Positions 1 to 64,000 of a DNA stretch of 64,000 nt are shown here, in pieces. How positions within the stretch are numbered: the first letter of the stretch is position 1; each line of letters starts with the position of its first letter. A program made the translations under genes and the position numbers. The notes under the pieces are model-generated. The model had not been told where the DNA came from, did not search any database, and saw only the letters and a list, made by a program, of their open reading frames with translations. The DNA comes from an uncultured Gemmatimonadaceae bacterium (GTDB lineage Bacteria; Gemmatimonadota; Gemmatimonadetes; Gemmatimonadales; Gemmatimonadaceae). Location: assembly GCA_963829055.1 (NCBI GenBank), contig CAWHHI010000020.1:576001-640000 (forward strand). Reading direction: 5' to 3'.

Positions 1-1
1 A

Positions 2-154
2 CGAGCCGCGGTGCTTGCACACATGCGCGACCAGGGCGCCACGGCCATCGTCGCCGAGTCGCCGGCGCTGGGCGTGAACATCGAGGGATGGGAGCGACTG
101 CCGTCCGCCGGCGTTCCGCGCTCGGAGCTCATCGTGTACGTCGGATTGCGCTAG
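2..154 (+). CDS. 3' end of a hypothetical protein (partial, runs off the window start)
   Basis: Open frame RAAVLAHMRDQG...VYVGLR ending at TAG 152-154, just before pnuC. Confidence 0.5.
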   Translation, partial: RAAVLAHMRDQGATAIVAESPALGVNIEGWERLPSAGVPRSELIVYVGLR

Positions 155-162
155 TATTGCGC

Positions 163-801
163 ATGTCCTTCGATCAGCTCGTGAGCCTCGCGGTTGCCAA
201 CCGCTGGGAAGTCCTCGCCGTGGTGTTCGGCATCGTGAGCGTGTACCTGAGCACGCGCGAGCACATCTGGAGCTGGCCCACCGCGCTCGTGAACGTCGGG
301 CTGTACTTCGTCGTGTTCTATGAGGCGAAGCTGTACGCGGACATGGGGCTCCAGGTCGTGTACTTCGGGCTCTCGCTCTATGGCTGGTACGAATGGCTGT
401 ACGGCGGCGCCAACCGCACGGAGCTCCACGTCTCGCGCACCACACGACCGCTCGGCGTTAGGCTCCTGATCATCGGCATCGTCTGCGCGGCGGTGCTCGG
501 CACCCTGCTCGCCCGCTTCACCGATGCTGCGCTGCCGTACGTCGATTCGGCCACCACGAGCACGAGCCTCGTCGCGCAGTGGATGATGACGCGGAAGATT
601 CTGGAGAACTGGGCGGTCTGGATGGCGGTAGACGTCGTCTACGTCGGGATGTTCATCTACAAGCACCTCTACCTCACCGCCGGACTGTACACGGTGTTCT
701 TCGTGCTCGCCGTGATGGGGTATGTGCAGTGGAAGCGGTCCCTGGCGGAAAGACGGGAATCGGGAACGGGGAACCGGGAACTGGAAATCAGCCGCGTGTG
801 A
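163..801 (+). CDS. pnuC: Nicotinamide riboside transporter PnuC
   Basis: Multi-TM protein with W-x-WP, YADMGLQV, YGWYEW, PYVDS, AQWMMTRKILENW motifs; ATG at 163. Confidence 0.9.
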   Translation: MSFDQLVSLAVANRWEVLAVVFGIVSVYLSTREHIWSWPTALVNVGLYFVVFYEAKLYADMGLQVVYFGLSLYGWYEWLYGGANRTELHVSRTTRPLGVRLLIIGIVCAAVLGTLLARFTDAALPYVDSATTSTSLVAQWMMTRKILENWAVWMAVDVVYVGMFIYKHLYLTAGLYTVFFVLAVMGYVQWKRSLAERRESGTGNRELEISRV

Positions 802-1361
802 GCGGCTCGCACACCGGCCATCGTGCGGTTCCCGTTGTCGTGGTGACGGGGTCTGAATCGACGGGCAAGACCACGCTCGCGGGCGATCTCGCGCGTCATT
901 TCGGCACGGTGTGGGTGCCAGAGTACTCTCGCACCTATCTCGACGAGAAGACGGCGGCGACAGGGATGCCGCTCGATGCGAACGACGTCGAGCCGATAGC
1001 GCGCGGGCAGATCGCGGCTGAAGATCGCGGCATCACACAGGCGCACGGCCTGCTCGTTCTCGACACCGATCTCGTGAGCACCACCGTGTATGCTCGTCAC
1101 TACTACGGGAGTTGCCCGGCGTGGATCGATCAGGCCGCGCGCGAGCGTCGCGGCGATCTCTACCTGCTCTGTGACATCGACGTCCCATGGGTGCCTGACG
1201 AGGCGCGCGATCGCCCGCATGAACGCGCGCACATGCACGGACTGTTCGTCGGTGCGCTGGAGACGTTAGGCGCGCGGTACATCACCGTTCGCGGCTCGTG
1301 GGCGGAGCGCCGAGCGGCCGCGATCGCGGCGACGACGGCGCTCCTCGCCGGCAGTCAGTAG
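798..1361 (+). CDS. NadR-type ribosylnicotinamide kinase / AAA_28 ATPase (no adenylyltransferase domain)
   Basis: Walker A GSESTGKTT, VPEYSR, LDTD, DIDVPWVPD; GTG start overlaps the pnuC stop. Confidence 0.85.
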   Translation: MSGSHTGHRAVPVVVVTGSESTGKTTLAGDLARHFGTVWVPEYSRTYLDEKTAATGMPLDANDVEPIARGQIAAEDRGITQAHGLLVLDTDLVSTTVYARHYYGSCPAWIDQAARERRGDLYLLCDIDVPWVPDEARDRPHERAHMHGLFVGALETLGARYITVRGSWAERRAAAIAATTALLAGSQ

Positions 1362-1882
1362 CGAAGCACGTTCGTGCAGCTGACGGTGCCCTTCACGGCG
1401 ACGCCGGGCTGCGGCTGGAGGTCGAGCACTACGCGCGCGTCCTTCCCGTGGTCCTCGAGACGAACGGTTCCGCTACCTCCCTTGCGGCCACTCGTGGGGT
1501 TCGACCCGGACATGTAGAACGTGCCGTTCTTCGTGTCCATCACGGGACCGAATGAAAGAGACGCCTCGTAGTCGGCCGCCGGCGCAGGGCCTGTTCCGCT
1601 CGCGTCACGAATGCTCACGACGACGAATGTGAGCGCCCTGGGGTCTTTCGACCGAGCATCCGATTCCGGGATGCCGAAGTTCACGGAGAACTTCTTCGGC
1701 TTGCCGGCGCGTTCGGAGATCATGCATCCGACATCGGGCGGTGAGGCGAGTGTGTAGCTGCCGGCGTGTGGCCCGCCAATGACCTCGACGGTTGCCGTGC
1801 TCGAACGTCCCTGCGCGTGGAGATCGAGAACGCCGAAGACACAGAGCGCGGCGACACCCAGAGAATAATGCAAGCGAGACAT
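1355..1882 (-). CDS. Secreted hypothetical protein (paralog of 5747-6322)
   Basis: Signal peptide ending LHAQ, two Cys, beta-rich; C-terminus GGSGTV...KGTVSC. Confidence 0.7.
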   Translation of the reverse strand: MSRLHYSLGVAALCVFGVLDLHAQGRSSTATVEVIGGPHAGSYTLASPPDVGCMISERAGKPKKFSVNFGIPESDARSKDPRALTFVVVSIRDASGTGPAPAADYEASLSFGPVMDTKNGTFYMSGSNPTSGRKGGSGTVRLEDHGKDARVVLDLQPQPGVAVKGTVSCTNVLRY

Positions 1883-1923
1883 CGAGTTCCTCGGTGAATG
1901 ACAGAGTCGGTTGGTCGTGGCGA

Positions 1924-2593
1924 TCATGGCGCGGGTCGCTTCGCGGCACTCGCGGGCGGCACCGGCAGCGGCGCGGCCACCACCTTCTCCACCATGTTGG
2001 CGATGGCGGACTGCAGCGCCTTGCCTAACGGCGAATTGAGGAACGCCTGCGTGCTCCCCAGATCCCAGGCGCCGAGTGAGGTCCAGGCGGTGCCGGAGAA
2101 CTTGTTGTTCGTTTCCTTGCCGGTACTTCGCAGGCTGGCGATCTGCTCACCGCTGGCGACGTCGTAGAGCTCTCCCTGCAACGTGACGTTGGCCGTCACG
2201 GATCGGACGCCGACGTTGAGCGCCGTGCCGCGGATGCGTGGGAGCCAGCCACTCCTGGTCGACTCGTCCACACGCGCTTCCAGCACGGTGCCGACGAAGA
2301 CCACGTCCACTTTCTGCTGTCGACCGATCGCGACCGCCCGTGGCGCGATCCAGTTCCTCGATGCGCATGGCGGGATCGACGGTCAGGACGCGCGCCTCCA
2401 TCGCGGTGGCGTGCGCGACCTGGTCGTGCATCGTTAGGCTGACCGCCGGTCCGACAGCGCTGTTCCCGGAAGCCGTGGCGTCGCGGAACGGCAGGATGCC
2501 GAGCGTGATCGGTGCCGACCGGTGGCCTGCCGGGAGGCTCGTCATGGCGAGCACGGACAACGGCGCGATCCAGCGCCAGAGCATTGCGGTCAT
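1924..2593 (-). CDS. CsgG/FlgT/TolB-N-like secreted protein (frameshift near 2330)
   Basis: TLGILPFRD, then VDVVFVGTVLE...VTLQGELYDVASGEQI...PLGKALQSAI, a pattern typical of the CsgG-like fold; two ORFs joined. Confidence 0.6.
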
Positions 2594-3492
2594 GGCTTCC
2601 CTCCTCCGAGAAGAACGCTCTGGGCGCCCGCGGGATCGTTGTTCACGCGCGCCGGATTCACCAACACGTAGCCCTTGGCTGTCTCGAGCGATCCCGCCTC
2701 GACCATTTTCGATCCAGAGCCATTGTTGAGCTCCAGGTAGCCCCCTCCCTTTCTGCTCCACAGTTGCGCGAGTGTCTTCCCCTGGTCACTCGAGAGTCCG
2801 AACCACCCGCTGGCGCCATTGCCCTGCGCGCCCATCCAGGCTTTCGCCTGGCCGACGGACGCAACCACATTCGATGTTTTTGCGTTCGCCACCATCGAGA
2901 TGCGATTGGCCCCCCCGAAGTACAGAACGACGCCGATGTCATCAGTCATGCCGGCACCGAGCACGATGTGGTTGCCCTCCGGATTGCCGACCACGACGCG
3001 ACCCGCCGAGGCCGAGCCCTGCTCCACGCGAAACAGCGACTGTCCGTCGCCATCTACCACGACGAACGGTGCCCGCACGACGCGCGCGCCATTGGCTTTC
3101 GCGTTGCCGACCGCTTTCAATTGCGCCTGTGCCGCCTTCACGGCGGCGAGCGACTTCTCCGTGTTCGCGAGCGCCTTCTGCGTCGCATCCAGCTGTTGTT
3201 GCGTCGTGCCGAGCGACTTGGCCATGCGCGCGATGACGTCCTGCATCTTGAGCATGTTCTCGCTCATGAGATCGACCTCGTCGAGGTCCGCCGCGCGTCC
3301 CTGCTCGAGCTCCGTGACGCGGAGCGACAGCTTCTGCACGATGACCTGGAGCTTCACCAGATCGGCGGCCGCGGCAGGAGGCTTGACCTTTGCCGGCGCA
3401 GGCGCCTTTGCCGGGCCCTGTGCCTGGACGACGCTCGGAACCAGGGCGATTCCGCTCAGCGCGAACAATCCAATCCATCGGAGGTGTGACAT
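2590..3492 (-). CDS. Secreted coiled-coil plus Gly/beta-rich hypothetical protein
   Basis: Signal peptide, heptad region (LQVIVQKLSLRVTELE...QQQLDATQKAL), then APFVVVDGDG beta-rich domain. Confidence 0.7.
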   Translation of the reverse strand: MSHLRWIGLFALSGIALVPSVVQAQGPAKAPAPAKVKPPAAAADLVKLQVIVQKLSLRVTELEQGRAADLDEVDLMSENMLKMQDVIARMAKSLGTTQQQLDATQKALANTEKSLAAVKAAQAQLKAVGNAKANGARVVRAPFVVVDGDGQSLFRVEQGSASAGRVVVGNPEGNHIVLGAGMTDDIGVVLYFGGANRISMVANAKTSNVVASVGQAKAWMGAQGNGASGWFGLSSDQGKTLAQLWSRKGGGYLELNNGSGSKMVEAGSLETAKGYVLVNPARVNNDPAGAQSVLLGGGKP

Positions 3493-3544
3493 AGCATCCA
3501 TTCAGCGTTAGGGTCGGCGTTAGGAGAACTGCGTTTCGTCTGAT

Positions 3545-4639
3545 TCAGAGCCTGGCGGCGGCCAGGCGGGCGAGCTTTACGGCCGCGCCGGCGCCCGCGC
3601 CCGACATGCCGTACTGCACGGCGATCATCCGATCGCCCTTCACGAAGTAGAAAGTCCCGTCGGTACCACTCGATGCCTCGTCCCACGGGCCGTCCAGCGT
3701 GTCGGCCGCCGTCTGGTTCGAGAGCACGCGCCCGACGAACTGCGTCGCCCCGGCGAGCATCTTGAACGACGCAACACCATCGCTCCACGTCGGCGTCAGG
3801 ATCAGCGCGCGATGCTTGCCGAGGTAGTACGTGCAGCTCGCACCGTCGCCTCGGGCGAGTATGCTCGACTCCCGCGAGCGGTACGGACTCACGACGAGCG
3901 CCCCGAGCACGGTCGTCGCTTCACCTGGCGTGACGAGCGCGCAGGGATCATGGCCCGTCGCGGCGACGTCGGGGTCGCCCTTCATCTGCGTGAAAGGCAG
4001 ATCCGGGATGCCATCGACAAGACGCTTCGCCAGACTGTCGAGGCGCGCCCTGCCTAACCACGGAGCCTGGTCGCCCATCATGATCGAGATGTGCCCCTGC
4101 CGAGCTCCGTAGATCCCGGACACGCCCCCAGCCCAATCCAGTCCACCCTCGGACGCGGCTTCGCCCGGCGATGTCTTCGCCATCTGGGCCTCACCCAGTC
4201 CCGGGAGCTGCGCACCGAGTCCGGTCTCGAGCGTCAATCCGCCGTCGATGATGACCTCGACGGCCAACGCATACGGCTCGCCACCTAACGCGACGCGCGG
4301 CTGATAGAGGCACCCGTTCCCGTCGGGCGCGGGGTCCGCCCGCTCGGCGCCAACGATTCGCACCGGGTCCGCGGCCAGCGGACCGAGGACTCGCTCGACG
4401 CTATCGCGTGGAAGCCAGGCGCACGGATCGTGTGCGACGAGCTGCACCCGCGTCGACGGTAGTGCTGCGGATTGCGCCGCCATCGCGGCGGACGTCGATG
4501 CTTCCGCGCCGCGCGCGTCTGACCGCCCGCATGCCGCGCTGACCAGGCATACGGTCACGTACGCCATATGCCACGGACGACGCACGCGGTGCAACAGTGA
4601 TCGTTCCATGCTCTGCCTCGTTAGGTCCAGGGAGCTCAT
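3545..4639 (-). CDS. Lipoprotein with two tandem Cys-containing (DUF3558-like) domains
   Basis: Lipobox SAAC; repeats HDPCAWL...VLGPL...GCLY and HDPCALV...VLGAL...SCTY; start uncertain. Confidence 0.65.
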   Translation of the reverse strand: MSSLDLTRQSMERSLLHRVRRPWHMAYVTVCLVSAACGRSDARGAEASTSAAMAAQSAALPSTRVQLVAHDPCAWLPRDSVERVLGPLAADPVRIVGAERADPAPDGNGCLYQPRVALGGEPYALAVEVIIDGGLTLETGLGAQLPGLGEAQMAKTSPGEAASEGGLDWAGGVSGIYGARQGHISIMMGDQAPWLGRARLDSLAKRLVDGIPDLPFTQMKGDPDVAATGHDPCALVTPGEATTVLGALVVSPYRSRESSILARGDGASCTYYLGKHRALILTPTWSDGVASFKMLAGATQFVGRVLSNQTAADTLDGPWDEASSGTDGTFYFVKGDRMIAVQYGMSGAGAGAAVKLARLAAARL

Positions 4640-5742
4640 CGTGACGCGCCAGCCGGGCAGGGCCGCGTCAGTTCCACGCGGCGGTTGCTCGCACGCCCCT
4701 CGAGCGTCGCGTTCGATTCGCGCGGGCGCGTCGCGCCGCGGCCCACCGCCCGAAGACGCGTCGCCGCCACGCCCAACCGCACCAGCGCCGCTCTCACCGA
4801 CTCCGCGCGGCGGAGCGAGAGCACCTGATTCGCGGACACACCGCCGATGCTGTCCGTGTGCCCCTCGATCACCAGATTCCAGCTGGGGTGCCGGTCGATG
4901 AGCCGCTGCGCGTCGGCGATCGCCTGCTCCGACGCCGGCTCGAGCTCGGCGCTGTTATACGCGAAGTACACCCCGGGAAGCTCGGCTTCACACTTCGCAG
5001 CGAGCGCCGCCTCCACATCGGCTCCCGACGACATCCCGGGGACTTCGACGCGAACGACCTGCAGCACGTCGGAACCGGTGACGATCTTGAGCAGCAGCGG
5101 ATGCGCGCGATCGGCGAGCACCCAGAAGTCGATGTCCACATGCTTCTCGCGGAGCGCGAAGCGCCCGCGCAGCGCGAGCACGGGAACCGACACGCGCACG
5201 CCGTTCACCAGCAGCGGAAACGGCATCGGCGCCGCGGACGCACGCGACAGCGTTCCCTTGAACAGCGCTCGGCTGTTGAAGATCATGCGCGCGATGCCCA
5301 TGGCGGCGAAGCCATCGGGGCCATCGAGCATGGTGTACGCGTATCTGACGTCGCGCCCCGCGCTGACCTCGTCGTACGCCGCGGTCGACAGCGTGAACGC
5401 CGTGTACCCCGGCGTCTCCGACTCGTCGCCGCTGAAGTACACGGTGTTGAGCCTCGGGGCACCAACGAGATCGGCGCGGCGAACGAACCGGTTGAGCTCC
5501 GCCACCTGCTGCTCGCCGCCACGACGCTCGCGGAGATGCCATCGGTACGAGACACCCGCCGACGATGCGTCCTGCACGACGACCACATTCTCCCGATCAC
5601 CTTCGGGAAAGCGCAGCGCGGACACTATCGTCAGCCCCTGAACGAGCGGGATCCGGGCGCGGTCCTGCGCGTACGCGGCTGACGTCGCGGCACTCGAGGC
5701 CAACCCGAGGGTCAGCGTCAGGCGGCTCCATACGTTAGGCAC
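4636..5742 (-). CDS. OmpA-family protein (C-terminal peptidoglycan-binding domain) with a novel N-terminal domain
   Basis: Signal peptide; VYFAYNSAEL, IEGHTDSIG, NQVLSLRRAESV, NRRVEL. Confidence 0.9.
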   Translation of the reverse strand: MPNVWSRLTLTLGLASSAATSAAYAQDRARIPLVQGLTIVSALRFPEGDRENVVVVQDASSAGVSYRWHLRERRGGEQQVAELNRFVRRADLVGAPRLNTVYFSGDESETPGYTAFTLSTAAYDEVSAGRDVRYAYTMLDGPDGFAAMGIARMIFNSRALFKGTLSRASAAPMPFPLLVNGVRVSVPVLALRGRFALREKHVDIDFWVLADRAHPLLLKIVTGSDVLQVVRVEVPGMSSGADVEAALAAKCEAELPGVYFAYNSAELEPASEQAIADAQRLIDRHPSWNLVIEGHTDSIGGVSANQVLSLRRAESVRAALVRLGVAATRLRAVGRGATRPRESNATLEGRASNRRVELTRPCPAGASR

Positions 5743-5746
5743 GAGC

Positions 5747-6322
5747 TCAGCGCTCCTCGATGTTGGCGCAGTCGATCGTCCCGGTCAGCGTCACGCCTTC
5801 GTGCGTCTGCGCGTTGATGAGGAACCGGCCGGTGTCACCCGAGCGACGGACGATGACCGATCCACTTCCATAGAACCGGCCGTCGACGGAGCGCGTGTTC
5901 ACGACGTGCATCGTGCGAGACTGCGGATCCCCGAGATCGCCGAGCGTCGCTTCGAGGTAGAACGTTCTGACGACGCCATCGCTCCGGACGTCGGGAATCT
6001 CCAGCCGGACATGGTTGAGCGTTCTCGGATTCCGTATGCGCGGATCCGACCGCAGGAACCCGAAATCCACGTAGAACTCCCGCGGGCCGCTCCCGCGAAG
6101 CGCGGTGATCCGGCAATCGATCACCATCGACCGCAGCTCCATTGGTGGCGGATTGCTGCCCGAGGCCGGTCGGCCGCCGACCGTGAGACGCGCCACCACA
6201 CCGGAGGCGCGAACGACCTGTGTTGGGCCGGTCGGCACCGTCGCCGCCGCCGAAGCGACGACGGCAGCGAGGACGGCGTACGTGGGAACCGAGCGCGGCG
6301 CGAGTGTTTCGAGCAGGGGCAT
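5747..6322 (-). CDS. Secreted hypothetical protein (paralog of 1355-1882)
   Basis: Signal-like N-terminus; DCRI...FYVDFG...GSGSV...TGTIDC. Confidence 0.7.
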   Translation of the reverse strand: MPLLETLAPRSVPTYAVLAAVVASAAATVPTGPTQVVRASGVVARLTVGGRPASGSNPPPMELRSMVIDCRITALRGSGPREFYVDFGFLRSDPRIRNPRTLNHVRLEIPDVRSDGVVRTFYLEATLGDLGDPQSRTMHVVNTRSVDGRFYGSGSVIVRRSGDTGRFLINAQTHEGVTLTGTIDCANIEER

Positions 6323-6357
6323 GGCCGGATGACCGAGGAGTGCAGCGTGTGTCCCCG

Positions 6358-6417
6358 AGTCTGGAGCGCCGGCGTTACAGGGCCGTCCGTCTGGCCGTTA
6401 CTTCGCCGAGTAACGGC
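6358..6417 (-). promoter_or_regulatory. Putative SARP-type promoter of the 6322 operon
   Basis: Minus strand GTAACGG..CGGACGG..GTAACGC-N8-CAGACT; also a 9-bp inverted repeat GCCGTTACT/AGTAACGGC. Confidence 0.4.
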
Positions 6418-6456
6418 GCAATGTCCTGCGGTGCGCTATTATGGACGCGCCTTCCT

Positions 6457-9339
6457 ATGCCTCGACTCTTCACCCTGGGCCGATTCGAGCTGCAGTCCGA
6501 CGACTCGCCGCGCGGCGCCATCGTCTCGACGCAGCCCAAACGACTCGCGCTGCTCGCCTATCTCGCCGTCGCGACACCGCGCGGCGTTCACCGGCGCGAC
6601 ACTCTACTCGGGCTCTTCTGGCCCGAGCTCGGTCAGGACGAAGCTCGGCGTGCGCTGCGCCAGGCGCTCTATCACCTGCGACAGGTACTTGGCAGCGACG
6701 CCATCGTCGCTCGCGCCGATGACCAGGTGGGCCTGCTGGACGACACGCTCTGGTGCGACGTCGTCGAGCTCGAGCGAGGTCTCGACGCGGGCGATACCGC
6801 TAAGCTCTCGAGCTCGGTTGCGCTCTACCAGGGCGACTTCCTCGCCGGGCTCTTCATTCCGGACGTCTCTCCGGATCTCGAAGAATGGATCGACCGCACC
6901 CGCTCCAGACTCCGCCAGCGCGCCATCGACGCCGGGTGGAAACTGGCCGAGCAAGGGGAGGCGAGCGGAGACCCGTCGGCCGCGGCCGACGCGGCGCGGC
7001 GCGCGCACGAGCTCGCGCCTAACGACGAGGTCGGACTGCGCCGGCTGCTTGGATTCCTGTCCAGACAGGGGCGCCGGAGCGAGGCGTTGGAGACGTTCGG
7101 CGCGTTCGCCCGCCGGCGCGAACTTGACGGCGACGACCCGCCCAGCCCGCAAACACGCGCGTTGGTCGACCAGATTCGCACCAGTCCCGCCGCTCTGGAC
7201 AGAGCTGAGACGTCCGTCTCGCCAAGCCCGGACGTCACCCGACCCTCGATCGGGGACGTCGCGTTGCGCGAGCTGCCCCGTTCAGATCCATCGCCGACGT
7301 TGCCTGCGGCAACCTCCGCACCCGGCGCCTCGGCCCGCCGTCCATGGCATTGGGCGGCGGTGGCTGTGGGCATCCTGACCGTCGCGACGGGCGCAGTGTT
7401 CGCACTCCGTAGTCACGAGAATGACGCCACGCGCACCGATGGCGCGACGCTCGCACCGCGCGACCGCGTTCTTGTGGCGGACTTCGTCACGCGTTCCCGC
7501 GATTCGACGGTCGGTGGCATCGTCGCCGAGGCGCTCCGCATCGACCTGGGACAGTCGCCGCTCATTCGCGTGATGACGACCGCACAGACGCGCGGCGCGC
7601 TGCGCGGGATGGAGCGTCCCGTCGAAGTGTCGTTGGACGATTCGCTCGCCCGCGCCGTGGCGCTGCGCGAAGGGGTGAAAGCGTTCGTGACGGGAGACGT
7701 CAGCGCGCTCGGCTCCTCCTATGTGCTCTCGGTCCGAGTGGTGGCGGCACTGACCGGAGACGAGCTGACGGCGCTCCGCGAGACCGCGCGCGATTCGGCC
7801 GACCTGATCGACGCGATCGACCGTCTTTCCGGACGTCTCCGGCGCCAGATCGGTGAAACGCTGCGCGCCGTCCGCGCCGACCCGCCGCTTCCCCAGGTGA
7901 TGACCGGGTCACTCGAAGCGCTGCGCTTATACACGCGGGCGATGAACGCGAAGGATATCGCAGGCGATCGCGCGACCGCGGTGCGTCTTCTCGAGGAGGC
8001 CATAGCACTCGATCCCGCGTTCGCGACCGCCTACCGCATGCTCGGGTCGACGTACGCGTCGATGGCCGAGCCGGGCCGCGCCGAACGGGCGCTGGAACGC
8101 GCGTTCGCGCATCGTGATCGGCTGCCGCTGAGAGACCGCTACCTGACGATGGGCAGCTACTACCGGAACGTGACCGCCGAGTACTCGAAGGCCGCGGCGG
8201 CGTACCGGTCGTTGCTGGAGCTGTATCCCACGGATCTGGCCGGCCTCAACAACCTCGGTCTCGTGTTGATGCGGGAGCGTCAGTACGCGGCGGCGGAGAG
8301 TCTCTTCCGGCGGGTGCTCGCCGTGGATTCCACCATCCCATTGGTGCATCTGGGGCTGGCCGAGGTGCTCACCATGCAGGCGCGTCATGACGCGGCGCGC
8401 CTAACGCTCGACGACGTGTGGCGTCGATTCCCGGACTACCCCACGACCGAGCTCACCGAGACGTACGCCGCGGCCGCGCAGCACGACTGGTCGTCGGCAC
8501 AGCGACACATCCGACGGCGATTGGCACAGTCCAAGGGGCAGGCGACGAACGAGTCCGATGCGTTGTTGACGCTTGGACAGATCGAGCTCCTCAGCGGCCG
8601 GCTGGCTGACGCGGAGCGTGACCTCCTCGGCTCGATGCGTCTGTCGTCGAAGGAGGAGTCGCCGGGTCGGTACTACGCGGGAGCCATCGCGCTCGCGTGG
8701 CTCGAGCTGCGCTACCGCGGGCGGATCACCCACGCGCTCGAGCGGGTGAGCGACGTGCTCGCGCGATACCCGCTCGACAGCATTGCGGTCGCCGACCGTC
8801 CATACGGAGAGCTGGCGGAGTTTCTGGCCGCCGCTGGCCAGCGGTCGCGTGCGCGCGCGTTGCTCATCGCCGTCGAACGCGATTCAGCCGCTATGCGGCG
8901 GCTTGCCGCGAGCGAGCTTCACGCCGTGCGCGGGGCCGTCGCGCTGGCCGAAGGGCGCGGCCGTGATGCCGTCGCCGAGTTCACACAGGAGGACAAGGCC
9001 GAATCGTGCCCCGTGTGCGCCCTTCCCGATCTCGCGAGGGCGTACGAGCAGGCGGGCGACATCGAGTCGGCGATCGCCGCGTACGAGCGTTATCTCGACA
9101 CACCGTGGATCTGGCGGTTCGAGTCGGACGCCCCGAACCTCGGGTGGTCTCGACGTCGGCTCGGAGAGCTGTACGAGCAGCAACGGCAATTCGGTAAGGC
9201 CGCGGATCAGTATGCGAAGCTGATCGCGCTCTGGAACGATGCCGACCCGCAATTGGGCGCCGCCCTCACCGACGTTCGCGCTCGTTATGCTCGGCTCCGC
9301 AATGCCGACGTTAGTCGAGCTCCATCTGCCGGACGTTGA
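6457..9339 (+). CDS. SARP-like wHTH-BTAD transcriptional regulator with TM helix, TolB-N-like domain and TPRs
   Basis: LFTLGRFEL, QPKRLALLAYL, LFWPE, LRQALYHLR, LYQGDFL, EEWIDR; TM WAAVAVGILTVATGAVFAL; many TPRs. Confidence 0.85.
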   Translation: MPRLFTLGRFELQSDDSPRGAIVSTQPKRLALLAYLAVATPRGVHRRDTLLGLFWPELGQDEARRALRQALYHLRQVLGSDAIVARADDQVGLLDDTLWCDVVELERGLDAGDTAKLSSSVALYQGDFLAGLFIPDVSPDLEEWIDRTRSRLRQRAIDAGWKLAEQGEASGDPSAAADAARRAHELAPNDEVGLRRLLGFLSRQGRRSEALETFGAFARRRELDGDDPPSPQTRALVDQIRTSPAALDRAETSVSPSPDVTRPSIGDVALRELPRSDPSPTLPAATSAPGASARRPWHWAAVAVGILTVATGAVFALRSHENDATRTDGATLAPRDRVLVADFVTRSRDSTVGGIVAEALRIDLGQSPLIRVMTTAQTRGALRGMERPVEVSLDDSLARAVALREGVKAFVTGDVSALGSSYVLSVRVVAALTGDELTALRETARDSADLIDAIDRLSGRLRRQIGETLRAVRADPPLPQVMTGSLEALRLYTRAMNAKDIAGDRATAVRLLEEAIALDPAFATAYRMLGSTYASMAEPGRAERALERAFAHRDRLPLRDRYLTMGSYYRNVTAEYSKAAAAYRSLLELYPTDLAGLNNLGLVLMRERQYAAAESLFRRVLAVDSTIPLVHLGLAEVLTMQARHDAARLTLDDVWRRFPDYPTTELTETYAAAAQHDWSSAQRHIRRRLAQSKGQATNESDALLTLGQIELLSGRLADAERDLLGSMRLSSKEESPGRYYAGAIALAWLELRYRGRITHALERVSDVLARYPLDSIAVADRPYGELAEFLAAAGQRSRARALLIAVERDSAAMRRLAASELHAVRGAVALAEGRGRDAVAEFTQEDKAESCPVCALPDLARAYEQAGDIESAIAAYERYLDTPWIWRFESDAPNLGWSRRRLGELYEQQRQFGKAADQYAKLIALWNDADPQLGAALTDVRARYARLRNADVSRAPSAGR

Positions 9340-9482
9340 AGCGCAACTGCCGACTGGGCTCGGAGACTGATGCCTGACACCTCCTACTCAACGCTGGCGT
9401 GCTGAGTGACTGGCCAAGCCCTCGAGATGATGCCGGACGAATAACGTCGTTTCAGGCCAGTCGTGCGCTGCGCGATGGCGGA

Positions 9483-10022
9483 TCAGTCGAGCTCCATCTG
9501 GCGGACGTTGAACCGCGCAATCTGCGTCTGCACGATGGAGCGGATCTGCCCCTGCACGGCGTCCGGATTCTTGATCGCATGCAGCACGACGCGCGGCGTG
9601 CTCGCGTCGGCGCTCATGACCTGCACGTCGCCGAGACCGGCGACGCGCGCCCAGAACGGCCGCAGGATGAGTGAGTCGCGGACGCGACGCAGCTCGAGGT
9701 CCTGCGTGACAGTCGACAGCACGCCGGTGGTCACGCGCAGTCGCTCGGTCGTCAGCACGTACTTCGTGGTGCTGACCTTGAGGTACGTCACGAACGCGCC
9801 GATGCCGCACAGCACCCAGATCGCGACGATGATCCACGGGACGAGCGGACGCAGATTCACGTCGGTCGTCGCGCTGGGAGCGGGGCGGAGGTACAGCAAC
9901 CCAACGGTCGCCACGATGACACCCAGCCCCAACATCAAGTACACCGGCAGGTTTACCGCCTGCGACGGCGACCCCTGCCACACCGTCTGCTCCCCCGTCT
10001 GATTCGGCGATCGCTCGGACAC
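9483..10022 (-). CDS. Membrane protein with a bacterial PH domain (bPH_2)
   Basis: VWQGSPS, two TMs, KYVLTTERLRVTTGVLS...LRRVRD...GLGDV. Confidence 0.8.
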   Translation of the reverse strand: MSERSPNQTGEQTVWQGSPSQAVNLPVYLMLGLGVIVATVGLLYLRPAPSATTDVNLRPLVPWIIVAIWVLCGIGAFVTYLKVSTTKYVLTTERLRVTTGVLSTVTQDLELRRVRDSLILRPFWARVAGLGDVQVMSADASTPRVVLHAIKNPDAVQGQIRSIVQTQIARFNVRQMELD

Positions 10023-10125
10023 GCGCTCCTCGGCTGACGTTCAGCGTGAGTGGTCGCGCCAATGCTATGCGGGCGCGTCGGCCGCGACAAGACAGAGAGA
10101 GACGCGCCGGAACACGCCGAAACGC

Positions 10126-10154
10126 GAACGGCCGGTGCAATGCACCGGCCGCTC
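10126..10154 (-). terminator. Probable hairpin terminator
   Basis: CGGCCGGTGCA-A-TGCACCGGCCG inverted repeat after the 10196 stop. Confidence 0.5.
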
Positions 10155-10195
10155 ATTTGCGCGAGGTCGAGCTCAGATCGAGCTGCTGGTCAGTG

Positions 10196-10938
10196 CTACC
10201 GGTTGGAGCGGTAGGATGATCGGTGATACCGATCCTTTCGCGGAATGTCGACCTTGCCCTTCACGCCGTCATAGTCGATCGACCCGCTGCCGTCGTGCTC
10301 GACGACGAAGTCCCCGCCGACGCGCGAGACGTCGATGCTGCCGGAGCTGTCACGGCCGACACGCACCGAACCGGTGACGTCATAGATCTCGATCTCGCCG
10401 GAGCTGTCCTCGTCGATGTCGACCGACCCCTTCACGCCGCGGATGTCGATGCCACCCGAGGAGTCGTCGATCCACAGGTCGCCGCCAGCGTCGCGCACGC
10501 GAATGTTCCCGGAGCTGTCCTCGATGCGTGTCTTCGCCGCCACGCTCTCGATCGTCATGTCGCCCGACGAGTCGTTGATGTCCAGCGGCAGAGTCGCGGG
10601 CGCCTCGATCACGAGATCGAGTAGCGCCTGGTATTCCAGTTGGTGTCGTGGTAGTCCGGCAGGATGGCGCGGACGGTCACCTCGTTTCCGTTCCGAACCG
10701 CTTCGAGCTTGATGTCCGCGAGCAACCCGCGGCTCGACGCGCGCGCGGTCCCGCGGACGCGAACCTCGGTGATATCGGTCCGACCGGTCACGCGCAGCTG
10801 GCCAGCACGGGCGTCGATCTTGAGCGTGGTCGCGCCGGCGGCGTTCACGGTCGCGTTGCGTGGCTCATCGTAGTCCTGCGCCCACGCGGCGGTCGGGAGC
10901 ACGACGACGAGGGCGAGCGTGGCAAGCTGGAGTTTCAT
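10196..10938 (-). CDS. DUF4097-family beta-strand repeat secreted protein (frameshift near 10625)
   Basis: Signal peptide MKLQLATL..AWAQ; repeated D-SSG-x-I motifs. Confidence 0.8.
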
Positions 10939-11107
10939 ACGAGTTCCTTGGGATTGGCCGGTCCTTGTTCGACAGGCCGAAGGTCCAGGAGGTTTGAATG
11001 GCTGGCATCCCGTGCTGCTCCACACAGCACGCGGCCGCTGTTGGTAGCACACAGCGAGCGGCCGATGCGACGTGCAAGCAACAAGGAGCAAATCACGTAG
11101 CTCCGTC

Positions 11108-13138
11108 CTACTTCTCGAGCCTGAATGCAACAATGCTGTCGCTGAGCCCAAAAACCTCCCCGTCCCCGCCCGCCGCGATCACCACGTACTGCCGACCGTC
11201 CCGCGGACCCCGGAACGTCATCGGCGTCGCCTTGCCGCCAGCCGGCAGCTCCCCCTTCCACAGCTCGCGACCCGTCTCGACGTCGAACGCGCGAAGCGCG
11301 TGGTCCAGCGTCGCCGCGATGAACACCACGCCGCCCGCCGTGCTGATCGCACCGCCGAGGTTGATCGATCCGAGCGCCGCTGCCTGCGCCGCCGACGTCC
11401 CGGGCGGTAGCATCCCGCCTAACGTGCCGAGCGGGACGTCCCATTTCCGGGTGCCGGTGTTGAGGTCGATGGCGACGAGCGAGCCGAACGGCGGCGGTGA
11501 GCATGGCGCGCCACCTGGGCCGAAGATGAACTGGCGACGCATGACGTACGGCGTGCCCTTCATGTCCGTGTACTGTGGCCCTGGCCCGCGCACCTCGGAC
11601 GCGTTCGTCGTCGTCCGGCGGTCGAACGACTCGCGCGGGATGAGCTTTACCTCGATCGCGATGCGATTGACCGGAACGATCACGATCTGCCGCTGTGGAT
11701 CGAACGTCACGCCGCCCCAGTGCGCGCCGCCGATGCTCGACGGATAGACGAGCGTTCCCCGCTCACTCGGTGGCGTGAACGGGCCTTCGTTCCGGAGTCC
11801 GGCAATCCGCGCTCGGCACGCGGCGCGGTCGGCGTCGCTGCCGCCGAACGCATCGTCAGGCGTTAGGCGTTGCGGGCTGAGCGCCGGCAGCACCGTGTTG
11901 AACGGCTGCGTCGGGCTCGCGCGCTCGCCGGCCACGTCGCTCGTCGGCACCGGACGCTCCTCGACCGGAAACACCGGCACGCCCGTCTCGCGGTTCAGCA
12001 CGAACAGCTGTCCCGTCTTCGTCGCCTGCAGCACGACGGGGATGTCTCGCCCGTCCTTGCGGAGGGTCACGAGCGCCGGCGGTGACGCGACGTCGTAGTC
12101 CCACAGATCGTGGTGCACGACCTGGAAGTGCCACACGCACGCGTCCCGTGGACGCTCGCAGCGCGACGATGGAGTTTGCATAACGATTGTCGCCGAGACG
12201 CTCGCCGCCGAAGTAGTCGGGACTCGCGCTGCCGGTCGGCACGAGCACGATGTCGCGCGCCGGATCGGCGGCAATGACGCTCCACGCGTTAGCGGCGCCC
12301 GTCTCGTGCGCGCGCGGGCCAATCCACGTCCGCCATGCGGCGTCGGTGGAGTCCTGCGGAATCGGATCCCACGTCCAGCGCAGTGCGCCTGTCCGCGCGT
12401 CGTAGGCGCGCACTTCGCCGCTCGCGGCGTTGGTACGGCTGTTGTCCGCGACGGCGGATCCGAGAACGACGATGTCGTTGATGATCGCTGGCGGCGATGT
12501 GATCTCGTACTCCGCGGTCTCGTACGGCTTGTTGCGGAGCGAAGCGCGGACGTTGACGGTGCCGGCGGCGCCGAACGACGCACACGGCGTTCCCGCGCGG
12601 GCGTCGAGCGCGATGAGTCGGCCGTCGATGGTCGCGACGAACACGCGACGCACGCACGGTCGCGATGCCTGCGCACCCGTTAGGCGGCCGTCGATCCAGT
12701 ACGAGACGCCCCGGCTCGTGAAATCACCGAACCCGACATTGCGGTCGACTTCGGGATCGAACTTCCACAGCTCGCGTCCCGTTTCCGGGTCGAGCGCAAT
12801 CACGCGACCGAGCGGTGTGCTGATGTACATCCGGCCGTCGACGACGAGCGGCGTGACCTCGAGCGAGCGCTGGCGTCGCCGGCCGGCGAACTCGGGCGCC
12901 GTCTCGCCCGTGTGATACGTCCACGCCGGCTGCGAGCCGTCCTACGTTCTCGCGCGTGATCTGCGTCGAGCGGAGACCATCGACTCCCGAGCGCATCGCG
13001 TCCGTACGCGCGCCATTCCCCATCGGATGGTGATCGCGGCGCGGTTTGCGCCATCGCGGCGCCCGCGACTGCGGCGGCCATGACGACCGAGCACGTGACT
13101 CGCATGAGCGAGACCGCAAAGCCGGATCTTTCAGTCAT
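11108..13138 (-). CDS. PQQ-dependent dehydrogenase, glucose/quinate/shikimate type (frameshifted)
   Basis: EWRAYGRD, SPL.QIT.ENV, ANAWS, WHFQVVHHDLWDYDVAS, GAHWGG, ATPMTF. Confidence 0.9.
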
Positions 13139-13165
13139 GACGAGGGCCGGGGTCTGAGAAGTTGA

Positions 13166-13314
13166 TAGCGCTGTCATTCCGAGCCGGCTGTCATTCCGAG
13201 CGGAGCGAAGCGCAGTCGAGGAATCGCGACCGTCCGAGTAGAGGGCCCTCTACCGGTACGGTCGCGATTCCTCGACTGCGCGCCTTCGGCGCTCCGCTCG
13301 GAATGACAGCGCTA
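13166..13314. repeat. REP-like long palindromic element (GTCATTCCGAGCG...CGCTCGGAATGAC)
   Basis: About 60-bp-arm imperfect inverted repeat with a duplicated left end; related copies at 15906 and 18780. Confidence 0.8.
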
Positions 13315-13319
13315 CTTTC

Positions 13320-14862
13320 GATCGATCACCCCGCTCACGAGGTACCGCGTCGTCCGAGTGGCCGAGAGCCAGGTACACCTTCGCAATCTCGTACGACGGA
13401 ACATACGCGCGAGTTCCCCGTCTTCGATCGACGCCACGCCTCACGCGCCTCATTCGCGGCTTCTAGCGCCCACCCCTTCGGCGATCCGTACAGGCGGCGG
13501 TGGTATCAGGCGTCCACGCAGCACGCCGACGATCTCGCGCGAGATGTCTTCCTGAATCGCGAAGACGTCGGTCATCTCACGATCGTAGCTCTCGGACCAG
13601 AGCTGATAGCCGTCGCCCGCGTTCGCCAGCTGTACGGTGATGCGGATCCTGTCGCCCGCCTTTCGCACACTGCCCTCGAGCACCGTCGCGACGCCGAGTC
13701 GTCTTCCCACTTCACGGACGTCGGAGCGGCCGTCTCTGTACGCGAACGCCGACGTACGCGCGGCGACGTGAACGCCGTCCACGTGCGTGAGCGTGTTGAT
13801 CAACTCGTCGGTGATGCCGTCGCTGAAATACGCGTTGTCTCTCGCCGGACTGAGGTCCGTGAACGGCAAGACGGCGATCGATGCCGCCGGCGCGCCCGGC
13901 ACAGAGCGCGCTCTCCCGTAGACAAGTCCGACCACGATCAGCAACGCGAGGCCAAGAGCCAGCAGCATGCCGAGCCTGCTCGGCCGTGGTCGCGGGCGCG
14001 GAACGCTATGCTCGGACAACGGCGAGTACACGATCGCGACGTTAGGCATCGTCTCCAGAGGCGCGGACGCGACCGGTGTCGGCTCGGGATCCGCCGGTGC
14101 CGCCGCGACTGGCTCGCGCGGCGTCGCAACGAATGACGACTCGGCAGGCTCCGCCTTCAGCCGCTCCACGAGCTTCAGCACCGCAGTGTTCGGCGACGCC
14201 CCGAGCTCTTCACGAAGCAGCGTCGTGTGCGTCGTGGCGTGTCGAATCGCGGCCGCTGAGTCACCGACCGCCGCCAGTGCCTGCATGAGACGCAGCGCGA
14301 CACGAGAGCTGAATGGATCGTGCCCGGCGAGACGCCGCCACCACGCGACGGCCTCGTCCAGCGCGCCCCTCGACTCGGCGTTCTGCGCCAGTGCGTCGAG
14401 CACACCTTCATAAATGCGAGCGAGACGCGCGCGCTCGCCATCGACCCACCGCTCGAACTCGGAACCGTCTACGAGATGAACGCCGTCGAGTAACGGACCT
14501 ACATAGAGCGCGGCCGCGCGCTCGCGGTCTTCCGCCTCGACGGCGCGCTCGAACTCCGCCACGTCCGACGAAATGATGTCCGCGTTGAGCCGGAGCTCAT
14601 CGCCCATCGCGACGATCGCTTCGCCGCCGACCGCCTGGTTGATGCGGTAGACGGAGTCGGAGAGCAGGGGCCGACCGCGCTCGCCATCTGCCTCGGGCCA
14701 GAGGTACGCGACGAGCTTCTCGCGACCGACGCCGCGGCCGCGCGCCTGTCCCGTTGCGAGAATCGCCAGCAGGGCCAGACGACGCCGCTGGACCGCTCTG
14801 CCGGTGAGCGGACCTGCCGGTCCTTCTATGGAAGCAGCGGCTAAGAGCTTGAGATGATACAC
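13320..14862 (-). pseudogene. Second BTAD + TM + TolB-N-like regulator with most of its TPR region missing
   Basis: BTAD motifs and SIAVLPFTDLS...YFSDGITDELI; ORF stops at 13450; an out-of-frame remnant YVPSYEIAKVYLALG follows. Confidence 0.65.
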
Positions 14863-14871
14863 GATATCACA

Positions 14872-14926
14872 GGCGACGAGGTGACGACGAGCGGGCGACT
14901 GGCGGGCGAGACCCGCTGGCCATTTT
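14872..14926 (+). promoter_or_regulatory. Putative SARP-type promoter of the 15009 operon
   Basis: RCGAS units at 14873, 14884, 14895 and 14906 (11-bp period), then N8 and CATTTT. Confidence 0.45.
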
Positions 14927-15008
14927 GCGCGCGCCTCACTTGAGGTAACGCAATCCGCTCACGCTGCCGGTCACCGGCGGCCGAATCATCTAACTCGAGG
15001 ACACATCA

Positions 15009-15613
15009 ATGAAGCAACGCTCGACACTATCGTCGTCTTATCGCCCCGCCCTGCTGCTGCTTGCCGTCATCACCGCGGCGTGCTCCGAATCACGTGCCCC
15101 GCTGAACGCGCCGCAAGCCTCGGCGGATCTTCAGGCGACGAACCCCATCCCCGGCATCGGGGACCAGCTTGGCCGTCTTCGCTCCCTCACCGCGCGGTTT
15201 CACGACTTCGATAGCACGACGCAACCCGGTGGCGAGTACTCGCGACCAGATCACGGGTTGCATCGAGAACAAGTCGTTGGGCGGCGGCATGGGTTTCCAC
15301 TATGCGAAGCCGGGCACGATCGACGGCACGATCAATCCGGACGAGCCCGAGGTGCTGCTGTACGAGCCGCAGACAGAATGGCAAGCCCAGGCTGGTCGCG
15401 GTCGAGTTCCTCGTCCCATTCGCCATCGTGCCCGCCAATGCAACGGCGCCAAGAGCGTTCGACACGGACTTTGTCCCGGACGCCACCTTCCCGTTCTGGA
15501 CGCTTCACGTGTGGCTCTGGAAGAACAACCCGTCGGGCTTGTTCAAGTCATTCAATCCGAACGTCAATTGCAACGCGGTACCGGCCGCGCAGCGCCAGTC
15601 CATGATTCACTGA
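15009..15613 (+). CDS. Conserved hypothetical lipoprotein (two frameshifts)
   Basis: Lipobox TAAC; GGMGFHY, PEVLLYEP, LVAVEF, LHVWLWKNNPSGLF..FNP.V.C. Confidence 0.7.
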
Positions 15614-15626
15614 TCTGAATCGGTCG

Positions 15627-15899
15627 ATGCCTCGCTACCTCATCGAGCGAAACATCCCGGGGGCCGGCGGTTTTTCGGCCAACGATCTGCGTGCGATCGC
15701 TCGAAAGTCACGGGACGTGATCCGCGACATGGGCCCCGACATTCAGTGGCTGGAAAGCTTCGTCACCGCCGATCACGTCTTTTGCCTGTACGTGGCACCG
15801 TCGGAGGAGATGGTGCGCGAGCACGCGCGGCGTGGCGGCTTTCCAGCAGACCGGGTCACCAAGGTAGTGGCGGTCATCGATCCAACAACGGCCGAGTAG
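15627..15899 (+). CDS. DUF4242-family (SCO4226-like nickel-binding) protein
   Basis: MPRYLIER, WLESFV, FCLY.AP, VREHARRGGFPAD. Confidence 0.85.
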   Translation: MPRYLIERNIPGAGGFSANDLRAIARKSRDVIRDMGPDIQWLESFVTADHVFCLYVAPSEEMVREHARRGGFPADRVTKVVAVIDPTTAE

Positions 15900-15957
15900 A
15901 CGGTTGTCATTCCGCGGGTAGCGAGGAATCCTCGTCGTCCTGACCGAAATCCAGATC

Positions 15958-15992
15958 CAAAGGGGTCAGAGTCGTCGACTCTGACCCCTTTG
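15958..15992. terminator. Perfect 17-bp inverted repeat between convergent genes (bidirectional terminator or REP)
   Basis: CAAAGGGGTCAGAGTCG-T-CGACTCTGACCCCTTTG. Confidence 0.7.
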
Positions 15993-16015
15993 AATCTTTA
16001 CAGCATCGGGACGAT

Positions 16016-18656
16016 CTAGCCTTCGCGCATCGCCTCCATGGGCGACACGTTCGCCGCCCGCCGTGCCGGCAATAGCGATGCAACGAGCGCGACGATGAGG
16101 AACACCCCTGTCGCCGCGAGCAGCGTCTTCGGATCGGCGCCGCTCACGTCGAACAGCACGCCTTCCAGCCGTCGCCTAACGACGTAGGATACGAGCAGCC
16201 CGATCACCGCCCCCGGCACTGCGTACGCCATCCCTCGGCCGACGATCATGCCGATGACCTCGCGACGTGACGCCCCTAACGCCACGCGGACGCCGATCTC
16301 ACGACGGCGGGCGGCGACGAGGTACGAGAGCATGCCGAAGATGCCGATCGCCGCGAGCGAGAGTGCGGCGACGGCGAAGCCGCCGAGCAGCGTCGCCCAG
16401 TGCCGCTGCGGCGCCACGGACGTATAGACGCGATCCTCCAGTCGGCCTGCGTCATCGAGGGCCAGCCCGGGATCGATGCTGCGCACCGCGTTGCGAACGC
16501 GATCGACCGCGTCGCCAGCACCAGGCGCCGTTCGTACGAACAGGTTGAACGACGACGCCCAGTTCTGCGCCGCCGCCACGTACATCGCCTCGCCGTTACC
16601 GTCGAGTCCCTGATACTTCACGTCGCCCACGACGCCGACGATCGTGAACGGCGGACACGTCGTGCAGCCGCCACCTTGTAGCTGACGCCCGATCGCCGGC
16701 CGATCGGCCGAGTAGTGACGCACCCACGCGCGGCTCACGATCATGACCGGAGGTCCGCTTCCGGTATCGGCGTCCGTGAACACCCTGCCCTCGAGCAGTG
16801 GGACTCCCGCCGCCGCGAAAAATCCGGCACTCGCCGCGGCGTAAGGTGCAGTCGGCTGGGCGTCGCCGGGAGCAACAGGGCGGTCGACGAGATCGAAGTT
16901 GTTGATGTCGCCCGGATCGTCAGGCGGCATTGCCTGATTGATGCCGGCGGCCACGACCCCCGGCTGTTGAGCGACCTGCGCGAGCGCGCGATTCCAGAAT
17001 GCGGCGGCATCGTTAGGCCCGCCATAACGAGATGCCGGCAACGACACGTTCACGTAGACCAGCGAACGTGGGTCGAAGCCCGCGTCCACGCGCTGGAGCC
17101 GGACGAAGCTGTTGAGCAGGAGCGCCGCGGTCGCCAGCAACGGCAGCGCGAGCGCGAACTGCGCGGTCACCAGCGCGCCGCGCAGCACGTGCGTCGAGCG
17201 CCCCGCGCCGATCTCGCGATCGCCGCTTCGCAATGCTCCTGAAAAATCACGACCCATGAGCGAGATCGCCGGGTAGAGCCCGACCAGAATTCCCGTCACC
17301 AGCGCGAGCACCGCGGCGAAACGCGATCGCGCGCAGGTTCACGCCTGCCTCGCTCAGTCGCGGGATCGGCGGTCCGATCGTGAGGAGCACGCGGAGCAGA
17401 AACGGCGCGAGCACGGCGCCAGCCGTGGCACCTAACGCGGAGAGCACGACGCTCTCGGTCACCAGCAGTCGGGCCACGCGCGTCGTCGACGCGCCGAGCA
17501 CCGTGCGCAACACCGCCTCACGCGAGCGACTCGTGACGCGGACCAGCGTCAGGCTGGCGACGTTCGCAACCGCGATGAGGAGCACCAGCGCGACCGCAGC
17601 CCCGAACAGGCCGAGTGTCTGACTGGCGTTTCCGAGGATGGTCTGGCGCAACGAGTACGGCGTGAGCCGCGCGCTCCGATCCTGAAACGTCGATGCCCAC
17701 TGCGGGAAGATCTGCTGGCTCACGGACGCGAGGTCGCGCGCGGCCGACTCGATCGACACACCGTCCTTGAGCCGCGCGATGACGCGGAGACCGAACGGCC
17801 CGCGGCGTTGCGGCGTCTTGAGCGTGAGCGACGACCAGACCTCCGAGCGCAGACCCGCGAGATCTTCCACGCCGGGACCGAGCACGCCAATGACGGCGTA
17901 CGCCACGCCGTCGATCGTGATCGTTTTCCCCAGCGCGGCGGACCCGTCGCCGGCGAACTCGCGCTTCGCGAACGCGTCGCTCACGACCGCGACGAAGTCG
18001 CCAGCATTCCCATCTCCGGCGCCAACCAGCCGGCCGTGCGCGGCCCGGATGCCGAGCGCGCTGAAGAACCCCGGATCGCCGGCCGCGACCACGCCTCGGC
18101 GCACGTTGTCGCCGACGGAGATCGCGGCCTCCCGGCGCTGTACCGCGCCGACGGCGGTGAAGCTCCGCTGCAGTGCCGCGATCGCCTGGTAATCGACGAC
18201 GGACAGGCCGAAGCGATTGGTCGGGGAGTTCTGCTCGAAGATGCGAACGAGGCGATCGTCGGCCGGATACGGCAGGCGCGAGACGAGTACCGCATCGACG
18301 GCGCTGAAGATTGCGGTGCTCGCACCGATGCCGAGCGCGAGGACGAGTGTGGCGGTAATGGTGAAGCCGGGACTGCGCCGCAGCGCGCGCGCGGCGTAGC
18401 GCACGTCCTGCACGATGTCCTCGAACCAGCGCACGCCGCGCGCATCCTGATGGGCCTCGGTGTACCGGTCGACTCCGCCGAATGCGACGGCGGCGCGTCG
18501 TCGGGCTTCGTCAGGCGGAAGCCCCTGGGTGCGCGCGAGCTCGCTCGCCTCCATATCGATGTGCGCGCGCATCTCGTCGGCGACATCGCGGTTGAGCGTG
18601 TCGCGATGGATGAGTGCGCGGAGTCGTCGCGCGAAGCGGCGTGTGAGGTCGGTCAT
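16016..18656 (-). CDS. ADOP/MacB-like duplicated ABC permease (frameshift near 17315)
   Basis: DEMRAHI, QDVRYAAR.LRRSPGF, LALGIGASTAIFS, LLIAVANVA, RRREIGVRVALGA, PARRA. Confidence 0.9.
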
Positions 18657-18715
18657 GGTGGAAGCCTGTTTCGAGGTGTCGGCACTGATACCTCAAGCTT
18701 CGACAACATGAGTCC

Positions 18716-18743
18716 AAAAAGGGTTCGGCCGCAAGGCCGAACC
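18716..18743 (-). terminator. Rho-independent terminator
   Basis: Minus strand GGTTCGGCC-TTGC-GGCCGAACC followed by CTTTTT. Confidence 0.7.
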
Positions 18744-18745
18744 GC

Positions 18746-18940
18746 AGGCCCTAGGAAGGAGGCCGTAGGAAGGAGGAATGTCATCCCGAGCGTCAGCGAG
18801 GGATCTTCTGTGAAATCATCATAGCCAGCCGGCCACGATGACTTCGAGAAGGTCCCTCGCTGCGCTCGGGATGACACGCTTTTTCTCCGCCATCCGCCGT
18901 CCGCCCTCCTCCTTCCTCAGGCCTCCTTCCTACGGCCTCT
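18746..18940. repeat. REP-like hairpin (GTCATCCCGAGCG...CGCTCGGGATGAC) nested in inverted heptamer repeats
   Basis: Core at 18780-18875; AGGCCGTAGGAAGGAGG on the left pairs with CCTCCTTCCTACGGCCT on the right. Confidence 0.75.
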
Positions 18941-18949
18941 TCCGAAGCC

Positions 18950-21598
18950 TCAGTCCGCTCTCAACGCCACCACCGGATCCACCCGCGTTGCCCTTCGGGC
19001 CGGGAAGTACGACGCCAGCACCGCCACCAGGCCGAGCACCACACCAACGAGCGCGAACGTCATCGGGTCCAGCGCGCTCACACCGTACAGCATGCTCACC
19101 ATGACGCGCGTGAGCGCCGCCGCGGCGAGCAGACCCGTGACCACGCCGATCGCCGTTAGGCGCGCACCCTGTGACATGACCAGTCGCAGTACCGCCGGCC
19201 GATCGGCGCCGAGGGCCAGGCGGATTCCCATCTCACGCGTGCGCTGTGTGACCGAGTAGGCGATCACGCCATACAGTCCGACCGTCGCCAGCACGAGTGC
19301 GAGTCCGGCGAACACGATCAGCAGCGACATGTTGAAACGCGGGCCCGCCAGCTGGTTCGCGAGTTGCGACGCCACCGAGCTCACGTCGCGCACGCGGATG
19401 CCGGCATCGACGGCCGCTGCCTCACGCGACAATCGCCGGGCGAGATCCGGCACCGCGCTCGTCGGCCGGATGATGAGCGTCGCCGACTCGAAGTCCTCGG
19501 CGAACGGGAAGTACATCTGATAGTCCATCGATCCGCCCACCCGACGCCCCGTGCTCGGCACAGTCACGTTGCGGGCAACACCGACGATCGTGCTCCACTC
19601 GCCTTTCGCATCCAGACGCAGCCGGCGACCCACCGCCGAGGAGCGCGGCCAGTACTTCTTGGCCATCGCCTCGTTGATGATGATCTCCTTCCCGGACGTG
19701 TCGGCGCCGAACGTTCGCCCGGCCACGATCGGCAGGCGGGTCAGCTTGAAATACTCGGGCCTCGCGAACTGCGACCATAACGCGGACACGCGATCTTCTT
19801 TCTTGAACGTCGTGCCCTCGATCTCGAGGTCGCCGAACATCATTCCGGTTCGCGGCGGCACGCCCATGGCCCACGTCACCTCGCCGATGCCGGGAATCGC
19901 TTGCAAGCGCTGCATCAGCTGACCGTATACGACCCGACGCTGCTCGCGCTTCGGGTAGCGCTGTTCCGGCAGCTGAACGCGCGCCGAGATGAGGCCGGAT
20001 GGGTCGAAGCCGATTTCGGCCCGTCGCATCTTCACCATCGTGCGCACGAGCAACCCAGCGCCCACGAGCAGCATGACCGACAGACACACCTCACCGACGA
20101 CCAGCGCACTCCGGAAGCGTCGCGCACGTGCGGTGCCGGAGGCTGATCGCGTCGCGCTCTTGAGCGAGTTGCCGATGTCCCGAGCGGCCGCGAACATCGC
20201 CGGCGCGAGGCCGAACAGCACACCCGTGAGCATCGTCAGCCCGAAGCTCACCGCGAGCACGGTCGGCGACAGGCGCACCTCATCCAGCTCCGCCAGGCTC
20301 TCGGGGCGCAGCGCGATGATCACGTCGAGACTGCGGTACGCGACGAACAGGCCTAACGCGCCTCCGGCGAGCGCGAGCAGCGTGCTCTCGGTGAGCAACT
20401 GTCGCACGATGCGCCAGCGTCCTGCGCCGAGTGCAGCGCGGATCGCGAACTCGCGCTCGCGCGTCGACGCGCGGGCGAGCAGGAGATTGGCGACGTTCGC
20501 GCAGGCGATGAGCAGCACCATGCCCACGGCGCCCAACAGCACGAGCAGCGTGTCGCGCGTTTGCGACCCCAGGTAGTCCTGCGGCTTGAGCGCGAGTGCT
20601 TTCCATTCCTTGAACTCGGGATGCTCGACCGAGAGCGCGACCATCACGTCGCTCAGTTCCTTGTTGAGCCGGTCGCGATCGGTACCTGGACGCATCTTCG
20701 CCATCGCCTGAGCGCCCTGCGCATCCGGGTTGTCTTCGAGCGGAAGCCAGAGCTGACGCATGCCGCCATCCATGAACGGCACCGTGAAGTCGCGCGGCAG
20801 GACACCGACGATGGTGTATGACGTACCATCGATCGTCATCGCCTGCCCGACGATGTCCTTGGCCCCGCCGAACCTCCGCTTCCAGAGGCCGTGGCCGAGC
20901 ACCACGACTTTCGGCGCACCGATCTTCGTGTCTTCGGCGAGAATCGCCCGCCCGAGTACCGGCGCCACGCCGAGCAGCGGCAGCACGTTCGGGGAGAGCA
21001 GTCCGGCCTTGATGTCCTCGGGGTCATCGCCGTCAGTGACAACGACGTCCTTGTATCCGAACGTCGCGATCGCCTCGAGCGAGTGTGCGCCCTTCCGCCA
21101 TGCTTCCACGAGCTTCGGCGTTGGCGTCACGTACATGTTCCCCTGCAGGTTCGACCGGTTCAGGTTCACGATGCGGTCGCCATCCGGGTACGGAATCGGA
21201 TCGAGCAGCAGTCGATTGACGACGCTGAAGATCGCGGTCGTCGCGCCAATGCCGAGGGCGAGCGTGATGATGGCGAGGGTGGTGAACCCGGGGCTGCGGC
21301 GCATCTGCCGTGTGGCGAAGCGCAGATCGGAGCCCAGCTCGGCCAGGACATCTCGGCGTTGCTGTTCGTGGATCGAATGCTCGTCCATGGTTCGGCAATA
21401 CTCCCTGGCGTCGCTCATGTCGCCGAACCGGCGCAGCGCTTCGCTGTGCGCGGTGTCCGGCGGCACGCCCCGGGCACGGAGCTCGGCGATGCGCATGTCG
21501 AGGTGAAACTGGAACTCGTCGTCAATGTCGCGCCTAACGCGGACTCGGCTCCGCCACGGGAACCGGATCAGCCGGCGGAGGCCACGCATGTCGGGCAT
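18950..21598 (-). CDS. ADOP/MacB-like duplicated ABC permease
   Basis: Intact 882 aa; DEFQFHL prefix domain, [35 protein letters not shown]. Confidence 0.92.
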   Translation of the reverse strand: MPDMRGLRRLIRFPWRSRVRVRRDIDDEFQFHLDMRIAELRARGVPPDTAHSEALRRFGDMSDAREYCRTMDEHSIHEQQRRDVLAELGSDLRFATRQMRRSPGFTTLAIITLALGIGATTAIFSVVNRLLLDPIPYPDGDRIVNLNRSNLQGNMYVTPTPKLVEAWRKGAHSLEAIATFGYKDVVVTDGDDPEDIKAGLLSPNVLPLLGVAPVLGRAILAEDTKIGAPKVVVLGHGLWKRRFGGAKDIVGQAMTIDGTSYTIVGVLPRDFTVPFMDGGMRQLWLPLEDNPDAQGAQAMAKMRPGTDRDRLNKELSDVMVALSVEHPEFKEWKALALKPQDYLGSQTRDTLLVLLGAVGMVLLIACANVANLLLARASTREREFAIRAALGAGRWRIVRQLLTESTLLALAGGALGLFVAYRSLDVIIALRPESLAELDEVRLSPTVLAVSFGLTMLTGVLFGLAPAMFAAARDIGNSLKSATRSASGTARARRFRSALVVGEVCLSVMLLVGAGLLVRTMVKMRRAEIGFDPSGLISARVQLPEQRYPKREQRRVVYGQLMQRLQAIPGIGEVTWAMGVPPRTGMMFGDLEIEGTTFKKEDRVSALWSQFARPEYFKLTRLPIVAGRTFGADTSGKEIIINEAMAKKYWPRSSAVGRRLRLDAKGEWSTIVGVARNVTVPSTGRRVGGSMDYQMYFPFAEDFESATLIIRPTSAVPDLARRLSREAAAVDAGIRVRDVSSVASQLANQLAGPRFNMSLLIVFAGLALVLATVGLYGVIAYSVTQRTREMGIRLALGADRPAVLRLVMSQGARLTAIGVVTGLLAAAALTRVMVSMLYGVSALDPMTFALVGVVLGLVAVLASYFPARRATRVDPVVALRAD

Positions 21599-21616
21599 CT
21601 GTCGCTCCGCGCTTGC

Positions 21617-21949
21617 TCAGGCCGACTCGAGCACGCTGAAGATCGCCGTCGCGTACTGGCGCCACGTGTTCGCTTCGGCGCGTAGCTCCTGGCGTCCGCG
21701 CGCGGTGAGGTTGTAGAACTTCGCCTTGCGGTTGTTCTCGGAGAGCCCCCACTCGGCTTCGATGGAACCGGCGCGCTCGAGGCGATGAAGCGATTTGTAC
21801 AGCGCGGCGTCCTCGATCTCGAGCACGCCGCGGGTGCGCTCGTCGATCCAGCGCGAGATGCCGTAGCCATGCATCGGGCCCCACGAAAGCGTCTTGAGCA
21901 CGAGCACGTCGAGCGTGCCGTGCAGTAGATCGATCGGATCGCGTGCCAT
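21617..21949 (-). CDS. PadR-family transcriptional regulator (ADOP-associated type)
   Basis: LLHGTLDVLVLKTL..GPMHGYGI, LYKSLHRLE, WGLSENNRKAKFY. Confidence 0.92.
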   Translation of the reverse strand: MARDPIDLLHGTLDVLVLKTLSWGPMHGYGISRWIDERTRGVLEIEDAALYKSLHRLERAGSIEAEWGLSENNRKAKFYNLTARGRQELRAEANTWRQYATAIFSVLESA

Positions 21950-21951
21950 CG

Positions 21952-22004
21952 CTTCCCCTAACCTAGTTGTTGGAATAAATGGCCGCGGGCCACAGATTTG
22001 TCCA
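21952..22004 (-). promoter_or_regulatory. Putative padR promoter with overlapping operator palindrome
   Basis: TGGACA-N17-CATTTA on the minus strand; imperfect palindrome TTCCCCTAAC-CTA-GTTGTTGGAA over the RBS. Confidence 0.4.
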
Positions 22005-22380
22005 GTGCCTGGCTCGGTGCGCCGGGGCCAGTGGGGACTACGATTGGGCGGATCTGCTGACTGCGAAACTGCCGGATACGACTTTGCATTCACGCATCAT
22101 CGCGCCGCGGTTCGGTGGGAACTACGATGGCGCGGATGAAACGGAAGAATCAGGATAGCTCTCGACAGGGACAGTCCCTCGCGCAACGAGCCGGGATTAT
22201 ATGGGAACGGCCTCGGGAAGCTCATGCTACCCGAGGCCGTTCTCTCACGCTTCCCACGCCTTGTGTGGGGAGTCCTAACGCGTCAGGCAGTATCCGGCAG
22301 TTTTGCAGTCATCCGCGCCATCGTCGTTCCCACCGGCCCCTTGCGCGACCGACTATCCGCCTGATCCAGCGCCGCGACCC

Positions 22381-24824
22381 CTATTCGACACGGAGCACTA
22401 TCACGGGGTCGACGCGCAATGCGCGGCGCGCGGGAATCGCGGCCGCGATCACAGCGACCGCTACGACGACGAGCGGCACGATGATGAACGTCATCGGATC
22501 GGTCGCGCTCACACCATAGATCAGCGTGCGAAGGAGTTGTGCGCCACCTGCGGCCGCGATCATCCCGACGACGACGCCGATACCCACGGTGCGCAGCGTT
22601 TCGCCGACCACCAGTACCTGGACGTGCGATGCGCGCGCGCCGAGCGCCATGCGGACGCCGAGCTCGCGTGTTCGCCGAGCGGTAGCGAACGACACCACGC
22701 CGAAGATTCCCACTGCGCCGAGGAGAAGTGCCAGCGCCGCAAACGTCCCCACGAGCGTCACCTGAAATCGTGGCTGTCGGAGCGCCGCCGACGCGAGCTC
22801 GCCAATTGTCGCCACCTGCACGGCGCGCGCTTCTGCGTCAACCTCCGACACCGCGCGCCGGAGTGAGGCCGAGAGCAGCGCCGGGTCGCCCGCCGCGCGC
22901 ACGACGAGATGGTTCAGTTTCCACGGGCTCTGTGTGTAGGGCACGTACACGTCGAGCGATTCCACGCGCGGGTCGCGATACCGCGCGGCCCCGACGACGC
23001 CAACGACCTCGACCCACGGCGCCGGGGAATCCGGCGGTCCCCACTTGAGCCGCTTGCCGATTGGCGACGCGTTAGGCCAGAAGCGACGCGCCGTCGCGGC
23101 GCTCACGATCACGACTCTGGGCGCCTTCTCATCGTCGGCGTCCGAAAGCGGGCGGCCCTGGATTACCGGGATGCCCGCTGCCTGGAAGTAGCTCGGTGTG
23201 ATCGCCTCGTAGTTCACGAGCGGCTGCTTGCGTTGCGTATCCGCGTCTGTACCCTCGAGCGACAGCGGATAGTCGAAGCCATCCGGACCAGCGAGTGGCC
23301 GCAGCAGCACCCCGCTCGCCGCCACCACTCCGGGGAGTTGATTCACCCGAGCCACAGCGTCACGGAAAAAACCGCGCGTCTTCGCGGGATCGGCGTACTT
23401 CGTGTCCGGCAGGAACAGCTCGGCCGTCAGCGTGTGTTCGCGATCGAAGCCTAACGGGGCTGCGTTCAAACGCGCGAAGCTCCGGAGCAACACGCCTCCT
23501 CCGATCAGCAACATCACCGCGAGCGCGACTTCCACGGCGACCAACGTACGCTGCGTCTTACGAGCTGACCCGCTGCCGGTCGTCCGCCCCGAAGCTGCCC
23601 GTAGCACCGCCCCCGGCGCGACGCGCGTCCCGCGCAATGCCGGGAGGACGCCGAACAACAGGGTTGTCGCGACCAGCAACGCCGCGGTGAACGCAGCGAT
23701 CCGCACGTCGATCTCGACCGCAGCTCGCACGGTAGAGGTCCGCTGGAATCATTGCGCGCGATCGCGCCGCGACCAGCAAAGCACGCCCCGAGGCCGACGA
23801 CGGCGCCGATGGCGGCGATCACCGCCGCTTCCACCAGCAGCTGACGCACGAGCCTGGCGCGATCGGCGCCTAACGCCGTGCGCAAGGCAATCTCACCTTC
23901 CCGCATTGCTGCGCGCGCCAGCAGCAGATTCGCCACGTTGGCGCAGGCGACGAGCAGTACGAGCCCCGCGGCGGCAAGCAGCACGACCATCCCCCGTCGA
24001 GCGTCTCCGATCAGCTCATCCGCGATGGGCGTCAGTTGCGGCGCTGCGACGACGCTACGCGGCGTGCCCGCCGCGGCGGCGGACCGCGCGAGCAGGCGGT
24101 CGGTCTCCTGACGCGCGCCATTGATTGAAACCCCTGGCCGAACTCGCCCCACGAGATTGAGGAACGCGATCTGGCGGTTGTCGACCAGCGAATCGATCGC
24201 GGGCACGAGCGCTATCCAGGCTTCGGACCCGCGCGGGTACTCGAATCCCTTCGGCATGACCCCGACGACGGTGTAGCGAGTCCCGCTCACCTCCACGCGA
24301 CGCCCGAGCACAGCGCCATCGCCGCCGAACTTTCGCGTCCAGATACCGTACCCGAGTACGATGACTGGTGCCGCGCCGCGATGGTCATCCTCAGGAGTGA
24401 GTGTCCGCCCGAGCATTGGGCGTGCGCCGAGGACATCGAACAGGTTGCCCGACGCGCCGATAGCCGCGAGCGGCTCATTGGCGGTGCCGTCTGTCCAGAC
24501 CGACGGCTGCAATGCCGATGGGACCGCGGCGAGCCCCGCGAACGACTTCGTCCCGTCTCGAAGCTCGCGATACTCGGGGTAGGTCGTCTCGACCGAGCCA
24601 GCACTGCCGGGCCGCTCGCGCCGGACGATCACGAGCTCCTCGGCGTTCTGGAACGGTAGCGGCGCCAGCAATACCGCGTCGACGACGGCGAAGACGGCCG
24701 CGGTCGCCCCGATGCCCAGGGCCAACGTGGATATGGCAACAAGGGCGAAACCAGGGCTCCGCCGAAGTTGGCGGAGAGCGACAGCCGCGTCGAAGCGCAA
24801 CTCGTGAAGCCACGTCTGGCGCAT
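22381..24824 (-). CDS. ADOP/MacB-like duplicated ABC permease (frameshift near 23730-23780)
   Basis: [45 protein letters not shown]; lacks the N-terminal prefix domain. Confidence 0.88.
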
Positions 24825-25120
24825 GGCAGATACTCGAGAACTGGGGTAACGGCAGTCGCCGCTTGGGAACACCCGGGCGACAATGCGGTCGGCTCTACTC
24901 TGCCGCCAGTGGGCATGGGACGTACGGGGACGCTCGCACTTTTATCCGTATCACGTGCCAAACACGTTTCCGCCACAGCGTAGCCAGCTGATGCATGGCC
25001 GGGCAGCGTTAGCTGAGTGTCAGCTATCCAGAAAGTCTGTGGCGCTGGCGCATCACTGGTGCGGACTTTCCGCATCAATGTGCCCTAACCCGCGTTAAAC
25101 CACGAGGCTGGCACTTCGTT

Positions 25121-25247
25121 GCAAGTTGTTACCGGCTAACGCGATAACGGAAAAAACGTGGCGCCTAACGAGGTGGTCTTATTCGGTTCTGGACATTTGC
25201 ATGATCACCATTACAATGAGTTGGGTTGGTTAACCAACGTTAACGTT
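25121..25247 (+). promoter_or_regulatory. Putative promoter of the first polysaccharide operon
   Basis: TGGACA(25190)-N16-TACAAT(25212), upstream GCAAGT-N16-GATAA, downstream palindromes; mirrored at 39246-39351. Confidence 0.55.
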
Positions 25248-25426
25248 TGTCGGTGGATCGAGGACTGAGCGCGCCGCCACGACGCCGGAGTCGGCGGATT
25301 TGACGTGGTCGACGCTTGGCGCTTCGAAATTCACAGCTCGCTGCTGAGCGGTGACGCCAATGTTGGTCGTTGATGTTCGCCATGGCGGACTGCGGTGGGG
25401 GGGGCGTTGCTGTCTTCGACTTCTCT

Positions 25427-27309
25427 ATGACCGAGAGCCGGCACGAGCACGTTTCTCGACGTCGGCCGTGGGTAAGCGTCGCCACGCACGCCATCCTGGT
25501 GGTGCTGGCGTATCTGACCGCGTTCGCGCTCCGGTTCGACTTCGAATTCACTTCGGCCCGGGCGTGGCAGTTCGTCGTCACGCTGCCCGTTCTGCTCCCG
25601 GTGCGACTCCTGGTATTCTGGCAGTGCGGAATTTTCCGACTGTATTGGCGCCATATCGGATTCCGCGACCTCTTCGGGCTGCAGAGCGCGGTGACGCTCA
25701 GCTCACTCCTGTTCGTTTTCGCGCTGTACTTCGTTGGTCTGCTCGATGGCATGCCGCGGTCGGTGCTCATCATCGACTGGTTCTTGACCATCTTCTTCTG
25801 CGGCGGCGTGATGTTCGCGACGCGCTACATGAGGGAGATGCGTCCGCGCTTCGAGCCCGCGACGGGACGCCGCACACTCCTGGTTGGGGCGGGAGCCGGC
25901 GCGGAGCAGTTGCTGCGGCAGGCACAACACAGTCGCGAACACGACCTGTTGATCGTCGGTATTGTCGACGACGATCCGTCGACGCACGCGCAGTTGCTTC
26001 ACGGCGTCCCGGTCCTCGGCGCCACACGCGACATGGCGCGACTCGTGGCGCGGTTACCGCTCGAGCTGGTGGTGATCACCGTGCAGCACGCGACGAAGGA
26101 TCAGATGCGCGATCTCGTCGATCGCTGCGCTGCCACGGGCGTCGAGTACAAGATCCTGCCGTCGCTCACCGAGATGCTTACGGGCCCGACTGCCGGGGGA
26201 CGACTTCGCGACGTGCGCATCGAGGATTTACTGGGGCGCCAACCGGTATCGCTGGACCTTGGGATCCGTCGCGCGCGAAGTAACCGGGCGGACCATCCTC
26301 GTCACGGGCGCGGCCGGATCCATCGGCTCCGAGCTCGCCAGACAGCTCGCCGGCTTCCGGCCGTCTCGGCTGATCCTGTTCGAGCGCGCAGAGACGCCGT
26401 TGTACTTCGTAAACCTCGAGATCACGCGGGCGCACCCTGAGATCGAGGTCGTTCCCGCCATGGGCGATGTCACGGACCACAAACGCGTCGACCAGATCTT
26501 CGCGCGGTTCCGACCCGACTACGTGTTTCACGCGGCCGCGTACAAGCACGTGCCGATGCTGGAAACGAACGTCCGTGAGGCCGTCCGAAACAACGTCGTC
26601 GGTACTCGCCACGTGGTCGCGACAGCGCCCTTCGCTACGGCGTCCGCAAGTTCGTCCTGATCTCGACCGACAAGGCGGTCAATCCGTCGAGCGTCATGGG
26701 GGCCACCAAGCGCATCGCCGAGCGAATTCTTCTCGGGTCGGCAATGCAGCCGACAGACGTCCACCGAGTTCCGCGTCGTGCGCTTCGGGAACGTGCTCGG
26801 CTCCGACGGCAGCGTCATTCCGCTCTTTCAACGACAGATCGCCGCCGGCCAGCCGCTGACGGTGACGCACCCGGAAGTGCGGCGGTACTTCATGACGATT
26901 CCGGAAGCGGTACAGCTGGTGCTGCAGGCAACGGTACTGCCTGACGCGGCCGGCCGGATCTGCATGCTCGAGATGGGCGAGCCGGTTCGCATCCTGTACC
27001 TCGCCGAGCAGATGATCCGTCTGTCAGGGCTCACGCCGTACAAGGATGTGCCGATCGTGTTCACCGGGCTGCGTCCTGGTGAAAAGCTCGATGAGGAGCT
27101 GACGTCGGAGATCGAAGCGACGATGCCGACGGTCGTCGAGAAGATACGGCTCGTGAGAACGGACGACGTCGATCGCCGATACGCTCGCCTACGGGCTCGA
27201 GCGGATCAGCACTCTGCTCGCGGAGGGCACCGACCACGAGGTACGCGAAGCGCTTCGAGCACTCGTGCCCGAGTATTGGGAAGTTCGCCCCGCGAGCACC
27301 GCTCGCTGA
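25427..27309 (+). CDS. Polysaccharide biosynthesis nucleotide-sugar 4,6-dehydratase (CapD/PglF/WbpM type), frameshifted
   Basis: N-terminal TMs, [56 protein letters not shown]. Confidence 0.9.
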
Positions 27310-27490
27310 TGTCGAGGTGCCAACTCTACGGCACGGGACGGGGCGTGGCCGATCGCGCCGGCAGCCCGCACGTCCAGATGCTTCGACGTATGGTCCCGCT
27401 AGCGAGCGCCGGTCGATGCGGTCACCGCGACGATCAACGTCGCCCGGGCGTCGTGATCGAGGCGGAAATCGCGAATGCGGAACGCAGCGC

Positions 27491-28113
27491 GTGAAGCGCA
27501 CGCTCGACCTGGCGGGGAGCGTGATCGGTCTTGTCGTGTTCGCCATCCCGATGGCGGTCGTCGCCGCGCTCATTCGCCTAACGCTTGGGTCGCCGGTGAT
27601 CTACCGTCAACCGCGGCCGGGGCTGCACGGCCGCACGTTCGATATCTACAAGTTCCGAACGATGCGTGACACGACGGACGCGGCGGGCAACCCGCTGCCC
27701 AATCGACTGCGTATCACGGCACTCGGTCGATTTCTCCGGCGCACGAGCCTCGACGAGCTCCCTGAGCTGATCAACGTCCTACGCGGCGAGATGAGTCTCG
27801 TCGGACCACGACCACTCCGCGTCGAGTACCTCGAGCGGTACACGCCCGAACAGGCACGCCGGCACGACGTGCTGCCGGGCATCACGGGTTGGGCGCAGAT
27901 CAACGGCCGCAACACGCTGAATTGGGACGAGCGGCTCGCGCTCGACATCTGGTACGTCGACCACGCGAGCGTATGGCTGGATCTGAAAATCCTGATGCAG
28001 ACGCTTTTCAGCCTGGTCCGCGGCATGCTGACGTCAGCGCCGACGGCTTGGATGTGCCGGAATTCCTGGGAACGACACGTAGGGATCGACAGTGCACCTT
28101 TAACGGGGGTTAA
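27491..28113 (+). CDS. Priming sugar-phosphate transferase (PglC/EpsL-like, Bac_transf)
   Basis: KRTLDL, YKFRTM, SLDELPEL.NVLRGEMSLVGPRP, PGITGWAQINGRN. Confidence 0.9.
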
Positions 28114-28117
28114 GGAG

Positions 28118-28410
28118 ATGACGACGGTCGAGCAGGAGATCCGCACGTTTCTGGCGGAGAATTTTTCGCTCGGTGGTGACATCAACCGCCTGCCGGGAAA
28201 CCGGTCGCTCACCGAACGCGGCATTCATCGACTCGGTCGGAATCGTCGAGGTGCTCACGTTCCTCGAGACGCAGTACGACATCCAGATCAACGACGACGA
28301 GACGGTTCCCGAGAACATCGACACGATCGACAACATGGTGCGGTTCGTCGCGACGAAGCGCGGCGGCGCCGAGGCCCGGTACGTGCCGCTGGCGCCTAAC
28401 GTGTCGCATG
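28118..28410 (+). CDS. Acyl carrier protein (frameshift near 28220; end approximate)
   Basis: [18 protein letters not shown]...[14 protein letters not shown]...PENIDTID with the phosphopantetheine Ser. Confidence 0.8.
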
Positions 28411-29385
28411 CCCGACCTGCTCCGCATCGACCCGGAGCAGGCGACCGCCGAGATCACCGCCGCGCATCGAGTCGGCGGTGACCCGGCGAATGCGGAAGCG
28501 CGGCGTTGTCGTCGGGCTGTCGGGTGGCGTGGACAGCAGCGTCTGCGCCGCGTTATGCGCGCGCGCGCTCGGACCCGAGCGCGTGCTCGGGCTGCTCATG
28601 CCGGAGCGCGAGTCGTCGTCCGACATCGCTCGAGCTCGGCCGCCTCGCCGCCGAGAGCTTCGGCATCCCGACGGACGTCGAGGACATCACCGCGGTGCCT
28701 CGACGCCGCCGGATGCTACGCGCGGCGCGACGACGCCATCCGCTCGCTCATTCCCGAGTACGGGCCCGAGTGGCGGTGCAAGGTATGCTGCCGAGCGTCG
28801 TCGACAGCGACCAGTACCGCATCTTCTCCGTCGTCGCGCAGGCGCCCGACGGCACGCAGCGTCGTGCGCGCGTCACACCGACGGCGTATCTCGAGCTCGT
28901 CGCGTCGACGAGCTTCAAGCAGCGCACGCGGAAGATGATGGAGTACTACCACGCCGATCGGCTGCAATTACGCGGTCGTCGGCACGCCGAACCGGCTCGA
29001 GTACGACCAGGGCTTCTTCGTGAAGAACGGCGACGGCTCGGCCGACATCAAGCCGATCGCCCATCTCTACAAGAGCCAGGTCTACCAGCTCGCGGAGTAC
29101 CTCGGCGTGCCGGATACGATCCGGATGCGTCCGCCGACGACGGACACGTACTCGCTGCCGCAGACGCAGGAGGAGTTCTACTTCTCCCTGCCGTACGACA
29201 AGATGGACCTGTGCCTCTACGCGCGGAACAACGGCATCGAGGCCGCCGACGTCGCGGCGGCGTTAGGCCTGACCGAGCAGCAGATCGAGCGCGTCTTCCG
29301 CGACATCGATTCCAAGCGACGCGCGAGCCGCTACCTGCACCTCGAGCCGCAGCTCGTCGCCGAGGTCATCGAGGTCGGAGACTGA
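28408..29385 (+). CDS. NadE-like NH3-dependent synthetase (frameshifted)
   Basis: [54 protein letters not shown]. Confidence 0.85.
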
Positions 29386-29459
29386 CGGCCGCGGTCTGCG
29401 TCGCGGCGCGGAATCACGAACCCTGGAACACCCCGACGGGGTGATGGCGGGAGGCGCAC

Positions 29460-31524
29460 GTGTGCGGTGCTGGCGGGAATCTACGGACGACCGGGGGAGA
29501 ATGCCTCGCGCGAGCTGCTGTGCGCGATGGCCGGCGAGCTGCGACATCGCGGCCCGGACGGGACCGGGCTCTACCTCGACCGCCAGTTCGGGATGGTCAA
29601 CACGCGACTCGCCATCATCGACCTCGCCGGCGGCGATCAGCCGCTGTCCGACGAGCGCGGCCGCTACTGGGTGATGCAGAACGGCGAGATCTTCAACTAC
29701 CCCGAGCTCCAGCGCGAGCTCGCGGCGCTCGGTCATCGCTTCGCGACGAACAGCGACACGGAAGTGCTCGCCCACGCCTACGAGGAATGGGGCGTCGACT
29801 GTCTCACGCGCCTGAATGGCGAGTTCGCGTTCGCCGTGTGGGATCGGGAGACTTGCGAGCTGTTCCTCGCCCGCGATCGATTCGGCATTCGACCGCTCTT
29901 TCTCCTCGAGAGTGGCGGCCGTCTCGCGTTCGCGTCCGAAGCCAAGGCGCTGCTCCGACATCCGGACGCGGTCCGCGCGCTCGACCCCGCGTCGCGATCG
30001 TTCAGGCCTTCACGCTCTGGGCGACCGAGCCCGACACGGTCATCGTTTCCCGGTATTCGCGAGCTTCCGCCCGGACACTGGCTGCGCGTGAGTGCCGCCG
30101 GGACGGTCGAGCGAGCGATGCTGGTGGGACCTGCGCTTCGCGTCGCCTAACGAGATGCGCGCCGGAGCCGGAGGATGTCCTCGTCGAGGAGCTGACTGCG
30201 CTGCTCGACGACGCGACACGACATCCGGCTGCGAGCCGACGTGCCGGTCGGCACGTACCTGAGCGGCGGTCTCGACTCGTCGGCGGTCACGGCGCTCGCC
30301 CAGCGACACACGCGCCACCCGGTGCACGCGTTCGCGATCGGCTTCACCGACGCCGCGTTCGACGAGACGGAGCATCAGGACCTCGTCGCGAACACGGCTC
30401 GGCACGGAAGTGACGCGCGTGATCGTCGACGGGCCGGCGATCGCCGAGCTCATGCCGCGCGTCGTGTTCCTCTCCGAGAAACCCACGCTCCGCACCGCAC
30501 CGGCGCCGCTGCTCAAGCTGTCGGAGACCGTGCGCGCGTCCGGGTACAAAGTCGTGCTCACTGGCGAAGGCGCGGACGAGATGTTCGCCGGCTACGACGT
30601 GTTCAAGCTCGACAAGGTGCGCCGGTTCTGGGCGCGGCGTCCGGACTCGCGATGCCGACCGCAGCTGCTCCGTCGACTGTACCCGTACCTCGCCCAGGAC
30701 CTCGGGCGTGCCGGGCGAGTCTCCTGCCTAAGGTCTTTCGCCGCCGGTCTCACGGAGACCGACGACCCGCTGTACAGCCATCGCACCCGGTTCGACCATG
30801 CGGCGCGCGCGCTTCGCTTTCTCGACCCCGAGCGTGCGAGACCGTGCGAACGCTGCCGGCGACCCGCGCGATGCCGTGTGCGCGCGCCTGCCCGAAGGCT
30901 TCGCGCGTTTCAGCGACGCTCGGGTCGCGCGCAGTACCTCGAGATCATCACGTTCCTCACCGGGTACCTGCTGCACTCGCAGGGCGACCGCATGTTGATG
31001 GGCAACTCGGTCGAGGGTCGATTCCCGTTCCTCGACCACCGCATTGCGGAATTCGCCGCGCGTCTCCCGGACGGCGCGAAGCTGAGCGGATTGCGCGAGA
31101 AGCATACTTCTGCGCCGTGCCGTTCGCCCGCTGCTGCCTGCCGACATCGTCGCTCGCGAGAAGCGTCCCTACCGGGCGCCGATCCTGCGCGCGTTCATGG
31201 GGCGCGGCGCGCCAGCGTACGTCAGCGAGCTGCTCGACAGTGAACGACTGCGCGAGCGCCGGCATCTTCGCGCCCAGCGCCGTGGAGCAACTCGTCCAGA
31301 AGTGCCGACGAAATGCCGACGGCTTCGTGAGCGAGAGCGATGAGATGTCGCTCGTGGGCGTGCTGTCCGTGATGCTGCTCGACGAGCAGTTCGTGCGCAA
31401 CCCGGTGCTCGCCGCTCCGGCGGAGCCGACCAAGGTCGTCATCGGCGCGACACTCGTCGCGCCCGCCTACCCGAAACTCCAAGGAGGAATGCGTGAGCCC
31501 GCGGGCACAGCGCCTATTGCATGA
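29460..31524 (+). CDS. asnB: Asparagine synthase-like amidotransferase 1 (frameshifted)
   Basis: N-terminal CG, HRGPD, RLAIIDL, NGEIFN, YLSGGLDSS, LTGEGADE, EGRFPFLD. Confidence 0.85.
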
Positions 31525-33105
31525 CGCGCTCGTGGCGTCGACGGACCGCAGCCCGGGAAAGGTCGCGGTACTCGCCGACGGCGCGGCGTACTCCTACGAG
31601 GCGCTCCTCGACGCGGCGCTCCGCTCGCCCGTGCGCTGCAGGACAACGGCGTTAGGCGCGGCGATCGGGTAGCCGTCTACCTCGAGAACTCCTGGCCGGC
31701 CGTCGTCGCGATCTACGGGACGCTGCTCTCGGGCGGCGTCCTCACGGTGCTCAATCCGCAGACGAAGGCCGAGAAGCTCGCCTACATGCTGCCGACAGCG
31801 AGGCGAGAGCGCTCGTGACCGAGCAGTCGCTCGCGCCCGTCTTCACCGCGGCGCTCGCGCAGGTGCCTAACGTGCGAGTGCGTGATCTGCAGCGGCGGCC
31901 TGCCGGACGACGGGCGTGACGTTGCAGCCGCTCGCGGCTACAGGCTGCTGGGGTTCGACGAGGCGCTCGCCAGCGCCGAGCCGCAGCCGTTGTCGCGTGG
32001 CGTGATCCCGATCGACCTCGCCGCGCTCATCTACACCTCGGGAAGCACCGGGAATCCGAAGGGCGTGATGCTCACGCATCAGAACATGGTCTTCGCCGCC
32101 GGGAGCATCGCCGAGTATCTGCGCCTCGACGTCAGCGATCGGATCGTGAACGTGCTGCCGCTCGCGTTCGACTACGGGCTGTACCAGCTGCTGATGAGCG
32201 TACTGCTCGGCGCAACGTTGATCGTCGAGCGCTCGTTCGTGTACCCGGTGCCGGTCCTCAGGCGCGTCATCGAGCAGGAGGTCACGGTCTTCCCCATCGT
32301 GCCCACGATCGGCGCGACGCTGCTGTCGCTCCACCGGAGCGGCGGGCTGGACGTTCCCATCAGTGCGTCGCGTGACGAACACGGCGGCGGCGCTCCCGCC
32401 GGAGTTCATCCAGCGGCTCACGACGGTCTTCCCGAACGCGCTCATCTTCGCGATGTACGGGCTCACCGAGTGCAAACGCGTCAGCTATCTGGAGCCGGAG
32501 CGGGTGCTCGAGAAGCCGACGTCCGTCGGCAAGGCGATTCCCGGCACCGAGGTGTTTCTCCTTTCTCCCGACGGCGCACCGGTTCCGGCAGGCGAGACCG
32601 GCATTCTGCACGTGCGCGGTCCGCACGTCATGGTCGGCTACTGGAAGCAGCCAGAGCTAACGGCGACAATGCTCAAGCCCGGTCGGCTCCCGGGTGAACG
32701 GGTGCTGTGCACGCACGACTTCTTCACCATGGATGCCGACGGCGACCTGTACTTCGTCGGCCGCTCCGACGACATCATCAAGACGCGCGGCGAGAAGGTG
32801 AGCCCGGTCGAGGTGGAGAACGTCCTTCACCGAGATCGCCGGTGTGCGTGAGGCGGCCGTGGTCGGCGTTCCCGACGAGATGCTCGGCGAAGCGATTCGC
32901 GCGTTCGTCGTGCTCGACGAGGGCGCGTCGCTGACCGAGCAGCAGGTCAAGCGGGAGTGCATGGCGCGGCTCGAGAGCTTCATGGTGCCGCGGGATGTCG
33001 TGTTCGTGCCGCGAGCTGCCGAAGACGGCGACGGCCAAGGTCTCGCGACGGCTGCTTCGCGAACACGGCGGCGCGGCGGTCATGGCTCAGTCGAAGAGCG
33101 GTTGA
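31493..33105 (+). CDS. AMP-dependent acyl-CoA/ACP ligase (frameshifted)
   Basis: YTSGSTGNPKGV, LPLAFDYGL, MYGLTECKR, GRSDDIIK..GEKVSP.EVE, LPKT. Confidence 0.88.
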
Positions 33106-33279
33106 TTCGGGCGCAGTGTCTCGCGCCGCTTTCGACGCCCCGATTCGTACCGTTCGCCGCATTCGAATGGCCCGTCAGCCTCACAGCTATCATATTCGAC
33201 TTCCAGCGTTGCGAGAGGCCCAGCTGTGGTAGGGAGTGGCATCTCCACACGTCCGGCGAGCTCGCGGAAACTCGCTGCT

Positions 33280-35097
33280 ATGTCCGTGTCGCGCATCCCA
33301 AGTCGAGCGAGCGCCGTCGGTTTGGTGGTATTAGTTGCGTCGGCTGCTCTGAGTTGCGGCAAGGGGGTGACCGACGCCTCATCCGGTTCTCCGAACACGG
33401 TCGCTTCAGTCGCCGTCGCGCCGGAGTCGGTGTCGATCCCCATCTCCAGGACGGCACAGCTCGAGGCGACGCTGCATAACGCAGCGGGGGATGTCATTAG
33501 CGGTAGGGCGGTGAGCTGGTCGAGCTCTAATCTCGCGGTTGCAACGGTCTCGACGTCCGGTCTCGCAACAGCCGTCGCCGTCGGGAACGCAGTTATTACC
33601 GCGACCAGCAACGGGAAGTCAGGGCGCGCGGACGTAACCGTCGTGCCCACGCCCGTAAATCGCCTGCTCGTGACGCCATCAACGGCATCGGTTGCCTCCG
33701 GGTCGACGCAGACGTTCACCGCCACAGCGTATGACGCCGACGGCAGCATCGTTGCGACGCCGTCCGTATCGTGGACCTCATCGAACACGGGCGTCGCAAC
33801 GGTCAGCGCTTCTGGCGTTGCGAGTGGCGTTGCTGGCGGGCTCGCCACGATTTCAGCCAGGTCCAGTGACAAGACCGCGAGCGCGACGCTCGCGGTGGTC
33901 TCGGCCGCGTCGTGCAAGCTGGTCGACGGCGCCGGCGCTGTCCGGACCTCACCGCTCGCCAAGCCAGGTTACCTGCAATCGGTCATCGACCCGGATTTTG
34001 GCACGACCATCACGCGCATTTCGGGCGATCCCGGAGCGCCGATCCCCGTGGTCGGAGGGACGTGGGGTACGACGGTCTATGGCAATTACCCGAAGGATCC
34101 GGCGTGGAACGCCGACCAGTCGCTTCTGCTTCTGAAACACACGGGCACCTCGCAAGCAGGGTTTCTCTTCCTCGACGGCGAGACGTATCGGGTGCTATTG
34201 GCGCGGCGCGGTCCCAGTGGCGTCATCGATACGCGCTGGCACCCGACGATGCCCGACATCATGCTGTGGGTGTCCGCGGACGGAAGCGTCAGCCACTGGA
34301 ACGTCAGGACCAACACGTCCATCGCGAAGTTTCGAGCGTCGGGATATTCCGGCGCGAGCTTCGGAAGCTACGAGGGAAACCCATCGCGCGACGGCAGGTA
34401 CGTCGCTGTACAAGCCTCGCGTAACTCGGACGGTCATGTCGTTGCTTTCGTCGTCGACGTGGACGCGGGAACCAGGTCCGGGGACGTCGACCTGACGGCC
34501 GCGAACATTACGGATCTCGACTGGGTGTCGGTCTCGGAAGGTGGCGGCTATGTCGTGGCGTACGGGACGATCGACGGCCGGCAGCAACGCACGAAGGTGT
34601 GGCGACGCGACGGGACTGCGGTGGGCTACTGGCAGGACTTCACCTTCGGCCATTACGACCTCGGGCTCGACGCGGCCGGCAACGAGGTCGCCTTTGGCGC
34701 CGTGGGCCAGTCGCCTTACGCCCATCACTTCGTCGCCCGGCGTCTGGATTCGGGGGCGATCACCGACGTCTCCGGCGCCCTAACGAGTTTCAACTGGCAC
34801 GCGACGACGCGCAACACCGCGCGCTCGGGCTGGGGCTATGCCGCCACGAACGACCGCACCGGGTATCCACTGGACGGGGAGATCTATGCGGTCAAGCTCG
34901 ACGGGTCGTTCACGGTGGAACGCTACGCGCACCATCGCGCGAACAACATCGACTACGACTCGGCCCCGTTCCCGACCCCCTCACCCGACGGCCGACGCGT
35001 GCTGTTCGCGTCGAACTGGGGCGAGGCGAGCGGGAGGCCGGTGCAGGCCTACGTCGTGGACACGCGGCAACTCTGCCCGAACGGGCTTCCGCAGTAA
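33280..35097 (+). CDS. Lipoprotein with two Big_2 Ig-like domains and an uncharacterised beta-propeller-like C-terminal domain
   Basis: Lipobox ALSC; two W.SSN..VATVS repeats; C-terminus PSPDGRRVLFASNWG. Confidence 0.8.
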   Translation: MSVSRIPSRASAVGLVVLVASAALSCGKGVTDASSGSPNTVASVAVAPESVSIPISRTAQLEATLHNAAGDVISGRAVSWSSSNLAVATVSTSGLATAVAVGNAVITATSNGKSGRADVTVVPTPVNRLLVTPSTASVASGSTQTFTATAYDADGSIVATPSVSWTSSNTGVATVSASGVASGVAGGLATISARSSDKTASATLAVVSAASCKLVDGAGAVRTSPLAKPGYLQSVIDPDFGTTITRISGDPGAPIPVVGGTWGTTVYGNYPKDPAWNADQSLLLLKHTGTSQAGFLFLDGETYRVLLARRGPSGVIDTRWHPTMPDIMLWVSADGSVSHWNVRTNTSIAKFRASGYSGASFGSYEGNPSRDGRYVAVQASRNSDGHVVAFVVDVDAGTRSGDVDLTAANITDLDWVSVSEGGGYVVAYGTIDGRQQRTKVWRRDGTAVGYWQDFTFGHYDLGLDAAGNEVAFGAVGQSPYAHHFVARRLDSGAITDVSGALTSFNWHATTRNTARSGWGYAATNDRTGYPLDGEIYAVKLDGSFTVERYAHHRANNIDYDSAPFPTPSPDGRRVLFASNWGEASGRPVQAYVVDTRQLCPNGLPQ

Positions 35098-35115
35098 CGC
35101 GCGCCCGCGGCACGC

Positions 35116-35799
35116 CTAACGAAAGTCGTCGGCGAGGTTCGCGCTGTCGTAGGGCAGCAGCCTCGCCGGTGGCGCGACGTACACGCCGCCCTCCTGCGTA
35201 TCGCGCAGCACAGTGGCGCCCGCACCGATCACGGTACGGTCGGCGATCGTTAGGCCGTCGCGCACCGTGGAGTGGATGCCGACGAAGCAGTAGGAGCCGA
35301 TCTTCACGTAGCCGGCGATGGCGATCATGCCGACGAGGAAGCTGTGATCCCCGATCGTCGAATTGTGCCCGATGTGGACGCCGGACCCCATGTACACGTT
35401 GTTGCCGATCGTGACGAACGGGTGGATAACGCTGTGCTCCAGGATCCAGCAGTTGTCACCGATCGTCAGGTCCGGCCACGTGTGCGCGCGCGAGCTGACG
35501 TAGCTCACGAGGTCGTAACCCTTCGCCTTCGCCTCGGCGTACTTCTCGGCGCGCAGCTCGTTCACGCGCCGGAAGCTCACCGAGATGTGCATCGCGTGCG
35601 TGTCGGGCGGGTGAGAGCGCTCGATGTCCTCGAACGGGACCACCGGCAGTCCCAGCATCGTCCTTTCGGTGATGTAGGCGCCATCGACCGTGAACGCGAC
35701 GACCTCGTGCGGCGAGTCGTGCGTGAGCACCGTGTGCGCGAAGCAGGCCATTTGGCCGTTTCCGAAGAGCACTACCTTGCGGGGTTTCATGTTCTTCAT
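35116..35799 (-). CDS. NeuD/PglD-like hexapeptide-repeat sugar acetyltransferase
   Basis: VVLFGNG, hexapeptide repeats TIGDNCWI/TIGNNVYM/HIGHNSTIGDH. Confidence 0.85.
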   Translation of the reverse strand: MKNMKPRKVVLFGNGQMACFAHTVLTHDSPHEVVAFTVDGAYITERTMLGLPVVPFEDIERSHPPDTHAMHISVSFRRVNELRAEKYAEAKAKGYDLVSYVSSRAHTWPDLTIGDNCWILEHSVIHPFVTIGNNVYMGSGVHIGHNSTIGDHSFLVGMIAIAGYVKIGSYCFVGIHSTVRDGLTIADRTVIGAGATVLRDTQEGGVYVAPPARLLPYDSANLADDFR

Positions 35800-36973
35800 G
35801 GTTCCTGACCGGCCATCGCGCGAGGCGCGCGGGCCGAGCGCCGCGGTCCGGCGAATGACGGCGACGACGCGCTCGAGGTCGGCCTCCGTGAGGTTGGATC
35901 CCGACGGGAGACAGAGCCCGCGGGCGAAGAGGTCGTCGGCGACTCCTCGGCCGACAATCGGCGACCGTGCGTAAAGCGGCTGCAGGTGCATTGGCTTCCA
36001 CACCGGCCGAGCCTCGATGCCCTCTGCGTCGAGCGCGCGACGAACGTCTTCGCGGTCGGCAGCCAAACTCCTCGCGGATCGATCGTCAGGGTCGTGAGCC
36101 ACCGGGTGTGCGTGCCCCACGGCGCCTCGGGCATGAACTCGATGCCCGGCAGGTCGCCTAGCGCCTCGCGGTAGAACGCGAAGTTCCGTCGGCGCGCCGC
36201 GACGCGCTCCTCGAGCACGCTGGAGCTGGCCGCGCCCGATCGCGGCGAGGACGTTGCTCAGCCGGTAGTTGTAGCCGATCTCCGAGTGCTCGTAGTGCGG
36301 CGCCGGGTCGCGCGCCTGCGTGGCCAGCTTGCGCGCGTGCGCGACGCAGCGCCTCGTCGGCGGACACGAGCATGCCGCCGCCGGCGGTGGTGATGATCTT
36401 GTTGCCGTTGAAGGAGAACACGCCGCATCGCGCCCGACGGTTCCCGGCGCGCGGCCCTTGTACGACGCGCCTAGCGCCTCGGCCGCGTCCTCGATCAGCG
36501 GGACACCGTACCGGGCGCACGCGGCGCTGATCGGATCGAGGTCGGCGCTCTGGCCGTACAGGTGCACGAGCACGACCGCCTTCGGGAGTCGGCCCCGGCG
36601 CGCGCGCGCGTCGAGCGCCTCCTCGAGCAGCGCCGGGTCCATGTTCCACGACGACGCGCTCGCTGTCGATGAAGACGGGCGTCGCGCCGAGATAGACGAT
36701 CGGGTTCACGCTGGCCACGAAGGTGAGCGTCGAGACGAGCACCTCGTCTCCGGGCCCGACGCCGGCGAGCATCAACGCGAGGTGCAGCGCCGCCGTGCCC
36801 GAGCTCACGGCGACCGCGTACCGCGCGCCGACCGCGGCGGCGAACTCCTCCTCGAACGCGTCGACGTGCGGACCGAGCGGCGTCACCCAGTTCGTGGCGA
36901 ACGCGTCGGCGACGAATTGCTCCTCGAGGCCCGAGAGGTGCGGCGAGGAAAGGAAGACTCGCTTGGAGGTCAT
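35796..36973 (-). CDS. DegT/DnrJ/EryC1/StrS sugar aminotransferase (PglE/EpsN-like), frameshifted
   Basis: LSSPH, SSGTAALHL, VHLYG, EDAAEALG, SFNGNKIIT, GYNYRLSN, RPVWKPMH. Confidence 0.9.
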
Positions 36974-36996
36974 TCGCTCTTGTCTGGGTGCCGAGC

Positions 36997-38007
36997 TCAC
37001 GCCACCATCGCGAACTCGTCGAACTTCGCCACACGCACGCCCAAGCGCGCTTCGAGTGCGCGGGGATCCGACACGTTGCCCAGCCGCCACGCCACGAGCG
37101 CCATCATGAGGTTTGCGCCAGCCATCTGAGAGAACGGAAGGCCACCCCCAATTCGTGGATTCAGGTCGATGATGACTGGGGGGGCGCCCGTGGCCATGAA
37201 CACGTCGCAGTCGAGCGAGCCAATGTGCCCGAGCGCGGTGCCAAGGGTCCTGCCAAGTGCCGCGAGCTCGTCGTTCATGACGGTCACCGCACGGTCAGTG
37301 CTACCAGCTCGCATGCGCAGCTTCTGGCGCGCCAGCGTGGTGACGTGACGTCCAGCAAGGTCGTTGATCACGTCGACGCCGTATTCATCGCCGACGAGCC
37401 GCTCCTGGATGAGCACGGATTCCTCGGGCGTCACTGCGCCAGCCCTGATCATTGACCGGGGTGCACGCAGCGTCGCGAGCTCGTGGATGAGCTCCAGCTC
37501 TCGCGCGCTGGCCGCCATCTCCACGCCGATCGACGTCGAGCCAAAACGCGGCTTCACAACGATCGGGTACGAGAGATCGTGCTGGAGAATGGCGCGCTGG
37601 GCCTCGGCGAGCGACAGCCACGTCCGGGGACTTCGAAGTCCGCAGCGCGCGAGAAATCGATTCGCCTCCCACTTGTCCTCGCACAGCGCGATGACGCGGG
37701 TGTCGGACACGACCGGGAACGCGTCGACAGCGAGAAATCGTTCGCGGTGTTCAGCGATTACGCCGAGCTCGCGTTCATTGAGCGGGATGACGAGACGTAT
37801 GGCGTTCGACGCACAGATGTCCAGGAGCGTGTCGACGTACGACTCTTCGGTGCATGGTGGAACCGCGAACGCGCCGTCGGCCTCGCTGAGCGCGGGTGCG
37901 TCGGCGGACGCTTCGGCAGCGAACAAGTGACCGTCCGGCGGCAGCGCGCGGCGCATGTCACGAAGGACGCGATTGGACCGGCCGACCGATGTGACCAGCA
38001 CGTTCAT
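36997..38007 (-). CDS. ATP-grasp domain protein (carbamoyl-phosphate-synthase-like)
   Basis: MNVLVTSVGR, CEDKW, VVKPRFGSTSIG, IQERL.G.EY.VD, DLNPRIGGG. Confidence 0.85.
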   Translation of the reverse strand: MNVLVTSVGRSNRVLRDMRRALPPDGHLFAAEASADAPALSEADGAFAVPPCTEESYVDTLLDICASNAIRLVIPLNERELGVIAEHRERFLAVDAFPVVSDTRVIALCEDKWEANRFLARCGLRSPRTWLSLAEAQRAILQHDLSYPIVVKPRFGSTSIGVEMAASARELELIHELATLRAPRSMIRAGAVTPEESVLIQERLVGDEYGVDVINDLAGRHVTTLARQKLRMRAGSTDRAVTVMNDELAALGRTLGTALGHIGSLDCDVFMATGAPPVIIDLNPRIGGGLPFSQMAGANLMMALVAWRLGNVSDPRALEARLGVRVAKFDEFAMVA

Positions 38008-38017
38008 TGCCCCCTCC

Positions 38018-39089
38018 TCACACGCCGACGGCGGCGTTAGGCGGTCGACGATACGCCGGGAAGAACCCCGGCGACGCATTGTCTGTCCGCAGCGACTCGT
38101 CACGCACGTTCGCCAGCTGATTGTACCGTTCGTCGTCGAACACAACGCGTACTGTATGGAACTCCGCTTCCAGCGGCGAGAAACCCGCTCTTGAAGCGGT
38201 GGAGTGACCCGCCACCTCCGCCGAGTCCTCCTCCGAGATTCAGCAACGTGGCGCCGAGATCCTTCGCCCACTGTCGGACGAAGTCGAACATCAGCTTCGA
38301 CGGCGCCTTTGGGAAGTGAACCTCGGCGGTGCCGCCCAGGTGGTATTCGGCAAGTCCATCGACCAGCAGGAACAGCCCGCTCGCGGCGACGTCTCCGTCC
38401 GGCCCGCGCACCGTGCACAGGTGAAGGCGGTCTCCGAGCATTGCCCGGAGCTCATCGAAGTACCGCTCGGAGAAGAAATAGAACGCACTCGCCGAATTGC
38501 GTTCCATCGTGGCGCGGTAAACTACCTGGAAGTCCGAATACGCGGTCCAGTTATCCATTTCGACCGTGTATCCCATGCGGATGAGCCGCGCGATATTGCG
38601 CCGGTGATCGAGGCGAGTCTCGGCCTGCCACTGCTCATAGCTCCTGGCCAAGTCCACGTACACGACACTCCCATGATGGACCACGGCCCCAGCCGCTCCA
38701 TAGAGTGCGGCCGGCATCGAATAGAACGGATGCAGCCGGATGAACGCGCTCACCAAGCCACGCTCGCGGCCAACATCCCGGAGTGCCTGTAGCGAGGTGT
38801 GGAGCAGGTCGGGCCGAGCGCCGCTGGTCGTGATCGGGCCAGAGTAGCCATACGGGCTGGTCGCGTCTCGCCAATCCGGTGGCGCGTTGAGGTCGGAGGG
38901 AAGCTCGCGCACCAGCAGTGGCATGAGCAGGGCATGCTCGCCCTCTTCGACGTAGAAGGCGACGGGTTCTCCGCACTCGTAGTTGCCGGCAACACGGCAA
39001 TACGCGGGAAGGTGGTAGGCGTCGTGAGGAGCACGGTCGAGGAAACGCTGCCACCGCGCGTCGTTCAGCGAAAGGAAGTCGGCGATCAT
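38018..39089 (-). CDS. GNAT/FemAB-like N-acyltransferase (frameshift near 38180)
   Basis: DAYHLPAY, SPYGYSGP, FIRLHP, YRATM.R, YHLGGT, LNLGGG, FKSGF, FFPAYR. Confidence 0.82.
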
Positions 39090-39245
39090 GCTGATGAATC
39101 AGGCCCCCGCGGCAGGCTTAGGCAACCTTAGAGCGGTCTCCGGCTCGAATTGGTGTTGCACATGCGCAGCAGACTGTGGGGTCATACAACAATCTGCGCA
39201 GCGCTAATTGAGGCCACGCGAAAACCCGGAGCGGAGGTCTAATTG

Positions 39246-39351
39246 GCAAGTCAATGGTACGCAAGAAGATAAGCGTCTACGAAAAACCACGTTTCGCCGG
39301 GCCGTCGAGCGCCGGATGTGCTATGGACAATTCCCGTACGCCCATTACAAT
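39246..39351 (+). promoter_or_regulatory. Putative promoter of the wza-wzc operon
   Basis: GCAAGT-N16-GATAA, GAAAAA..ACGT, TGGACA(39324)-N16-TACAAT(39346); same layout as 25121-25217. Confidence 0.55.
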
Positions 39352-39663
39352 GGGCTAGGCTGCTACGATTAGACTTCATCAATCTAACGTTAGGCAGCGT
39401 CGAGGTGGAGAGCCGCCCGTTGCGTCGAGGTCGCCTGACACCACGTCACGCCTCGAGACAGCGAACAGAAGCGTATTGTGTCGGCGGGCGGGGGGTCACG
39501 TGGAAATGAATTGTTTGTGCAGGCTCTCACCGAGCATTCTCGGTGTGGCTCGAGCCGATGTTCGCGTAACGACGCCGGGATGGCGTCGTGCTCGGACCAG
39601 GCACGTCGCTACGCCGCACGAGCTGCCGGCCTCACCGTTGCGCCTAACGCCATCACAGCAGCG

Positions 39664-40287
39664 ATGAAGGTCCTACTAATCATGTTCTCCCTGCTCCTTT
39701 GCGGAGCATCGCCGGCCGCGCTCGCCCAGTCTTCGGGTCCGGTGGCCAGCGGCGCGCTCAATCCTGGCGATGTCGTCCGGATCACGGTGTGGCGCAAGCC
39801 CGAGCTCAGCGGGGATTTCGTGGTCGCGGGTGACGGCTCCGTCTCCCACCCGCTCTATCGCGAGGTTCGGGTGACCGGAATCCCGCTCGCGGCCGTCGAG
39901 GCGCGGCTCCGGGAGTTTCTCGGGAAACTCGAGACGAATCCGCAGTTCGTCGTCGAGCCGTTGCTCCGAGTTGCGGTTGCCGGGGAAGTACGACAACCAA
40001 ACCTGTACACGTTGCGGCCGGAGACGTCACTGGGGCAGGCGGTGGCCATGGCAGGCGGCGCGACCGATCGCGGTCGGCCAGACCGCGTCCTGCTCGTGCG
40101 CGACAACAAGCAGGTGGTCGTAACGCTACGTGCCGCCGACCAGAGCGGGGCTGCCATGCCCATACGCTCCGGCGATCAGATCGTGGTCGAGCGGACGAGT
40201 GCGGTCTTTCGAGATTACATTGCACCGATCGTCAGCATCCTCGGCGCCACGGCGGCGATCGTGAGCGTGGTTATCTACAACCGATAA
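39664..40287 (+). CDS. Polysaccharide export protein (Wza-like, Poly_export + SLBB)
   Basis: LNPGDVVRITVW..PELSG, VAVAGEVRQP, AVAMAGG, IRSGDQI. Confidence 0.85.
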   Translation: MKVLLIMFSLLLCGASPAALAQSSGPVASGALNPGDVVRITVWRKPELSGDFVVAGDGSVSHPLYREVRVTGIPLAAVEARLREFLGKLETNPQFVVEPLLRVAVAGEVRQPNLYTLRPETSLGQAVAMAGGATDRGRPDRVLLVRDNKQVVVTLRAADQSGAAMPIRSGDQIVVERTSAVFRDYIAPIVSILGATAAIVSVVIYNR

Positions 40288-40294
40288 GGCGAGC

Positions 40295-42745
40295 ATGTCA
40301 ATCGTTCAGAAGGACCGCAACCACTCTCGCCGCGCAGCTACGATCCGGCGACAGTCTGACTGAACGTGAGCCCATCGTCGCGATGACATTCCCGCGAGGG
40401 GATCACGCTTTCGGATATCTTCAGCATCATTGCGCCGGCACGTGGTGCTGGTCCTCGCCGCGACCATAGCGATCGGCTCACTCGCCGCGCTTTCGGTCTT
40501 TCGGGAAACCCCGACCTACCGCGCGACCGCCACGCTTCGGCTCACCGACACGCGAAGCTCGATGACCGGGGCACTCGGCCACGGGGCCAGCGGACCCACG
40601 GCAGGGCACCAACCCCATGCTGTCGCAGGTCCAGCTCCTCAAGAGCAAGGCGCTGATCGGTGCGGTGGTGGATTCGGTGGGACTGCGGCTCCATCCGGTA
40701 GAGCGCGGATTCTCGGCCTCCGTGCTGAGCCAGGTCCGTGTCGATCCGGGGGTAGTGCAGGACACGTTCTTCCTCGCCTTCTCCAACGACGGATACACGG
40801 TCAGGAACGGGTCCCGTGACACCCGCGTCGCCTACAACGCGCCGTACCAGGCGGTCGGTGTGAGCTTCGCCGTCACGGCGAAGCCCCCGGTGGATCGCGG
40901 CACGCTCGTGCTGTCGCCGCGCGAGCAGACGATCGACGACTTCATCCTCAATCTCCGCGTAACGCCGCGCGATGAGACGAACGTCGTGGACGTCTCCTTT
41001 TCGGACGCGGTTCCGCAGGTGGCGCAGCGCGTCGTCAACACGCTCGTGAGCGAGTTTCAGGACGTCGACATCCGGCAAGCGCAGGGTGAGTCTCGGCGCC
41101 GCCGCATCTTTCTCGCTGAGCAACTCCGTGAGATCGACGGGCAACTGTCCAAGTCGGAAGGAGCGCTCGCTTCGTTCCGCAGCCGCGAGCAGGTGTTCAG
41201 CTCTCGCGAGAAGTTCCAGGCGCAGCAGACGGCGCTGATGACGCTCGACATTCGCCGCGAGGAGCTCGACGCGGATCGTCGCGTGTACGAGTCGCTAGTG
41301 CAGAAGCTGCAGCAGGCATCCGGCGACCAAAAAGATGATGAGCTGCGAACGCTCATCGCCGCGCCTGATGTCAGCACGAACCCCGTGGTCTCTCAGCTGT
41401 ACCAGCAACTCGCCCGGTATCAGACCTCGCGTGACTCGCTCACCACCGGCGAATGGCGGAGCGCCCCGGGCAATCCGGACGTGGCGCGCCTCGATCAGCT
41501 GATCTCGTCGACCGAGCAGCGACTCCTCGGCGCCGTCCGTGGACAGATCGCGACGATCGACGTGCGACGCGACGCACTGGGGACACTCCGGACGCGGAAC
41601 GCGGCCGCGATCGAGGCACTGCCGCGCGCCGAGTCGGCCGAAGAGCGACTCGTTAGGCAGGTGGAATCCAACCGCCTCCTGGCTGACCGCCTGAAGGACG
41701 AGTACCAGAAGGCGCGGCTGGCCGAGGCCGTGGAGGCGGGGCAGGTCGAAGTCCTGGACCTTGCGTCGTTGCCGTATCGGCCCGTCGCCCGGCTACGGAC
41801 GCTGCGGCTGCTACTTGGCGTCCTGGTCGGACTGACGCTCGGCGTACTCGGCGCATTGCTCATCGACAGCACGAACGCCCGCGTCCGGCGCCGCGTCGAC
41901 ATCGAGGAGGAGATGCGCGTCCCGGTGCTGGCTGTCATCCCGCGAATCGTGCCCGAGGCGGACGGCCATTCGCTGCGTCGGCTATCGGCGAGACTGGTCT
42001 CCAAGCGCGGGAACGCTCGTGCTGCACGACGGAACGGCCAGAGTGTACGCCCACAGAGCGCGGCTGCCTTCATGACGCCGGCGGGTAGCGAGGCATTTCG
42101 CCTGCTGCGTTCGAGCCTGAAATGGGCCCAGCGGGATGGCTCCGGCAAGACGCTCGTCATCTCGAGCGCCCTCTCCGAGGAGGGGAAGACGACCACGTCG
42201 GCGAACCTCGCCGTGGTGTACGCGCTCGAGGGAAAGCGAGTGCTGCTGATCGACTGCGATCTCCGCCGGCCACGACTGCACCAGGTTTTCCGCGTGCCGC
42301 GTAGCCCCGGGGTCGCGCAGGTTCTCCGAGAAGACATTGGTCCGGCGGCAGCGGTGCGGGACACGTTCTTCCACGGGCTCTCCTTTCTCCCGGCGGGTCG
42401 GGACACCGGTGGCGATCACCGACTACATCGGCTCCGATCGCATGCGAGCGCTGCTGGCGGCACTGTCGGATCACTTCGACATGATCATCATCGATACGCC
42501 GCCGGTTCTCGCAGTTGCCGACGCGGTCGCACTCGGCGCCGCTCGTTGATGGCGTTCTGTTGGTGGTCGGCGCTGGCACCACTGACCGCCATGCGGTGGA
42601 ACAGGCGCTCGGTCAGCTGGGGAGCACAGGCGCGCGGGTCGTGGGTGCGGTGCTCAACGATTCGCGCGGTGAGGTGGAGCGGTATGGTGGCAGCGACTAC
42701 TAACGTGTACCAGGACAACTACGCCGATATCGACGAGCGCCTAGC
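40295..42745 (+). CDS. Wzc-like polysaccharide co-polymerase / tyrosine autokinase (frameshifted)
   Basis: Two TMs, coiled coil, EAFRLLRS, Walker A EEGKTTTS, LLIDCDLRRP, IIIDTPP, Tyr-rich tail. Confidence 0.88.
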
Positions 42746-42777
42746 AGTTCGGCCCGATCGTCCTGAGCGCTCATCCA

Positions 42778-44200
42778 GTGGGCACCGCACTCGATCGTCT
42801 CTATTCGCCGGGTCGTCGGCCTGGCGGCACGGCACGACCAACCGGCGGATCTTCGCCGCGATGGTCGTGGTTGGCGCCGCCACGCTGTTGGCCAAGGTCG
42901 CTCGCGATGGCGAAGGACGTGGCGGTTGCCTCCTACTTCGGGACCTCCGACGCGGTCGACGCGTACTTCATCGCTTTGACGGTGCCGACGTTCGCGATCA
43001 ACGTGCTCGCCGGCTCGATTCCGGCCGCGCTGATCCCGGCGTACCTGCGCGTCCGGGAACGCGACGGTGTCGCCGGGGCCGGTCGCTTGTTAGGCAACGT
43101 GCTGATGCTCGCAGGCACGGCGATCGGCGTCTCGTGCCTCGTGCTTGCGCTTGCTCGCGCCCGTCCTCATGCCGATCGTGGGGGCACGGTTCAGCAGCTG
43201 AGAAGCTGGCGCTCACCCAGCACCTGTTCCTCCTCGTGCTTCCGGGGGTGCTCGTCTCCGGGATCTCAGGAATGTTCGCAGCCGTCCTCAACTCGCACGA
43301 ACGGTTTCTGCTTGCCGCGGCCACACCGGCGTTCATGTCGATCTTCAGTATCGCGTTTCTGGTCGCGGCGGCGGACCGTTGGGGGATCTACGCACTCGCG
43401 ATCGGCCTGACAGCCGGCTATGTCGCCGAGCTCGCCGTACTGACGTGGAGCCTGCGATCGAGGAACCTGCTGACGGTCCCGCGCCGAGCCAGCTGGCGTG
43501 ACCCCGACGTACAGCTCGTCCTCGGACAGTACGCGCCGCTCGTCATCGGCGGCGCGGTGATGAGCAGCTCGCCGCTGATCGACCAGGCAATGGCCGCGTC
43601 GCTCGGACCAGGCAGCGTCGCGCAGCTCGTCCTACGCGAGCAGGCTCGTCACCGCGGGGCTGGGCATCGGCGTGACGGCGCTGTCGACCGCGATCTTCCC
43701 GCACTTCTCGCGGATGGTGGCGGCCGGCGATTGGTCCGGGTTGCGTCATACGCTTCGCACGTATTCCCGTCTGGGCCTCGTGGCAGGGGCCCGTGTCGTC
43801 TTAGCTGATCGTCGCGTTCTCGGAACCACTCGTTAGGTTGGTCTTCGAGCGCGGCCAGTTCGTGGCGAGCGATACTCGAGCCGTGGCACACGTCCAGGCG
43901 CTCTACGCGCTCCAGATTCCGTTCTACGTGCTCGGCATCGTGGGTGTGCAACTCCTGCACGCGATCAGCGCGAACCGGGTGCTCATGTGGGTGAGCATCG
44001 GGAATTTCTTCACCAACATTATCGGGAACTACATCTTCATGCGGCTGTGGGGCGTGGCGGGAATCGCGGCGGCCACTTCCATGGTGTACGCCATTTCGAT
44101 GGTCGTGATCCTCACCGCTGTCGGAAAGCGCTTGCGCAGCCTCGAACGCGAGAGCTCGCCGCCGCGAACCACGCACCCTGACTCACGGGTGCCAGCATGA
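42778..44200 (+). CDS. MurJ/MviN-like lipid-linked oligosaccharide flippase (frameshifted)
   Basis: KDVAVASYFGTSDAVDAY, DQAMAASLGPGSV, STAIFP, LVFERGQF. Confidence 0.85.
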
Positions 44201-45465
44201 CAGCGCGTGACCTGGAGACGCAGGGCGGCATTGAGCCCGTTTCCGCTGAGCCTGCGCTGCCGTCTGCGGTCGTTCAAGAATCGCCTCGGCCGGCTAGCAC
44301 GCATCCGAGAGTGACGATGGTGATCTCATCGCTTCGCGCCGGAGGCGCCGAGCGTGTCCTCTCGCGAATGGCCAGTTACTGGGCCCAGCGCGACTGGCCG
44401 ATCACCTTGGTCACGCTCGAGCCAACCTCGGCCGATTTTTACCCCGTGCATTCCGAGGTCAAGCGGGTCGGGCTCGACGCCAGTGGAGTGTCGACGAGCC
44501 TCTGGCGCGCGCTCCGGAGCAATCGACACAGGGTACAACTAATTCGCCGCGCGATTCGCGCTTCGCGACCAGAGGTCGTGATCTCCTTCATGGTCCCGAC
44601 GACCATAATCACGCTCCTCGCCGCACGTCCGGAGCGTGTCCCGGTGATCGTCTCGGAGCGAACGGACCCGTCCCGCGCTCCGCTCGCTCGAATCTGGGCC
44701 GCGTTGCGACGGGTCACGTACCCGTGGGCGGTTGCGGTCGTGGTTCAGACACCGGATGTGGAACGTTGGGCTCACTCCTTTCTGAGAAAGGACCGGGTCC
44801 ACGTCATTCCGAATCCCGTCGCCGCTCCCCCGCCGCTCGATGCGAGCGCGCAGGCGAGCGCGACATCGATCGCGGTCGCGTCGCAGGCCGACGACGGCGC
44901 ATGTCATGTCCTATCAGTCGGCCGGATGGATGCAAACAAGGGATTCGATCTTCTCATCCGCGCGTTCGCACAGTGTCGTGCGAATCGACCCGCGTGGCAG
45001 CTGACGATTCTCGGTGACGGAAAGGAACGACCACGGTTGGAGGCGCTGGCAAAGGATCTCGGAGTTGCGTCGCACGTGCACTTGCCCGGCACCGTACGCG
45101 ACCCGACTCCAGCACTCTTCGGAGCCGACATGTTCGTGCTCTCGTCGCGATACGAAGGGTTCCCGAATGCGCTGCTCGAGGCGATGGCGGTGGGACTCCC
45201 GGTTATCGCCACGAATTCCCGTGGCCCCTCGCGCATTGTGCGCAACGACGTCGATGGCCTTCTCGTTCCCGTCGACGACGTCGCTGCGCTCGCCACCGCA
45301 ATGGCAGGGCTCATGGACGACGAGCCACGGCGACGGCGGCTCGGGCAACGCGCAACGGAAGTGGCCGAGCGGTTCAACGTCGACCGGATCATGGCGACGT
45401 GGGAAGCCGTGATCGCTGAAGTCTTGGTGCACCAGGCTTCCGGAAACGGGAGGAAACAGAGGTGA
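44197..45465 (+). CDS. Glycosyltransferase family 4
   Basis: SSLRAGGAERV, VIPNP, KGFDLLI, SSRYEGFPNALLEAM. Confidence 0.9.
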   Translation: MTARDLETQGGIEPVSAEPALPSAVVQESPRPASTHPRVTMVISSLRAGGAERVLSRMASYWAQRDWPITLVTLEPTSADFYPVHSEVKRVGLDASGVSTSLWRALRSNRHRVQLIRRAIRASRPEVVISFMVPTTIITLLAARPERVPVIVSERTDPSRAPLARIWAALRRVTYPWAVAVVVQTPDVERWAHSFLRKDRVHVIPNPVAAPPPLDASAQASATSIAVASQADDGACHVLSVGRMDANKGFDLLIRAFAQCRANRPAWQLTILGDGKERPRLEALAKDLGVASHVHLPGTVRDPTPALFGADMFVLSSRYEGFPNALLEAMAVGLPVIATNSRGPSRIVRNDVDGLLVPVDDVAALATAMAGLMDDEPRRRRLGQRATEVAERFNVDRIMATWEAVIAEVLVHQASGNGRKQR

Positions 45466-46403
45466 GCACGCACCAGTACCCCTTCACCGTGTTCACGCCG
45501 ACGCACAACCGTGCGCACACCCTCGACCGCGTGTACTCGAGCCTGGATGCCCAGACCTTCCGGGACTTCGAGTGGCTCATCGTGGACGACGGGTCCACTG
45601 ATGGTACGCCGGAGTTGGTGAGTCAGTGGCAGCAGCGAGCCGACTTTCCCATTCGGTACTTCTGGCAAGAGAAGCGCGGAAAACACGTCGCGTTCAACGC
45701 GGGTGCGCGCGAGGCCAAGGGGGAACTGTTCCTGCCGCTCGATTCGGACGACGCATGTGTGCCGGACGCGCTCGAGCGATTCCGCTACCACTGGGAATCC
45801 ATTCCGGCCGAGCAGCGGCATCGTTTCTCCGGCGTCACCGCGTTATGCAAGGACCAGCACGGCACTCTCGTCGGCAGCCCGTTTCCGTCCGCGGTGATCG
45901 ATTCGAACTCCCTCGAGATTCACTACCGATTTCACGTCAGCGGTGAAAAGTGGGGATTCCAACGAACGGAGGTGCTGCGCGAGTTCCCCTTCCCCGATCT
46001 CGGCGCGACCTACGTGCCGGAGAGCATCGTGTGGGGGAAGATCGCGCGCCGCTACGCGACGCGATTCGTGAATGACATTCTCAGGATCTACTACATCGGA
46101 GAGCCGTCGCTCATGTTCGGACAGCCCGCCGGCAGAAACGCCGCGGGTGGACGCCTGCAGCACCTCTCCGTCCTGAACGAGCAACTCGATTACCTTGGCG
46201 CGGCGCCGATCCAGTTCTTTGCGTCGGCCACGCACTACGCGCGTTTCTCGTTCCATCTCGGTGCGCCGATCACTCACCAGTTCGCGGACATCGAGACCGC
46301 CGGCGGGCGGCTGCTCTGGTCCCTTGCGGCTCCGACAGGCTGGCTGCTGTACCGGCGTGATGTGCACCGCGGGACCCGCCTAACGGGTACACCGCGTGCC
46401 TAG
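45462..46403 (+). CDS. Glycosyltransferase family 2
   Basis: VFTPTHNR, IVDDGSTD, GKH.AFN, LDSDD. Confidence 0.9.
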   Translation: MSTHQYPFTVFTPTHNRAHTLDRVYSSLDAQTFRDFEWLIVDDGSTDGTPELVSQWQQRADFPIRYFWQEKRGKHVAFNAGAREAKGELFLPLDSDDACVPDALERFRYHWESIPAEQRHRFSGVTALCKDQHGTLVGSPFPSAVIDSNSLEIHYRFHVSGEKWGFQRTEVLREFPFPDLGATYVPESIVWGKIARRYATRFVNDILRIYYIGEPSLMFGQPAGRNAAGGRLQHLSVLNEQLDYLGAAPIQFFASATHYARFSFHLGAPITHQFADIETAGGRLLWSLAAPTGWLLYRRDVHRGTRLTGTPRA

Positions 46404-47631
46404 CCCGAACGGCGCGGTGCAGACCGCTCGCTACCGGGCGGCCCCGGATCGCGCGCCGTCACCGACCAGTGGCGGTGCCGCTCCGGCCAGCACGCTGCGG
46501 ATCGCGTTCCTCATCAGGAGCCTCGGGTACGGTGGCGCCGAACGACAACTCGTCGTGCTGGCGAGTGCTCTGCGCGCGCGTGGGCACACAGTCTCGGTGC
46601 TCACGTTTTACCCGGGCGGCGAGTTGGAGCCGGAGCTCCGTAACGCCGGCGTTCGAGTGCGGTCGCTCGAGAAGCGCGGCCGTTGGGACATCGCGACGTT
46701 TCTCGCGAGCCTGCGGCGTGCACTGCGCGAGGAGTCGCCTGACGTCCTGCACAGCTACCTGGTGGTCCCGAACATCGTCGCGGCGACGATCCGGCCACTG
46801 TTCCCCGGGGCCCGCGTGGTCTGGGGCGAACGAGCCTCGAACATGGACCTCAGCCACTACGACTGGGTGTCGCGTTTCTCGAGCGGCCTGGCACGCCGAC
46901 TGTGCCGCGTCCCGGACCTGCTCATCGTCAATTCGCGGGCCGGCTTCGAATACGCGGTCGCTCGCGGATACCCGCGCGAAAAGATGCTCGTCATTCCGAA
47001 CGGGATCGACACCGAGCGCTTCGCGCCGGATGCAGCCGCGAGACGCCGTGTCCGGGACGAGTGGCAGGTGAGTGGCATCGAGCGCTTGGTGGGCCTCGTG
47101 GGGCGCCTCGACCCGGTGAAGGACCACCGAACGTTTCTCAACGCCGCCGCGCAAGCGGGGCGGGATCTCAACGGCGTGAGATTCGTCTGCGTCGGCGACG
47201 GCGACCCGCGATATCGCAGCGAGATGCAGCAGACGGCAACCGCGCTCGGCATTGGTGATCGCGTGAGTTGGGTCGGCGCTCGTGCGGACATGCCGGCGGT
47301 GTACAACGCACTCGACATCGCCTGCCTCTCGTCCGCGTCGGAAGGATTTCCGAACGTACTTGCGGAAGCGATGGCCTGCGGGATTCCGTCGGTCACGACC
47401 GACGTTGGTGACTGTGCGTGGCTGATGCCGCGCCCGGATCTCATCGCTCCGCCCGGTGACGCAACCGCGCTGGCGACGCGAATGAGATCGTTGCTCGACT
47501 CCGAGCCACGAGAGACGGCAGCGATCGGCCGCGAGCTGCGTGAGCGCATCGTCGAGCACTTTTCCGTCGCGAGCCTTGTCAGCAACACGGAGCAGGCGCT
47601 GTTCGGCCTGTTCGGGAGGGCACCGGCGTGA
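46396..47631 (+). CDS. Glycosyltransferase family 4
   Basis: GGAERQL, IPNGID, GRLDPVKDH, EGFPNVLAEAMACG. Confidence 0.9.
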   Translation: MPSPNGAVQTARYRAAPDRAPSPTSGGAAPASTLRIAFLIRSLGYGGAERQLVVLASALRARGHTVSVLTFYPGGELEPELRNAGVRVRSLEKRGRWDIATFLASLRRALREESPDVLHSYLVVPNIVAATIRPLFPGARVVWGERASNMDLSHYDWVSRFSSGLARRLCRVPDLLIVNSRAGFEYAVARGYPREKMLVIPNGIDTERFAPDAAARRRVRDEWQVSGIERLVGLVGRLDPVKDHRTFLNAAAQAGRDLNGVRFVCVGDGDPRYRSEMQQTATALGIGDRVSWVGARADMPAVYNALDIACLSSASEGFPNVLAEAMACGIPSVTTDVGDCAWLMPRPDLIAPPGDATALATRMRSLLDSEPRETAAIGRELRERIVEHFSVASLVSNTEQALFGLFGRAPA

Positions 47632-48913
47632 GGCTCCGGACGTTGAAGCAGTTGCCGTCGGTCGTACTCATGTCTGGGCTCTTCGCGGTATTCATCAGCT
47701 ACCTCGACAACTACCTCGAGGCGCGACAGGCGCTCCCGTTCCTCAACGTGACGATGTTTCTGTGGAGCCTCACGGCGATGACGGCCGGTAGTGTCGTACG
47801 AGCCGCGGCATCGCTGCGCGAGCGCTCGCGACTGCTTGGACTCTACCGCATGCACGTCGCCGTGCTCTTTCCACTCGGCGCGGTGGTCGTGTTCTCGTTC
47901 ATGAGTGCATTTCTCCCGGCAGCCAACCTCGATGACGGCCCGCGGTGGGTCCTCTATCCGGCGTACAACGCCGCGATCGTCGTGCTCTCGATGCTGCTGC
48001 CGCTTCCGGAGCATCACCGGAAGTTTTTCCGCTGGTACCTGCTCATCGCGTTCGTGCTCGCCGCGGCGAGCGTGTTCGTCGACGTCCTTCGTCCCGGCAC
48101 ATTCTCCATCCTCCCCGACCGAGCTGCCGGGTTTGCCCGGAACCCGAATGGTGGTGCGTTCCTGCTCATAGCGCTCTGCTGCTTCGCTGATCGTTTTCGA
48201 TCGCGTGCGTGGTCTGGATCTGGTCGTTCTGGGGGTGACGGCGCTCGGCGTGCTCGCCACCCTGTCACGCGGCGGGGCCCTGCTTCTCGCGTTCGTCGTC
48301 TGCTGTTACACACCCTGTGTCGTTAGGTCCGCCGCGCGACGCGGGGTTCGTGTCCTCGTCACGCGCGTGGCGGCGCTCCTGTTGCTGGGCGCCGGAACCT
48401 ACTTCGGCATCACGCGCCTGATCAGTCAGCGGATGTTCGCCTCCGGATCTCGCATGGGCATGCTGAGTGGCAAGCAGGAAATCGTCGGCCCCCGCGAGTC
48501 GAGGATCGGGCTGGTCGCGGAGTCGTGGGAGCTGGTGCAGCAAGCGCCAATGCTCGGCTACGGCAGCGGCTTCACCTATACGATGGAGCAGGGGCCGCAC
48601 AACATCTATCTCAGTCGCTGGCTCGACAACGGCCTGGCCGGCGTCGTGAGCTACGTCTGGCTCATCGCCGCGGCGTGCCTAACGTTTCTGGCGACGCCGG
48701 TACACCCCCGGCCTCGTGTTCATTGGAGCCGTGGCCATCCAGGGCTTCTTCAGTCACAACCTCCTCGAGGAGCGAGTGTTTCTGCTGCTGCTTGGTGTCC
48801 TCTTGACCATGTCACTGTTTAACGCGACTGAACGCGCCGTGGTGCCTCTGGCGCCTCAGCGCGCGCCGCATCGCGTCCGGCCCGCGCTTCGGTCTCCGCG
48901 ACCGCGGCGCTGA
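47628..48913 (+). CDS. O-antigen ligase / Wzy-like polymerase (frameshifted)
   Basis: Multi-TM; RAAGFARNPN, TLSRGG, GYGSG, PHNIYL. Confidence 0.75.
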
Positions 48914-48972
48914 CGCGCACCCTGCTCCTGTCTCGCTCACACAGGCGAGATCACCCGGTCCCCGGTAGCGCT

Positions 48973-50869
48973 ATGTGTGGAATTGCGGGACTACGCCTCC
49001 GGGACCCAGCCGGACTCGACGCCGCCGAGGAGCGGATGGAACGCATGCTCGCGCGCCTCTCCCATCGCGGGCCTGACGACGCAGGCACGTGGGTAGATCG
49101 TCCAGCCGGCGTTCTCCTCGGACATCGCCGCCTGGCCGTCATCGACATCTCTCCGCTCGGACATCAGCCGATGGTGTCTGACGACGGACGGCTGGCGATC
49201 GTGTTCAACGGCGAGATCTACAACTTCCCCGAGCTGCGCCGAGAGCTCGAAGCGCACGGTGTGCGGTTCAGGTCGACCTCGGACACCGAGGTGCTGCTGT
49301 ACGGGTATCGCGAGTGGGGCGAGCACGTCGTGGATCGACTTGTCGGCATGTACGCCTTCGCCATCTGGGACGCGGCGACGGACCGGCTGTTCCTGGCCCG
49401 CGATCGCACCGGCGAGAAGCCGCTGTACTATGCGAACGGCCCATGGGGCTTCGCGTTCGCATCGGAGGTGGCAGCGCTCACCGAGTTGCCGGATGTGAGC
49501 GACGAGATCGACCAGGAGGCACTCTCGCTGTACCTGCAGTATCAGTACGTTCCCGCGCCGCACTCGATCTATCGCGGCATTCGGAAGCTGCCGCCGGGCC
49601 ATGCCATGCGGGTCCAGAATGGGCGCGTCACCGCCTGGCGGTATTGGGATCCAGTGCCGCTGGCAGCGGGGCCGCGTCTCGCCATCAGCGAAGCCGACGC
49701 CACCGCGCAACTGGAGTCGCTCCTGCGCACCGCCGTGCGCGGACAGATGATCGCCGACGTGCCGCTCGGCGCCTTTCTCTCGGGAGGGATCGACTCCACG
49801 GCGGTGGTGAGCCTGATGGTGGAGCTCAGCACCATCCCCGTGCGGACGTTCACCGTCGGCTTCGATGATCCCAGGTTCGACGAATCCAAGCACGCGAGCG
49901 CGGTGGCCAAGGTCCTCGGCACCGATCACACCGTGGAGTACCTGACGGAGCGTGACGCCCTCGAGCTCATCCCCACCGTGCCGCAGAATGTACGGCGAGC
50001 CGTTCGCGGACCCGTCCGCACTGCCGACACATCTCGTCGCGCGGACGGCGCGGCGACACGTGACCGTCAGCCTCTCCGGGGACGGCGGCGATGAGGCGTT
50101 AGGCGGCTACCATCGCTACCAGCATTTGGCGATCGCGTCGCTCGTAGCGGGACCGCGCAGCGTCGGTCGTCTTTTTCAGCCGGCCTTGGCGCGGCTTCCG
50201 GGCAAGGTCGGTCGGGCAGCGGCGCTCCTGTCGCTCCCGCCGAGCGAGGTCTACCGACGGTTCGTCTCGTTTTTCGCGCCTGCTGACGTGCGGTCGCTGA
50301 CCGGGGCCACGACAAGGTACGAAGAGTACGATCGCGCATGGAGCTCCACGCTCGGCCGCCCGGTGCGACAGCGCGCAATGTTGTCTGACCTGCTCACCTA
50401 CCTCCCCGAGGCCATCCTCGTCAAAGTCGATCGGGCCGCGATGGCGACCTCGCTCGAGACCCGCGCACCGTTGCTCGACCACCGCGTTCTGGAGTTCACG
50501 CTCCGCCTGCCTGCACACCTCGTTCACGGCAAGCGGTTGTTGAAGCGACTCGTGTACCGACGCGTACCGCGCGAGATCATGGATCGCCCAAAACAGGGTT
50601 TCGGCGTCCCGCTCGGCCGATGGTTCCGGGGCGAGCTCAGGCCGATGGTGCTGGACACGCTGACTCCGGACCGCTTGCGAACGGCCGGGATCCAGGACGC
50701 CAGCGTAGCGCTCCAAATCATCGAGCAGCACATGTCGGGACGCGTGGACCATTCCGCTCGTATCTGGGCGCTGCTCGTGCTTGCCATGTGGAGCGATGCG
50801 CGTCATGAGCGACGTTCCCAATCGCCATTTCGCATCGGGCAGGCGCTGGCTCCGGCGCAGCCTGGTTAG
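48973..50869 (+). CDS. asnB: Asparagine synthase-like amidotransferase 2 (frameshift near 49985)
   Basis: MCGIAG, HRGPD, FLSGGIDS, SGDGGDE, KVDRAAM..SLETRAP. Confidence 0.9.
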
Positions 50870-50890
50870 CCCAGCAATCGGTCGCGCCCC

Positions 50891-52070
50891 ATGATCACGG
50901 TCGCTCACGTCATCACCGGCCTCGGGCAGGGTGGAGCGGAGATGATGCTGCTCAAGCTTCTCCAGCAGACCGACCGCACGCAGTTCTCGGTGCGGGTGGT
51001 ATCACTGCTGGACCCGCCCGGTCCCGTCGCGGACCGCGTGCGGGCACTCGGCATCCCCGTCGACGCGTTAGGCATCGGCCGTCGCGTCCCCAACCCCGCC
51101 GGGCTGTGGCGTCTCGCCCGCCTCCTCCGCGCCACGCGCCCCGACGTCGTACAGACGTGGATGTACCACGGTGATCTCGTCGGGGGGCTAGCCGCCAAGC
51201 TCGCATCCATCCGCCTGCCGGTCATCTGGAACATCCGGCAGAGCAACTTCGACGCGAACCACAGCCGGCGCCGCACGATCCAGCTCGCACGACTCTGCGC
51301 CGCGCTCTCGTCTCGCCTTCCGTGCAAGATCCTCTGCTGCTCGGACGTCGCTCGTCGCGTTCACGTGGCGATGGGCTACGATGCAGTCCAAGATGCAGGT
51401 CATACCGAACGGGTTCGATCTGGTCGCATTTCGGCCCGATTCGGCCGCGCGCGTCGCGCTCCGTGCCGAGCTCGGGCTCCCGGCCGATGCCGCCCTGATC
51501 GGCATGGTGGCGAGACTCGACCCACAGAAGGACCACGGAACGTTCCTCGCCGCCGCGACACGGCTGCACGCCCGGCTGCCTAACGTCCATTACATCCTCT
51601 GTGGCGCCGGCATCGACACCGCCAACGCCGACCTGGCCATGGCGATCGATCGCGCGGGATTGACTGCCGTGTGCCACTTACTCGGACAGCGGAACGACAT
51701 TGCCCGAGTCACGGCCGCCCTGGATCTCGCGACCCTCTCCTCGGCATACGGCGAGGGCTTTCCCAACGTGCTTGGCGAAGCGATGGCATGCGAGGTCCCC
51801 TGCGTCGCCACGGACGTGGGGGACTCTGCGCACGTGATCGGTGACACGGGTCGGGTCGTACCACCTCGCGATCCCGACGCACTGGCGAGCGCGTGGAGCG
51901 AGATGTTCGCCGCCGGGGAAACCGCACTTCACGCGCTCGGCCAGCGAGCGCGACGCCGCATTGTCGATAACTTCTCGATCGCGAGGGTGACGCGCACGTA
52001 CGAAGCGACGTATCAGTCCGTAGTGACCTCGGCCCTTCGTTCGCGCCAACCACTTCCCCGGCTGTCGTAG
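50891..52070 (+). CDS. Glycosyltransferase family 4 (frameshift near 51385)
   Basis: GGAEMML, QTWMYH, IPNGFD, EGFPNVLGEAMAC. Confidence 0.88.
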
Positions 52071-52071
52071 C

Positions 52072-54084
52072 ATGTGCGGAATAGCAGGCTTCTGGCGACA
52101 CGGTCCGATGGGAGACGATCCCCACTCCACGGCTCGGCGCATGGCCGCGGCGCTTGCGCATCGCGGGCCCGACGCCGAGGGCACGTGGGTCGACGAATAC
52201 GCCGGGATCGCGCTCACGCACCGGCGACTTTCCATCATCGACCTCTCGCCTCTCGGCAGTCAGCCGATGGTCTCGCCGGGAGGACGCTTCGTCATTGTCT
52301 TCAACGGCGAGGTGTACAACTACGCCGCATTGCGTAAAGAGCTCGAGGCGGGCGCCAATCCGGTCGTAACCTTCCGCGGTCACTCGGATACGGAGGTGAT
52401 GCTCGCCGCCATTGAAGCATGGGGTCTCGAAGCCGCTGTGCGTCGATTCGTGGGCATGTTCGCGTTCGCCCTGTGGGATCGGCAACAACACACGCTATGC
52501 CTCGTCCGCGATCGGCTGGGCATCAAGCCGCTGTACTACGGGTGGGGCGGCAACACGCTGTTGTTCGGCTCGGAGCTTCGAGCATTCACCGCCCACCCGG
52601 ACTTTCGAGGTGAGATCGACCGGAGCGCTGTCGCTCTCCTTCTCAAGCACAACTGCATCCCCGCGCCTCACTGCATTTATCGGGGCGTCTACAAGCTCCC
52701 TCCGGGATCGATCCTCACGTTAGGCAGCCCGGACTCGCGGGACACTTCGCCGGTCGCGTACTGGTCAGCGCGAGACGTCGCCGAGCGAGGCACGAGCGAT
52801 CCGTTCATGGGCACCGAGACGGAGGCGGTCGATCAGCTCGATACCCTGCTCCGAGAAGCGGTCTCACTCCGCATGATCGCGGACGTGCCCATCGGCGCGT
52901 TTCTGTCCGGGGGGCTGGATTCTTCGACGGTCGTCGCGCTCATGCAGGCGCAGAGTAGCCGACCGATCAAGACGTTTACGATCGGATCGACGGACGCGGG
53001 CTTCGACGAATCACGCCACGCACGCACGGTGGCGCGCCACCTCGGAACGGATCACACCGAGCTCGTAGTTACGCCCGAGGACGCGCTCGCCGTGATTCCA
53101 CGGCTTCCGACGCTATATGACGAACCGTTCGCTGACTCCTCGCAGATACCGACGTATCTCATCTCGGCGTTGACCCGACGCGACGTGACAGTCGCGCTCT
53201 CGGGCGATGGCGGCGACGAGCTGTTCGCCGGCTACAATCGGCACGTCTGGGCGAACCGCGTGTGGGCGGGAACGCGGTGGTTGCCGCGCGCCGTTCGGAA
53301 CGCACAGGCGAGCGCCATCACCGCGATCTCGCCGCGCACGTGGGACAGGTTGTTCGAGCGCGCGAGTCCTGTGATTCCGCGTGGGCTACGGTTCGGCACC
53401 CCGGGCTACAAGCTGCACAAGTTGGCTGGGGTCCTTTCCGCCCCGAGCCAGGAGGAGATCTACAACCGCCTGTCGTCGCACTGGGAAGCTCCGCTCTCCG
53501 TGGTGCTCGGAGCAACCGACCTTACGGCCGCGACGCCCGAGCCGGCCAGCCGCACGGCAGTGCCCAGCTTCATTGAGAAGATGTTGTACCTGGACCTCGT
53601 CACGTATCTGCCAGACGACATTCTGACGAAGGTAGACCGCGCGAGCATGGCTGTGGGGCTGGAAGCACGAGTGCCGATCCTCGACCATCGCGTCGTCGAG
53701 TTCGCGTGGCGCCTGCCGCTCTCCATGAAGTACCGAGACGGAACGAGCAAGTGGGTCTTGCGGCAAGTCCTCTACCGCTACGTGCCTCGGTCGCTCGTCG
53801 AGCGGCCGAAAGCCGGATTTGGCATTCCACTGGGTTCGTGGCTGCGCGGCCCGTTGCGGGAATGGGCCGAAGAGCTGTTAGACGAACGGCGTCTCGTCAG
53901 TGAGGGGTTCTTCAACCCGACGACGATCCGGCAGCGCTGGCAGGAGCACCTCACGGGAAAGAGAGGCTGGGAATACCATCTGTGGGATGTGCTGATGTTC
54001 CAGGCCTGGCTCGAGTCATCGCGGGCTTCGAATCCACCGTCGCACGCACGCCTGCCCGTCGATGCCGCTCAACCGGTCGGCTGA
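52072..54084 (+). CDS. asnB: Asparagine synthase-like amidotransferase 3 (WbpS-like)
   Basis: Intact 670 aa; MCGIAG, FLSGGLDSS, DEPFADSSQIPT, SGDGGDE. Confidence 0.92.
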   Translation: MCGIAGFWRHGPMGDDPHSTARRMAAALAHRGPDAEGTWVDEYAGIALTHRRLSIIDLSPLGSQPMVSPGGRFVIVFNGEVYNYAALRKELEAGANPVVTFRGHSDTEVMLAAIEAWGLEAAVRRFVGMFAFALWDRQQHTLCLVRDRLGIKPLYYGWGGNTLLFGSELRAFTAHPDFRGEIDRSAVALLLKHNCIPAPHCIYRGVYKLPPGSILTLGSPDSRDTSPVAYWSARDVAERGTSDPFMGTETEAVDQLDTLLREAVSLRMIADVPIGAFLSGGLDSSTVVALMQAQSSRPIKTFTIGSTDAGFDESRHARTVARHLGTDHTELVVTPEDALAVIPRLPTLYDEPFADSSQIPTYLISALTRRDVTVALSGDGGDELFAGYNRHVWANRVWAGTRWLPRAVRNAQASAITAISPRTWDRLFERASPVIPRGLRFGTPGYKLHKLAGVLSAPSQEEIYNRLSSHWEAPLSVVLGATDLTAATPEPASRTAVPSFIEKMLYLDLVTYLPDDILTKVDRASMAVGLEARVPILDHRVVEFAWRLPLSMKYRDGTSKWVLRQVLYRYVPRSLVERPKAGFGIPLGSWLRGPLREWAEELLDERRLVSEGFFNPTTIRQRWQEHLTGKRGWEYHLWDVLMFQAWLESSRASNPPSHARLPVDAAQPVG

Positions 54085-55404
54085 CAACGAGGCGTTGCCT
54101 GCGTCGGTTCTGTCGGGACCAACCGGCGAGCGCCGCGGACGATCGCATTCGACTCGTTCACATTACTACCGTACCCGAATCGCTGAATTTCCTCGCCGGG
54201 CAGGTGGGGTACATGACGGCGCGCGGCTTGAGCGTCACTGCGGTCTCGTCGCCGGGCAGCGAGCTCGGTGCCTTCGGGGCTCGCGAGGCCGTGCCGACAT
54301 ACGCCGTCGCAATGGCGCGGCGCATCACGCCGCTGCGCGATCTGATCTCCATATGGCAGATCTACCGCGTGCTGCGGCGCATCCGCCCGCACATTGTCCA
54401 CGCCCAGACCCCGAAGGGCGGTCTTCTGGGCACAATCGCCGCGTGGCTCGCCGGCGTACGCGTCCGCGTCTATCACATCCGCGGGCTGCCTCTCATGACC
54501 GCAACGGGTGCGCGCCGACGCCTGTTGTGGACCACGGAGCGAATCGCCTGCGGACTGTCTCACGCGGTACTCTGTGTCAGCCATTCGGTGCGTGACGTCG
54601 CTATCGCCGAGCGGCTGTGCGCGCCGGGCAAGATCACGGTCCTGCTCGGAGGTAGCGGTAACGGAGTCGATGCGGAGGGGCGCTTCGATCCGCGCCATGA
54701 GCCCGACCGCCGCGACACGCACGCGGGAACGCCTCGGCATCCCGCCTAACGCGGACGTGATCGGATACGTCGGGCGCATCGTCCGGGACAAAGGCGTGGT
54801 CGAGCTCGTGCGCGCGTGGTCGGCGCTGCGCAATGCCTATCCGAACGCGCGGCTGCTGATCGTCGGGCCGTTTGAACCGCAGGATCCGATTCCGCGCGAC
54901 GTCGAGGACATCCTTCGTGGCGACCCGCGCGTTCACCTGACAGGGCAGGTGCATGAGACAGCGCCACTGTACGCAGCCATGGACCTCGTCGTCCTGCCGA
55001 CGTACCGCGAGGGGTTTCCCAACGTGCCGCTCGAAGCGGCATCGATGGGACTCCCGGTAGTCGCGACGCGTGTCCCAGGCTGCACGGACGCGGTGGAGGA
55101 CGGGGTGACCGGAACACTCGTCGCCCCGCGGGACTCGGGGGCGCTCGCCGATGCCGTCGGGGCATACTTGCGAGACAGCGACCGCCGAAGCGCGCATGGG
55201 AGCGCCGGACGCCGGCGCGTGCTGCTCGAGTTCCGTCGCGAGTTGATATGGGACGCGCTGTACGCCCATTACATCACGCTGCTGAAACGACACGGCCGCA
55301 CTGGGCCCCGGATGCCACGAGTCCCGGTTGGCGAGGTGCCACCGGGACTCGGGAATCGGGCTGCAACACCCGAGGAAACACCAGAGGACGCGACGTATCG
55401 TTAG
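54062..55404 (+). CDS. Glycosyltransferase family 4 (frameshifted; start approximate)
   Basis: HITTVP.SL, TPKGGLLG, GSGNGVD, GRIVRDKG, PTYREGFPNVPLEAA. Confidence 0.88.
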
Positions 55405-55464
55405 GCGCGAGCGGTATCGCTCAGGCGCTCGGGTCGGCCCAGGCGCCTGGGTAGGTCTCCGGGG

Positions 55465-56667
55465 TCAGGGGCAGATGGGGCGGATGTCGACGACGTAGGT
55501 CTGGACGGGGCGGCTGGTGGAGCTGCCCCAGTTGGAGGCGAAGACGACGCGCTTGCCGTCGGGCGAGGCGGTCGGGAAGGGGGCCGAGTCGTAGTCGGTG
55601 TTGTTGGCCCGGTGGTGGGCGTAGCGCTCGACGCGCCCCCCGCCGTCGAGGTTGACCGCGTAGATCTCCCCGTCGAAGGCGTAGCCGGTGCGGTCGTTCG
55701 TCGCCGCGTAGCCCCAGCCCGGGCGGGCGGTGCTGCGGGTGCCGGCGTGCCAGTTGTAGCTCGTCACCGCCCCGGTGAGGTCCGTGATCGCCCCGCTGTC
55801 GAGCCGGCGGGCGATGAAGTGGTGCGCGTAGGGCGACTGGCCCACGGCGCCGAAGGCGACCTCGTTGCCGGCCGCGTCGAGCCCCAGGTCGTAGTGGCCG
55901 AAGGTGTAGTCCTGCCAGTAGCCGACCGGCGCCCCGGTCGCGCGCGACCAGACCCGGGTGCGCTGCCTGGCGCCGTCGATGACGCCGTAGGCGACCACGT
56001 AGCCGCCGCCCGCCGACACCGACACCCAGTCGAGGTCCGTCACGCCCGGCCGCCGTCAGGTCGATGACCGCGCCCGGCGCTGCCGCCGTCGACGTCGAGC
56101 ACGCGCGCCACCAGGTGGCCGTCGGAGGCGCGCACCGCCTTGGCCACCAGGTAGCGCCCGTCGTTCGACAGGTTCCCCTCGCTCGGCCCCATCTCGTTGG
56201 AGCGCGTAGCCGGCGACGGCCGGCACCCTGCACCGTGCCCGTGTTCGTGCGCACGTTCCAGTGCCGCACCGCCCCGTCGGGGGCCAGCGACACCGCCACG
56301 TCGGCCAGGCGCGGGTGCAGCCGCCACTCCCCGCCCCCCGGCGGGCCGCCGCGCGAGAACAGCGGCTGGTAGGTGGCGCCGTCGAGGAACAGGGTGAACC
56401 CGGTCCCCTTCATCTGCTTCAGCACCAGCAGCCGCTGGTCGGCCGTCCACACCGGGTCCTTCGAGTAGTTGTGGTAGGCCACCGTCGGCCACGTCCCCGA
56501 CACCCCGCCGCCGATCGGCGTGCCCGGGTCGCCGGTGATGCGCGTGATCGTGGTGCCGAAGTCCGGCTCGAGCACCGACTGCAGGTAGCCCGGCTTCGCC
56601 AGCGCCGTCGTCGCCCGCGCCCCCGTCGACGTCACCACGCTGCACGACCCCCCGCTCGGCGGCGTCG
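55465..56667. repeat. 1.2 kb direct repeat, copy A
   Basis: Near-identical to 61058-62256 (about a dozen substitutions and a few single-base indels by eye). Confidence 0.95.
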
Positions 56668-59078
56668 GCGCCACCGTCAGCACGGCCATACCGGTCTTTC
56701 CCTCACTCGTCGCGATGACGTTCGCGGTGCCAGCGGCCACCGTCGTAACCAGTCCGGTGGCGGAGACCTGGGCGACCGACGAAGCCGACGACGACCAAGT
56801 CACCGACCGCCCCGTCAGCACGTTCCCCGCCGCGTCCGTGAGCGACGCCGACGCCTGCGTGGTCTGACCCACGATGAGCGACGTCGACGACAGCGACACG
56901 GAGACGGTAGCCACCGGTATCGGCGAAACGGTGAGCGAGAGTGATCCGCTCTTTCCCTCGCTCGTCGCGGTCACCGTCACCGAGCCACTCGCGACGCCTT
57001 TCACCAGGCCGCTCGGCGAAACCGTCGCCACTGCTGTATTCGACGACGTCCAGCCCACGGTGCGTCCGGTGAGCTCGCGGCCGATCGCGTCCTTGATTGT
57101 CACGGTCACCGATAACGTCGACCCAACGACCAGCGACGTCGAGCTCGCCGATAGCGTTACGGTCGCCACCGGCGCGGGGGCCGGCGCGTCGATGGTCACC
57201 GTCGCGGCGCCGGTTTGATTCTCGCTCGTCGCTACGATCGATGCCGAACCCGCGCTCACGGCCGTCACCACTCCGGTAGGCGAAACCGTCGCCACGCCGG
57301 TGTTGGCGCTTGACCAGGTCACCGTGCGACCGGTCAACGGATTGCCCGCTGCATCCCGAAGGACCGCGGTTGCCTGTGTCGTCGCCCCGATCGCCACTGA
57401 CGCCGACGCCAGCGTCACCGACACTGACGCGACCGGCGCTGGCGGCGGCTCCGCGACGGTGACCGCTGTCGTGGAGCTGATGTCGTCAGCGACGGCGGAG
57501 ATCGTGGCGCTTCCGCCGCCCATCGCCTTCACCAATCCCGCCGGTCCGACGGTCGCCACCGCCGTGTTGGAGCTCGACCAATTCACTGCGCGATCGGCGA
57601 GCGGCACGCCCGATGCGTCGCGCACGGTAGCCGAAAGCGTCGCGGTATCACCTGTTGTGAGCGAGAGGCTGGCCGGAGACACGACGACGGACGCGGCAGG
57701 AATCACCGTGACCGACACGGGGGCCGACGAGGCCAGCCCACTGGACGACGCCTGAACGGATGTGCTGCCGATCGCGGCGGCGCTGACAGCGCCGGATGCC
57801 GTGACGGGCGCGACTGCGCTGTTCGCGCTCGCCCATTTGATCGTTTGGTTCGGGATGGCGACTCCCTTCGCGTCGCGCACCTCCGCCTGCAGCTGCGTAT
57901 TCTGGCCGACCGTGAGCGAGACGCTCGACGGGAGGATGGCGATCGATGCCGGCACGGGTGCGCTGATGGTCAGCGACGCGTTGCCGATTTTCGCTTCGCA
58001 GATGGCGCTGATGGTCACGGACCCGTTCGCGACAGCGGTCACGAGGCCCTTGGAGTCCACCGCGGCGAGCGCGGGATTGGAGCTCTGCCAGGCGATGGTG
58101 CGCCCCGTCAGGACGTTGCCCTGCGCGTCCTTCACGGTGGCGGTGGCTTGCGTGGTCTGTCCGACCGACAGCGTCCCGCTGCCTAACGACACGCCGACCG
58201 TGGCCGCCGGCACGCCAAGCACGTTCACGGACGCCGTGGCTTTCTTGCTCTTCGACTGCGCCGTGATGATCGCGAGTCCCTTCGCGACACCCGTGACGAG
58301 GCCAGCGTCCGAGACGGTGGCAATCGATGGATTCGAGGACGACCACTTTGGAACGACACCGCTCACGATGCGTCCGTTGTCATCGAGCGCGGAGGCGGTG
58401 AGCTGCAGGCTTTCGCCAGGAAGGATCGAGGCGTTCAGCGGTGCCACCGTGAGGGACGACGTCGATCCACGAAGGACGTCGACCGAGGCCGACGCCGTGA
58501 CGCCGCTCAGCTGCGCACTGATCGTCACCGATCCCTCTTCGAGACCGGTCATCACGCCATCAGCGCTGATGGTCGCCACCGTCGGATCGGAGCTCACCCA
58601 CTGAACGCTCGCCCCACTTGCCGCAACCGTCCCCGCCGCGGTGGTCGTCGACGCGACGAGACGGAGCGAATCGCCGAGCATAACGAGTGCGGCTCCAGGC
58701 AACACCGCGAGCGACGGCGGCGACTGAATGATGACGGTCGCGGTGTCTGGCGCGGCGCCCGCCTGAACGATGATGTGAGCGACACCAGGCGTTAGGCCCG
58801 CGACCAGCCCCGCGGCCGAAACAGTCGCGACGGACGGGTTGTCGGATCGCCATTCGACCGCGTGATCACGGGTGACGTTCCGATCGTCGAAGACGCGAGC
58901 GGTCAGCTGGGAGCTGGCCCCGGTCGTTATGGTATCTGCTTTTGGTGAGACCGAGACGCGAAAGGCTGATGGTGGGCGTGCTACTGCTGCCCGGGCTCAT
59001 GGAGTCGGGGCTGCAGCCCTCGACCATGACGCTCATGACGAGTAAGGACGCCGTGACCGTGCGGATAAGCGGTCGCAT
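55465..59078 (-). CDS. Lipoprotein with about nine Big_2 Ig-like repeats and the shared beta-propeller-like C-terminal domain (frameshifted)
   Basis: Lipobox VEGC; nine W.S....VA.V..G repeats; C-terminus ASPDGKRVVFASNWG...DIRPICP. Confidence 0.8.
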
Positions 59079-59096
59079 GGACCCCTCCGTGAGGGT

Positions 59097-59196
59097 ACGT
59101 TCGGCGGCTCGGCCGGCGTGGCACGCGACCCGACGCGTGCGGTAGCCCCGTTGGCTTTGCGTCCCCGGCTTTCGCCGGGTTTGCCCTTGTCGCGTC
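59097..59196 (-). ncRNA. c-di-GMP-I (GEMM-I) riboswitch
   Basis: GCGACAAGGGCAAACCCGGC-GAAA-GCCGGGGACGCAAAGCC..GGGGCTA...GCCGAGCCGCCG, directly upstream of the 59078 ATG. Confidence 0.9.
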
Positions 59197-59436
59197 ACCC
59201 TCAGGGGGTGGTGCGATCTTGCCAATCAGTTTTCGATGACGTCCGGATGACGACCCGCGCTTTGGGCGCGTCACCCGCACGGCGGCACGGTCCTTCACGC
59301 GACCCCCATTTTGTCGCGTGATCACATCGTTAGGCGGTCCGGCGGCGCAGAGTTACTGTGATGCAGCGCTCATTCAACGACAGCGCGTCGGGACAGTGCA
59401 ACCATCATGGCGAAATGCGAGTGCCGCGCGATCACG

Positions 59437-60813
59437 TTAGGCACCGTGCGATGGCTGTTCGTCACGATGCCGGCCTCTCCACCACGTGACGAGCCCCATC
59501 GCGGCCAGCACGCACACGAACGGCATCGCCGGATGACGGAAACGGCCGACACCCACGGGCCCGCCGGCTATGGTGATGAAGTAGGCGATGCTCAGCACCG
59601 AGAGCAGCACCGCCGGGTCGAGTGTACGATGTTCGGCAAGCCACCCCCGTACTGCCAGGGCGTACATGAAGACGAGAAACATCCCGAGCACGCCGAGCAA
59701 CACGAAGGCGAGCAGGTTCGTGTGCAGGATGCGCCGGATCCCGGCTGCGAGCCCATCGGTCACGACCACGCTCAGCACACCGCTGTTCCCCTCGTACAGC
59801 CCGTACGACTGCAGCAGCGAGAGTGCGCCCGGGTCGAGCATCACGCGCGTCATGCCGGCGACGTGAATTCGCGCGTAGAGCGGAAGGTTCGCCTTGACGA
59901 TCCGGCCGCCTTCAGCGCCCATGTAGGTGAAGCGGCGCCCTCGCGACCACGTTGCCTGCTCCGGGTGACGCCGCAGGTAGACGCGGCCGTCGTGGTAGCC
60001 CCACGCCGTTTGCACGTCAGCGTAGGATCTCCCTTCTCTCCTCGCCTCGACGGCCGCGGCGTTGTAGAAGTACATGTTGACGGCCGAGATCGCGGAAAAT
60101 CCGCCAAAGTCGAGCGCTCGATTCCGGATGTGCCACGGCGCAACGATCGACAGAGCCACCACCGTCGCGAGCACGAAGTGGCTCAGCCGACGCCAATCAC
60201 GAGCGGCGATCGCCGCCGCGGCGAGGAACGCCAACAGTCCAAACGAGAGGTAGTACCCGGCCGGACGGACGTACGCCGCAACCGAAAGGAGCGCAGTCCC
60301 GGCCAGGAGCGCGGAGCGCTTCGGCGCGCGAACATACGCGACCAACAGGGCGACGGCCCAGACGACGAGGAGTGTGAAGAGCGTCTCCGTGCCTAACGCG
60401 GATGTCGCTCTGACCGAGATCGGTTCGAACGCGTAGAGCGCAGCCGCAATGAGCCCTGCGCGCGCGTCGCCCGTTACCCTGCGCGCAACGACGAACACAC
60501 CCAGCGTCGTGAGCACCGACAGCGCCACCTGGATCACGATCGTGACCGGAACCACATGTCCCGACCAGAGCCCGACGACCAGAAGGAGCGGATAGCCGGG
60601 CGTGCGCTCGAGCTCGGGGATTCCACGCACCGCGAAGGTTCCGCGGGCCAGCAGCTCACGCGCCGGTGCCAGGTACGACTCGCTGTCCTGCTCGATGAAC
60701 ACGCTCGGATCGCGCGTTACCAGCCACGCTCCGAGCGCGTACGCCATGCGAACCGCCGCGGCAATGACGAGCAGCCAGATCAGCAGTTCCCGCTCCCGCG
60801 GTTGCGCTCGCAT
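59437..60813 (-). CDS. ArnT/PMT-like (GT-C) membrane glycosyltransferase
   Basis: QDSESYL, RTPGYPL, TETLF, YVRP, PWHIRN, RFRHPAMP; multi-TM. Confidence 0.78.
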   Translation of the reverse strand: MRAQPRERELLIWLLVIAAAVRMAYALGAWLVTRDPSVFIEQDSESYLAPARELLARGTFAVRGIPELERTPGYPLLLVVGLWSGHVVPVTIVIQVALSVLTTLGVFVVARRVTGDARAGLIAAALYAFEPISVRATSALGTETLFTLLVVWAVALLVAYVRAPKRSALLAGTALLSVAAYVRPAGYYLSFGLLAFLAAAAIAARDWRRLSHFVLATVVALSIVAPWHIRNRALDFGGFSAISAVNMYFYNAAAVEARREGRSYADVQTAWGYHDGRVYLRRHPEQATWSRGRRFTYMGAEGGRIVKANLPLYARIHVAGMTRVMLDPGALSLLQSYGLYEGNSGVLSVVVTDGLAAGIRRILHTNLLAFVLLGVLGMFLVFMYALAVRGWLAEHRTLDPAVLLSVLSIAYFITIAGGPVGVGRFRHPAMPFVCVLAAMGLVTWWRGRHRDEQPSHGA

Positions 60814-60962
60814 TAAATGAATGGCGGTCCGTCCAACGCTCAATGAGCGGTACAAGCAAGGCAGCGCTGACGAACGATGCAAGGCGTCGATCCCGTGGCC
60901 GGTGTCGCGACGCAGTGAATGGCGTCGGTGAGCTGCGGCGTTAGCGGCGCGCGTGTCAACGC

Positions 60963-60998
60963 CAAGTGGGGGGCACCTGACTAGGTGCCCCCCACTTG
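60963..60998. terminator. Perfect 16-bp inverted repeat (terminator or REP-like)
   Basis: CAAGTGGGGGGCACCT-GACT-AGGTGCCCCCCACTTG, 60 bp after the 61058 stop. Confidence 0.7.
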
Positions 60999-61057
60999 TT
61001 ACGTCGACCTCACCCTGCCTCCCTCACCCTGCATCGGGCGCGGGAGCGGGCCCCGCG

Positions 61058-62256
61058 TCAGGGGCAGATGGGGCGGATGTCGACGACGTAGGTCTGGACG
61101 GGGCGGCTGGTGGAGCTGCCCCAGTTGGAGGCGAAGACGACGCGCTTGCCGTCGGGCGAGGCGGTCGGGAAGGGGGCCGAGTCGTAGTCGGTGTTGTTGG
61201 CCCGGTGGTGGGCGTAGCGCTCGACGCGCCCCCCGCCGGCGAGGTTCACCGCGTAGATCTCCCCGTCGAAGGCGTAGCCGGTGCGGTCGTTCGTCGCCGC
61301 GTAGCCCCAGCCCGGGCGGGCGGTGCTGCGGGTGCCGGCGTGCCAGTTGTAGCTCGTCACCGCCCCGGTGAGGTCCGTGATCGCCCCGCCGTCGAGCCGG
61401 CGGGCGATGAAGTGGTGCGCGTAGGGCGACTGGCCCACGGCGCCGAAGGCGACCTCGTTGCCGGCCGCGTCGAGCCCCAGGTCGTAGTGGCCGAAGGTGT
61501 AGTCCTGCCAGTAGCCGACCGGCGCCCCGGTGGCCCGCGACCAGAGCCGGGTGCGCTGCCGGGCGCCGTCGATGACGCCGTAGGCGACCACGTAGCCGCC
61601 GCCCGCCGACACCGACACCCAGTCGAGGTCCGTCACCCCGGCCGCCGTCAGGTCGATGACCGGCCCGGCGCTGCCGCCGTCGACGTCGAGCACGCGCGCC
61701 ACCAGGTGGCCGTCGGAGGCGCGCACCGCCTTGGCCACCAGGTAGCGCCCGTCGGCCGACAGGTTCCCCTCGCTCGGCCCCATCTCGTTGGAGCCGTAGC
61801 CGGCGACGGCCGGCACCCGCACCGTGCCCGTGTTCGTGCGCACGTTCCAGTGCCGCACCGCCCCGTCGGGGGCCAGCGACACGGCCACGTCGGCCAGGCG
61901 CGGGTGCAGCCGCCACTCCCCGCCCCCCGGCGGGCCGCCGCGCGAGAACAGCGGCTGGTAGGTGGCGCCGTCGAGGAACAGGGTGAACCCGGTCCCCTTC
62001 ATCTGCTTCAGCACCAGCAGCCGCTGGTCGGCCGTCCACACCGGGTCCTTCGAGTAGTTGTGGTAGGCCACCGTCGGCCACGTCCCCGACACCCCGCCGC
62101 CGATCGGCGTGCCCGGGTCGCCGGTGATGCGCGTGATCGTGGTGCCGAAGTCCGGCTCGAGCACCGACTGCAGGTAGCCCGGCTTCGCCAGCGCCGTCGT
62201 CGCCCGCGCCCCCGTCGACGTCACCACGCTGCACGACCCCCCGCTCGGCGGCGTCG
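61058..62256. repeat. 1.2 kb direct repeat, copy B
   Basis: Near-identical to 55465-56667; begins exactly at the stop codon. Confidence 0.95.
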
Positions 62257-63107
62257 CCACCGTGCTGCTCCCGCTCACCGTCGAGCACCGCCGTGCCGGA
62301 TACGCCACCGGCCGTGGCCGTGATCGTCGCCGTGCCCGCACCGAGCGCCGTAGCGAGACCGGCGGCGGTCACACTGGCCACCGAAGGAGCAGAGCTAGTC
62401 CACGACACGGTCTGTCCGGTCAACGCGTTGCCGTTTGCATCTTCGAGGGTCGCGGTAGCCTGCGCCGTCTGAGCAATCGTGATCGACGCAGCGCTCAACG
62501 CGACAGAAACGCTCGCGACGGCGACGGGCCCCGGAGCGGGAGCGCTCGAAATGACGCTCTCGCCCCACTTCTGGCTGTTGTCGCCGTTTCGGCAGTTATC
62601 AATGTAGAGCGTTGTTCCATCGACGGGATGGCCGTTAAAGGAAATGCAGAGGCCGTTGATTCCCTTGATCCGTCCGCCGCTCGTCAGCGTCCACTGCTGG
62701 TTGGCCCGTCCGTGGCAACCCCAGATCACGATTCGGTCGCCGACGTTACCCTCAGCGGTGTAAGCATCGAGGCAGTAGCCCGACCCGATCTTGATGAGGC
62801 GGTCGGGCGTCAACTCGAATTTCTGGGAAGTTGTACCGGCGCACGGCTGAAGCTCGACCCGAGCTCCGTCGTACATCGACCCATTGCGAATCGTCATGCA
62901 CTTCGAATCCTGCCAGCTAGAGTTGATGGTGGCGACGACTGATCCGTTCGATACATCAACGACGGCGAGAGAGGGGTTGACGACGTTGTCCGGGCTGACC
63001 ATGCCGGGAGAGTCGGGAGAACAGGCCGCGAGCTGGAGGGCGAATACGAAAACCGAGAACGCCACAGCGCGGCTAGCCGACTTGGGTCGGCTGGCAAGGA
63101 ATTGCAT
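61058..63107 (-). CDS. Lipoprotein with a ricin-B lectin, one Big_2 domain and the shared beta-propeller-like domain (frameshift near 62285)
   Basis: Lipobox LAAC; QxW/QxF ricin repeats (SQKF, NQQW, SQKW); WTSSAPSVASV; C-domain as in 55465. Confidence 0.82.
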
Positions 63108-63125
63108 CTTACAGCTTCCTCCGGG

Positions 63126-63230
63126 TACAACGGCGGCTCGACTGGCGTGACCCGCGCACACCCTGCGCGCGAACGGTAGCCTCGTAGCTTTGCGTCGCCG
63201 GCTTTAGCCGGTTTTGCCTTTGTCGCGTGC
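63126..63230 (-). ncRNA. c-di-GMP-I (GEMM-I) riboswitch
   Basis: GCGACAAAGGCAAAACCGGC-TAAA-GCCGGCGACGCAAAGCTACGAGGCTA...GTCGAGCCGCCG, upstream of the 63107 ATG. Confidence 0.85.
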
Positions 63231-63461
63231 CCCCGGAAGGGGCGCTGCGATCCTGCCGTCAGTTTGGTGTGAGCTGAAACTGTACGGGATCGCTCTAGGC
63301 CCTACAATTATTCAGGCAATTAGGTTGCTTTAAGTTTTGTCTGCCTCGGTCAGGATGGTTTAAGACTTTCTCAGGAAAGCGTTTGGGTTACTCGCGCGTT
63401 TTAGAAAATGCCAATGTCTTTGGTTATGACTGGCTAATGAGTCAACGAACCGTCTGCCAGG

Positions 63462-64000
63462 TCAGGGCACACGGAGACCATCTCGCCGCAGCGCCAGACG
63501 GGCGCGGAGAACACCTGTAACCACCTGCTTGAACACGGCAGGATTTCCGTTGTAGCCGAACCGGGGCAGAAGGAACGGCGATTCAGTCGACGAATGCCAC
63601 AGCGACGCCGTCGCATATCCTGGCGTCGCAGTCACCGCGGTCTCGAATCCAAGCGCCCGCAGGTTTGCGGGTTCACGACGGGAAATGTCCTGCGGACCTC
63701 CGTTTGGATAACAAAAGATCGGCACCGCCCCGGGCGTCTGTTCGCGCAGCCGTAGCCATGAGCCTTCGATTTCCCGACGTGCGGAGGCATCGTCCAGCTG
63801 CGACATGATGGGATGCGTGATGGTATGCGGTCCGAACGACACACCCTGTCGTGCAAAGCCGCGAATCTCGTCCCAGGTCATCGGCGCAAACTCGGCGGGC
63901 GCGTGTGCGGGTAGGTCCACGCCGAGCAGCCGCTCAACCTCCCCGAGAACGCGCCGCCTCTCCGTGTCCGATACACGCTTGACATGCTCGGTCAGAGCCC
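63462..64000 (-). CDS. Polysaccharide deacetylase (CE4/NodB-like), partial
   Basis: MTWDEI, FGPHTITHPIM, FCYPNG, AVTAT.G, LLPRF; 5' end outside the window. Confidence 0.85.
   Translation of the reverse strand, partial: ALTEHVKRVSDTERRRVLGEVERLLGVDLPAHAPAEFAPMTWDEIRGFARQGVSFGPHTITHPIMSQLDDASARREIEGSWLRLREQTPGAVPIFCYPNGGPQDISRREPANLRALGFETAVTATPGYATASLWHSSTESPFLLPRFGYNGNPAVFKQVVTGVLRARLALRRDGLRVP

What the first reader, a model, noticed from the sequence alone, without database searches (positions are those of the whole stretch)
456..60398. Highly iterated non-palindromic octamer CGTTAGGC/GCCTAACG: a candidate uptake-like or protein-binding genome signature
Seen: a manual scan found about 45 exact copies, roughly 23 as CGTTAGGC and 22 as GCCTAACG (e.g. 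456, 1264, 2023, 5733, 7017, 11861, 20351, 29261, 41651, 52718, 60391). About 10 more 7-mer CGTTAGG/CCTAACG variants occur, including a tandem pair at 3506/3518. That is about one per 1.4 kb, while a simple composition model at about 68% GC (estimated by eye) predicts only 2-3. Most copies lie inside genes, in several frames, and some force TTA/CTA codons that are otherwise rare here. Established: Neisseria and Pasteurellaceae uptake sequences behave this way (about 1 per kb, both strands, within genes), Chi and KOPS are strand-skewed, and cyanobacterial HIP1 is palindromic. Inference: a lineage-specific DNA uptake, recombination, methylation or nucleoid-binding motif that I cannot match to a described one.
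Basis: partly seen in the sequence, partly recalled or inferred. Interest (0 to 1): 0.85.

Follow-up and report, generated by a model that had tools for sequence, protein, structure and literature searches.

The report
Genome-wide DNA word matching integron core
This soil bacterium has written the eight-letter DNA word CGTTAGGC about 5,000 times through its genes on both strands, much like the "self tags" of Neisseria and Haemophilus, and the word is the same one that ends integron gene cassettes; what reads it is unknown.

Summary
The genome holds 5,004 copies. Called genes hold 3,429, against 51-165 under codon-preserving shuffles.

The word lies in all six frames and supplies 426 of 7,327 stop codons. 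It has no flank signal and no replichore skew, and its spacing is more even than random. Sites are kept between congeners at 77% identity: 15 of 31, against 14% of other 8-mers.

- **Where it occurs:** some Gemmatimonadaceae genera and, as TCGTTAGGC, Chthoniobacterales; nowhere else among 185,579 species genomes.
- **Integron link:** it equals the R' core of these lineages' own integron attC sites, but fewer than 2% of copies lie in attC-like pairs.
- **No tracking gene found:** IntI, RecC, AddAB-like nucleases, Vsr, five DNA-methylase families and ComEC do not follow its abundance.

Best reading (about 0.35): an uptake-sequence-like self word whose specificity was borrowed from the attC core.

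This scan has flagged the same word before on other genomes. I found no description in print.

The parts
456..463 (+). word copy; in gene 163-798(+) (PnuC-like), sense frame 2, GGC GTT AGG CTC = GVRL
1264..1271 (+). word copy; gene 837-1358(+), sense frame 1, ACG TTA GGC = TLG; kept in 4 of 5 congeners
2023..2030 (-). word copy; gene 1927-2355(-), sense frame 1, PLG
2432..2439 (+). word copy outside called genes
3506..3524 (+). two 7-mer variants CGTTAGG, 12 bp apart (3506-3512 and 3518-3524)
5733..5740 (+). word copy; gene 4639-5748(-) (OmpA-like), antisense frame 2, VPNV
7017..7024 (-). word copy; gene 6466-9336(+) (BTAD/TPR), antisense frame 2, APND
8399..8406 (-). word copy; gene 6466-9336(+), antisense frame 1, RLT
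11417..11424 (-). word copy; PQQ-dehydrogenase gene 11111-12136(-), sense frame 1, TLG; kept in 3 of 5 congeners; three other rich genera carry the word 9 nt upstream at a P-L-G
11861..11868 (+). word copy; same gene, antisense frame 1, RLT; kept in 5 of 5 congeners
12678..12685 (+). word copy outside called genes; kept in 0 of 5 congeners
14040..14047 (+). word copy; gene 13453-14778(-), antisense frame 2, MPNV
16174..16181 (-). word copy; MacB/FtsX permease gene 16019-17320(-), sense frame 2, VVRR
17011..17018 (+). word copy; same gene, antisense frame 2, GPND
19154..19161 (+). word copy; gene 18953-21601(-), antisense frame 1, RLT
20351..20358 (-). word copy; gene 18953-21601(-), sense frame 1, ALG
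21532..21539 (-). word copy; gene 18953-21601(-), sense frame 2, RVRR
23070..23077 (+). word copy; gene 22384-23721(-), antisense frame 2, WPNA
23449..23456 (-). word copy; gene 22384-23721(-), sense frame 1, PLG
23868..23875 (-). word copy; gene 23517-24728(-), sense frame 1, ALG
25163..25170 (-). word copy outside called genes
27576..27583 (-). word copy; gene 27482-28396(+), antisense frame 1, RLT
28394..28401 (-). word copy whose TAA is the stop codon of gene 27482-28396(+)
29261..29268 (+). word copy; gene 28948-29382(+), sense frame 1, ALG
30145..30152 (-). word copy whose TAA is the stop codon of gene 29464-30147(+)
31650..31657 (+). word copy; ORF 31624-31815(+), sense frame 2, GVRR
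31865..31872 (-). word copy outside called genes
35114..35121 (-). word copy whose TAG is the stop codon of gene 35119-36648(-)
35248..35255 (+). word copy; gene 35119-36648(-), antisense frame 1, GLT
38035..38042 (+). word copy outside called genes
39388..39395 (+). word copy outside called genes
39642..39649 (-). word copy; Wza-like gene 39625-40284(+), antisense frame 2, APNA
41651..41658 (+). word copy; gene 40602-43805(+), sense frame 2, LVRQ
46378..46385 (-). word copy; glycosyltransferase gene 45435-46400(+), antisense frame 1, RLT
48677..48684 (-). word copy outside called genes
50097..50104 (+). word copy; asparagine-synthase ORF 49988-50866(+), sense frame 1, ALG
51066..51073 (+). 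word copy outside called genes
51578..51585 (-). word copy; gene 51351-52067(+), antisense frame 2, LPNV
52718..52725 (+). word copy; asparagine-synthase gene 52165-54081(+), sense frame 1, TLG
54744..54751 (-). word copy whose TAA is the stop codon of gene 54183-54746(+); it also lies in the start of gene 54733-55401(+) (PPNA)
55399..55406 (+). word copy whose TAG is the stop codon of gene 54733-55401(+)
58181..58188 (-). word copy; Big_2-repeat gene 55424-58927(-), sense frame 1, SLG
58790..58797 (+). word copy; same gene, antisense frame 1, GLT
59328..59335 (+). word copy outside called genes
59435..59442 (+). word copy whose complement supplies the TAA stop codon of gene 59440-60786(-)
60391..60398 (-). 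word copy; gene 59440-60786(-), sense frame 1, ALG

Best explanation
CGTTAGGC is a DNA-level 'self' word. It is not a protein, RNA, codon or repeat-element feature. A fixation bias acting on the double-stranded word keeps it at about one copy per 1.5 kb, in either orientation, throughout the resident genome. The most likely mechanism is the one known from Neisseria DUS and Pasteurellaceae USS. A DNA-import step prefers fragments that carry the word, and homologous recombination then replaces word-less alleles with word-bearing ones. Over time the word is written wherever the coding sequence tolerates it, and one copy per fragment-sized stretch is enough. The specificity was probably taken from a signal that already existed in these lineages, the R' core of integron attC sites. 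This would explain why two unrelated soil phyla share one core with different flanks. Shown here: the statistics, anatomy, conservation, turnover, taxonomic spread and identity with attC R'. Inferred: uptake bias, the drive, and the direction attC to genome. The reader protein is unknown.
For: Abundance: 5,004 copies in 7.78 Mb, split 2,547/2,457. It is the highest observed/expected 8-mer in the genome, at 19x an order-3 Markov model. Called genes hold 3,429 copies against 165 or 51 under codon-preserving nulls. Anatomy: no information in the flanks. All four open frames are used (1,375, 465, 635 and 954 copies), and the two stop frames are used as real stop codons in 426 of 7,327 genes. There is no replichore skew: on contig C16, 146+/99- on one side of a terminus-like flip and 164+/182- on the other, which follows gene strand. 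Spacing is more even than Poisson, with 215 gaps under 200 bp against 611 expected, and per-gene counts are under-dispersed. Conservation: 15 of 31 site-by-congener comparisons are intact, against 4,277 of 29,972 other 8-mers, at 76-78% identity. Local turnover: window site 456 is replaced by a site at 449 in three congeners. A P-L-G codon triplet reads CCG TTA GGC in three other rich genera, CCA CTC GGC in a word-poor genome, and in G000 the word sits 9 nt away. Foreign DNA: a 49.6-kb segment carrying second, roughly 50%-identical copies of aroC, DAHP synthase, ftsK, pepA and trpB has no copy at all. Dialects: T precedes the word in 87% of 404 copies in G423 and in 90 of 91 in G420, against 25% in G000. 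Import genes: ComEC is found in 17 of 17 word-rich genomes; DprA and a secretin are present in G000; five type IV pilin-like ORFs were found. The attC R' ends of the same lineages carry the word with the lineage's own flank.
Against: No competence or uptake bias has been shown for either phylum, and I found no paper on it. ComEC, DprA, ComEA-like genes and the secretin are just as present in word-poor relatives. In G000 the only ComEA-like hit is an 81-aa fragment. No candidate receptor was identified. DUS and USS words drift into dialects between genera, whereas here the 8-mer core is identical across at least 8 genera and two phyla. That needs an external anchor, and the attC link I propose for it is untested. 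Distribution is patchy even within a genus: G294 has 66 copies while three congeners have 3,479-4,141. On a rough single-gene ComEC tree the word-bearing lineages are interleaved with poor ones. Neisseria-type inverted pairs at terminators are not seen; close pairs are depleted. Every sequence feature listed in favour is also expected of a selection-maintained chromosomal word such as HIP1.
Confidence: 0.35

Rival explanations
1. A selection-maintained chromosomal word of the HIP1 type. An intracellular protein reads the word at regular intervals, for example a nucleoid-organising factor or a scanning self/non-self system that spares DNA carrying the word. Purifying selection on each copy, not import bias, keeps it abundant.
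For: Hyper-abundance, positional conservation and even spacing are the same arguments used for HIP1 (abstract of PMC5861425). The word is absent from the foreign 49.6-kb segment. Word-rich Gemmatimonadaceae are unusually poor in classical self/non-self tools. In 12 rich genomes I found PF00145 in 0, Vsr in 0, PF01555 in 2 (both weak) and PF02384 in 3. In 19 poor relatives the counts were 7, 7, 13 and 12. This would fit a word-based system standing in for restriction-modification.
Against: No reader was found. The kin are not independent: the rich set is about four lineages. The five word-rich Verrucomicrobiota do carry methylases. HIP1 is palindromic and tied to orphan methylases, and neither holds here. 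No known system uses an orientation-free 8-mer as an intracellular self mark.
Confidence: 0.3
2. The integron machinery reads the word. The integrase IntI, or a relative of it, binds genomic copies as double-stranded R-box or attG-like sites, and its activity or selection for landing sites spreads the word.
For: The word fits GTTRRRY, the core shared by attI and attC, with crossover between G and TT (PMC8876359, passages). It is the R' end of real attC hairpins in G025, G027, G421 and G000. IntI scores over the family cut-off in 5 of 5 rich Verrucomicrobiota, and at least a partial IntI hit occurs in 8 of 11 other rich Gemmatimonadaceae, 6 of them full length over the cut-off. IntI can use double-stranded genomic attG sites with a G|WT core plus a downstream CRGM motif (bioRxiv 10.1101/2022.09.11.507474, passages).
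Against: IntI is also present in 15 of 21 word-poor family members. On the IntI tree, rich and poor genomes are interleaved. G000's only full-length homologue scores at the cut-off (265.7 against 265 bits), sits on a long branch, and differs from the 90% consensus of 34 IntIs at the K of the K-G..D-R block and the first H of H..R-H. G002, G004 and G402 show no IntI, and G014 only fragments. The tolerated variants (position 4 C, position 6 T, position 8 G) and untolerated ones (position 6 A, position 7 A) do not follow GTTRRRY degeneracy. Only 70 of 5,004 copies have a GCCTAAC 40-160 nt upstream. Thousands of integrase targets inside genes would be harmful.
Confidence: 0.1
3. A methylation- or repair-driven word. 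A methyltransferase marks the word, and a very-short-patch-type repair or a methylation-dependent process biases mutation toward it.
For: The two most enriched one-off variants are C-to-T changes at the two end cytosines (TGTTAGGC 14x, CGTTAGGT 21x). Restriction-modification specificities are mobile and could in principle be shared across phyla.
Against: G000 has no hit to PF00145, PF01555 or PF02384, and only a 65-residue fragment of PF02086. Vsr is found in 0 of 12 rich Gemmatimonadaceae and 1 of 5 rich Verrucomicrobiota. The Eco57I-domain protein of about 1,070 aa is present in 38 of 38 Gemmatimonadales searched, rich and poor alike, and absent from 2 of 5 rich Verrucomicrobiota. All substitutions at positions 2 and 7 are equally rare, not only transitions.
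Confidence: 0.05
4. A Chi-like signal that modulates a helicase-nuclease during double-strand-break repair.
For: It is a non-palindromic 8-mer at a density similar to Chi. A self-protecting role would fit its absence from foreign DNA.
Against: There is no replication-related skew. RecC is found in 0 of 12 rich Gemmatimonadaceae. AddAB-like PDDEXK_1 pairs are found in 2 of 9 rich Gemmatimonadaceae and 2 of 5 rich Verrucomicrobiota, but in several poor genomes.
Confidence: 0.03
5. Not a DNA signal: a by-product of a protein motif, codon bias, a repeat element or an assembly artefact.
For: None beyond the mild excess of the A/T/S/P-L-G frame.
Against: All six frames are used. Enrichment survives codon-preserving shuffles. 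The flanks carry no information. Density is higher outside called genes, 0.92 against 0.57 per kb. The word is present in dozens of independent assemblies.
Confidence: 0.01

Closest known systems
DNA uptake sequences: DUS of Neisseriaceae (read by the minor pilin ComP) and USS of Pasteurellaceae
   Same: A short non-palindromic word at about 0.6-1 per kb. Both strands are equal and there is no replichore skew. It lies inside genes in every frame against codon habit, is conserved at orthologous sites, is missing from foreign DNA, and has lineage 'dialects' (here a T-extended form in Verrucomicrobiota).
   Different: No competence or uptake bias is known for these phyla, and no receptor was found. 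The core is identical across two phyla instead of drifting. The word equals the integron attC R' core. There are no inverted-pair terminators. Abundance flips within a genus.
HIP1 (GCGATCGC) of cyanobacteria
   Same: An 8-mer that is 15- to 300-fold over-represented, conserved within and between reading frames, and of unknown function after decades of study (abstract of PMC5861425).
   Different: HIP1 is palindromic and embeds the sites of orphan methylases (abstract of PMC4390886, search listing). This word is non-palindromic, and G000 shows none of the three main methylase families.
Integron attC/attI core site GTTRRRY (R' box) and inverse core RYYYAAC (R'' box)
   Same: The letters match: GTTAGGC/GCCTAAC. 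In these lineages the attC R' end reads (T/C)CGTTAGGC, including the flanking C and, in Verrucomicrobiota, the T.
   Different: attC sites are 60-130-nt hairpins at cassette ends next to an integrase. More than 98% of the genomic copies are isolated 8-mers inside ordinary genes, with no partner box and no hairpin. IntI presence does not predict abundance.
Chi sites of RecBCD/AddAB
   Same: A non-palindromic 5-8-mer, over-represented in the core genome, that acts as a self signal.
   Different: Chi is strand-skewed with replication and needs RecBCD or AddAB. Here there is no skew, and those enzymes are missing from most word-rich genomes.

Membership tests
DNA uptake sequence (DUS/USS) | Short word hyper-abundant genome-wide (about 1 per kb) | tested here: met
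   5,004 copies in 7.78 Mb. Called genes hold 67x the cleaned codon null. It is the top observed/expected 8-mer.
DNA uptake sequence (DUS/USS) | Equal on both strands, with no replication skew | tested here: met
   2,547/2,457 overall. The 100-kb bins follow only gene strand.
DNA uptake sequence (DUS/USS) | Lies within genes in several frames, overriding codon usage | tested here: met
   Four open frames plus two stop frames are used. 46% of TTA codons lie in the word.
DNA uptake sequence (DUS/USS) | Shared by related species, with dialects | tested here: met
   All 7 genus genomes and at least 7 further genera carry it. The TCGTTAGGC form occurs in Chthoniobacterales.
DNA uptake sequence (DUS/USS) | Depleted in foreign or recently acquired DNA | tested here: inconclusive
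   One clear case: a 49.6-kb foreign or chimeric segment has 0 copies. The other long gaps (10-16 kb) hold ordinary genes and are close to the exponential tail.
DNA uptake sequence (DUS/USS) | The organism takes up DNA with a preference for the word | not testable with these tools
   This needs uptake or transformation assays.
DNA uptake sequence (DUS/USS) | Competence machinery present (ComEC, DprA, secretin, pilins, ComEA) | tested here: met
   ComEC is in 17 of 17 rich genomes. G000 has DprA, a secretin and 5 pilin-like ORFs, but its only ComEA-like hit is an 81-aa fragment. The same genes occur in word-poor relatives, so this does not discriminate.
DNA uptake sequence (DUS/USS) | A dedicated receptor (ComP-type pilin in Neisseria) | not tested
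   No ComP_DUS search was run, and no candidate was identified.
HIP1-like iterated palindromes | Palindromic word | tested here: not met
   CGTTAGGC is not its own reverse complement.
HIP1-like iterated palindromes | Cognate orphan DNA methyltransferases | tested here: not met
   G000 has 0 hits to PF00145, PF01555 and PF02384, and a fragment only of PF02086.
Chi | Orientation bias with replication | tested here: not met
Chi | RecBCD or AddAB present | tested here: not met
   RecC is in 0 of 12 rich Gemmatimonadaceae. PDDEXK_1 pairs are in 2 of 9.
Integron attC site | Core matches GTTRRRY/RYYYAAC | tested here: met
   By inspection against the consensus quoted in PMC8876359.
Integron attC site | Imperfect hairpin R''-L''...L'-R' at the cassette end, in an array | tested here: not met
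   This holds for arrays in G025 and G027 and for a few sites at G000:C20:119-208 kb. However, only 70 of 5,004 copies have a GCCTAAC 40-160 nt upstream, and the flanks carry no information.
Integron attC site | Dependence on an integron integrase | tested here: not met
   IntI is in 15 of 21 poor and 8 of 11 rich family members, and G000's copy looks inactive.
REP/MITE-type repeats | Conserved sequence or structure beyond the core | tested here: not met
   Relative entropy is at most 0.13 bit at every flank position.

The most novel reading that the evidence does not exclude
The word is the password of an undescribed DNA-import or self-recognition system whose specificity was copied from the R' core of integron attC sites. 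Kin DNA and integron gene cassettes would then carry the same tag. These soil bacteria would preferentially admit or spare both, and the resulting drive has written the cassette-end word through whole genomes in two phyla. In the richest Gemmatimonadaceae this may have gone along with the loss of restriction-modification.
Probability: 0.15. Interest if true: 0.95.

Novelty: new variant of a known kind. Interest (0 to 1): 0.8.

Why it matters
Genome-wide "self words" are known from only a few lineages: DUS, USS, HIP1 and Chi. HIP1 still has no function after decades of study. This is a new example, as strong as those, in two abundant and barely cultured soil phyla.

It has two features that the known cases lack:
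- The core is identical across phyla.
- The spelling is that of the integron cassette recombination core.

If the link is causal, it would connect natural gene import with the integron cassette pool, and it would give a handle on how soil bacteria recognise exchangeable DNA.

Practically, the word is a sharp marker for binning. It exposed a 50-kb foreign segment inside a contig of this assembly. It can also flag recently acquired DNA in these genomes.

Tried and rejected
1. **Chi-like reading.** There is no replichore skew. RecC is absent from all 12 rich Gemmatimonadaceae. AddAB-like genes are absent from 7 of 9.
2. **Dcm/Vsr-type drive.** PF00145 is found in 0 of 17 rich genomes and Vsr in 1 of 17.
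3. **A methylase as reader.** PF01555, PF02384, PF02086 and PF07669 do not separate rich from poor genomes. For a moment the Eco57I-domain protein of about 1,070 aa looked promising, with hits in 4 of 4 rich genomes. It then turned out to be present in 38 of 38 Gemmatimonadales.
4. **IntI as determinant.** Neither its presence nor its clade tracks the word.
5. **"Other words" in poor relatives.** One search suggested that G294 and G007 have their own hyper-abundant words. One search showed these are local tandem-heptamer or 13-mer elements, and in G008 a D-G-K protein repeat. G096, G069 and G090 show nothing above noise. I withdrew that lead.
6. **Horizontal-transfer outliers.** I compared the G000 proteome with 400 kb of G423. 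The top identity was 71%, with no outlier. The sample is only about 10% of that genome.
7. **Pilin candidates.** A degenerate prepilin pattern found 5 pilin-like ORFs. I did not follow them across genomes.
8. **Viral contigs.** The triple-word scan gave 0 hits, but its power is very low.
9. **Other long word-free gaps (10-16 kb).** They hold ordinary metabolic genes, with one plasmid-type RPA gene. The gaps are roughly what an exponential tail gives.
10. **Apparent '+'-only run in G420 in the listing.** Fetching the DNA showed 57+/34-, so this was a listing effect.
11. **Max-order Markov expectation (5,066).** It is uninformative because the word dominates its own sub-words.
12. **Literature.** The word itself appears only in primers and unrelated contexts. 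No paper in the listings joins uptake sequences with these phyla. Iterated-octamer searches return HIP1 work only.

Full report
**Observation**

100 dinucleotide-preserving shuffles gave a mean of 0.96 and a maximum of 4. There are 55 copies of the 7-mer CGTTAGG, the 45 plus 10 more, including the pair at 3506 and 3518.

The window is G000:C20:576001-640000, part of a 7.78-Mb assembly of 20 contigs at 66.7% GC. Genome-wide there are 5,004 copies (2,547/2,457). This makes it the 14th commonest 8-mer despite its TTA/TAG content. It also has the highest observed/expected ratio of any 8-mer, 19x an order-3 Markov model.

**Nulls**

I called genes with a crude codon-usage caller (7,341 ORFs covering 78% of the genome).
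- Called genes hold 3,429 copies.
- Shuffling synonymous codons within each gene gives 165 +/- 13 copies (20 shuffles, maximum 191).
- When the codons inside the word are kept out of the pool, the shuffle gives 51 copies (12 shuffles).

The second, a base-calling artefact, is excluded because the word is just as abundant in six other assemblies of the genus and in many assemblies of relatives.

**Anatomy**

- Flanks carry at most 0.13 bit at any position, so this is not a repeat element.
- All four open frames are used: xCG TTA GGC 1,375 copies, xxC GTT AGG Cxx 465, xGC CTA ACG 635 and xxG CCT AAC Gxx 954.
- The two stop frames serve as real stop codons in 426 of 7,327 genes. GCC-TAA-CG and CGT-TAG-GC are the two commonest stop contexts, and the former accounts for 230 of 890 TAA stops.
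- 46% of all TTA codons lie in the word.
- Density is higher outside called genes, 0.92 against 0.57 per kb.
- Copies are spread uniformly along genes.
- In the window, 30 copies lie in open frames, 6 supply stop codons and 9 lie outside called genes. The genes are ordinary: PnuC, OmpA-like, PQQ dehydrogenase, MacB/FtsX permeases and an exopolysaccharide cluster.

**Strand and spacing**

There is no replication-linked skew. Contig C16 has a terminus-like flip of GC skew and gene strand near 550 kb. The word runs 146+/99- to its left and 164+/182- to its right, which the mild sense preference within genes explains.

Spacing is more even than random. There are 215 gaps under 200 bp against 611 expected, and 2,593 gaps of 400-1,600 bp against 2,086 expected. 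Per-gene counts have variance below the mean. Close inverted pairs are not enriched.

**Foreign DNA**

The one extreme gap is 49.6 kb at G000:C6:5440-55037, with GC of 0.70. It carries second copies of aroC, DAHP synthase, ftsK, pepA and trpB that are only about 47-56% identical to the copies elsewhere in the genome. It is therefore a foreign or chimeric segment, and it has no copy of the word.

The other long gaps (10-16 kb) hold ordinary genes and are near the exponential tail.

**Variants**

Against the cleaned codon null, the one-off variants fall into two groups.
- Tolerated: position 1 (T 14x, A 3x, G 2.4x), position 8 (T 21x, G 4.5x, A 2.8x), position 6 T (4.4x) and position 4 C (2.8x).
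- Not enriched or depleted: every change at positions 2 and 7 (0.09-0.4x) and position 6 A (0.08x).

The apparent depletions are partly an artefact, because the null pool of TTA and CTA codons is itself dominated by variants of the word. The profile reads Y-G-T-T/c-A-G/t-G-C/t/g. It does not follow the degeneracy of GTTRRRY.

**Evolution**

Congeners are only 76-78% identical to the window where they can be aligned. Even so, 15 of 31 site-by-genome comparisons keep the word intact, against 4,277 of 29,972 other 8-mers (14.3%) in the same alignments. These cover 8 sites in 5 related genomes, so the comparisons are not independent.

Turnover is local. Window site 456 is replaced by a copy at 449 in three congeners.

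In the PQQ dehydrogenase gene, a conserved P-L-G is spelled differently across genera:
- CCG TTA GGC in G014, G305 and G241, which are three other word-rich genera.
- CCA CTC GGC in the word-poor G294.
- CCG CTC GGC in G000, which carries the word 9 nt downstream instead.

The exopolysaccharide cluster at window 40-60 kb has no alignable DNA in 4 of 5 congeners, yet it has normal word density.

**Distribution**

In 401 genomes (148 genera) of the phylum, the word is abundant only in some genera of one family.
- The window's own genus: 2,501-5,112 copies in 7 of 7 genomes.
- G014: 6,360 copies.
- G305: 4,469 copies.
- G241, G298 and G402: 3,479-4,141 copies.

About ten further genera have intermediate counts, including one genus of a second family and two genera of a third. 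Nothing outside that order exceeds the reversed-word control. G294, placed in the same genus as G241, G298 and G402, has only 66 copies. Four genomes in these tallies are unpublished (G013, G086, G204, G125).

A three-word pattern was scanned over one genome for each of 185,579 species and gave 37 hits. By record title, 19 are Gemmatimonadaceae or Gemmatimonadota and 18 are Chthoniobacterales, Spartobacteria or Verrucomicrobiae, and none come from anywhere else. Five of the latter genomes hold 2,349-3,510 copies in 3.7-4.5 Mb, balanced between strands.

In that second phylum the word has a dialect. T precedes it in 87% of 404 copies in 400 kb of G423 and in 90 of 91 copies in 96 kb of G420, against 25% in G000.

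A rough ComEC tree (FastTree, one gene, 36 sequences, supports not inspected) puts the word-bearing lineages in at least three groups interleaved with poor ones. Either many losses or several gains are therefore needed. At genus-level divergence, neutral decay could erase the word, which is an inference on my part.

**The integron link**

This lead came from earlier notes of this scan, and I tested it here. The 7-bp core GTTRRRY is shared by attI and attC, with crossover between G and TT (review PMC8876359, passages read). GTTAGGC fits that consensus.

- In word-poor relatives, the few copies sit in same-strand runs about 550 bp apart. These are classical attC hairpins with GCCTAAC(A) at one end and (T/C)CGTTAGGC at the other (G027 and G025).
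- G000 has an IntI homologue at C20:208041-208958(-), about 370 kb from the window. A one-orientation run of the word lies at small-ORF boundaries beside it, and attC-like sites with both ends spelled as the full 8-mer lie at C20:119-192 kb.
- The two Verrucomicrobiota attC sites I could see end in TCGTTAGGC, which matches that phylum's genomic dialect.
- Only 70 of the 5,004 copies have a GCCTAAC 40-160 nt upstream, and many of those are chance pairs of ordinary copies.

So the genome-wide phenomenon does not consist of attC sites. It uses the same spelling.

**What does not read it**

IntI does not explain abundance.
- It is found in 40 of 56 genomes searched. That includes 15 of 21 word-poor family members, only 8 of 11 other rich ones, and 5 of 5 rich Verrucomicrobiota.
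- On a 34-sequence IntI tree, rich and poor genomes interleave. The four Verrucomicrobiota IntIs form one clade among the Gemmatimonadales sequences. The tree is midpoint-rooted with no outgroup, so true nesting is not proven.
- G000's homologue scores at the family cut-off, sits on a long branch, and differs from the 90% consensus at the K of the K-G..D-R block and the first H of H..R-H, while keeping the tyrosine. By my recollection these are the catalytic Lys and His, so the protein is probably inactive.

Other candidates also fail to track the word.

| Family | Rich Gemmatimonadaceae | Rich Verrucomicrobiota | Word-poor relatives |
|---|---|---|---|
| RecC | 0 of 12 | 3 of 5 | 1 of 19 |
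| PDDEXK_1 (AddAB-like) | 2 of 9 | 2 of 5 | 9 of 15 |
| PF00145 (C5 methylase) | 0 of 12 | 0 of 5 | 7 of 19 |
| Vsr | 0 of 12 | 1 of 5 | 7 of 19 |
| PF01555 | 2 of 12 | 5 of 5 | 13 of 19 |
| PF02384 | 3 of 12 | 4 of 5 | 12 of 19 |

- PF02086 gives only a fragment in G000.
- An Eco57I-domain protein of about 1,070 aa is universal in the order, present in 38 of 38 genomes.
- ComEC (41 of 43 genomes), DprA, a secretin and ComEA-like genes are present in rich and poor genomes alike.

Word-rich Gemmatimonadaceae are thus notably poor in classical restriction-modification genes. However, the rich set is only about four independent lineages, and the rich Verrucomicrobiota do carry methylases.

**Reading**

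The sequence evidence shows a DNA-level word held at high and even density by a fixation bias. It cannot tell import bias (a DUS/USS-type drive) from intracellular selection (HIP1-type).

I rank the uptake-like drive first, at about 0.35, because it is the only known mechanism that produces all these features. I add the inference that the specificity was borrowed from the attC R' core. That would explain the identical core in two phyla and the match between each lineage's flank and its own attC sites.

The main rival, at about 0.3, is a selection-maintained word read inside the cell, possibly as a self mark. Integrase-read, methylation- or repair-driven and Chi-like readings are each disfavoured by specific tests above.

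**Novelty**

Searches of the held literature found no description of this word. The word itself turns up only in primers and unrelated contexts. No listed paper joins uptake sequences with these phyla. Iterated-octamer searches return only HIP1 work. The library lacks most subscription journals.

Earlier agents of this scan reported the same word, the integron resemblance and a second phylum on other genomes.

- the naming of the second phylum by an unbiased scan of all species genomes;
- its T-extended dialect, and the attC flank that matches it;
- the verified attC arrays in word-poor genomes;
- the negative profiles for IntI, RecC, AddAB-like nucleases, Vsr and five methylase families;
- the probably inactive IntI of G000;
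- the use of the word as a stop codon;
- the cross-genus codon evidence.

Noticed in passing
G000:C6:5440-55037 (L001-L003): A 49.6-kb stretch at the start of contig C6 (GC 0.70, no copy of the word) carries second copies of aroC, DAHP synthase, ftsK, pepA and trpB, only 47-56% identical to those elsewhere in the genome. Many of its ORFs are fragmented. It is probably a chimeric join, a mis-binned piece, or a large foreign insert.
   Followed up: partly
G000:C20:119000-209000 (L034, L057), about 370 kb before the window: A chromosomal integron. The IntI homologue at 208041-208958(-) scores at the family cut-off and has changes at two conserved catalytic-block positions. Cassette-like small ORFs and attC-like sites lie on its 3' side, so the integrase and cassettes are co-oriented.
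   Followed up: partly
window:13169-13317 (also 6532-6710): A roughly 150-bp long imperfect palindrome (GTCATTCCGAGCGGAGCG...CGCTCCGCTCGGAATGAC). Dozens of copies at 75-94% identity occur, on both strands, in each congener. It resembles the cross-phylum palindromic repeat noted earlier by this scan (e1-751961).
   Followed up: no
window:59100-59195(-) and window:63129-63228(-): Two c-di-GMP-I riboswitch aptamers (RF01051, 57.5 bits each). They lie upstream of the Big_2-repeat surface protein gene 55424-58927(-) and of gene 61061-62281(-).
   Followed up: no
window:49015-50866, 40602-44197, 26754-27491; G000:C15:11673-16010; G000:C12:494302-494424: Several genes appear split or truncated: an asparagine synthase in two overlapping ORFs, MurJ, Polysacc_synt_2, AddAB-like fragments and an 81-aa ComEA-like piece. 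This suggests indel errors in the assembly or limits of my crude gene caller.
   Followed up: no
L157-L161 (G294) and L189-L192 (G026): Intergenic elements made of tandem heptamers in inverted pairs: (GGGTTCA)n in G294 at 3-4 loci per 100 kb, and (GGGGYTA)n in G026 at about 10 loci per 80 kb. G007 has one inverted array of a 13-mer (CGTAACTGARGRG).
   Followed up: partly
genomes G000-G006, G241, G298, G402 against G294 and other relatives: Word-rich Gemmatimonadaceae almost lack classical restriction-modification and end-processing genes. In the window's genus (7 genomes of 5.7-7.8 Mb) I found PF00145 in 0, Vsr in 0, PF01555 in 0, PF02384 in 1 and RecC in 0. The word-poor congener G294 has all three methylase families and AddAB-like genes, which its three rich congeners lack.
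   Followed up: partly
for example G005:C183:6156-7010, G294:C24:5268-6119, G096:C1:3196412-3197263: A roughly 1,050-1,140-aa protein with an Eco57I-type methylase domain is present once in 38 of 38 Gemmatimonadales genomes searched, like a core gene.
   Followed up: no
L095, L097, L098, L100 against Gemmatimonadales IntI loci: The integron integrases of the Chthoniobacterales genomes form one clade that falls among Gemmatimonadales IntIs on a midpoint-rooted tree. This hints at integron exchange between the two phyla.
   Followed up: partly
window:40001-60000: The exopolysaccharide gene cluster has no alignable DNA in 4 of 5 congeners, with one 67%-identical match in G002. It is therefore accessory, yet it carries the word at normal density.
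   Followed up: no

Follow-up and report, generated by a model that had tools for sequence, protein, structure and literature searches.

The window, by which we mean the whole stretch of 64,000 nucleotides analysed here, contains a Wzx/Wzy-type polysaccharide locus (25370..64000) with genes for Wza, Wzc, a flippase, a priming transferase, GT2 and GT4 glycosyltransferases, DegT, ATP-grasp, GNAT and deacetylase proteins, and three genes for asparagine-synthase-like amidotransferases. The window showed no dehydrogenase that would form uronates. The synteny of the locus is held in the relatives L083-L092. Using tblastn against the whole 7.78-Mb genome, we detected three copies of one domain, here called the head, all of them inside the window. 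As the initial annotation had described, they lie on three predicted lipoprotein genes within the polysaccharide locus. Wza, Wzc, the flippase, the priming transferase and the GT2 and GT4 genes adjoin them.

Copy 1 (33280..35097, forward strand) encodes a predicted lipoprotein of 605 amino acids (Cys26) with two Big_2 domains and a propeller head (33901..35094, forward strand; 398 amino acids, pLDDT 96.7 in the predicted structure, GC3 0.83); it lacks a riboswitch, and its reading frame is intact in L083 too. Copy 2 (55465..59078, reverse strand) encodes a predicted lipoprotein with nine Big_2 domains, counted from nine W-x-S motifs spaced about 85 amino acids apart (Pfam counts eight in the longest frame), and a head at 56656-55486 (reverse strand) that tblastn finds split over three frame pieces. 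Copy 3 (61058..63107, reverse strand) combines a ricin-B lectin, one Big_2 domain and a head at 62245-61061 (reverse strand) that is 66% identical to that of copy 1. The stalks are thus those previously described, and the start codons of copies 1 and 3 (33280 and 63107) coincide with the limits given earlier. A gene for a PMT_2-type membrane glycosyltransferase (59437..60882, reverse strand) lies between copies 2 and 3. Inspected by eye, the lipobox is LAAC in copy 3, and ALSC and VEGC depart from the canonical pattern. Many full-length relatives have a Cys after their hydrophobic stretch. All three copies are predicted to be surface lipoproteins. The proposed shared motif WHP occurs in copy 1, but copies 2 and 3 read LHP. 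Furthermore, there are two head sequences rather than three separate ones, because the heads of copies 2 and 3 are nearly identical.

Two of the three genes are preceded by a c-di-GMP-I riboswitch, as had been noticed before. These lie at 59100..59195 and 63129..63228 (both reverse strand), each 22 nt before the ATG, of copy 2 and copy 3, respectively. Both score 57.5 bits over the full RF01051 model of Rfam, above the threshold of 35 bits, and are thus ordinary members. At the riboswitch of copy 2, a short hairpin that masks the Shine-Dalgarno sequence can be made out by eye. The window holds two of the genome's seven c-di-GMP-I riboswitches, and one is also found upstream in L089, L090, L092 and L096. 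At another locus of the same genome, a riboswitch/Big_2 pair carries a beta-helix-type head instead (weak Pfam match).

In the window, the reading frames of copies 2 and 3 are broken by single-base assembly insertions, five in copy 2 (58967, 56229, 56204, 56071 and 56044) and one in copy 3 (62283). The window assembly is error-rich. The extra bases are missing from the contigs L090-L092, which are 98-99% identical, and public DNA runs left them out at 58967-9 (four of four runs) and at 62283 (three of four). We thus rejected the possibility that the two copies are pseudogenes. Pieces of copy 3 occur in four metatranscriptome runs and pieces of the copy 2 stalk in one, all without a DNA control.

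The modelled head is a seven-bladed propeller of an unnamed family, and among its best 50 structural matches it is closest to the PL22 oligogalacturonate lyases (PDB 3PE7 and 3C5M; PF14583), at 13-15% identity. A structural comparison with PL22 and TolB had been suggested earlier; PL22 was nearest, and TolB did not fit: TolB has an N-terminal alpha/beta domain and a tol-pal operon, in contrast to the Ig and lectin stalks and the polysaccharide locus here, and TIGR02800 matched only four of 60 family members, at E>=0.029. The sequence relation to PL22 is distant. PF14583 matched none of the 60 members at E<=0.1, and PL22 was not among the PDB matches of the head or of two profiles, where sequence and profile searches gave only weak WD40 matches. 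A single PL22-like protein reached P 4% against the family profile, a profile of ten sequences being needed for a match, and PL22 clusters appeared in the Atlas only at 0.87-0.89. Neither Pfam nor NCBIfam provides a name for the head; PD40 matched weakly in 37 of the 60 members, and no BNR-type Pfam match was found among them. The family is large and unannotated, with 4,761 representatives at E<=0.001. PL22 enzymes are cytoplasmic single-domain proteins of pectin catabolism, whereas the window proteins have predicted signal peptides and stalks and belong to a synthesis locus.

We compared the head with the PL22 active site, where we take His242 to be catalytic and His287, Gln350, His353 and His355 to bind Mn. 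H251 (codon at 34651 in copy 1) is kept in 141 of 142 homologues and aligns with His242 in three of four hhalign runs, the default run having misregistered the stretch. At the metal site, H300 (34798) is kept in the window heads, but Gln350, His353 and His355 are replaced by Y352 (34954), A355 (34963) and F357 (34969). The PL22 likeness proposed earlier therefore stands for the fold and fails for the histidines of the PL22 C-terminal motif, which are Ala and Phe here. The wider family has Y, E and H at these three positions, and a Y-x-x-E-x-N motif also occurs at the Mn-site stretch of four of ten PL22-type proteins. In all of the 11 closest sequences, H251, D253, H300, R304, R341 and Y352 are kept, and the family residues R60, K269 and E355 are replaced, as are three of the four PL22 metal ligands. 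R230 (34588), a candidate counterpart of PL22 Arg217, is present in 10 of 11 close and 23 of 119 distant members.

Genome searches located the head in none of six same-genus genomes (77-92% complete), in one of 400 genomes of a family sample and in three of 400 of a phylum sample. Glycan-degrading genes lie beside 18 of 76 homologue loci and synthesis genes beside seven, with no glycan neighbour at 47 (raw counts, without a background rate). GH88 genes are among the neighbours, and around distant homologues lie genes for sulfatases, GH89 and esterases. Fusions and neighbours support a glycan link of the family, and in the window lineage the locus is kept in relatives; the link to synthesis loci drawn initially is weaker in the wider family, which is more often found beside degrading genes.

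Separated by 5.6 kb, the heads of copies 2 and 3 form a pair of direct repeats that differ at 10 sites in 1,199 bp. The homogenised tract of copy 2 (55464..56667, reverse strand) runs from the linker to the stop codon. Its GC3 is 1.00 in the two frame pieces counted (of 139 and 186 codons), and the intact head in L091 has the same value. In the tract of copy 3 (61057..62256, reverse strand), all 395 of 395 codons end in G or C, the longest such run in the genome. GC saturation recurs in heads that are just 54% (L096) and 87% (L089) identical to the window head; L003, at 0.95, falls below it. Heads of ricin and long-stalk paralogues are 97-99% identical within and 52-73% between lineages, where same-genome origin is established for the window and the other pairs are separate records, several of them fragmentary. 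The two riboswitch-controlled heads thus evolve in concert, which the initial annotation had missed, as it had their GC saturation. The heads of the window species show a gradient from G to C along their length, which is not clear in L089 or L096. Ricin-type heads (16) have a higher GARP minus FYMINK value than copy-1-type heads (13; p 0.002), a weak signal given the kinship among the sequences and a host GC content that is left out of account.

Gene conversion between copies 2 and 3 very probably explains this pattern, and its GC bias is rather likely. The direct repeats would swap sequence in non-crossover events, with heteroduplex mismatches being repaired preferentially towards G/C. Conversion could also occur without such biased repair, the saturation then reflecting selection for G/C codons, or mutation biased during repair, that is more efficient in recombining DNA; in our view, this is unlikely. 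A 146-species study, in the part available, favours selection over gBGC behind the link between recombination and GC (PMC11879095), and three of six near-identical coding pairs of G000 are unsaturated (0.90, 0.88 and 0.83, against 0.97 or more in the others), a comparison in which young duplicates and converting paralogues look the same. However, housekeeping genes reach a GC3 of only 0.82-0.89, and the saturation ends codon-sharp at stalks of 0.70-0.83 on the same mRNAs. GGG and CGG, rare in housekeeping genes, are enriched in the heads, and copy 3 carries GAC to GCC (Asp to Ala) where 118 of 142 homologues have Asp. The GC excess thus stays within the converting tract and takes no account of which codons are optimal. 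The two EF-Tu genes provide no test of conversion since they are only 84% identical, with GC3 0.84-0.87. A recent import from a donor of extreme GC3 followed by duplication, or an identity produced by the assembly, is largely disfavoured and very improbable. Contig C6 has GC3 >0.9 at about 593-615 kb, with G/C-ending runs of up to 174 codons, the assembly is error-rich, and the contigs L089, L096/L097, L087 and L094 may be chimeras; however, separate imports would be needed because saturation recurs in the divergent L096 and L089 heads, the two-gene stalk pairing is old and reproduced by independent contigs, and the window copies are not identical. A DGR-like A-to-N process was rejected because T as well as A is missing at third positions. 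Loss of mismatch repair was ruled out, as MutS and MutL motifs are present; a weak short-motif search of the genome did not find MutY, Vsr, Ung or NucS motifs.

For the function, we consider a glycan-directed head highly probable, and lyase chemistry about as likely as not. The signal peptide and Cys would anchor the proteins in a membrane, Big_2 stalks of unequal length would set the height of the head, the ricin-B domain of copy 3 would add sugar grip, and c-di-GMP would set translation of copies 2 and 3. His251 would take the C5 proton while Arg230, His300, Arg304 and Tyr352 hold the sugar. The metal site would have been lost in the window clade, perhaps because amidotransferases of the locus amidate the uronate carboxyl, so that no metal is needed. 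PL24, PL25 and PL42 lyases and GH145 hydrolases, absent from the best 50 structural matches and from the profile matches of the head, offer a precedent: the available text of PMC8377490 describes them as seven-bladed propellers with a metal-independent His base and an Arg neutraliser. The head may well trim the cell's own polymer by His-based beta-elimination, its two riboswitch copies being kept 99% identical and fully G/C-ending by repeated GC-biased conversion.

The replacement of three of four PL22 metal ligands, together with that of R60, K269 and E355, fits a dead enzyme as well. We nevertheless consider it rather doubtful that the head of the window clade is a non-catalytic lectin from a lyase ancestor, which would bind the polymer after export and hold capsule or matrix to the cell at stalk-set heights. 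Adhesins typically have long Ig stalks, and c-di-GMP often promotes attachment, which would suit this role; against it, the putative active-site residues from R230 to Y352 are conserved, copy 3 has a lectin domain of its own besides the head, and the second riboswitch/Big_2 pair bears another, beta-helix-type head. Another chemistry on the PL22 scaffold (glycoside hydrolase, esterase or amidase) seems less probable still. The low identity to PL22 (15%) and the sulfatases, GH89 and esterases near distant homologues are compatible with it, and, among seven-bladed propellers that bear a His, PL42 is a lyase and GH145 a hydrolase, as far as the available text goes (PMC8377490); however, the His at the His242 position, whose pocket geometry we derived from strand order, is the best-kept residue, and the GH88 neighbours suggest unsaturated products. 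A trimming lyase would resemble AlgL, PslG, PelA and BcsZ, degrading enzymes encoded in exopolysaccharide loci, with presumed roles in clearing, sizing or releasing polymer. These differ in fold, whereas here three modular copies occur, with direct riboswitch control and a head in concerted evolution.

In bacteria, gBGC has been argued for (PMC4450053) and disputed (PMC11879095), in the parts of both texts available to us from genome-wide correlations, and paralogue conversion in M. tuberculosis was reported, in the available portion, without a claim of GC bias (PMC13061034). The likeness to such cases lies in paralogues that are closer within than between lineages and in a GC rise tied to recombination; here, GC3 climbs to 100% over a single domain in two genes, where the boundary is sharp and the rest of each gene serves as a control. 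In the mostly open-access main texts searched, no paper dealt with the head family or with bacterial paralogue tracts saturated for GC3. Tentatively, we propose that paralogue conversion in this soil lineage is so GC-biased that it leaves a locus-level gBGC footprint, in which the converted unit would be the catalytic head of a new, metal-free, c-di-GMP-controlled family of surface lyases, kept identical although the two stalks differ. Bacterial gBGC is disputed largely because recombination between strains also aids selection; a tract confined to part of one gene, next to a stalk of the same mRNA that is not saturated, distinguishes these effects more clearly, and the stalk, the single-copy paralogue and unrelated gene pairs supply internal controls. 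Long runs of G/C-ending codons offer a cheap screen for converting paralogues in GC-rich genomes. The family itself offers candidates in glycan-degrading and matrix-making loci, and prompts the testable suggestion that the metal site may be lost where sugars are amidated.

The head domain, about 390 aa long, occurs exactly three times in the window's own genome (G000), always inside the window, and the initial annotation described the three stalks correctly. Copy 1 (33280-35097, plus strand) is intact, with a signal-like N-terminus including Cys26 and two Big_2 domains before the head, copy 2 (59078-55465, minus strand) carries nine Big_2 domains, and copy 3 (63107-61058, minus strand) carries a ricin-B and one Big_2 domain. 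The proposed polysaccharide setting and riboswitches were also found: the surrounding 39 kb form a Wzx/Wzy locus including three asparagine-synthase-like genes, and a c-di-GMP-I riboswitch precedes each of copies 2 and 3, as it does in L089, L090, L092 and L096. Both riboswitches end 22 nt upstream of the ATG with GGAGG between (59078-59100 and 63107-63129), and a CCCTC/GAGGG hairpin at the first (59078-59100) could mask this GGAGG. Among 17 metagenome loci in which the head was detected, L083-L086, L088-L092, L094 and L097 have flanking locus genes in common with the window. The host is probably a soil bacterium of Gemmatimonadota type. Near-identical DNA to the window (G000:C20:576001-640000; 67% GC) was found in rhizosphere, soil and sediment sequencing runs. 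Single-base insertions are frequent in the assembly (7.78 Mb, 20 contigs, 86% complete), with 20 in 7.4 kb compared with L083; as the six frameshifting bases of copies 2 and 3 are missing in contigs L090-L092, both genes are intact in nature.

Contig C4 (627933-636841; L127, L128) has two further c-di-GMP-I riboswitches, each upstream of a Big_2 lipoprotein-like gene, in a second polysaccharide locus (deacetylase, asparagine synthase, heparinase II/III-like gene, GT4s). The two genes share a head (78% identity) that weakly resembles a beta-helix and shows no saturation of GC3 (the fraction of codons ending in G or C). The arrangement of riboswitch, stalk and glycan-type head, present as a pair in the locus, is thus seen again with a different fold. 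The genes downstream of the three remaining riboswitches (C12:306068, C12:536602, C11:416364) encode a secreted protein of no known family, a protein that looks STAS-like by eye and a small lipoprotein-like product.

A word-indexed search detected 293 head relatives, and 4,761, 2,912 and 1,136 representatives were found at E<=1e-3, E<=1e-10 and E<=1e-30, from Bacteroidota, PVC, Bacillota, Myxococcota, Acidobacteriota and others. Among kin the head is scarce (0/6 same-genus genomes, 1/400 in the family and 3/400 in the phylum sample), and Pfam, NCBIfam and Atlas searches returned no name for it. Of 49 long homologues chosen from the best matches, 12 have CBM9, CBM4_9, F5/8, PA14, LamG or ricin-B modules, two a beta-helix or pectate-lyase domain and eight a T9SS tail, while 16 have no domain at E<=1e-6. 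We conclude that the head represents a genuine new family related to PL22 and that its modular, regulated setting is unusual; the head is a putative lyase, with about even chances of activity.

The suggested link to polysaccharide synthesis was only partly upheld among homologues. We scanned 315 of 326 ORFs, up to three per side of the head gene, and in this raw tally of 76 genome loci, some of them close kin, synthesis genes lie nearby in seven (two with a single GT4 only), glycoside hydrolases, lyases, esterases, sulfatases or beta-helix proteins in 18, sugar-catabolic genes alone in four and nothing informative in 47. The sole plasmid match, from Chelatococcus, lies within an annotated XrtA-type polysaccharide cluster. 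The degradation genes include GH88 (L037, L052), GH28/GH20 (L046) and, in Verrucomicrobia, GH89 alpha-N-acetylglucosaminidase with several sulfatases flanking the head gene (L020, L024), which suggests a sulfated amino-sugar glycan. A conserved Bacteroidota cluster (L037:8403-11110, L042, L052, L029) holds a beta-helix protein and GH88 together with diverged heads (one or two), and then unannotated and NHL genes; it is the best place for finding the family's substrate.

Copies 2 and 3 have heads that differ by 10 substitutions in 1,199 bp, from the linker through the stop codon, and are otherwise identical; the flanking sequences are unrelated. Copy 3 alleles of the window occur in the copy 2 of L091, and one copy 2 allele occurs in the copy 3 of L090. 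In a quick tree of 110 heads (seven duplicates dropped), ricin-type and long-stalk heads are 97-99% identical in three lineages (the window; P0045 and L096; P0026 and P0024/P0025) and appear as sisters, at 81-92% identity, in four more; both partners were found in one genome only in the window, the other pairs being separate records. Between lineages, like stalks are 45-69% and heads 52-73% identical. Copy 1 largely escapes homogenisation, but around codons 243-280 it is 94% identical to copy 3 versus 81% to its own orthologue. This stretch and the mosaics L087 and L094 may be real conversion tracts or chimeric contigs. L096:177-3503 and L097:1-4675 share stalk and head and have unlike 3' ends, and L089:2288-8830 fuses a ricin-type gene to the downstream genes of copy 2; such junctions would be expected of crossover between repeats, or of mis-assembly.

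The copy 3 head has G or C at the codon end in 395/395 codons, compared with a GC3 of 0.75 and 0.82 in the stalks, 0.83 in copy 1 and 0.73-0.81 in neighbouring genes. No run in the genome is longer; outside the locus the next one spans 174 codons in a generally high-GC3 stretch. Over 2,939 long ORFs, GC3 has a mean of 0.824 and does not exceed 0.968. The final A/T-ending codon lies nine codons (copy 2) or 16 codons (copy 3, L092) upstream of the shared tract. Heads in L088/L089 and L096/L097 reach 0.99 over stalks of 0.78-0.83, copy-1-type heads have 0.79-0.85, and diverged head duplicates (G618, G687, L037, L042, L062, L067) are ordinary. L003, titled Mycobacterium and probably a mis-binned contig, has a ricin-type gene (head GC3 0.95) with a Big_2 gene downstream. 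A strict self-search, leaving out contig overlaps, rRNA and mobile repeats, yielded six near-identical coding pairs, with GC3 of 1.00 (head), 0.99 (C8), 0.97 (C16), 0.90, 0.88 and 0.83; in the three saturated pairs the G/C-ending run tracks the identical tract. The C8 pair (16250-16531/24531-24812) is a 282-bp identical tract in two NRPS adenylation domains with 70% identical flanks. The C16 pair (214521-214813/677369-677661; 293 bp, 460 kb apart) is the 98% identical mature part of two small secreted Gln/Met-rich proteins with unlike signal peptides. Elsewhere, C6:593000-615500 (PAS/GAF kinases, transporters) has GC3 of 0.9-0.98 with many long G/C-ending runs and is likely foreign DNA or contamination, and many contigs of G000 carry abundant, dispersed repeats of two families, about 350 and 580 bp long, whose copies are 85-93% identical.

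Repeated conversion with G/C-favouring repair is the simplest account of the saturation. Saturated heads lack TTG and AGG and commonly use GGG and CGG, which are rare in eight housekeeping genes, and this argues against translational selection; the sequence would also be compatible with selection that recombination makes more efficient, or with mutation biased during repair. The published views differ: one study argues for GC-biased gene conversion in bacteria and calls for an experimental test (PMC4450053), and another favours selection (PMC11879095). Our literature search, which mostly covered journals outside subscription, returned no report of GC3-saturated bacterial paralogue tracts. The conversion tract with 100% GC3 is a stronger surprise than the new family, and it offers a direct handle on GC-biased gene conversion in bacteria.
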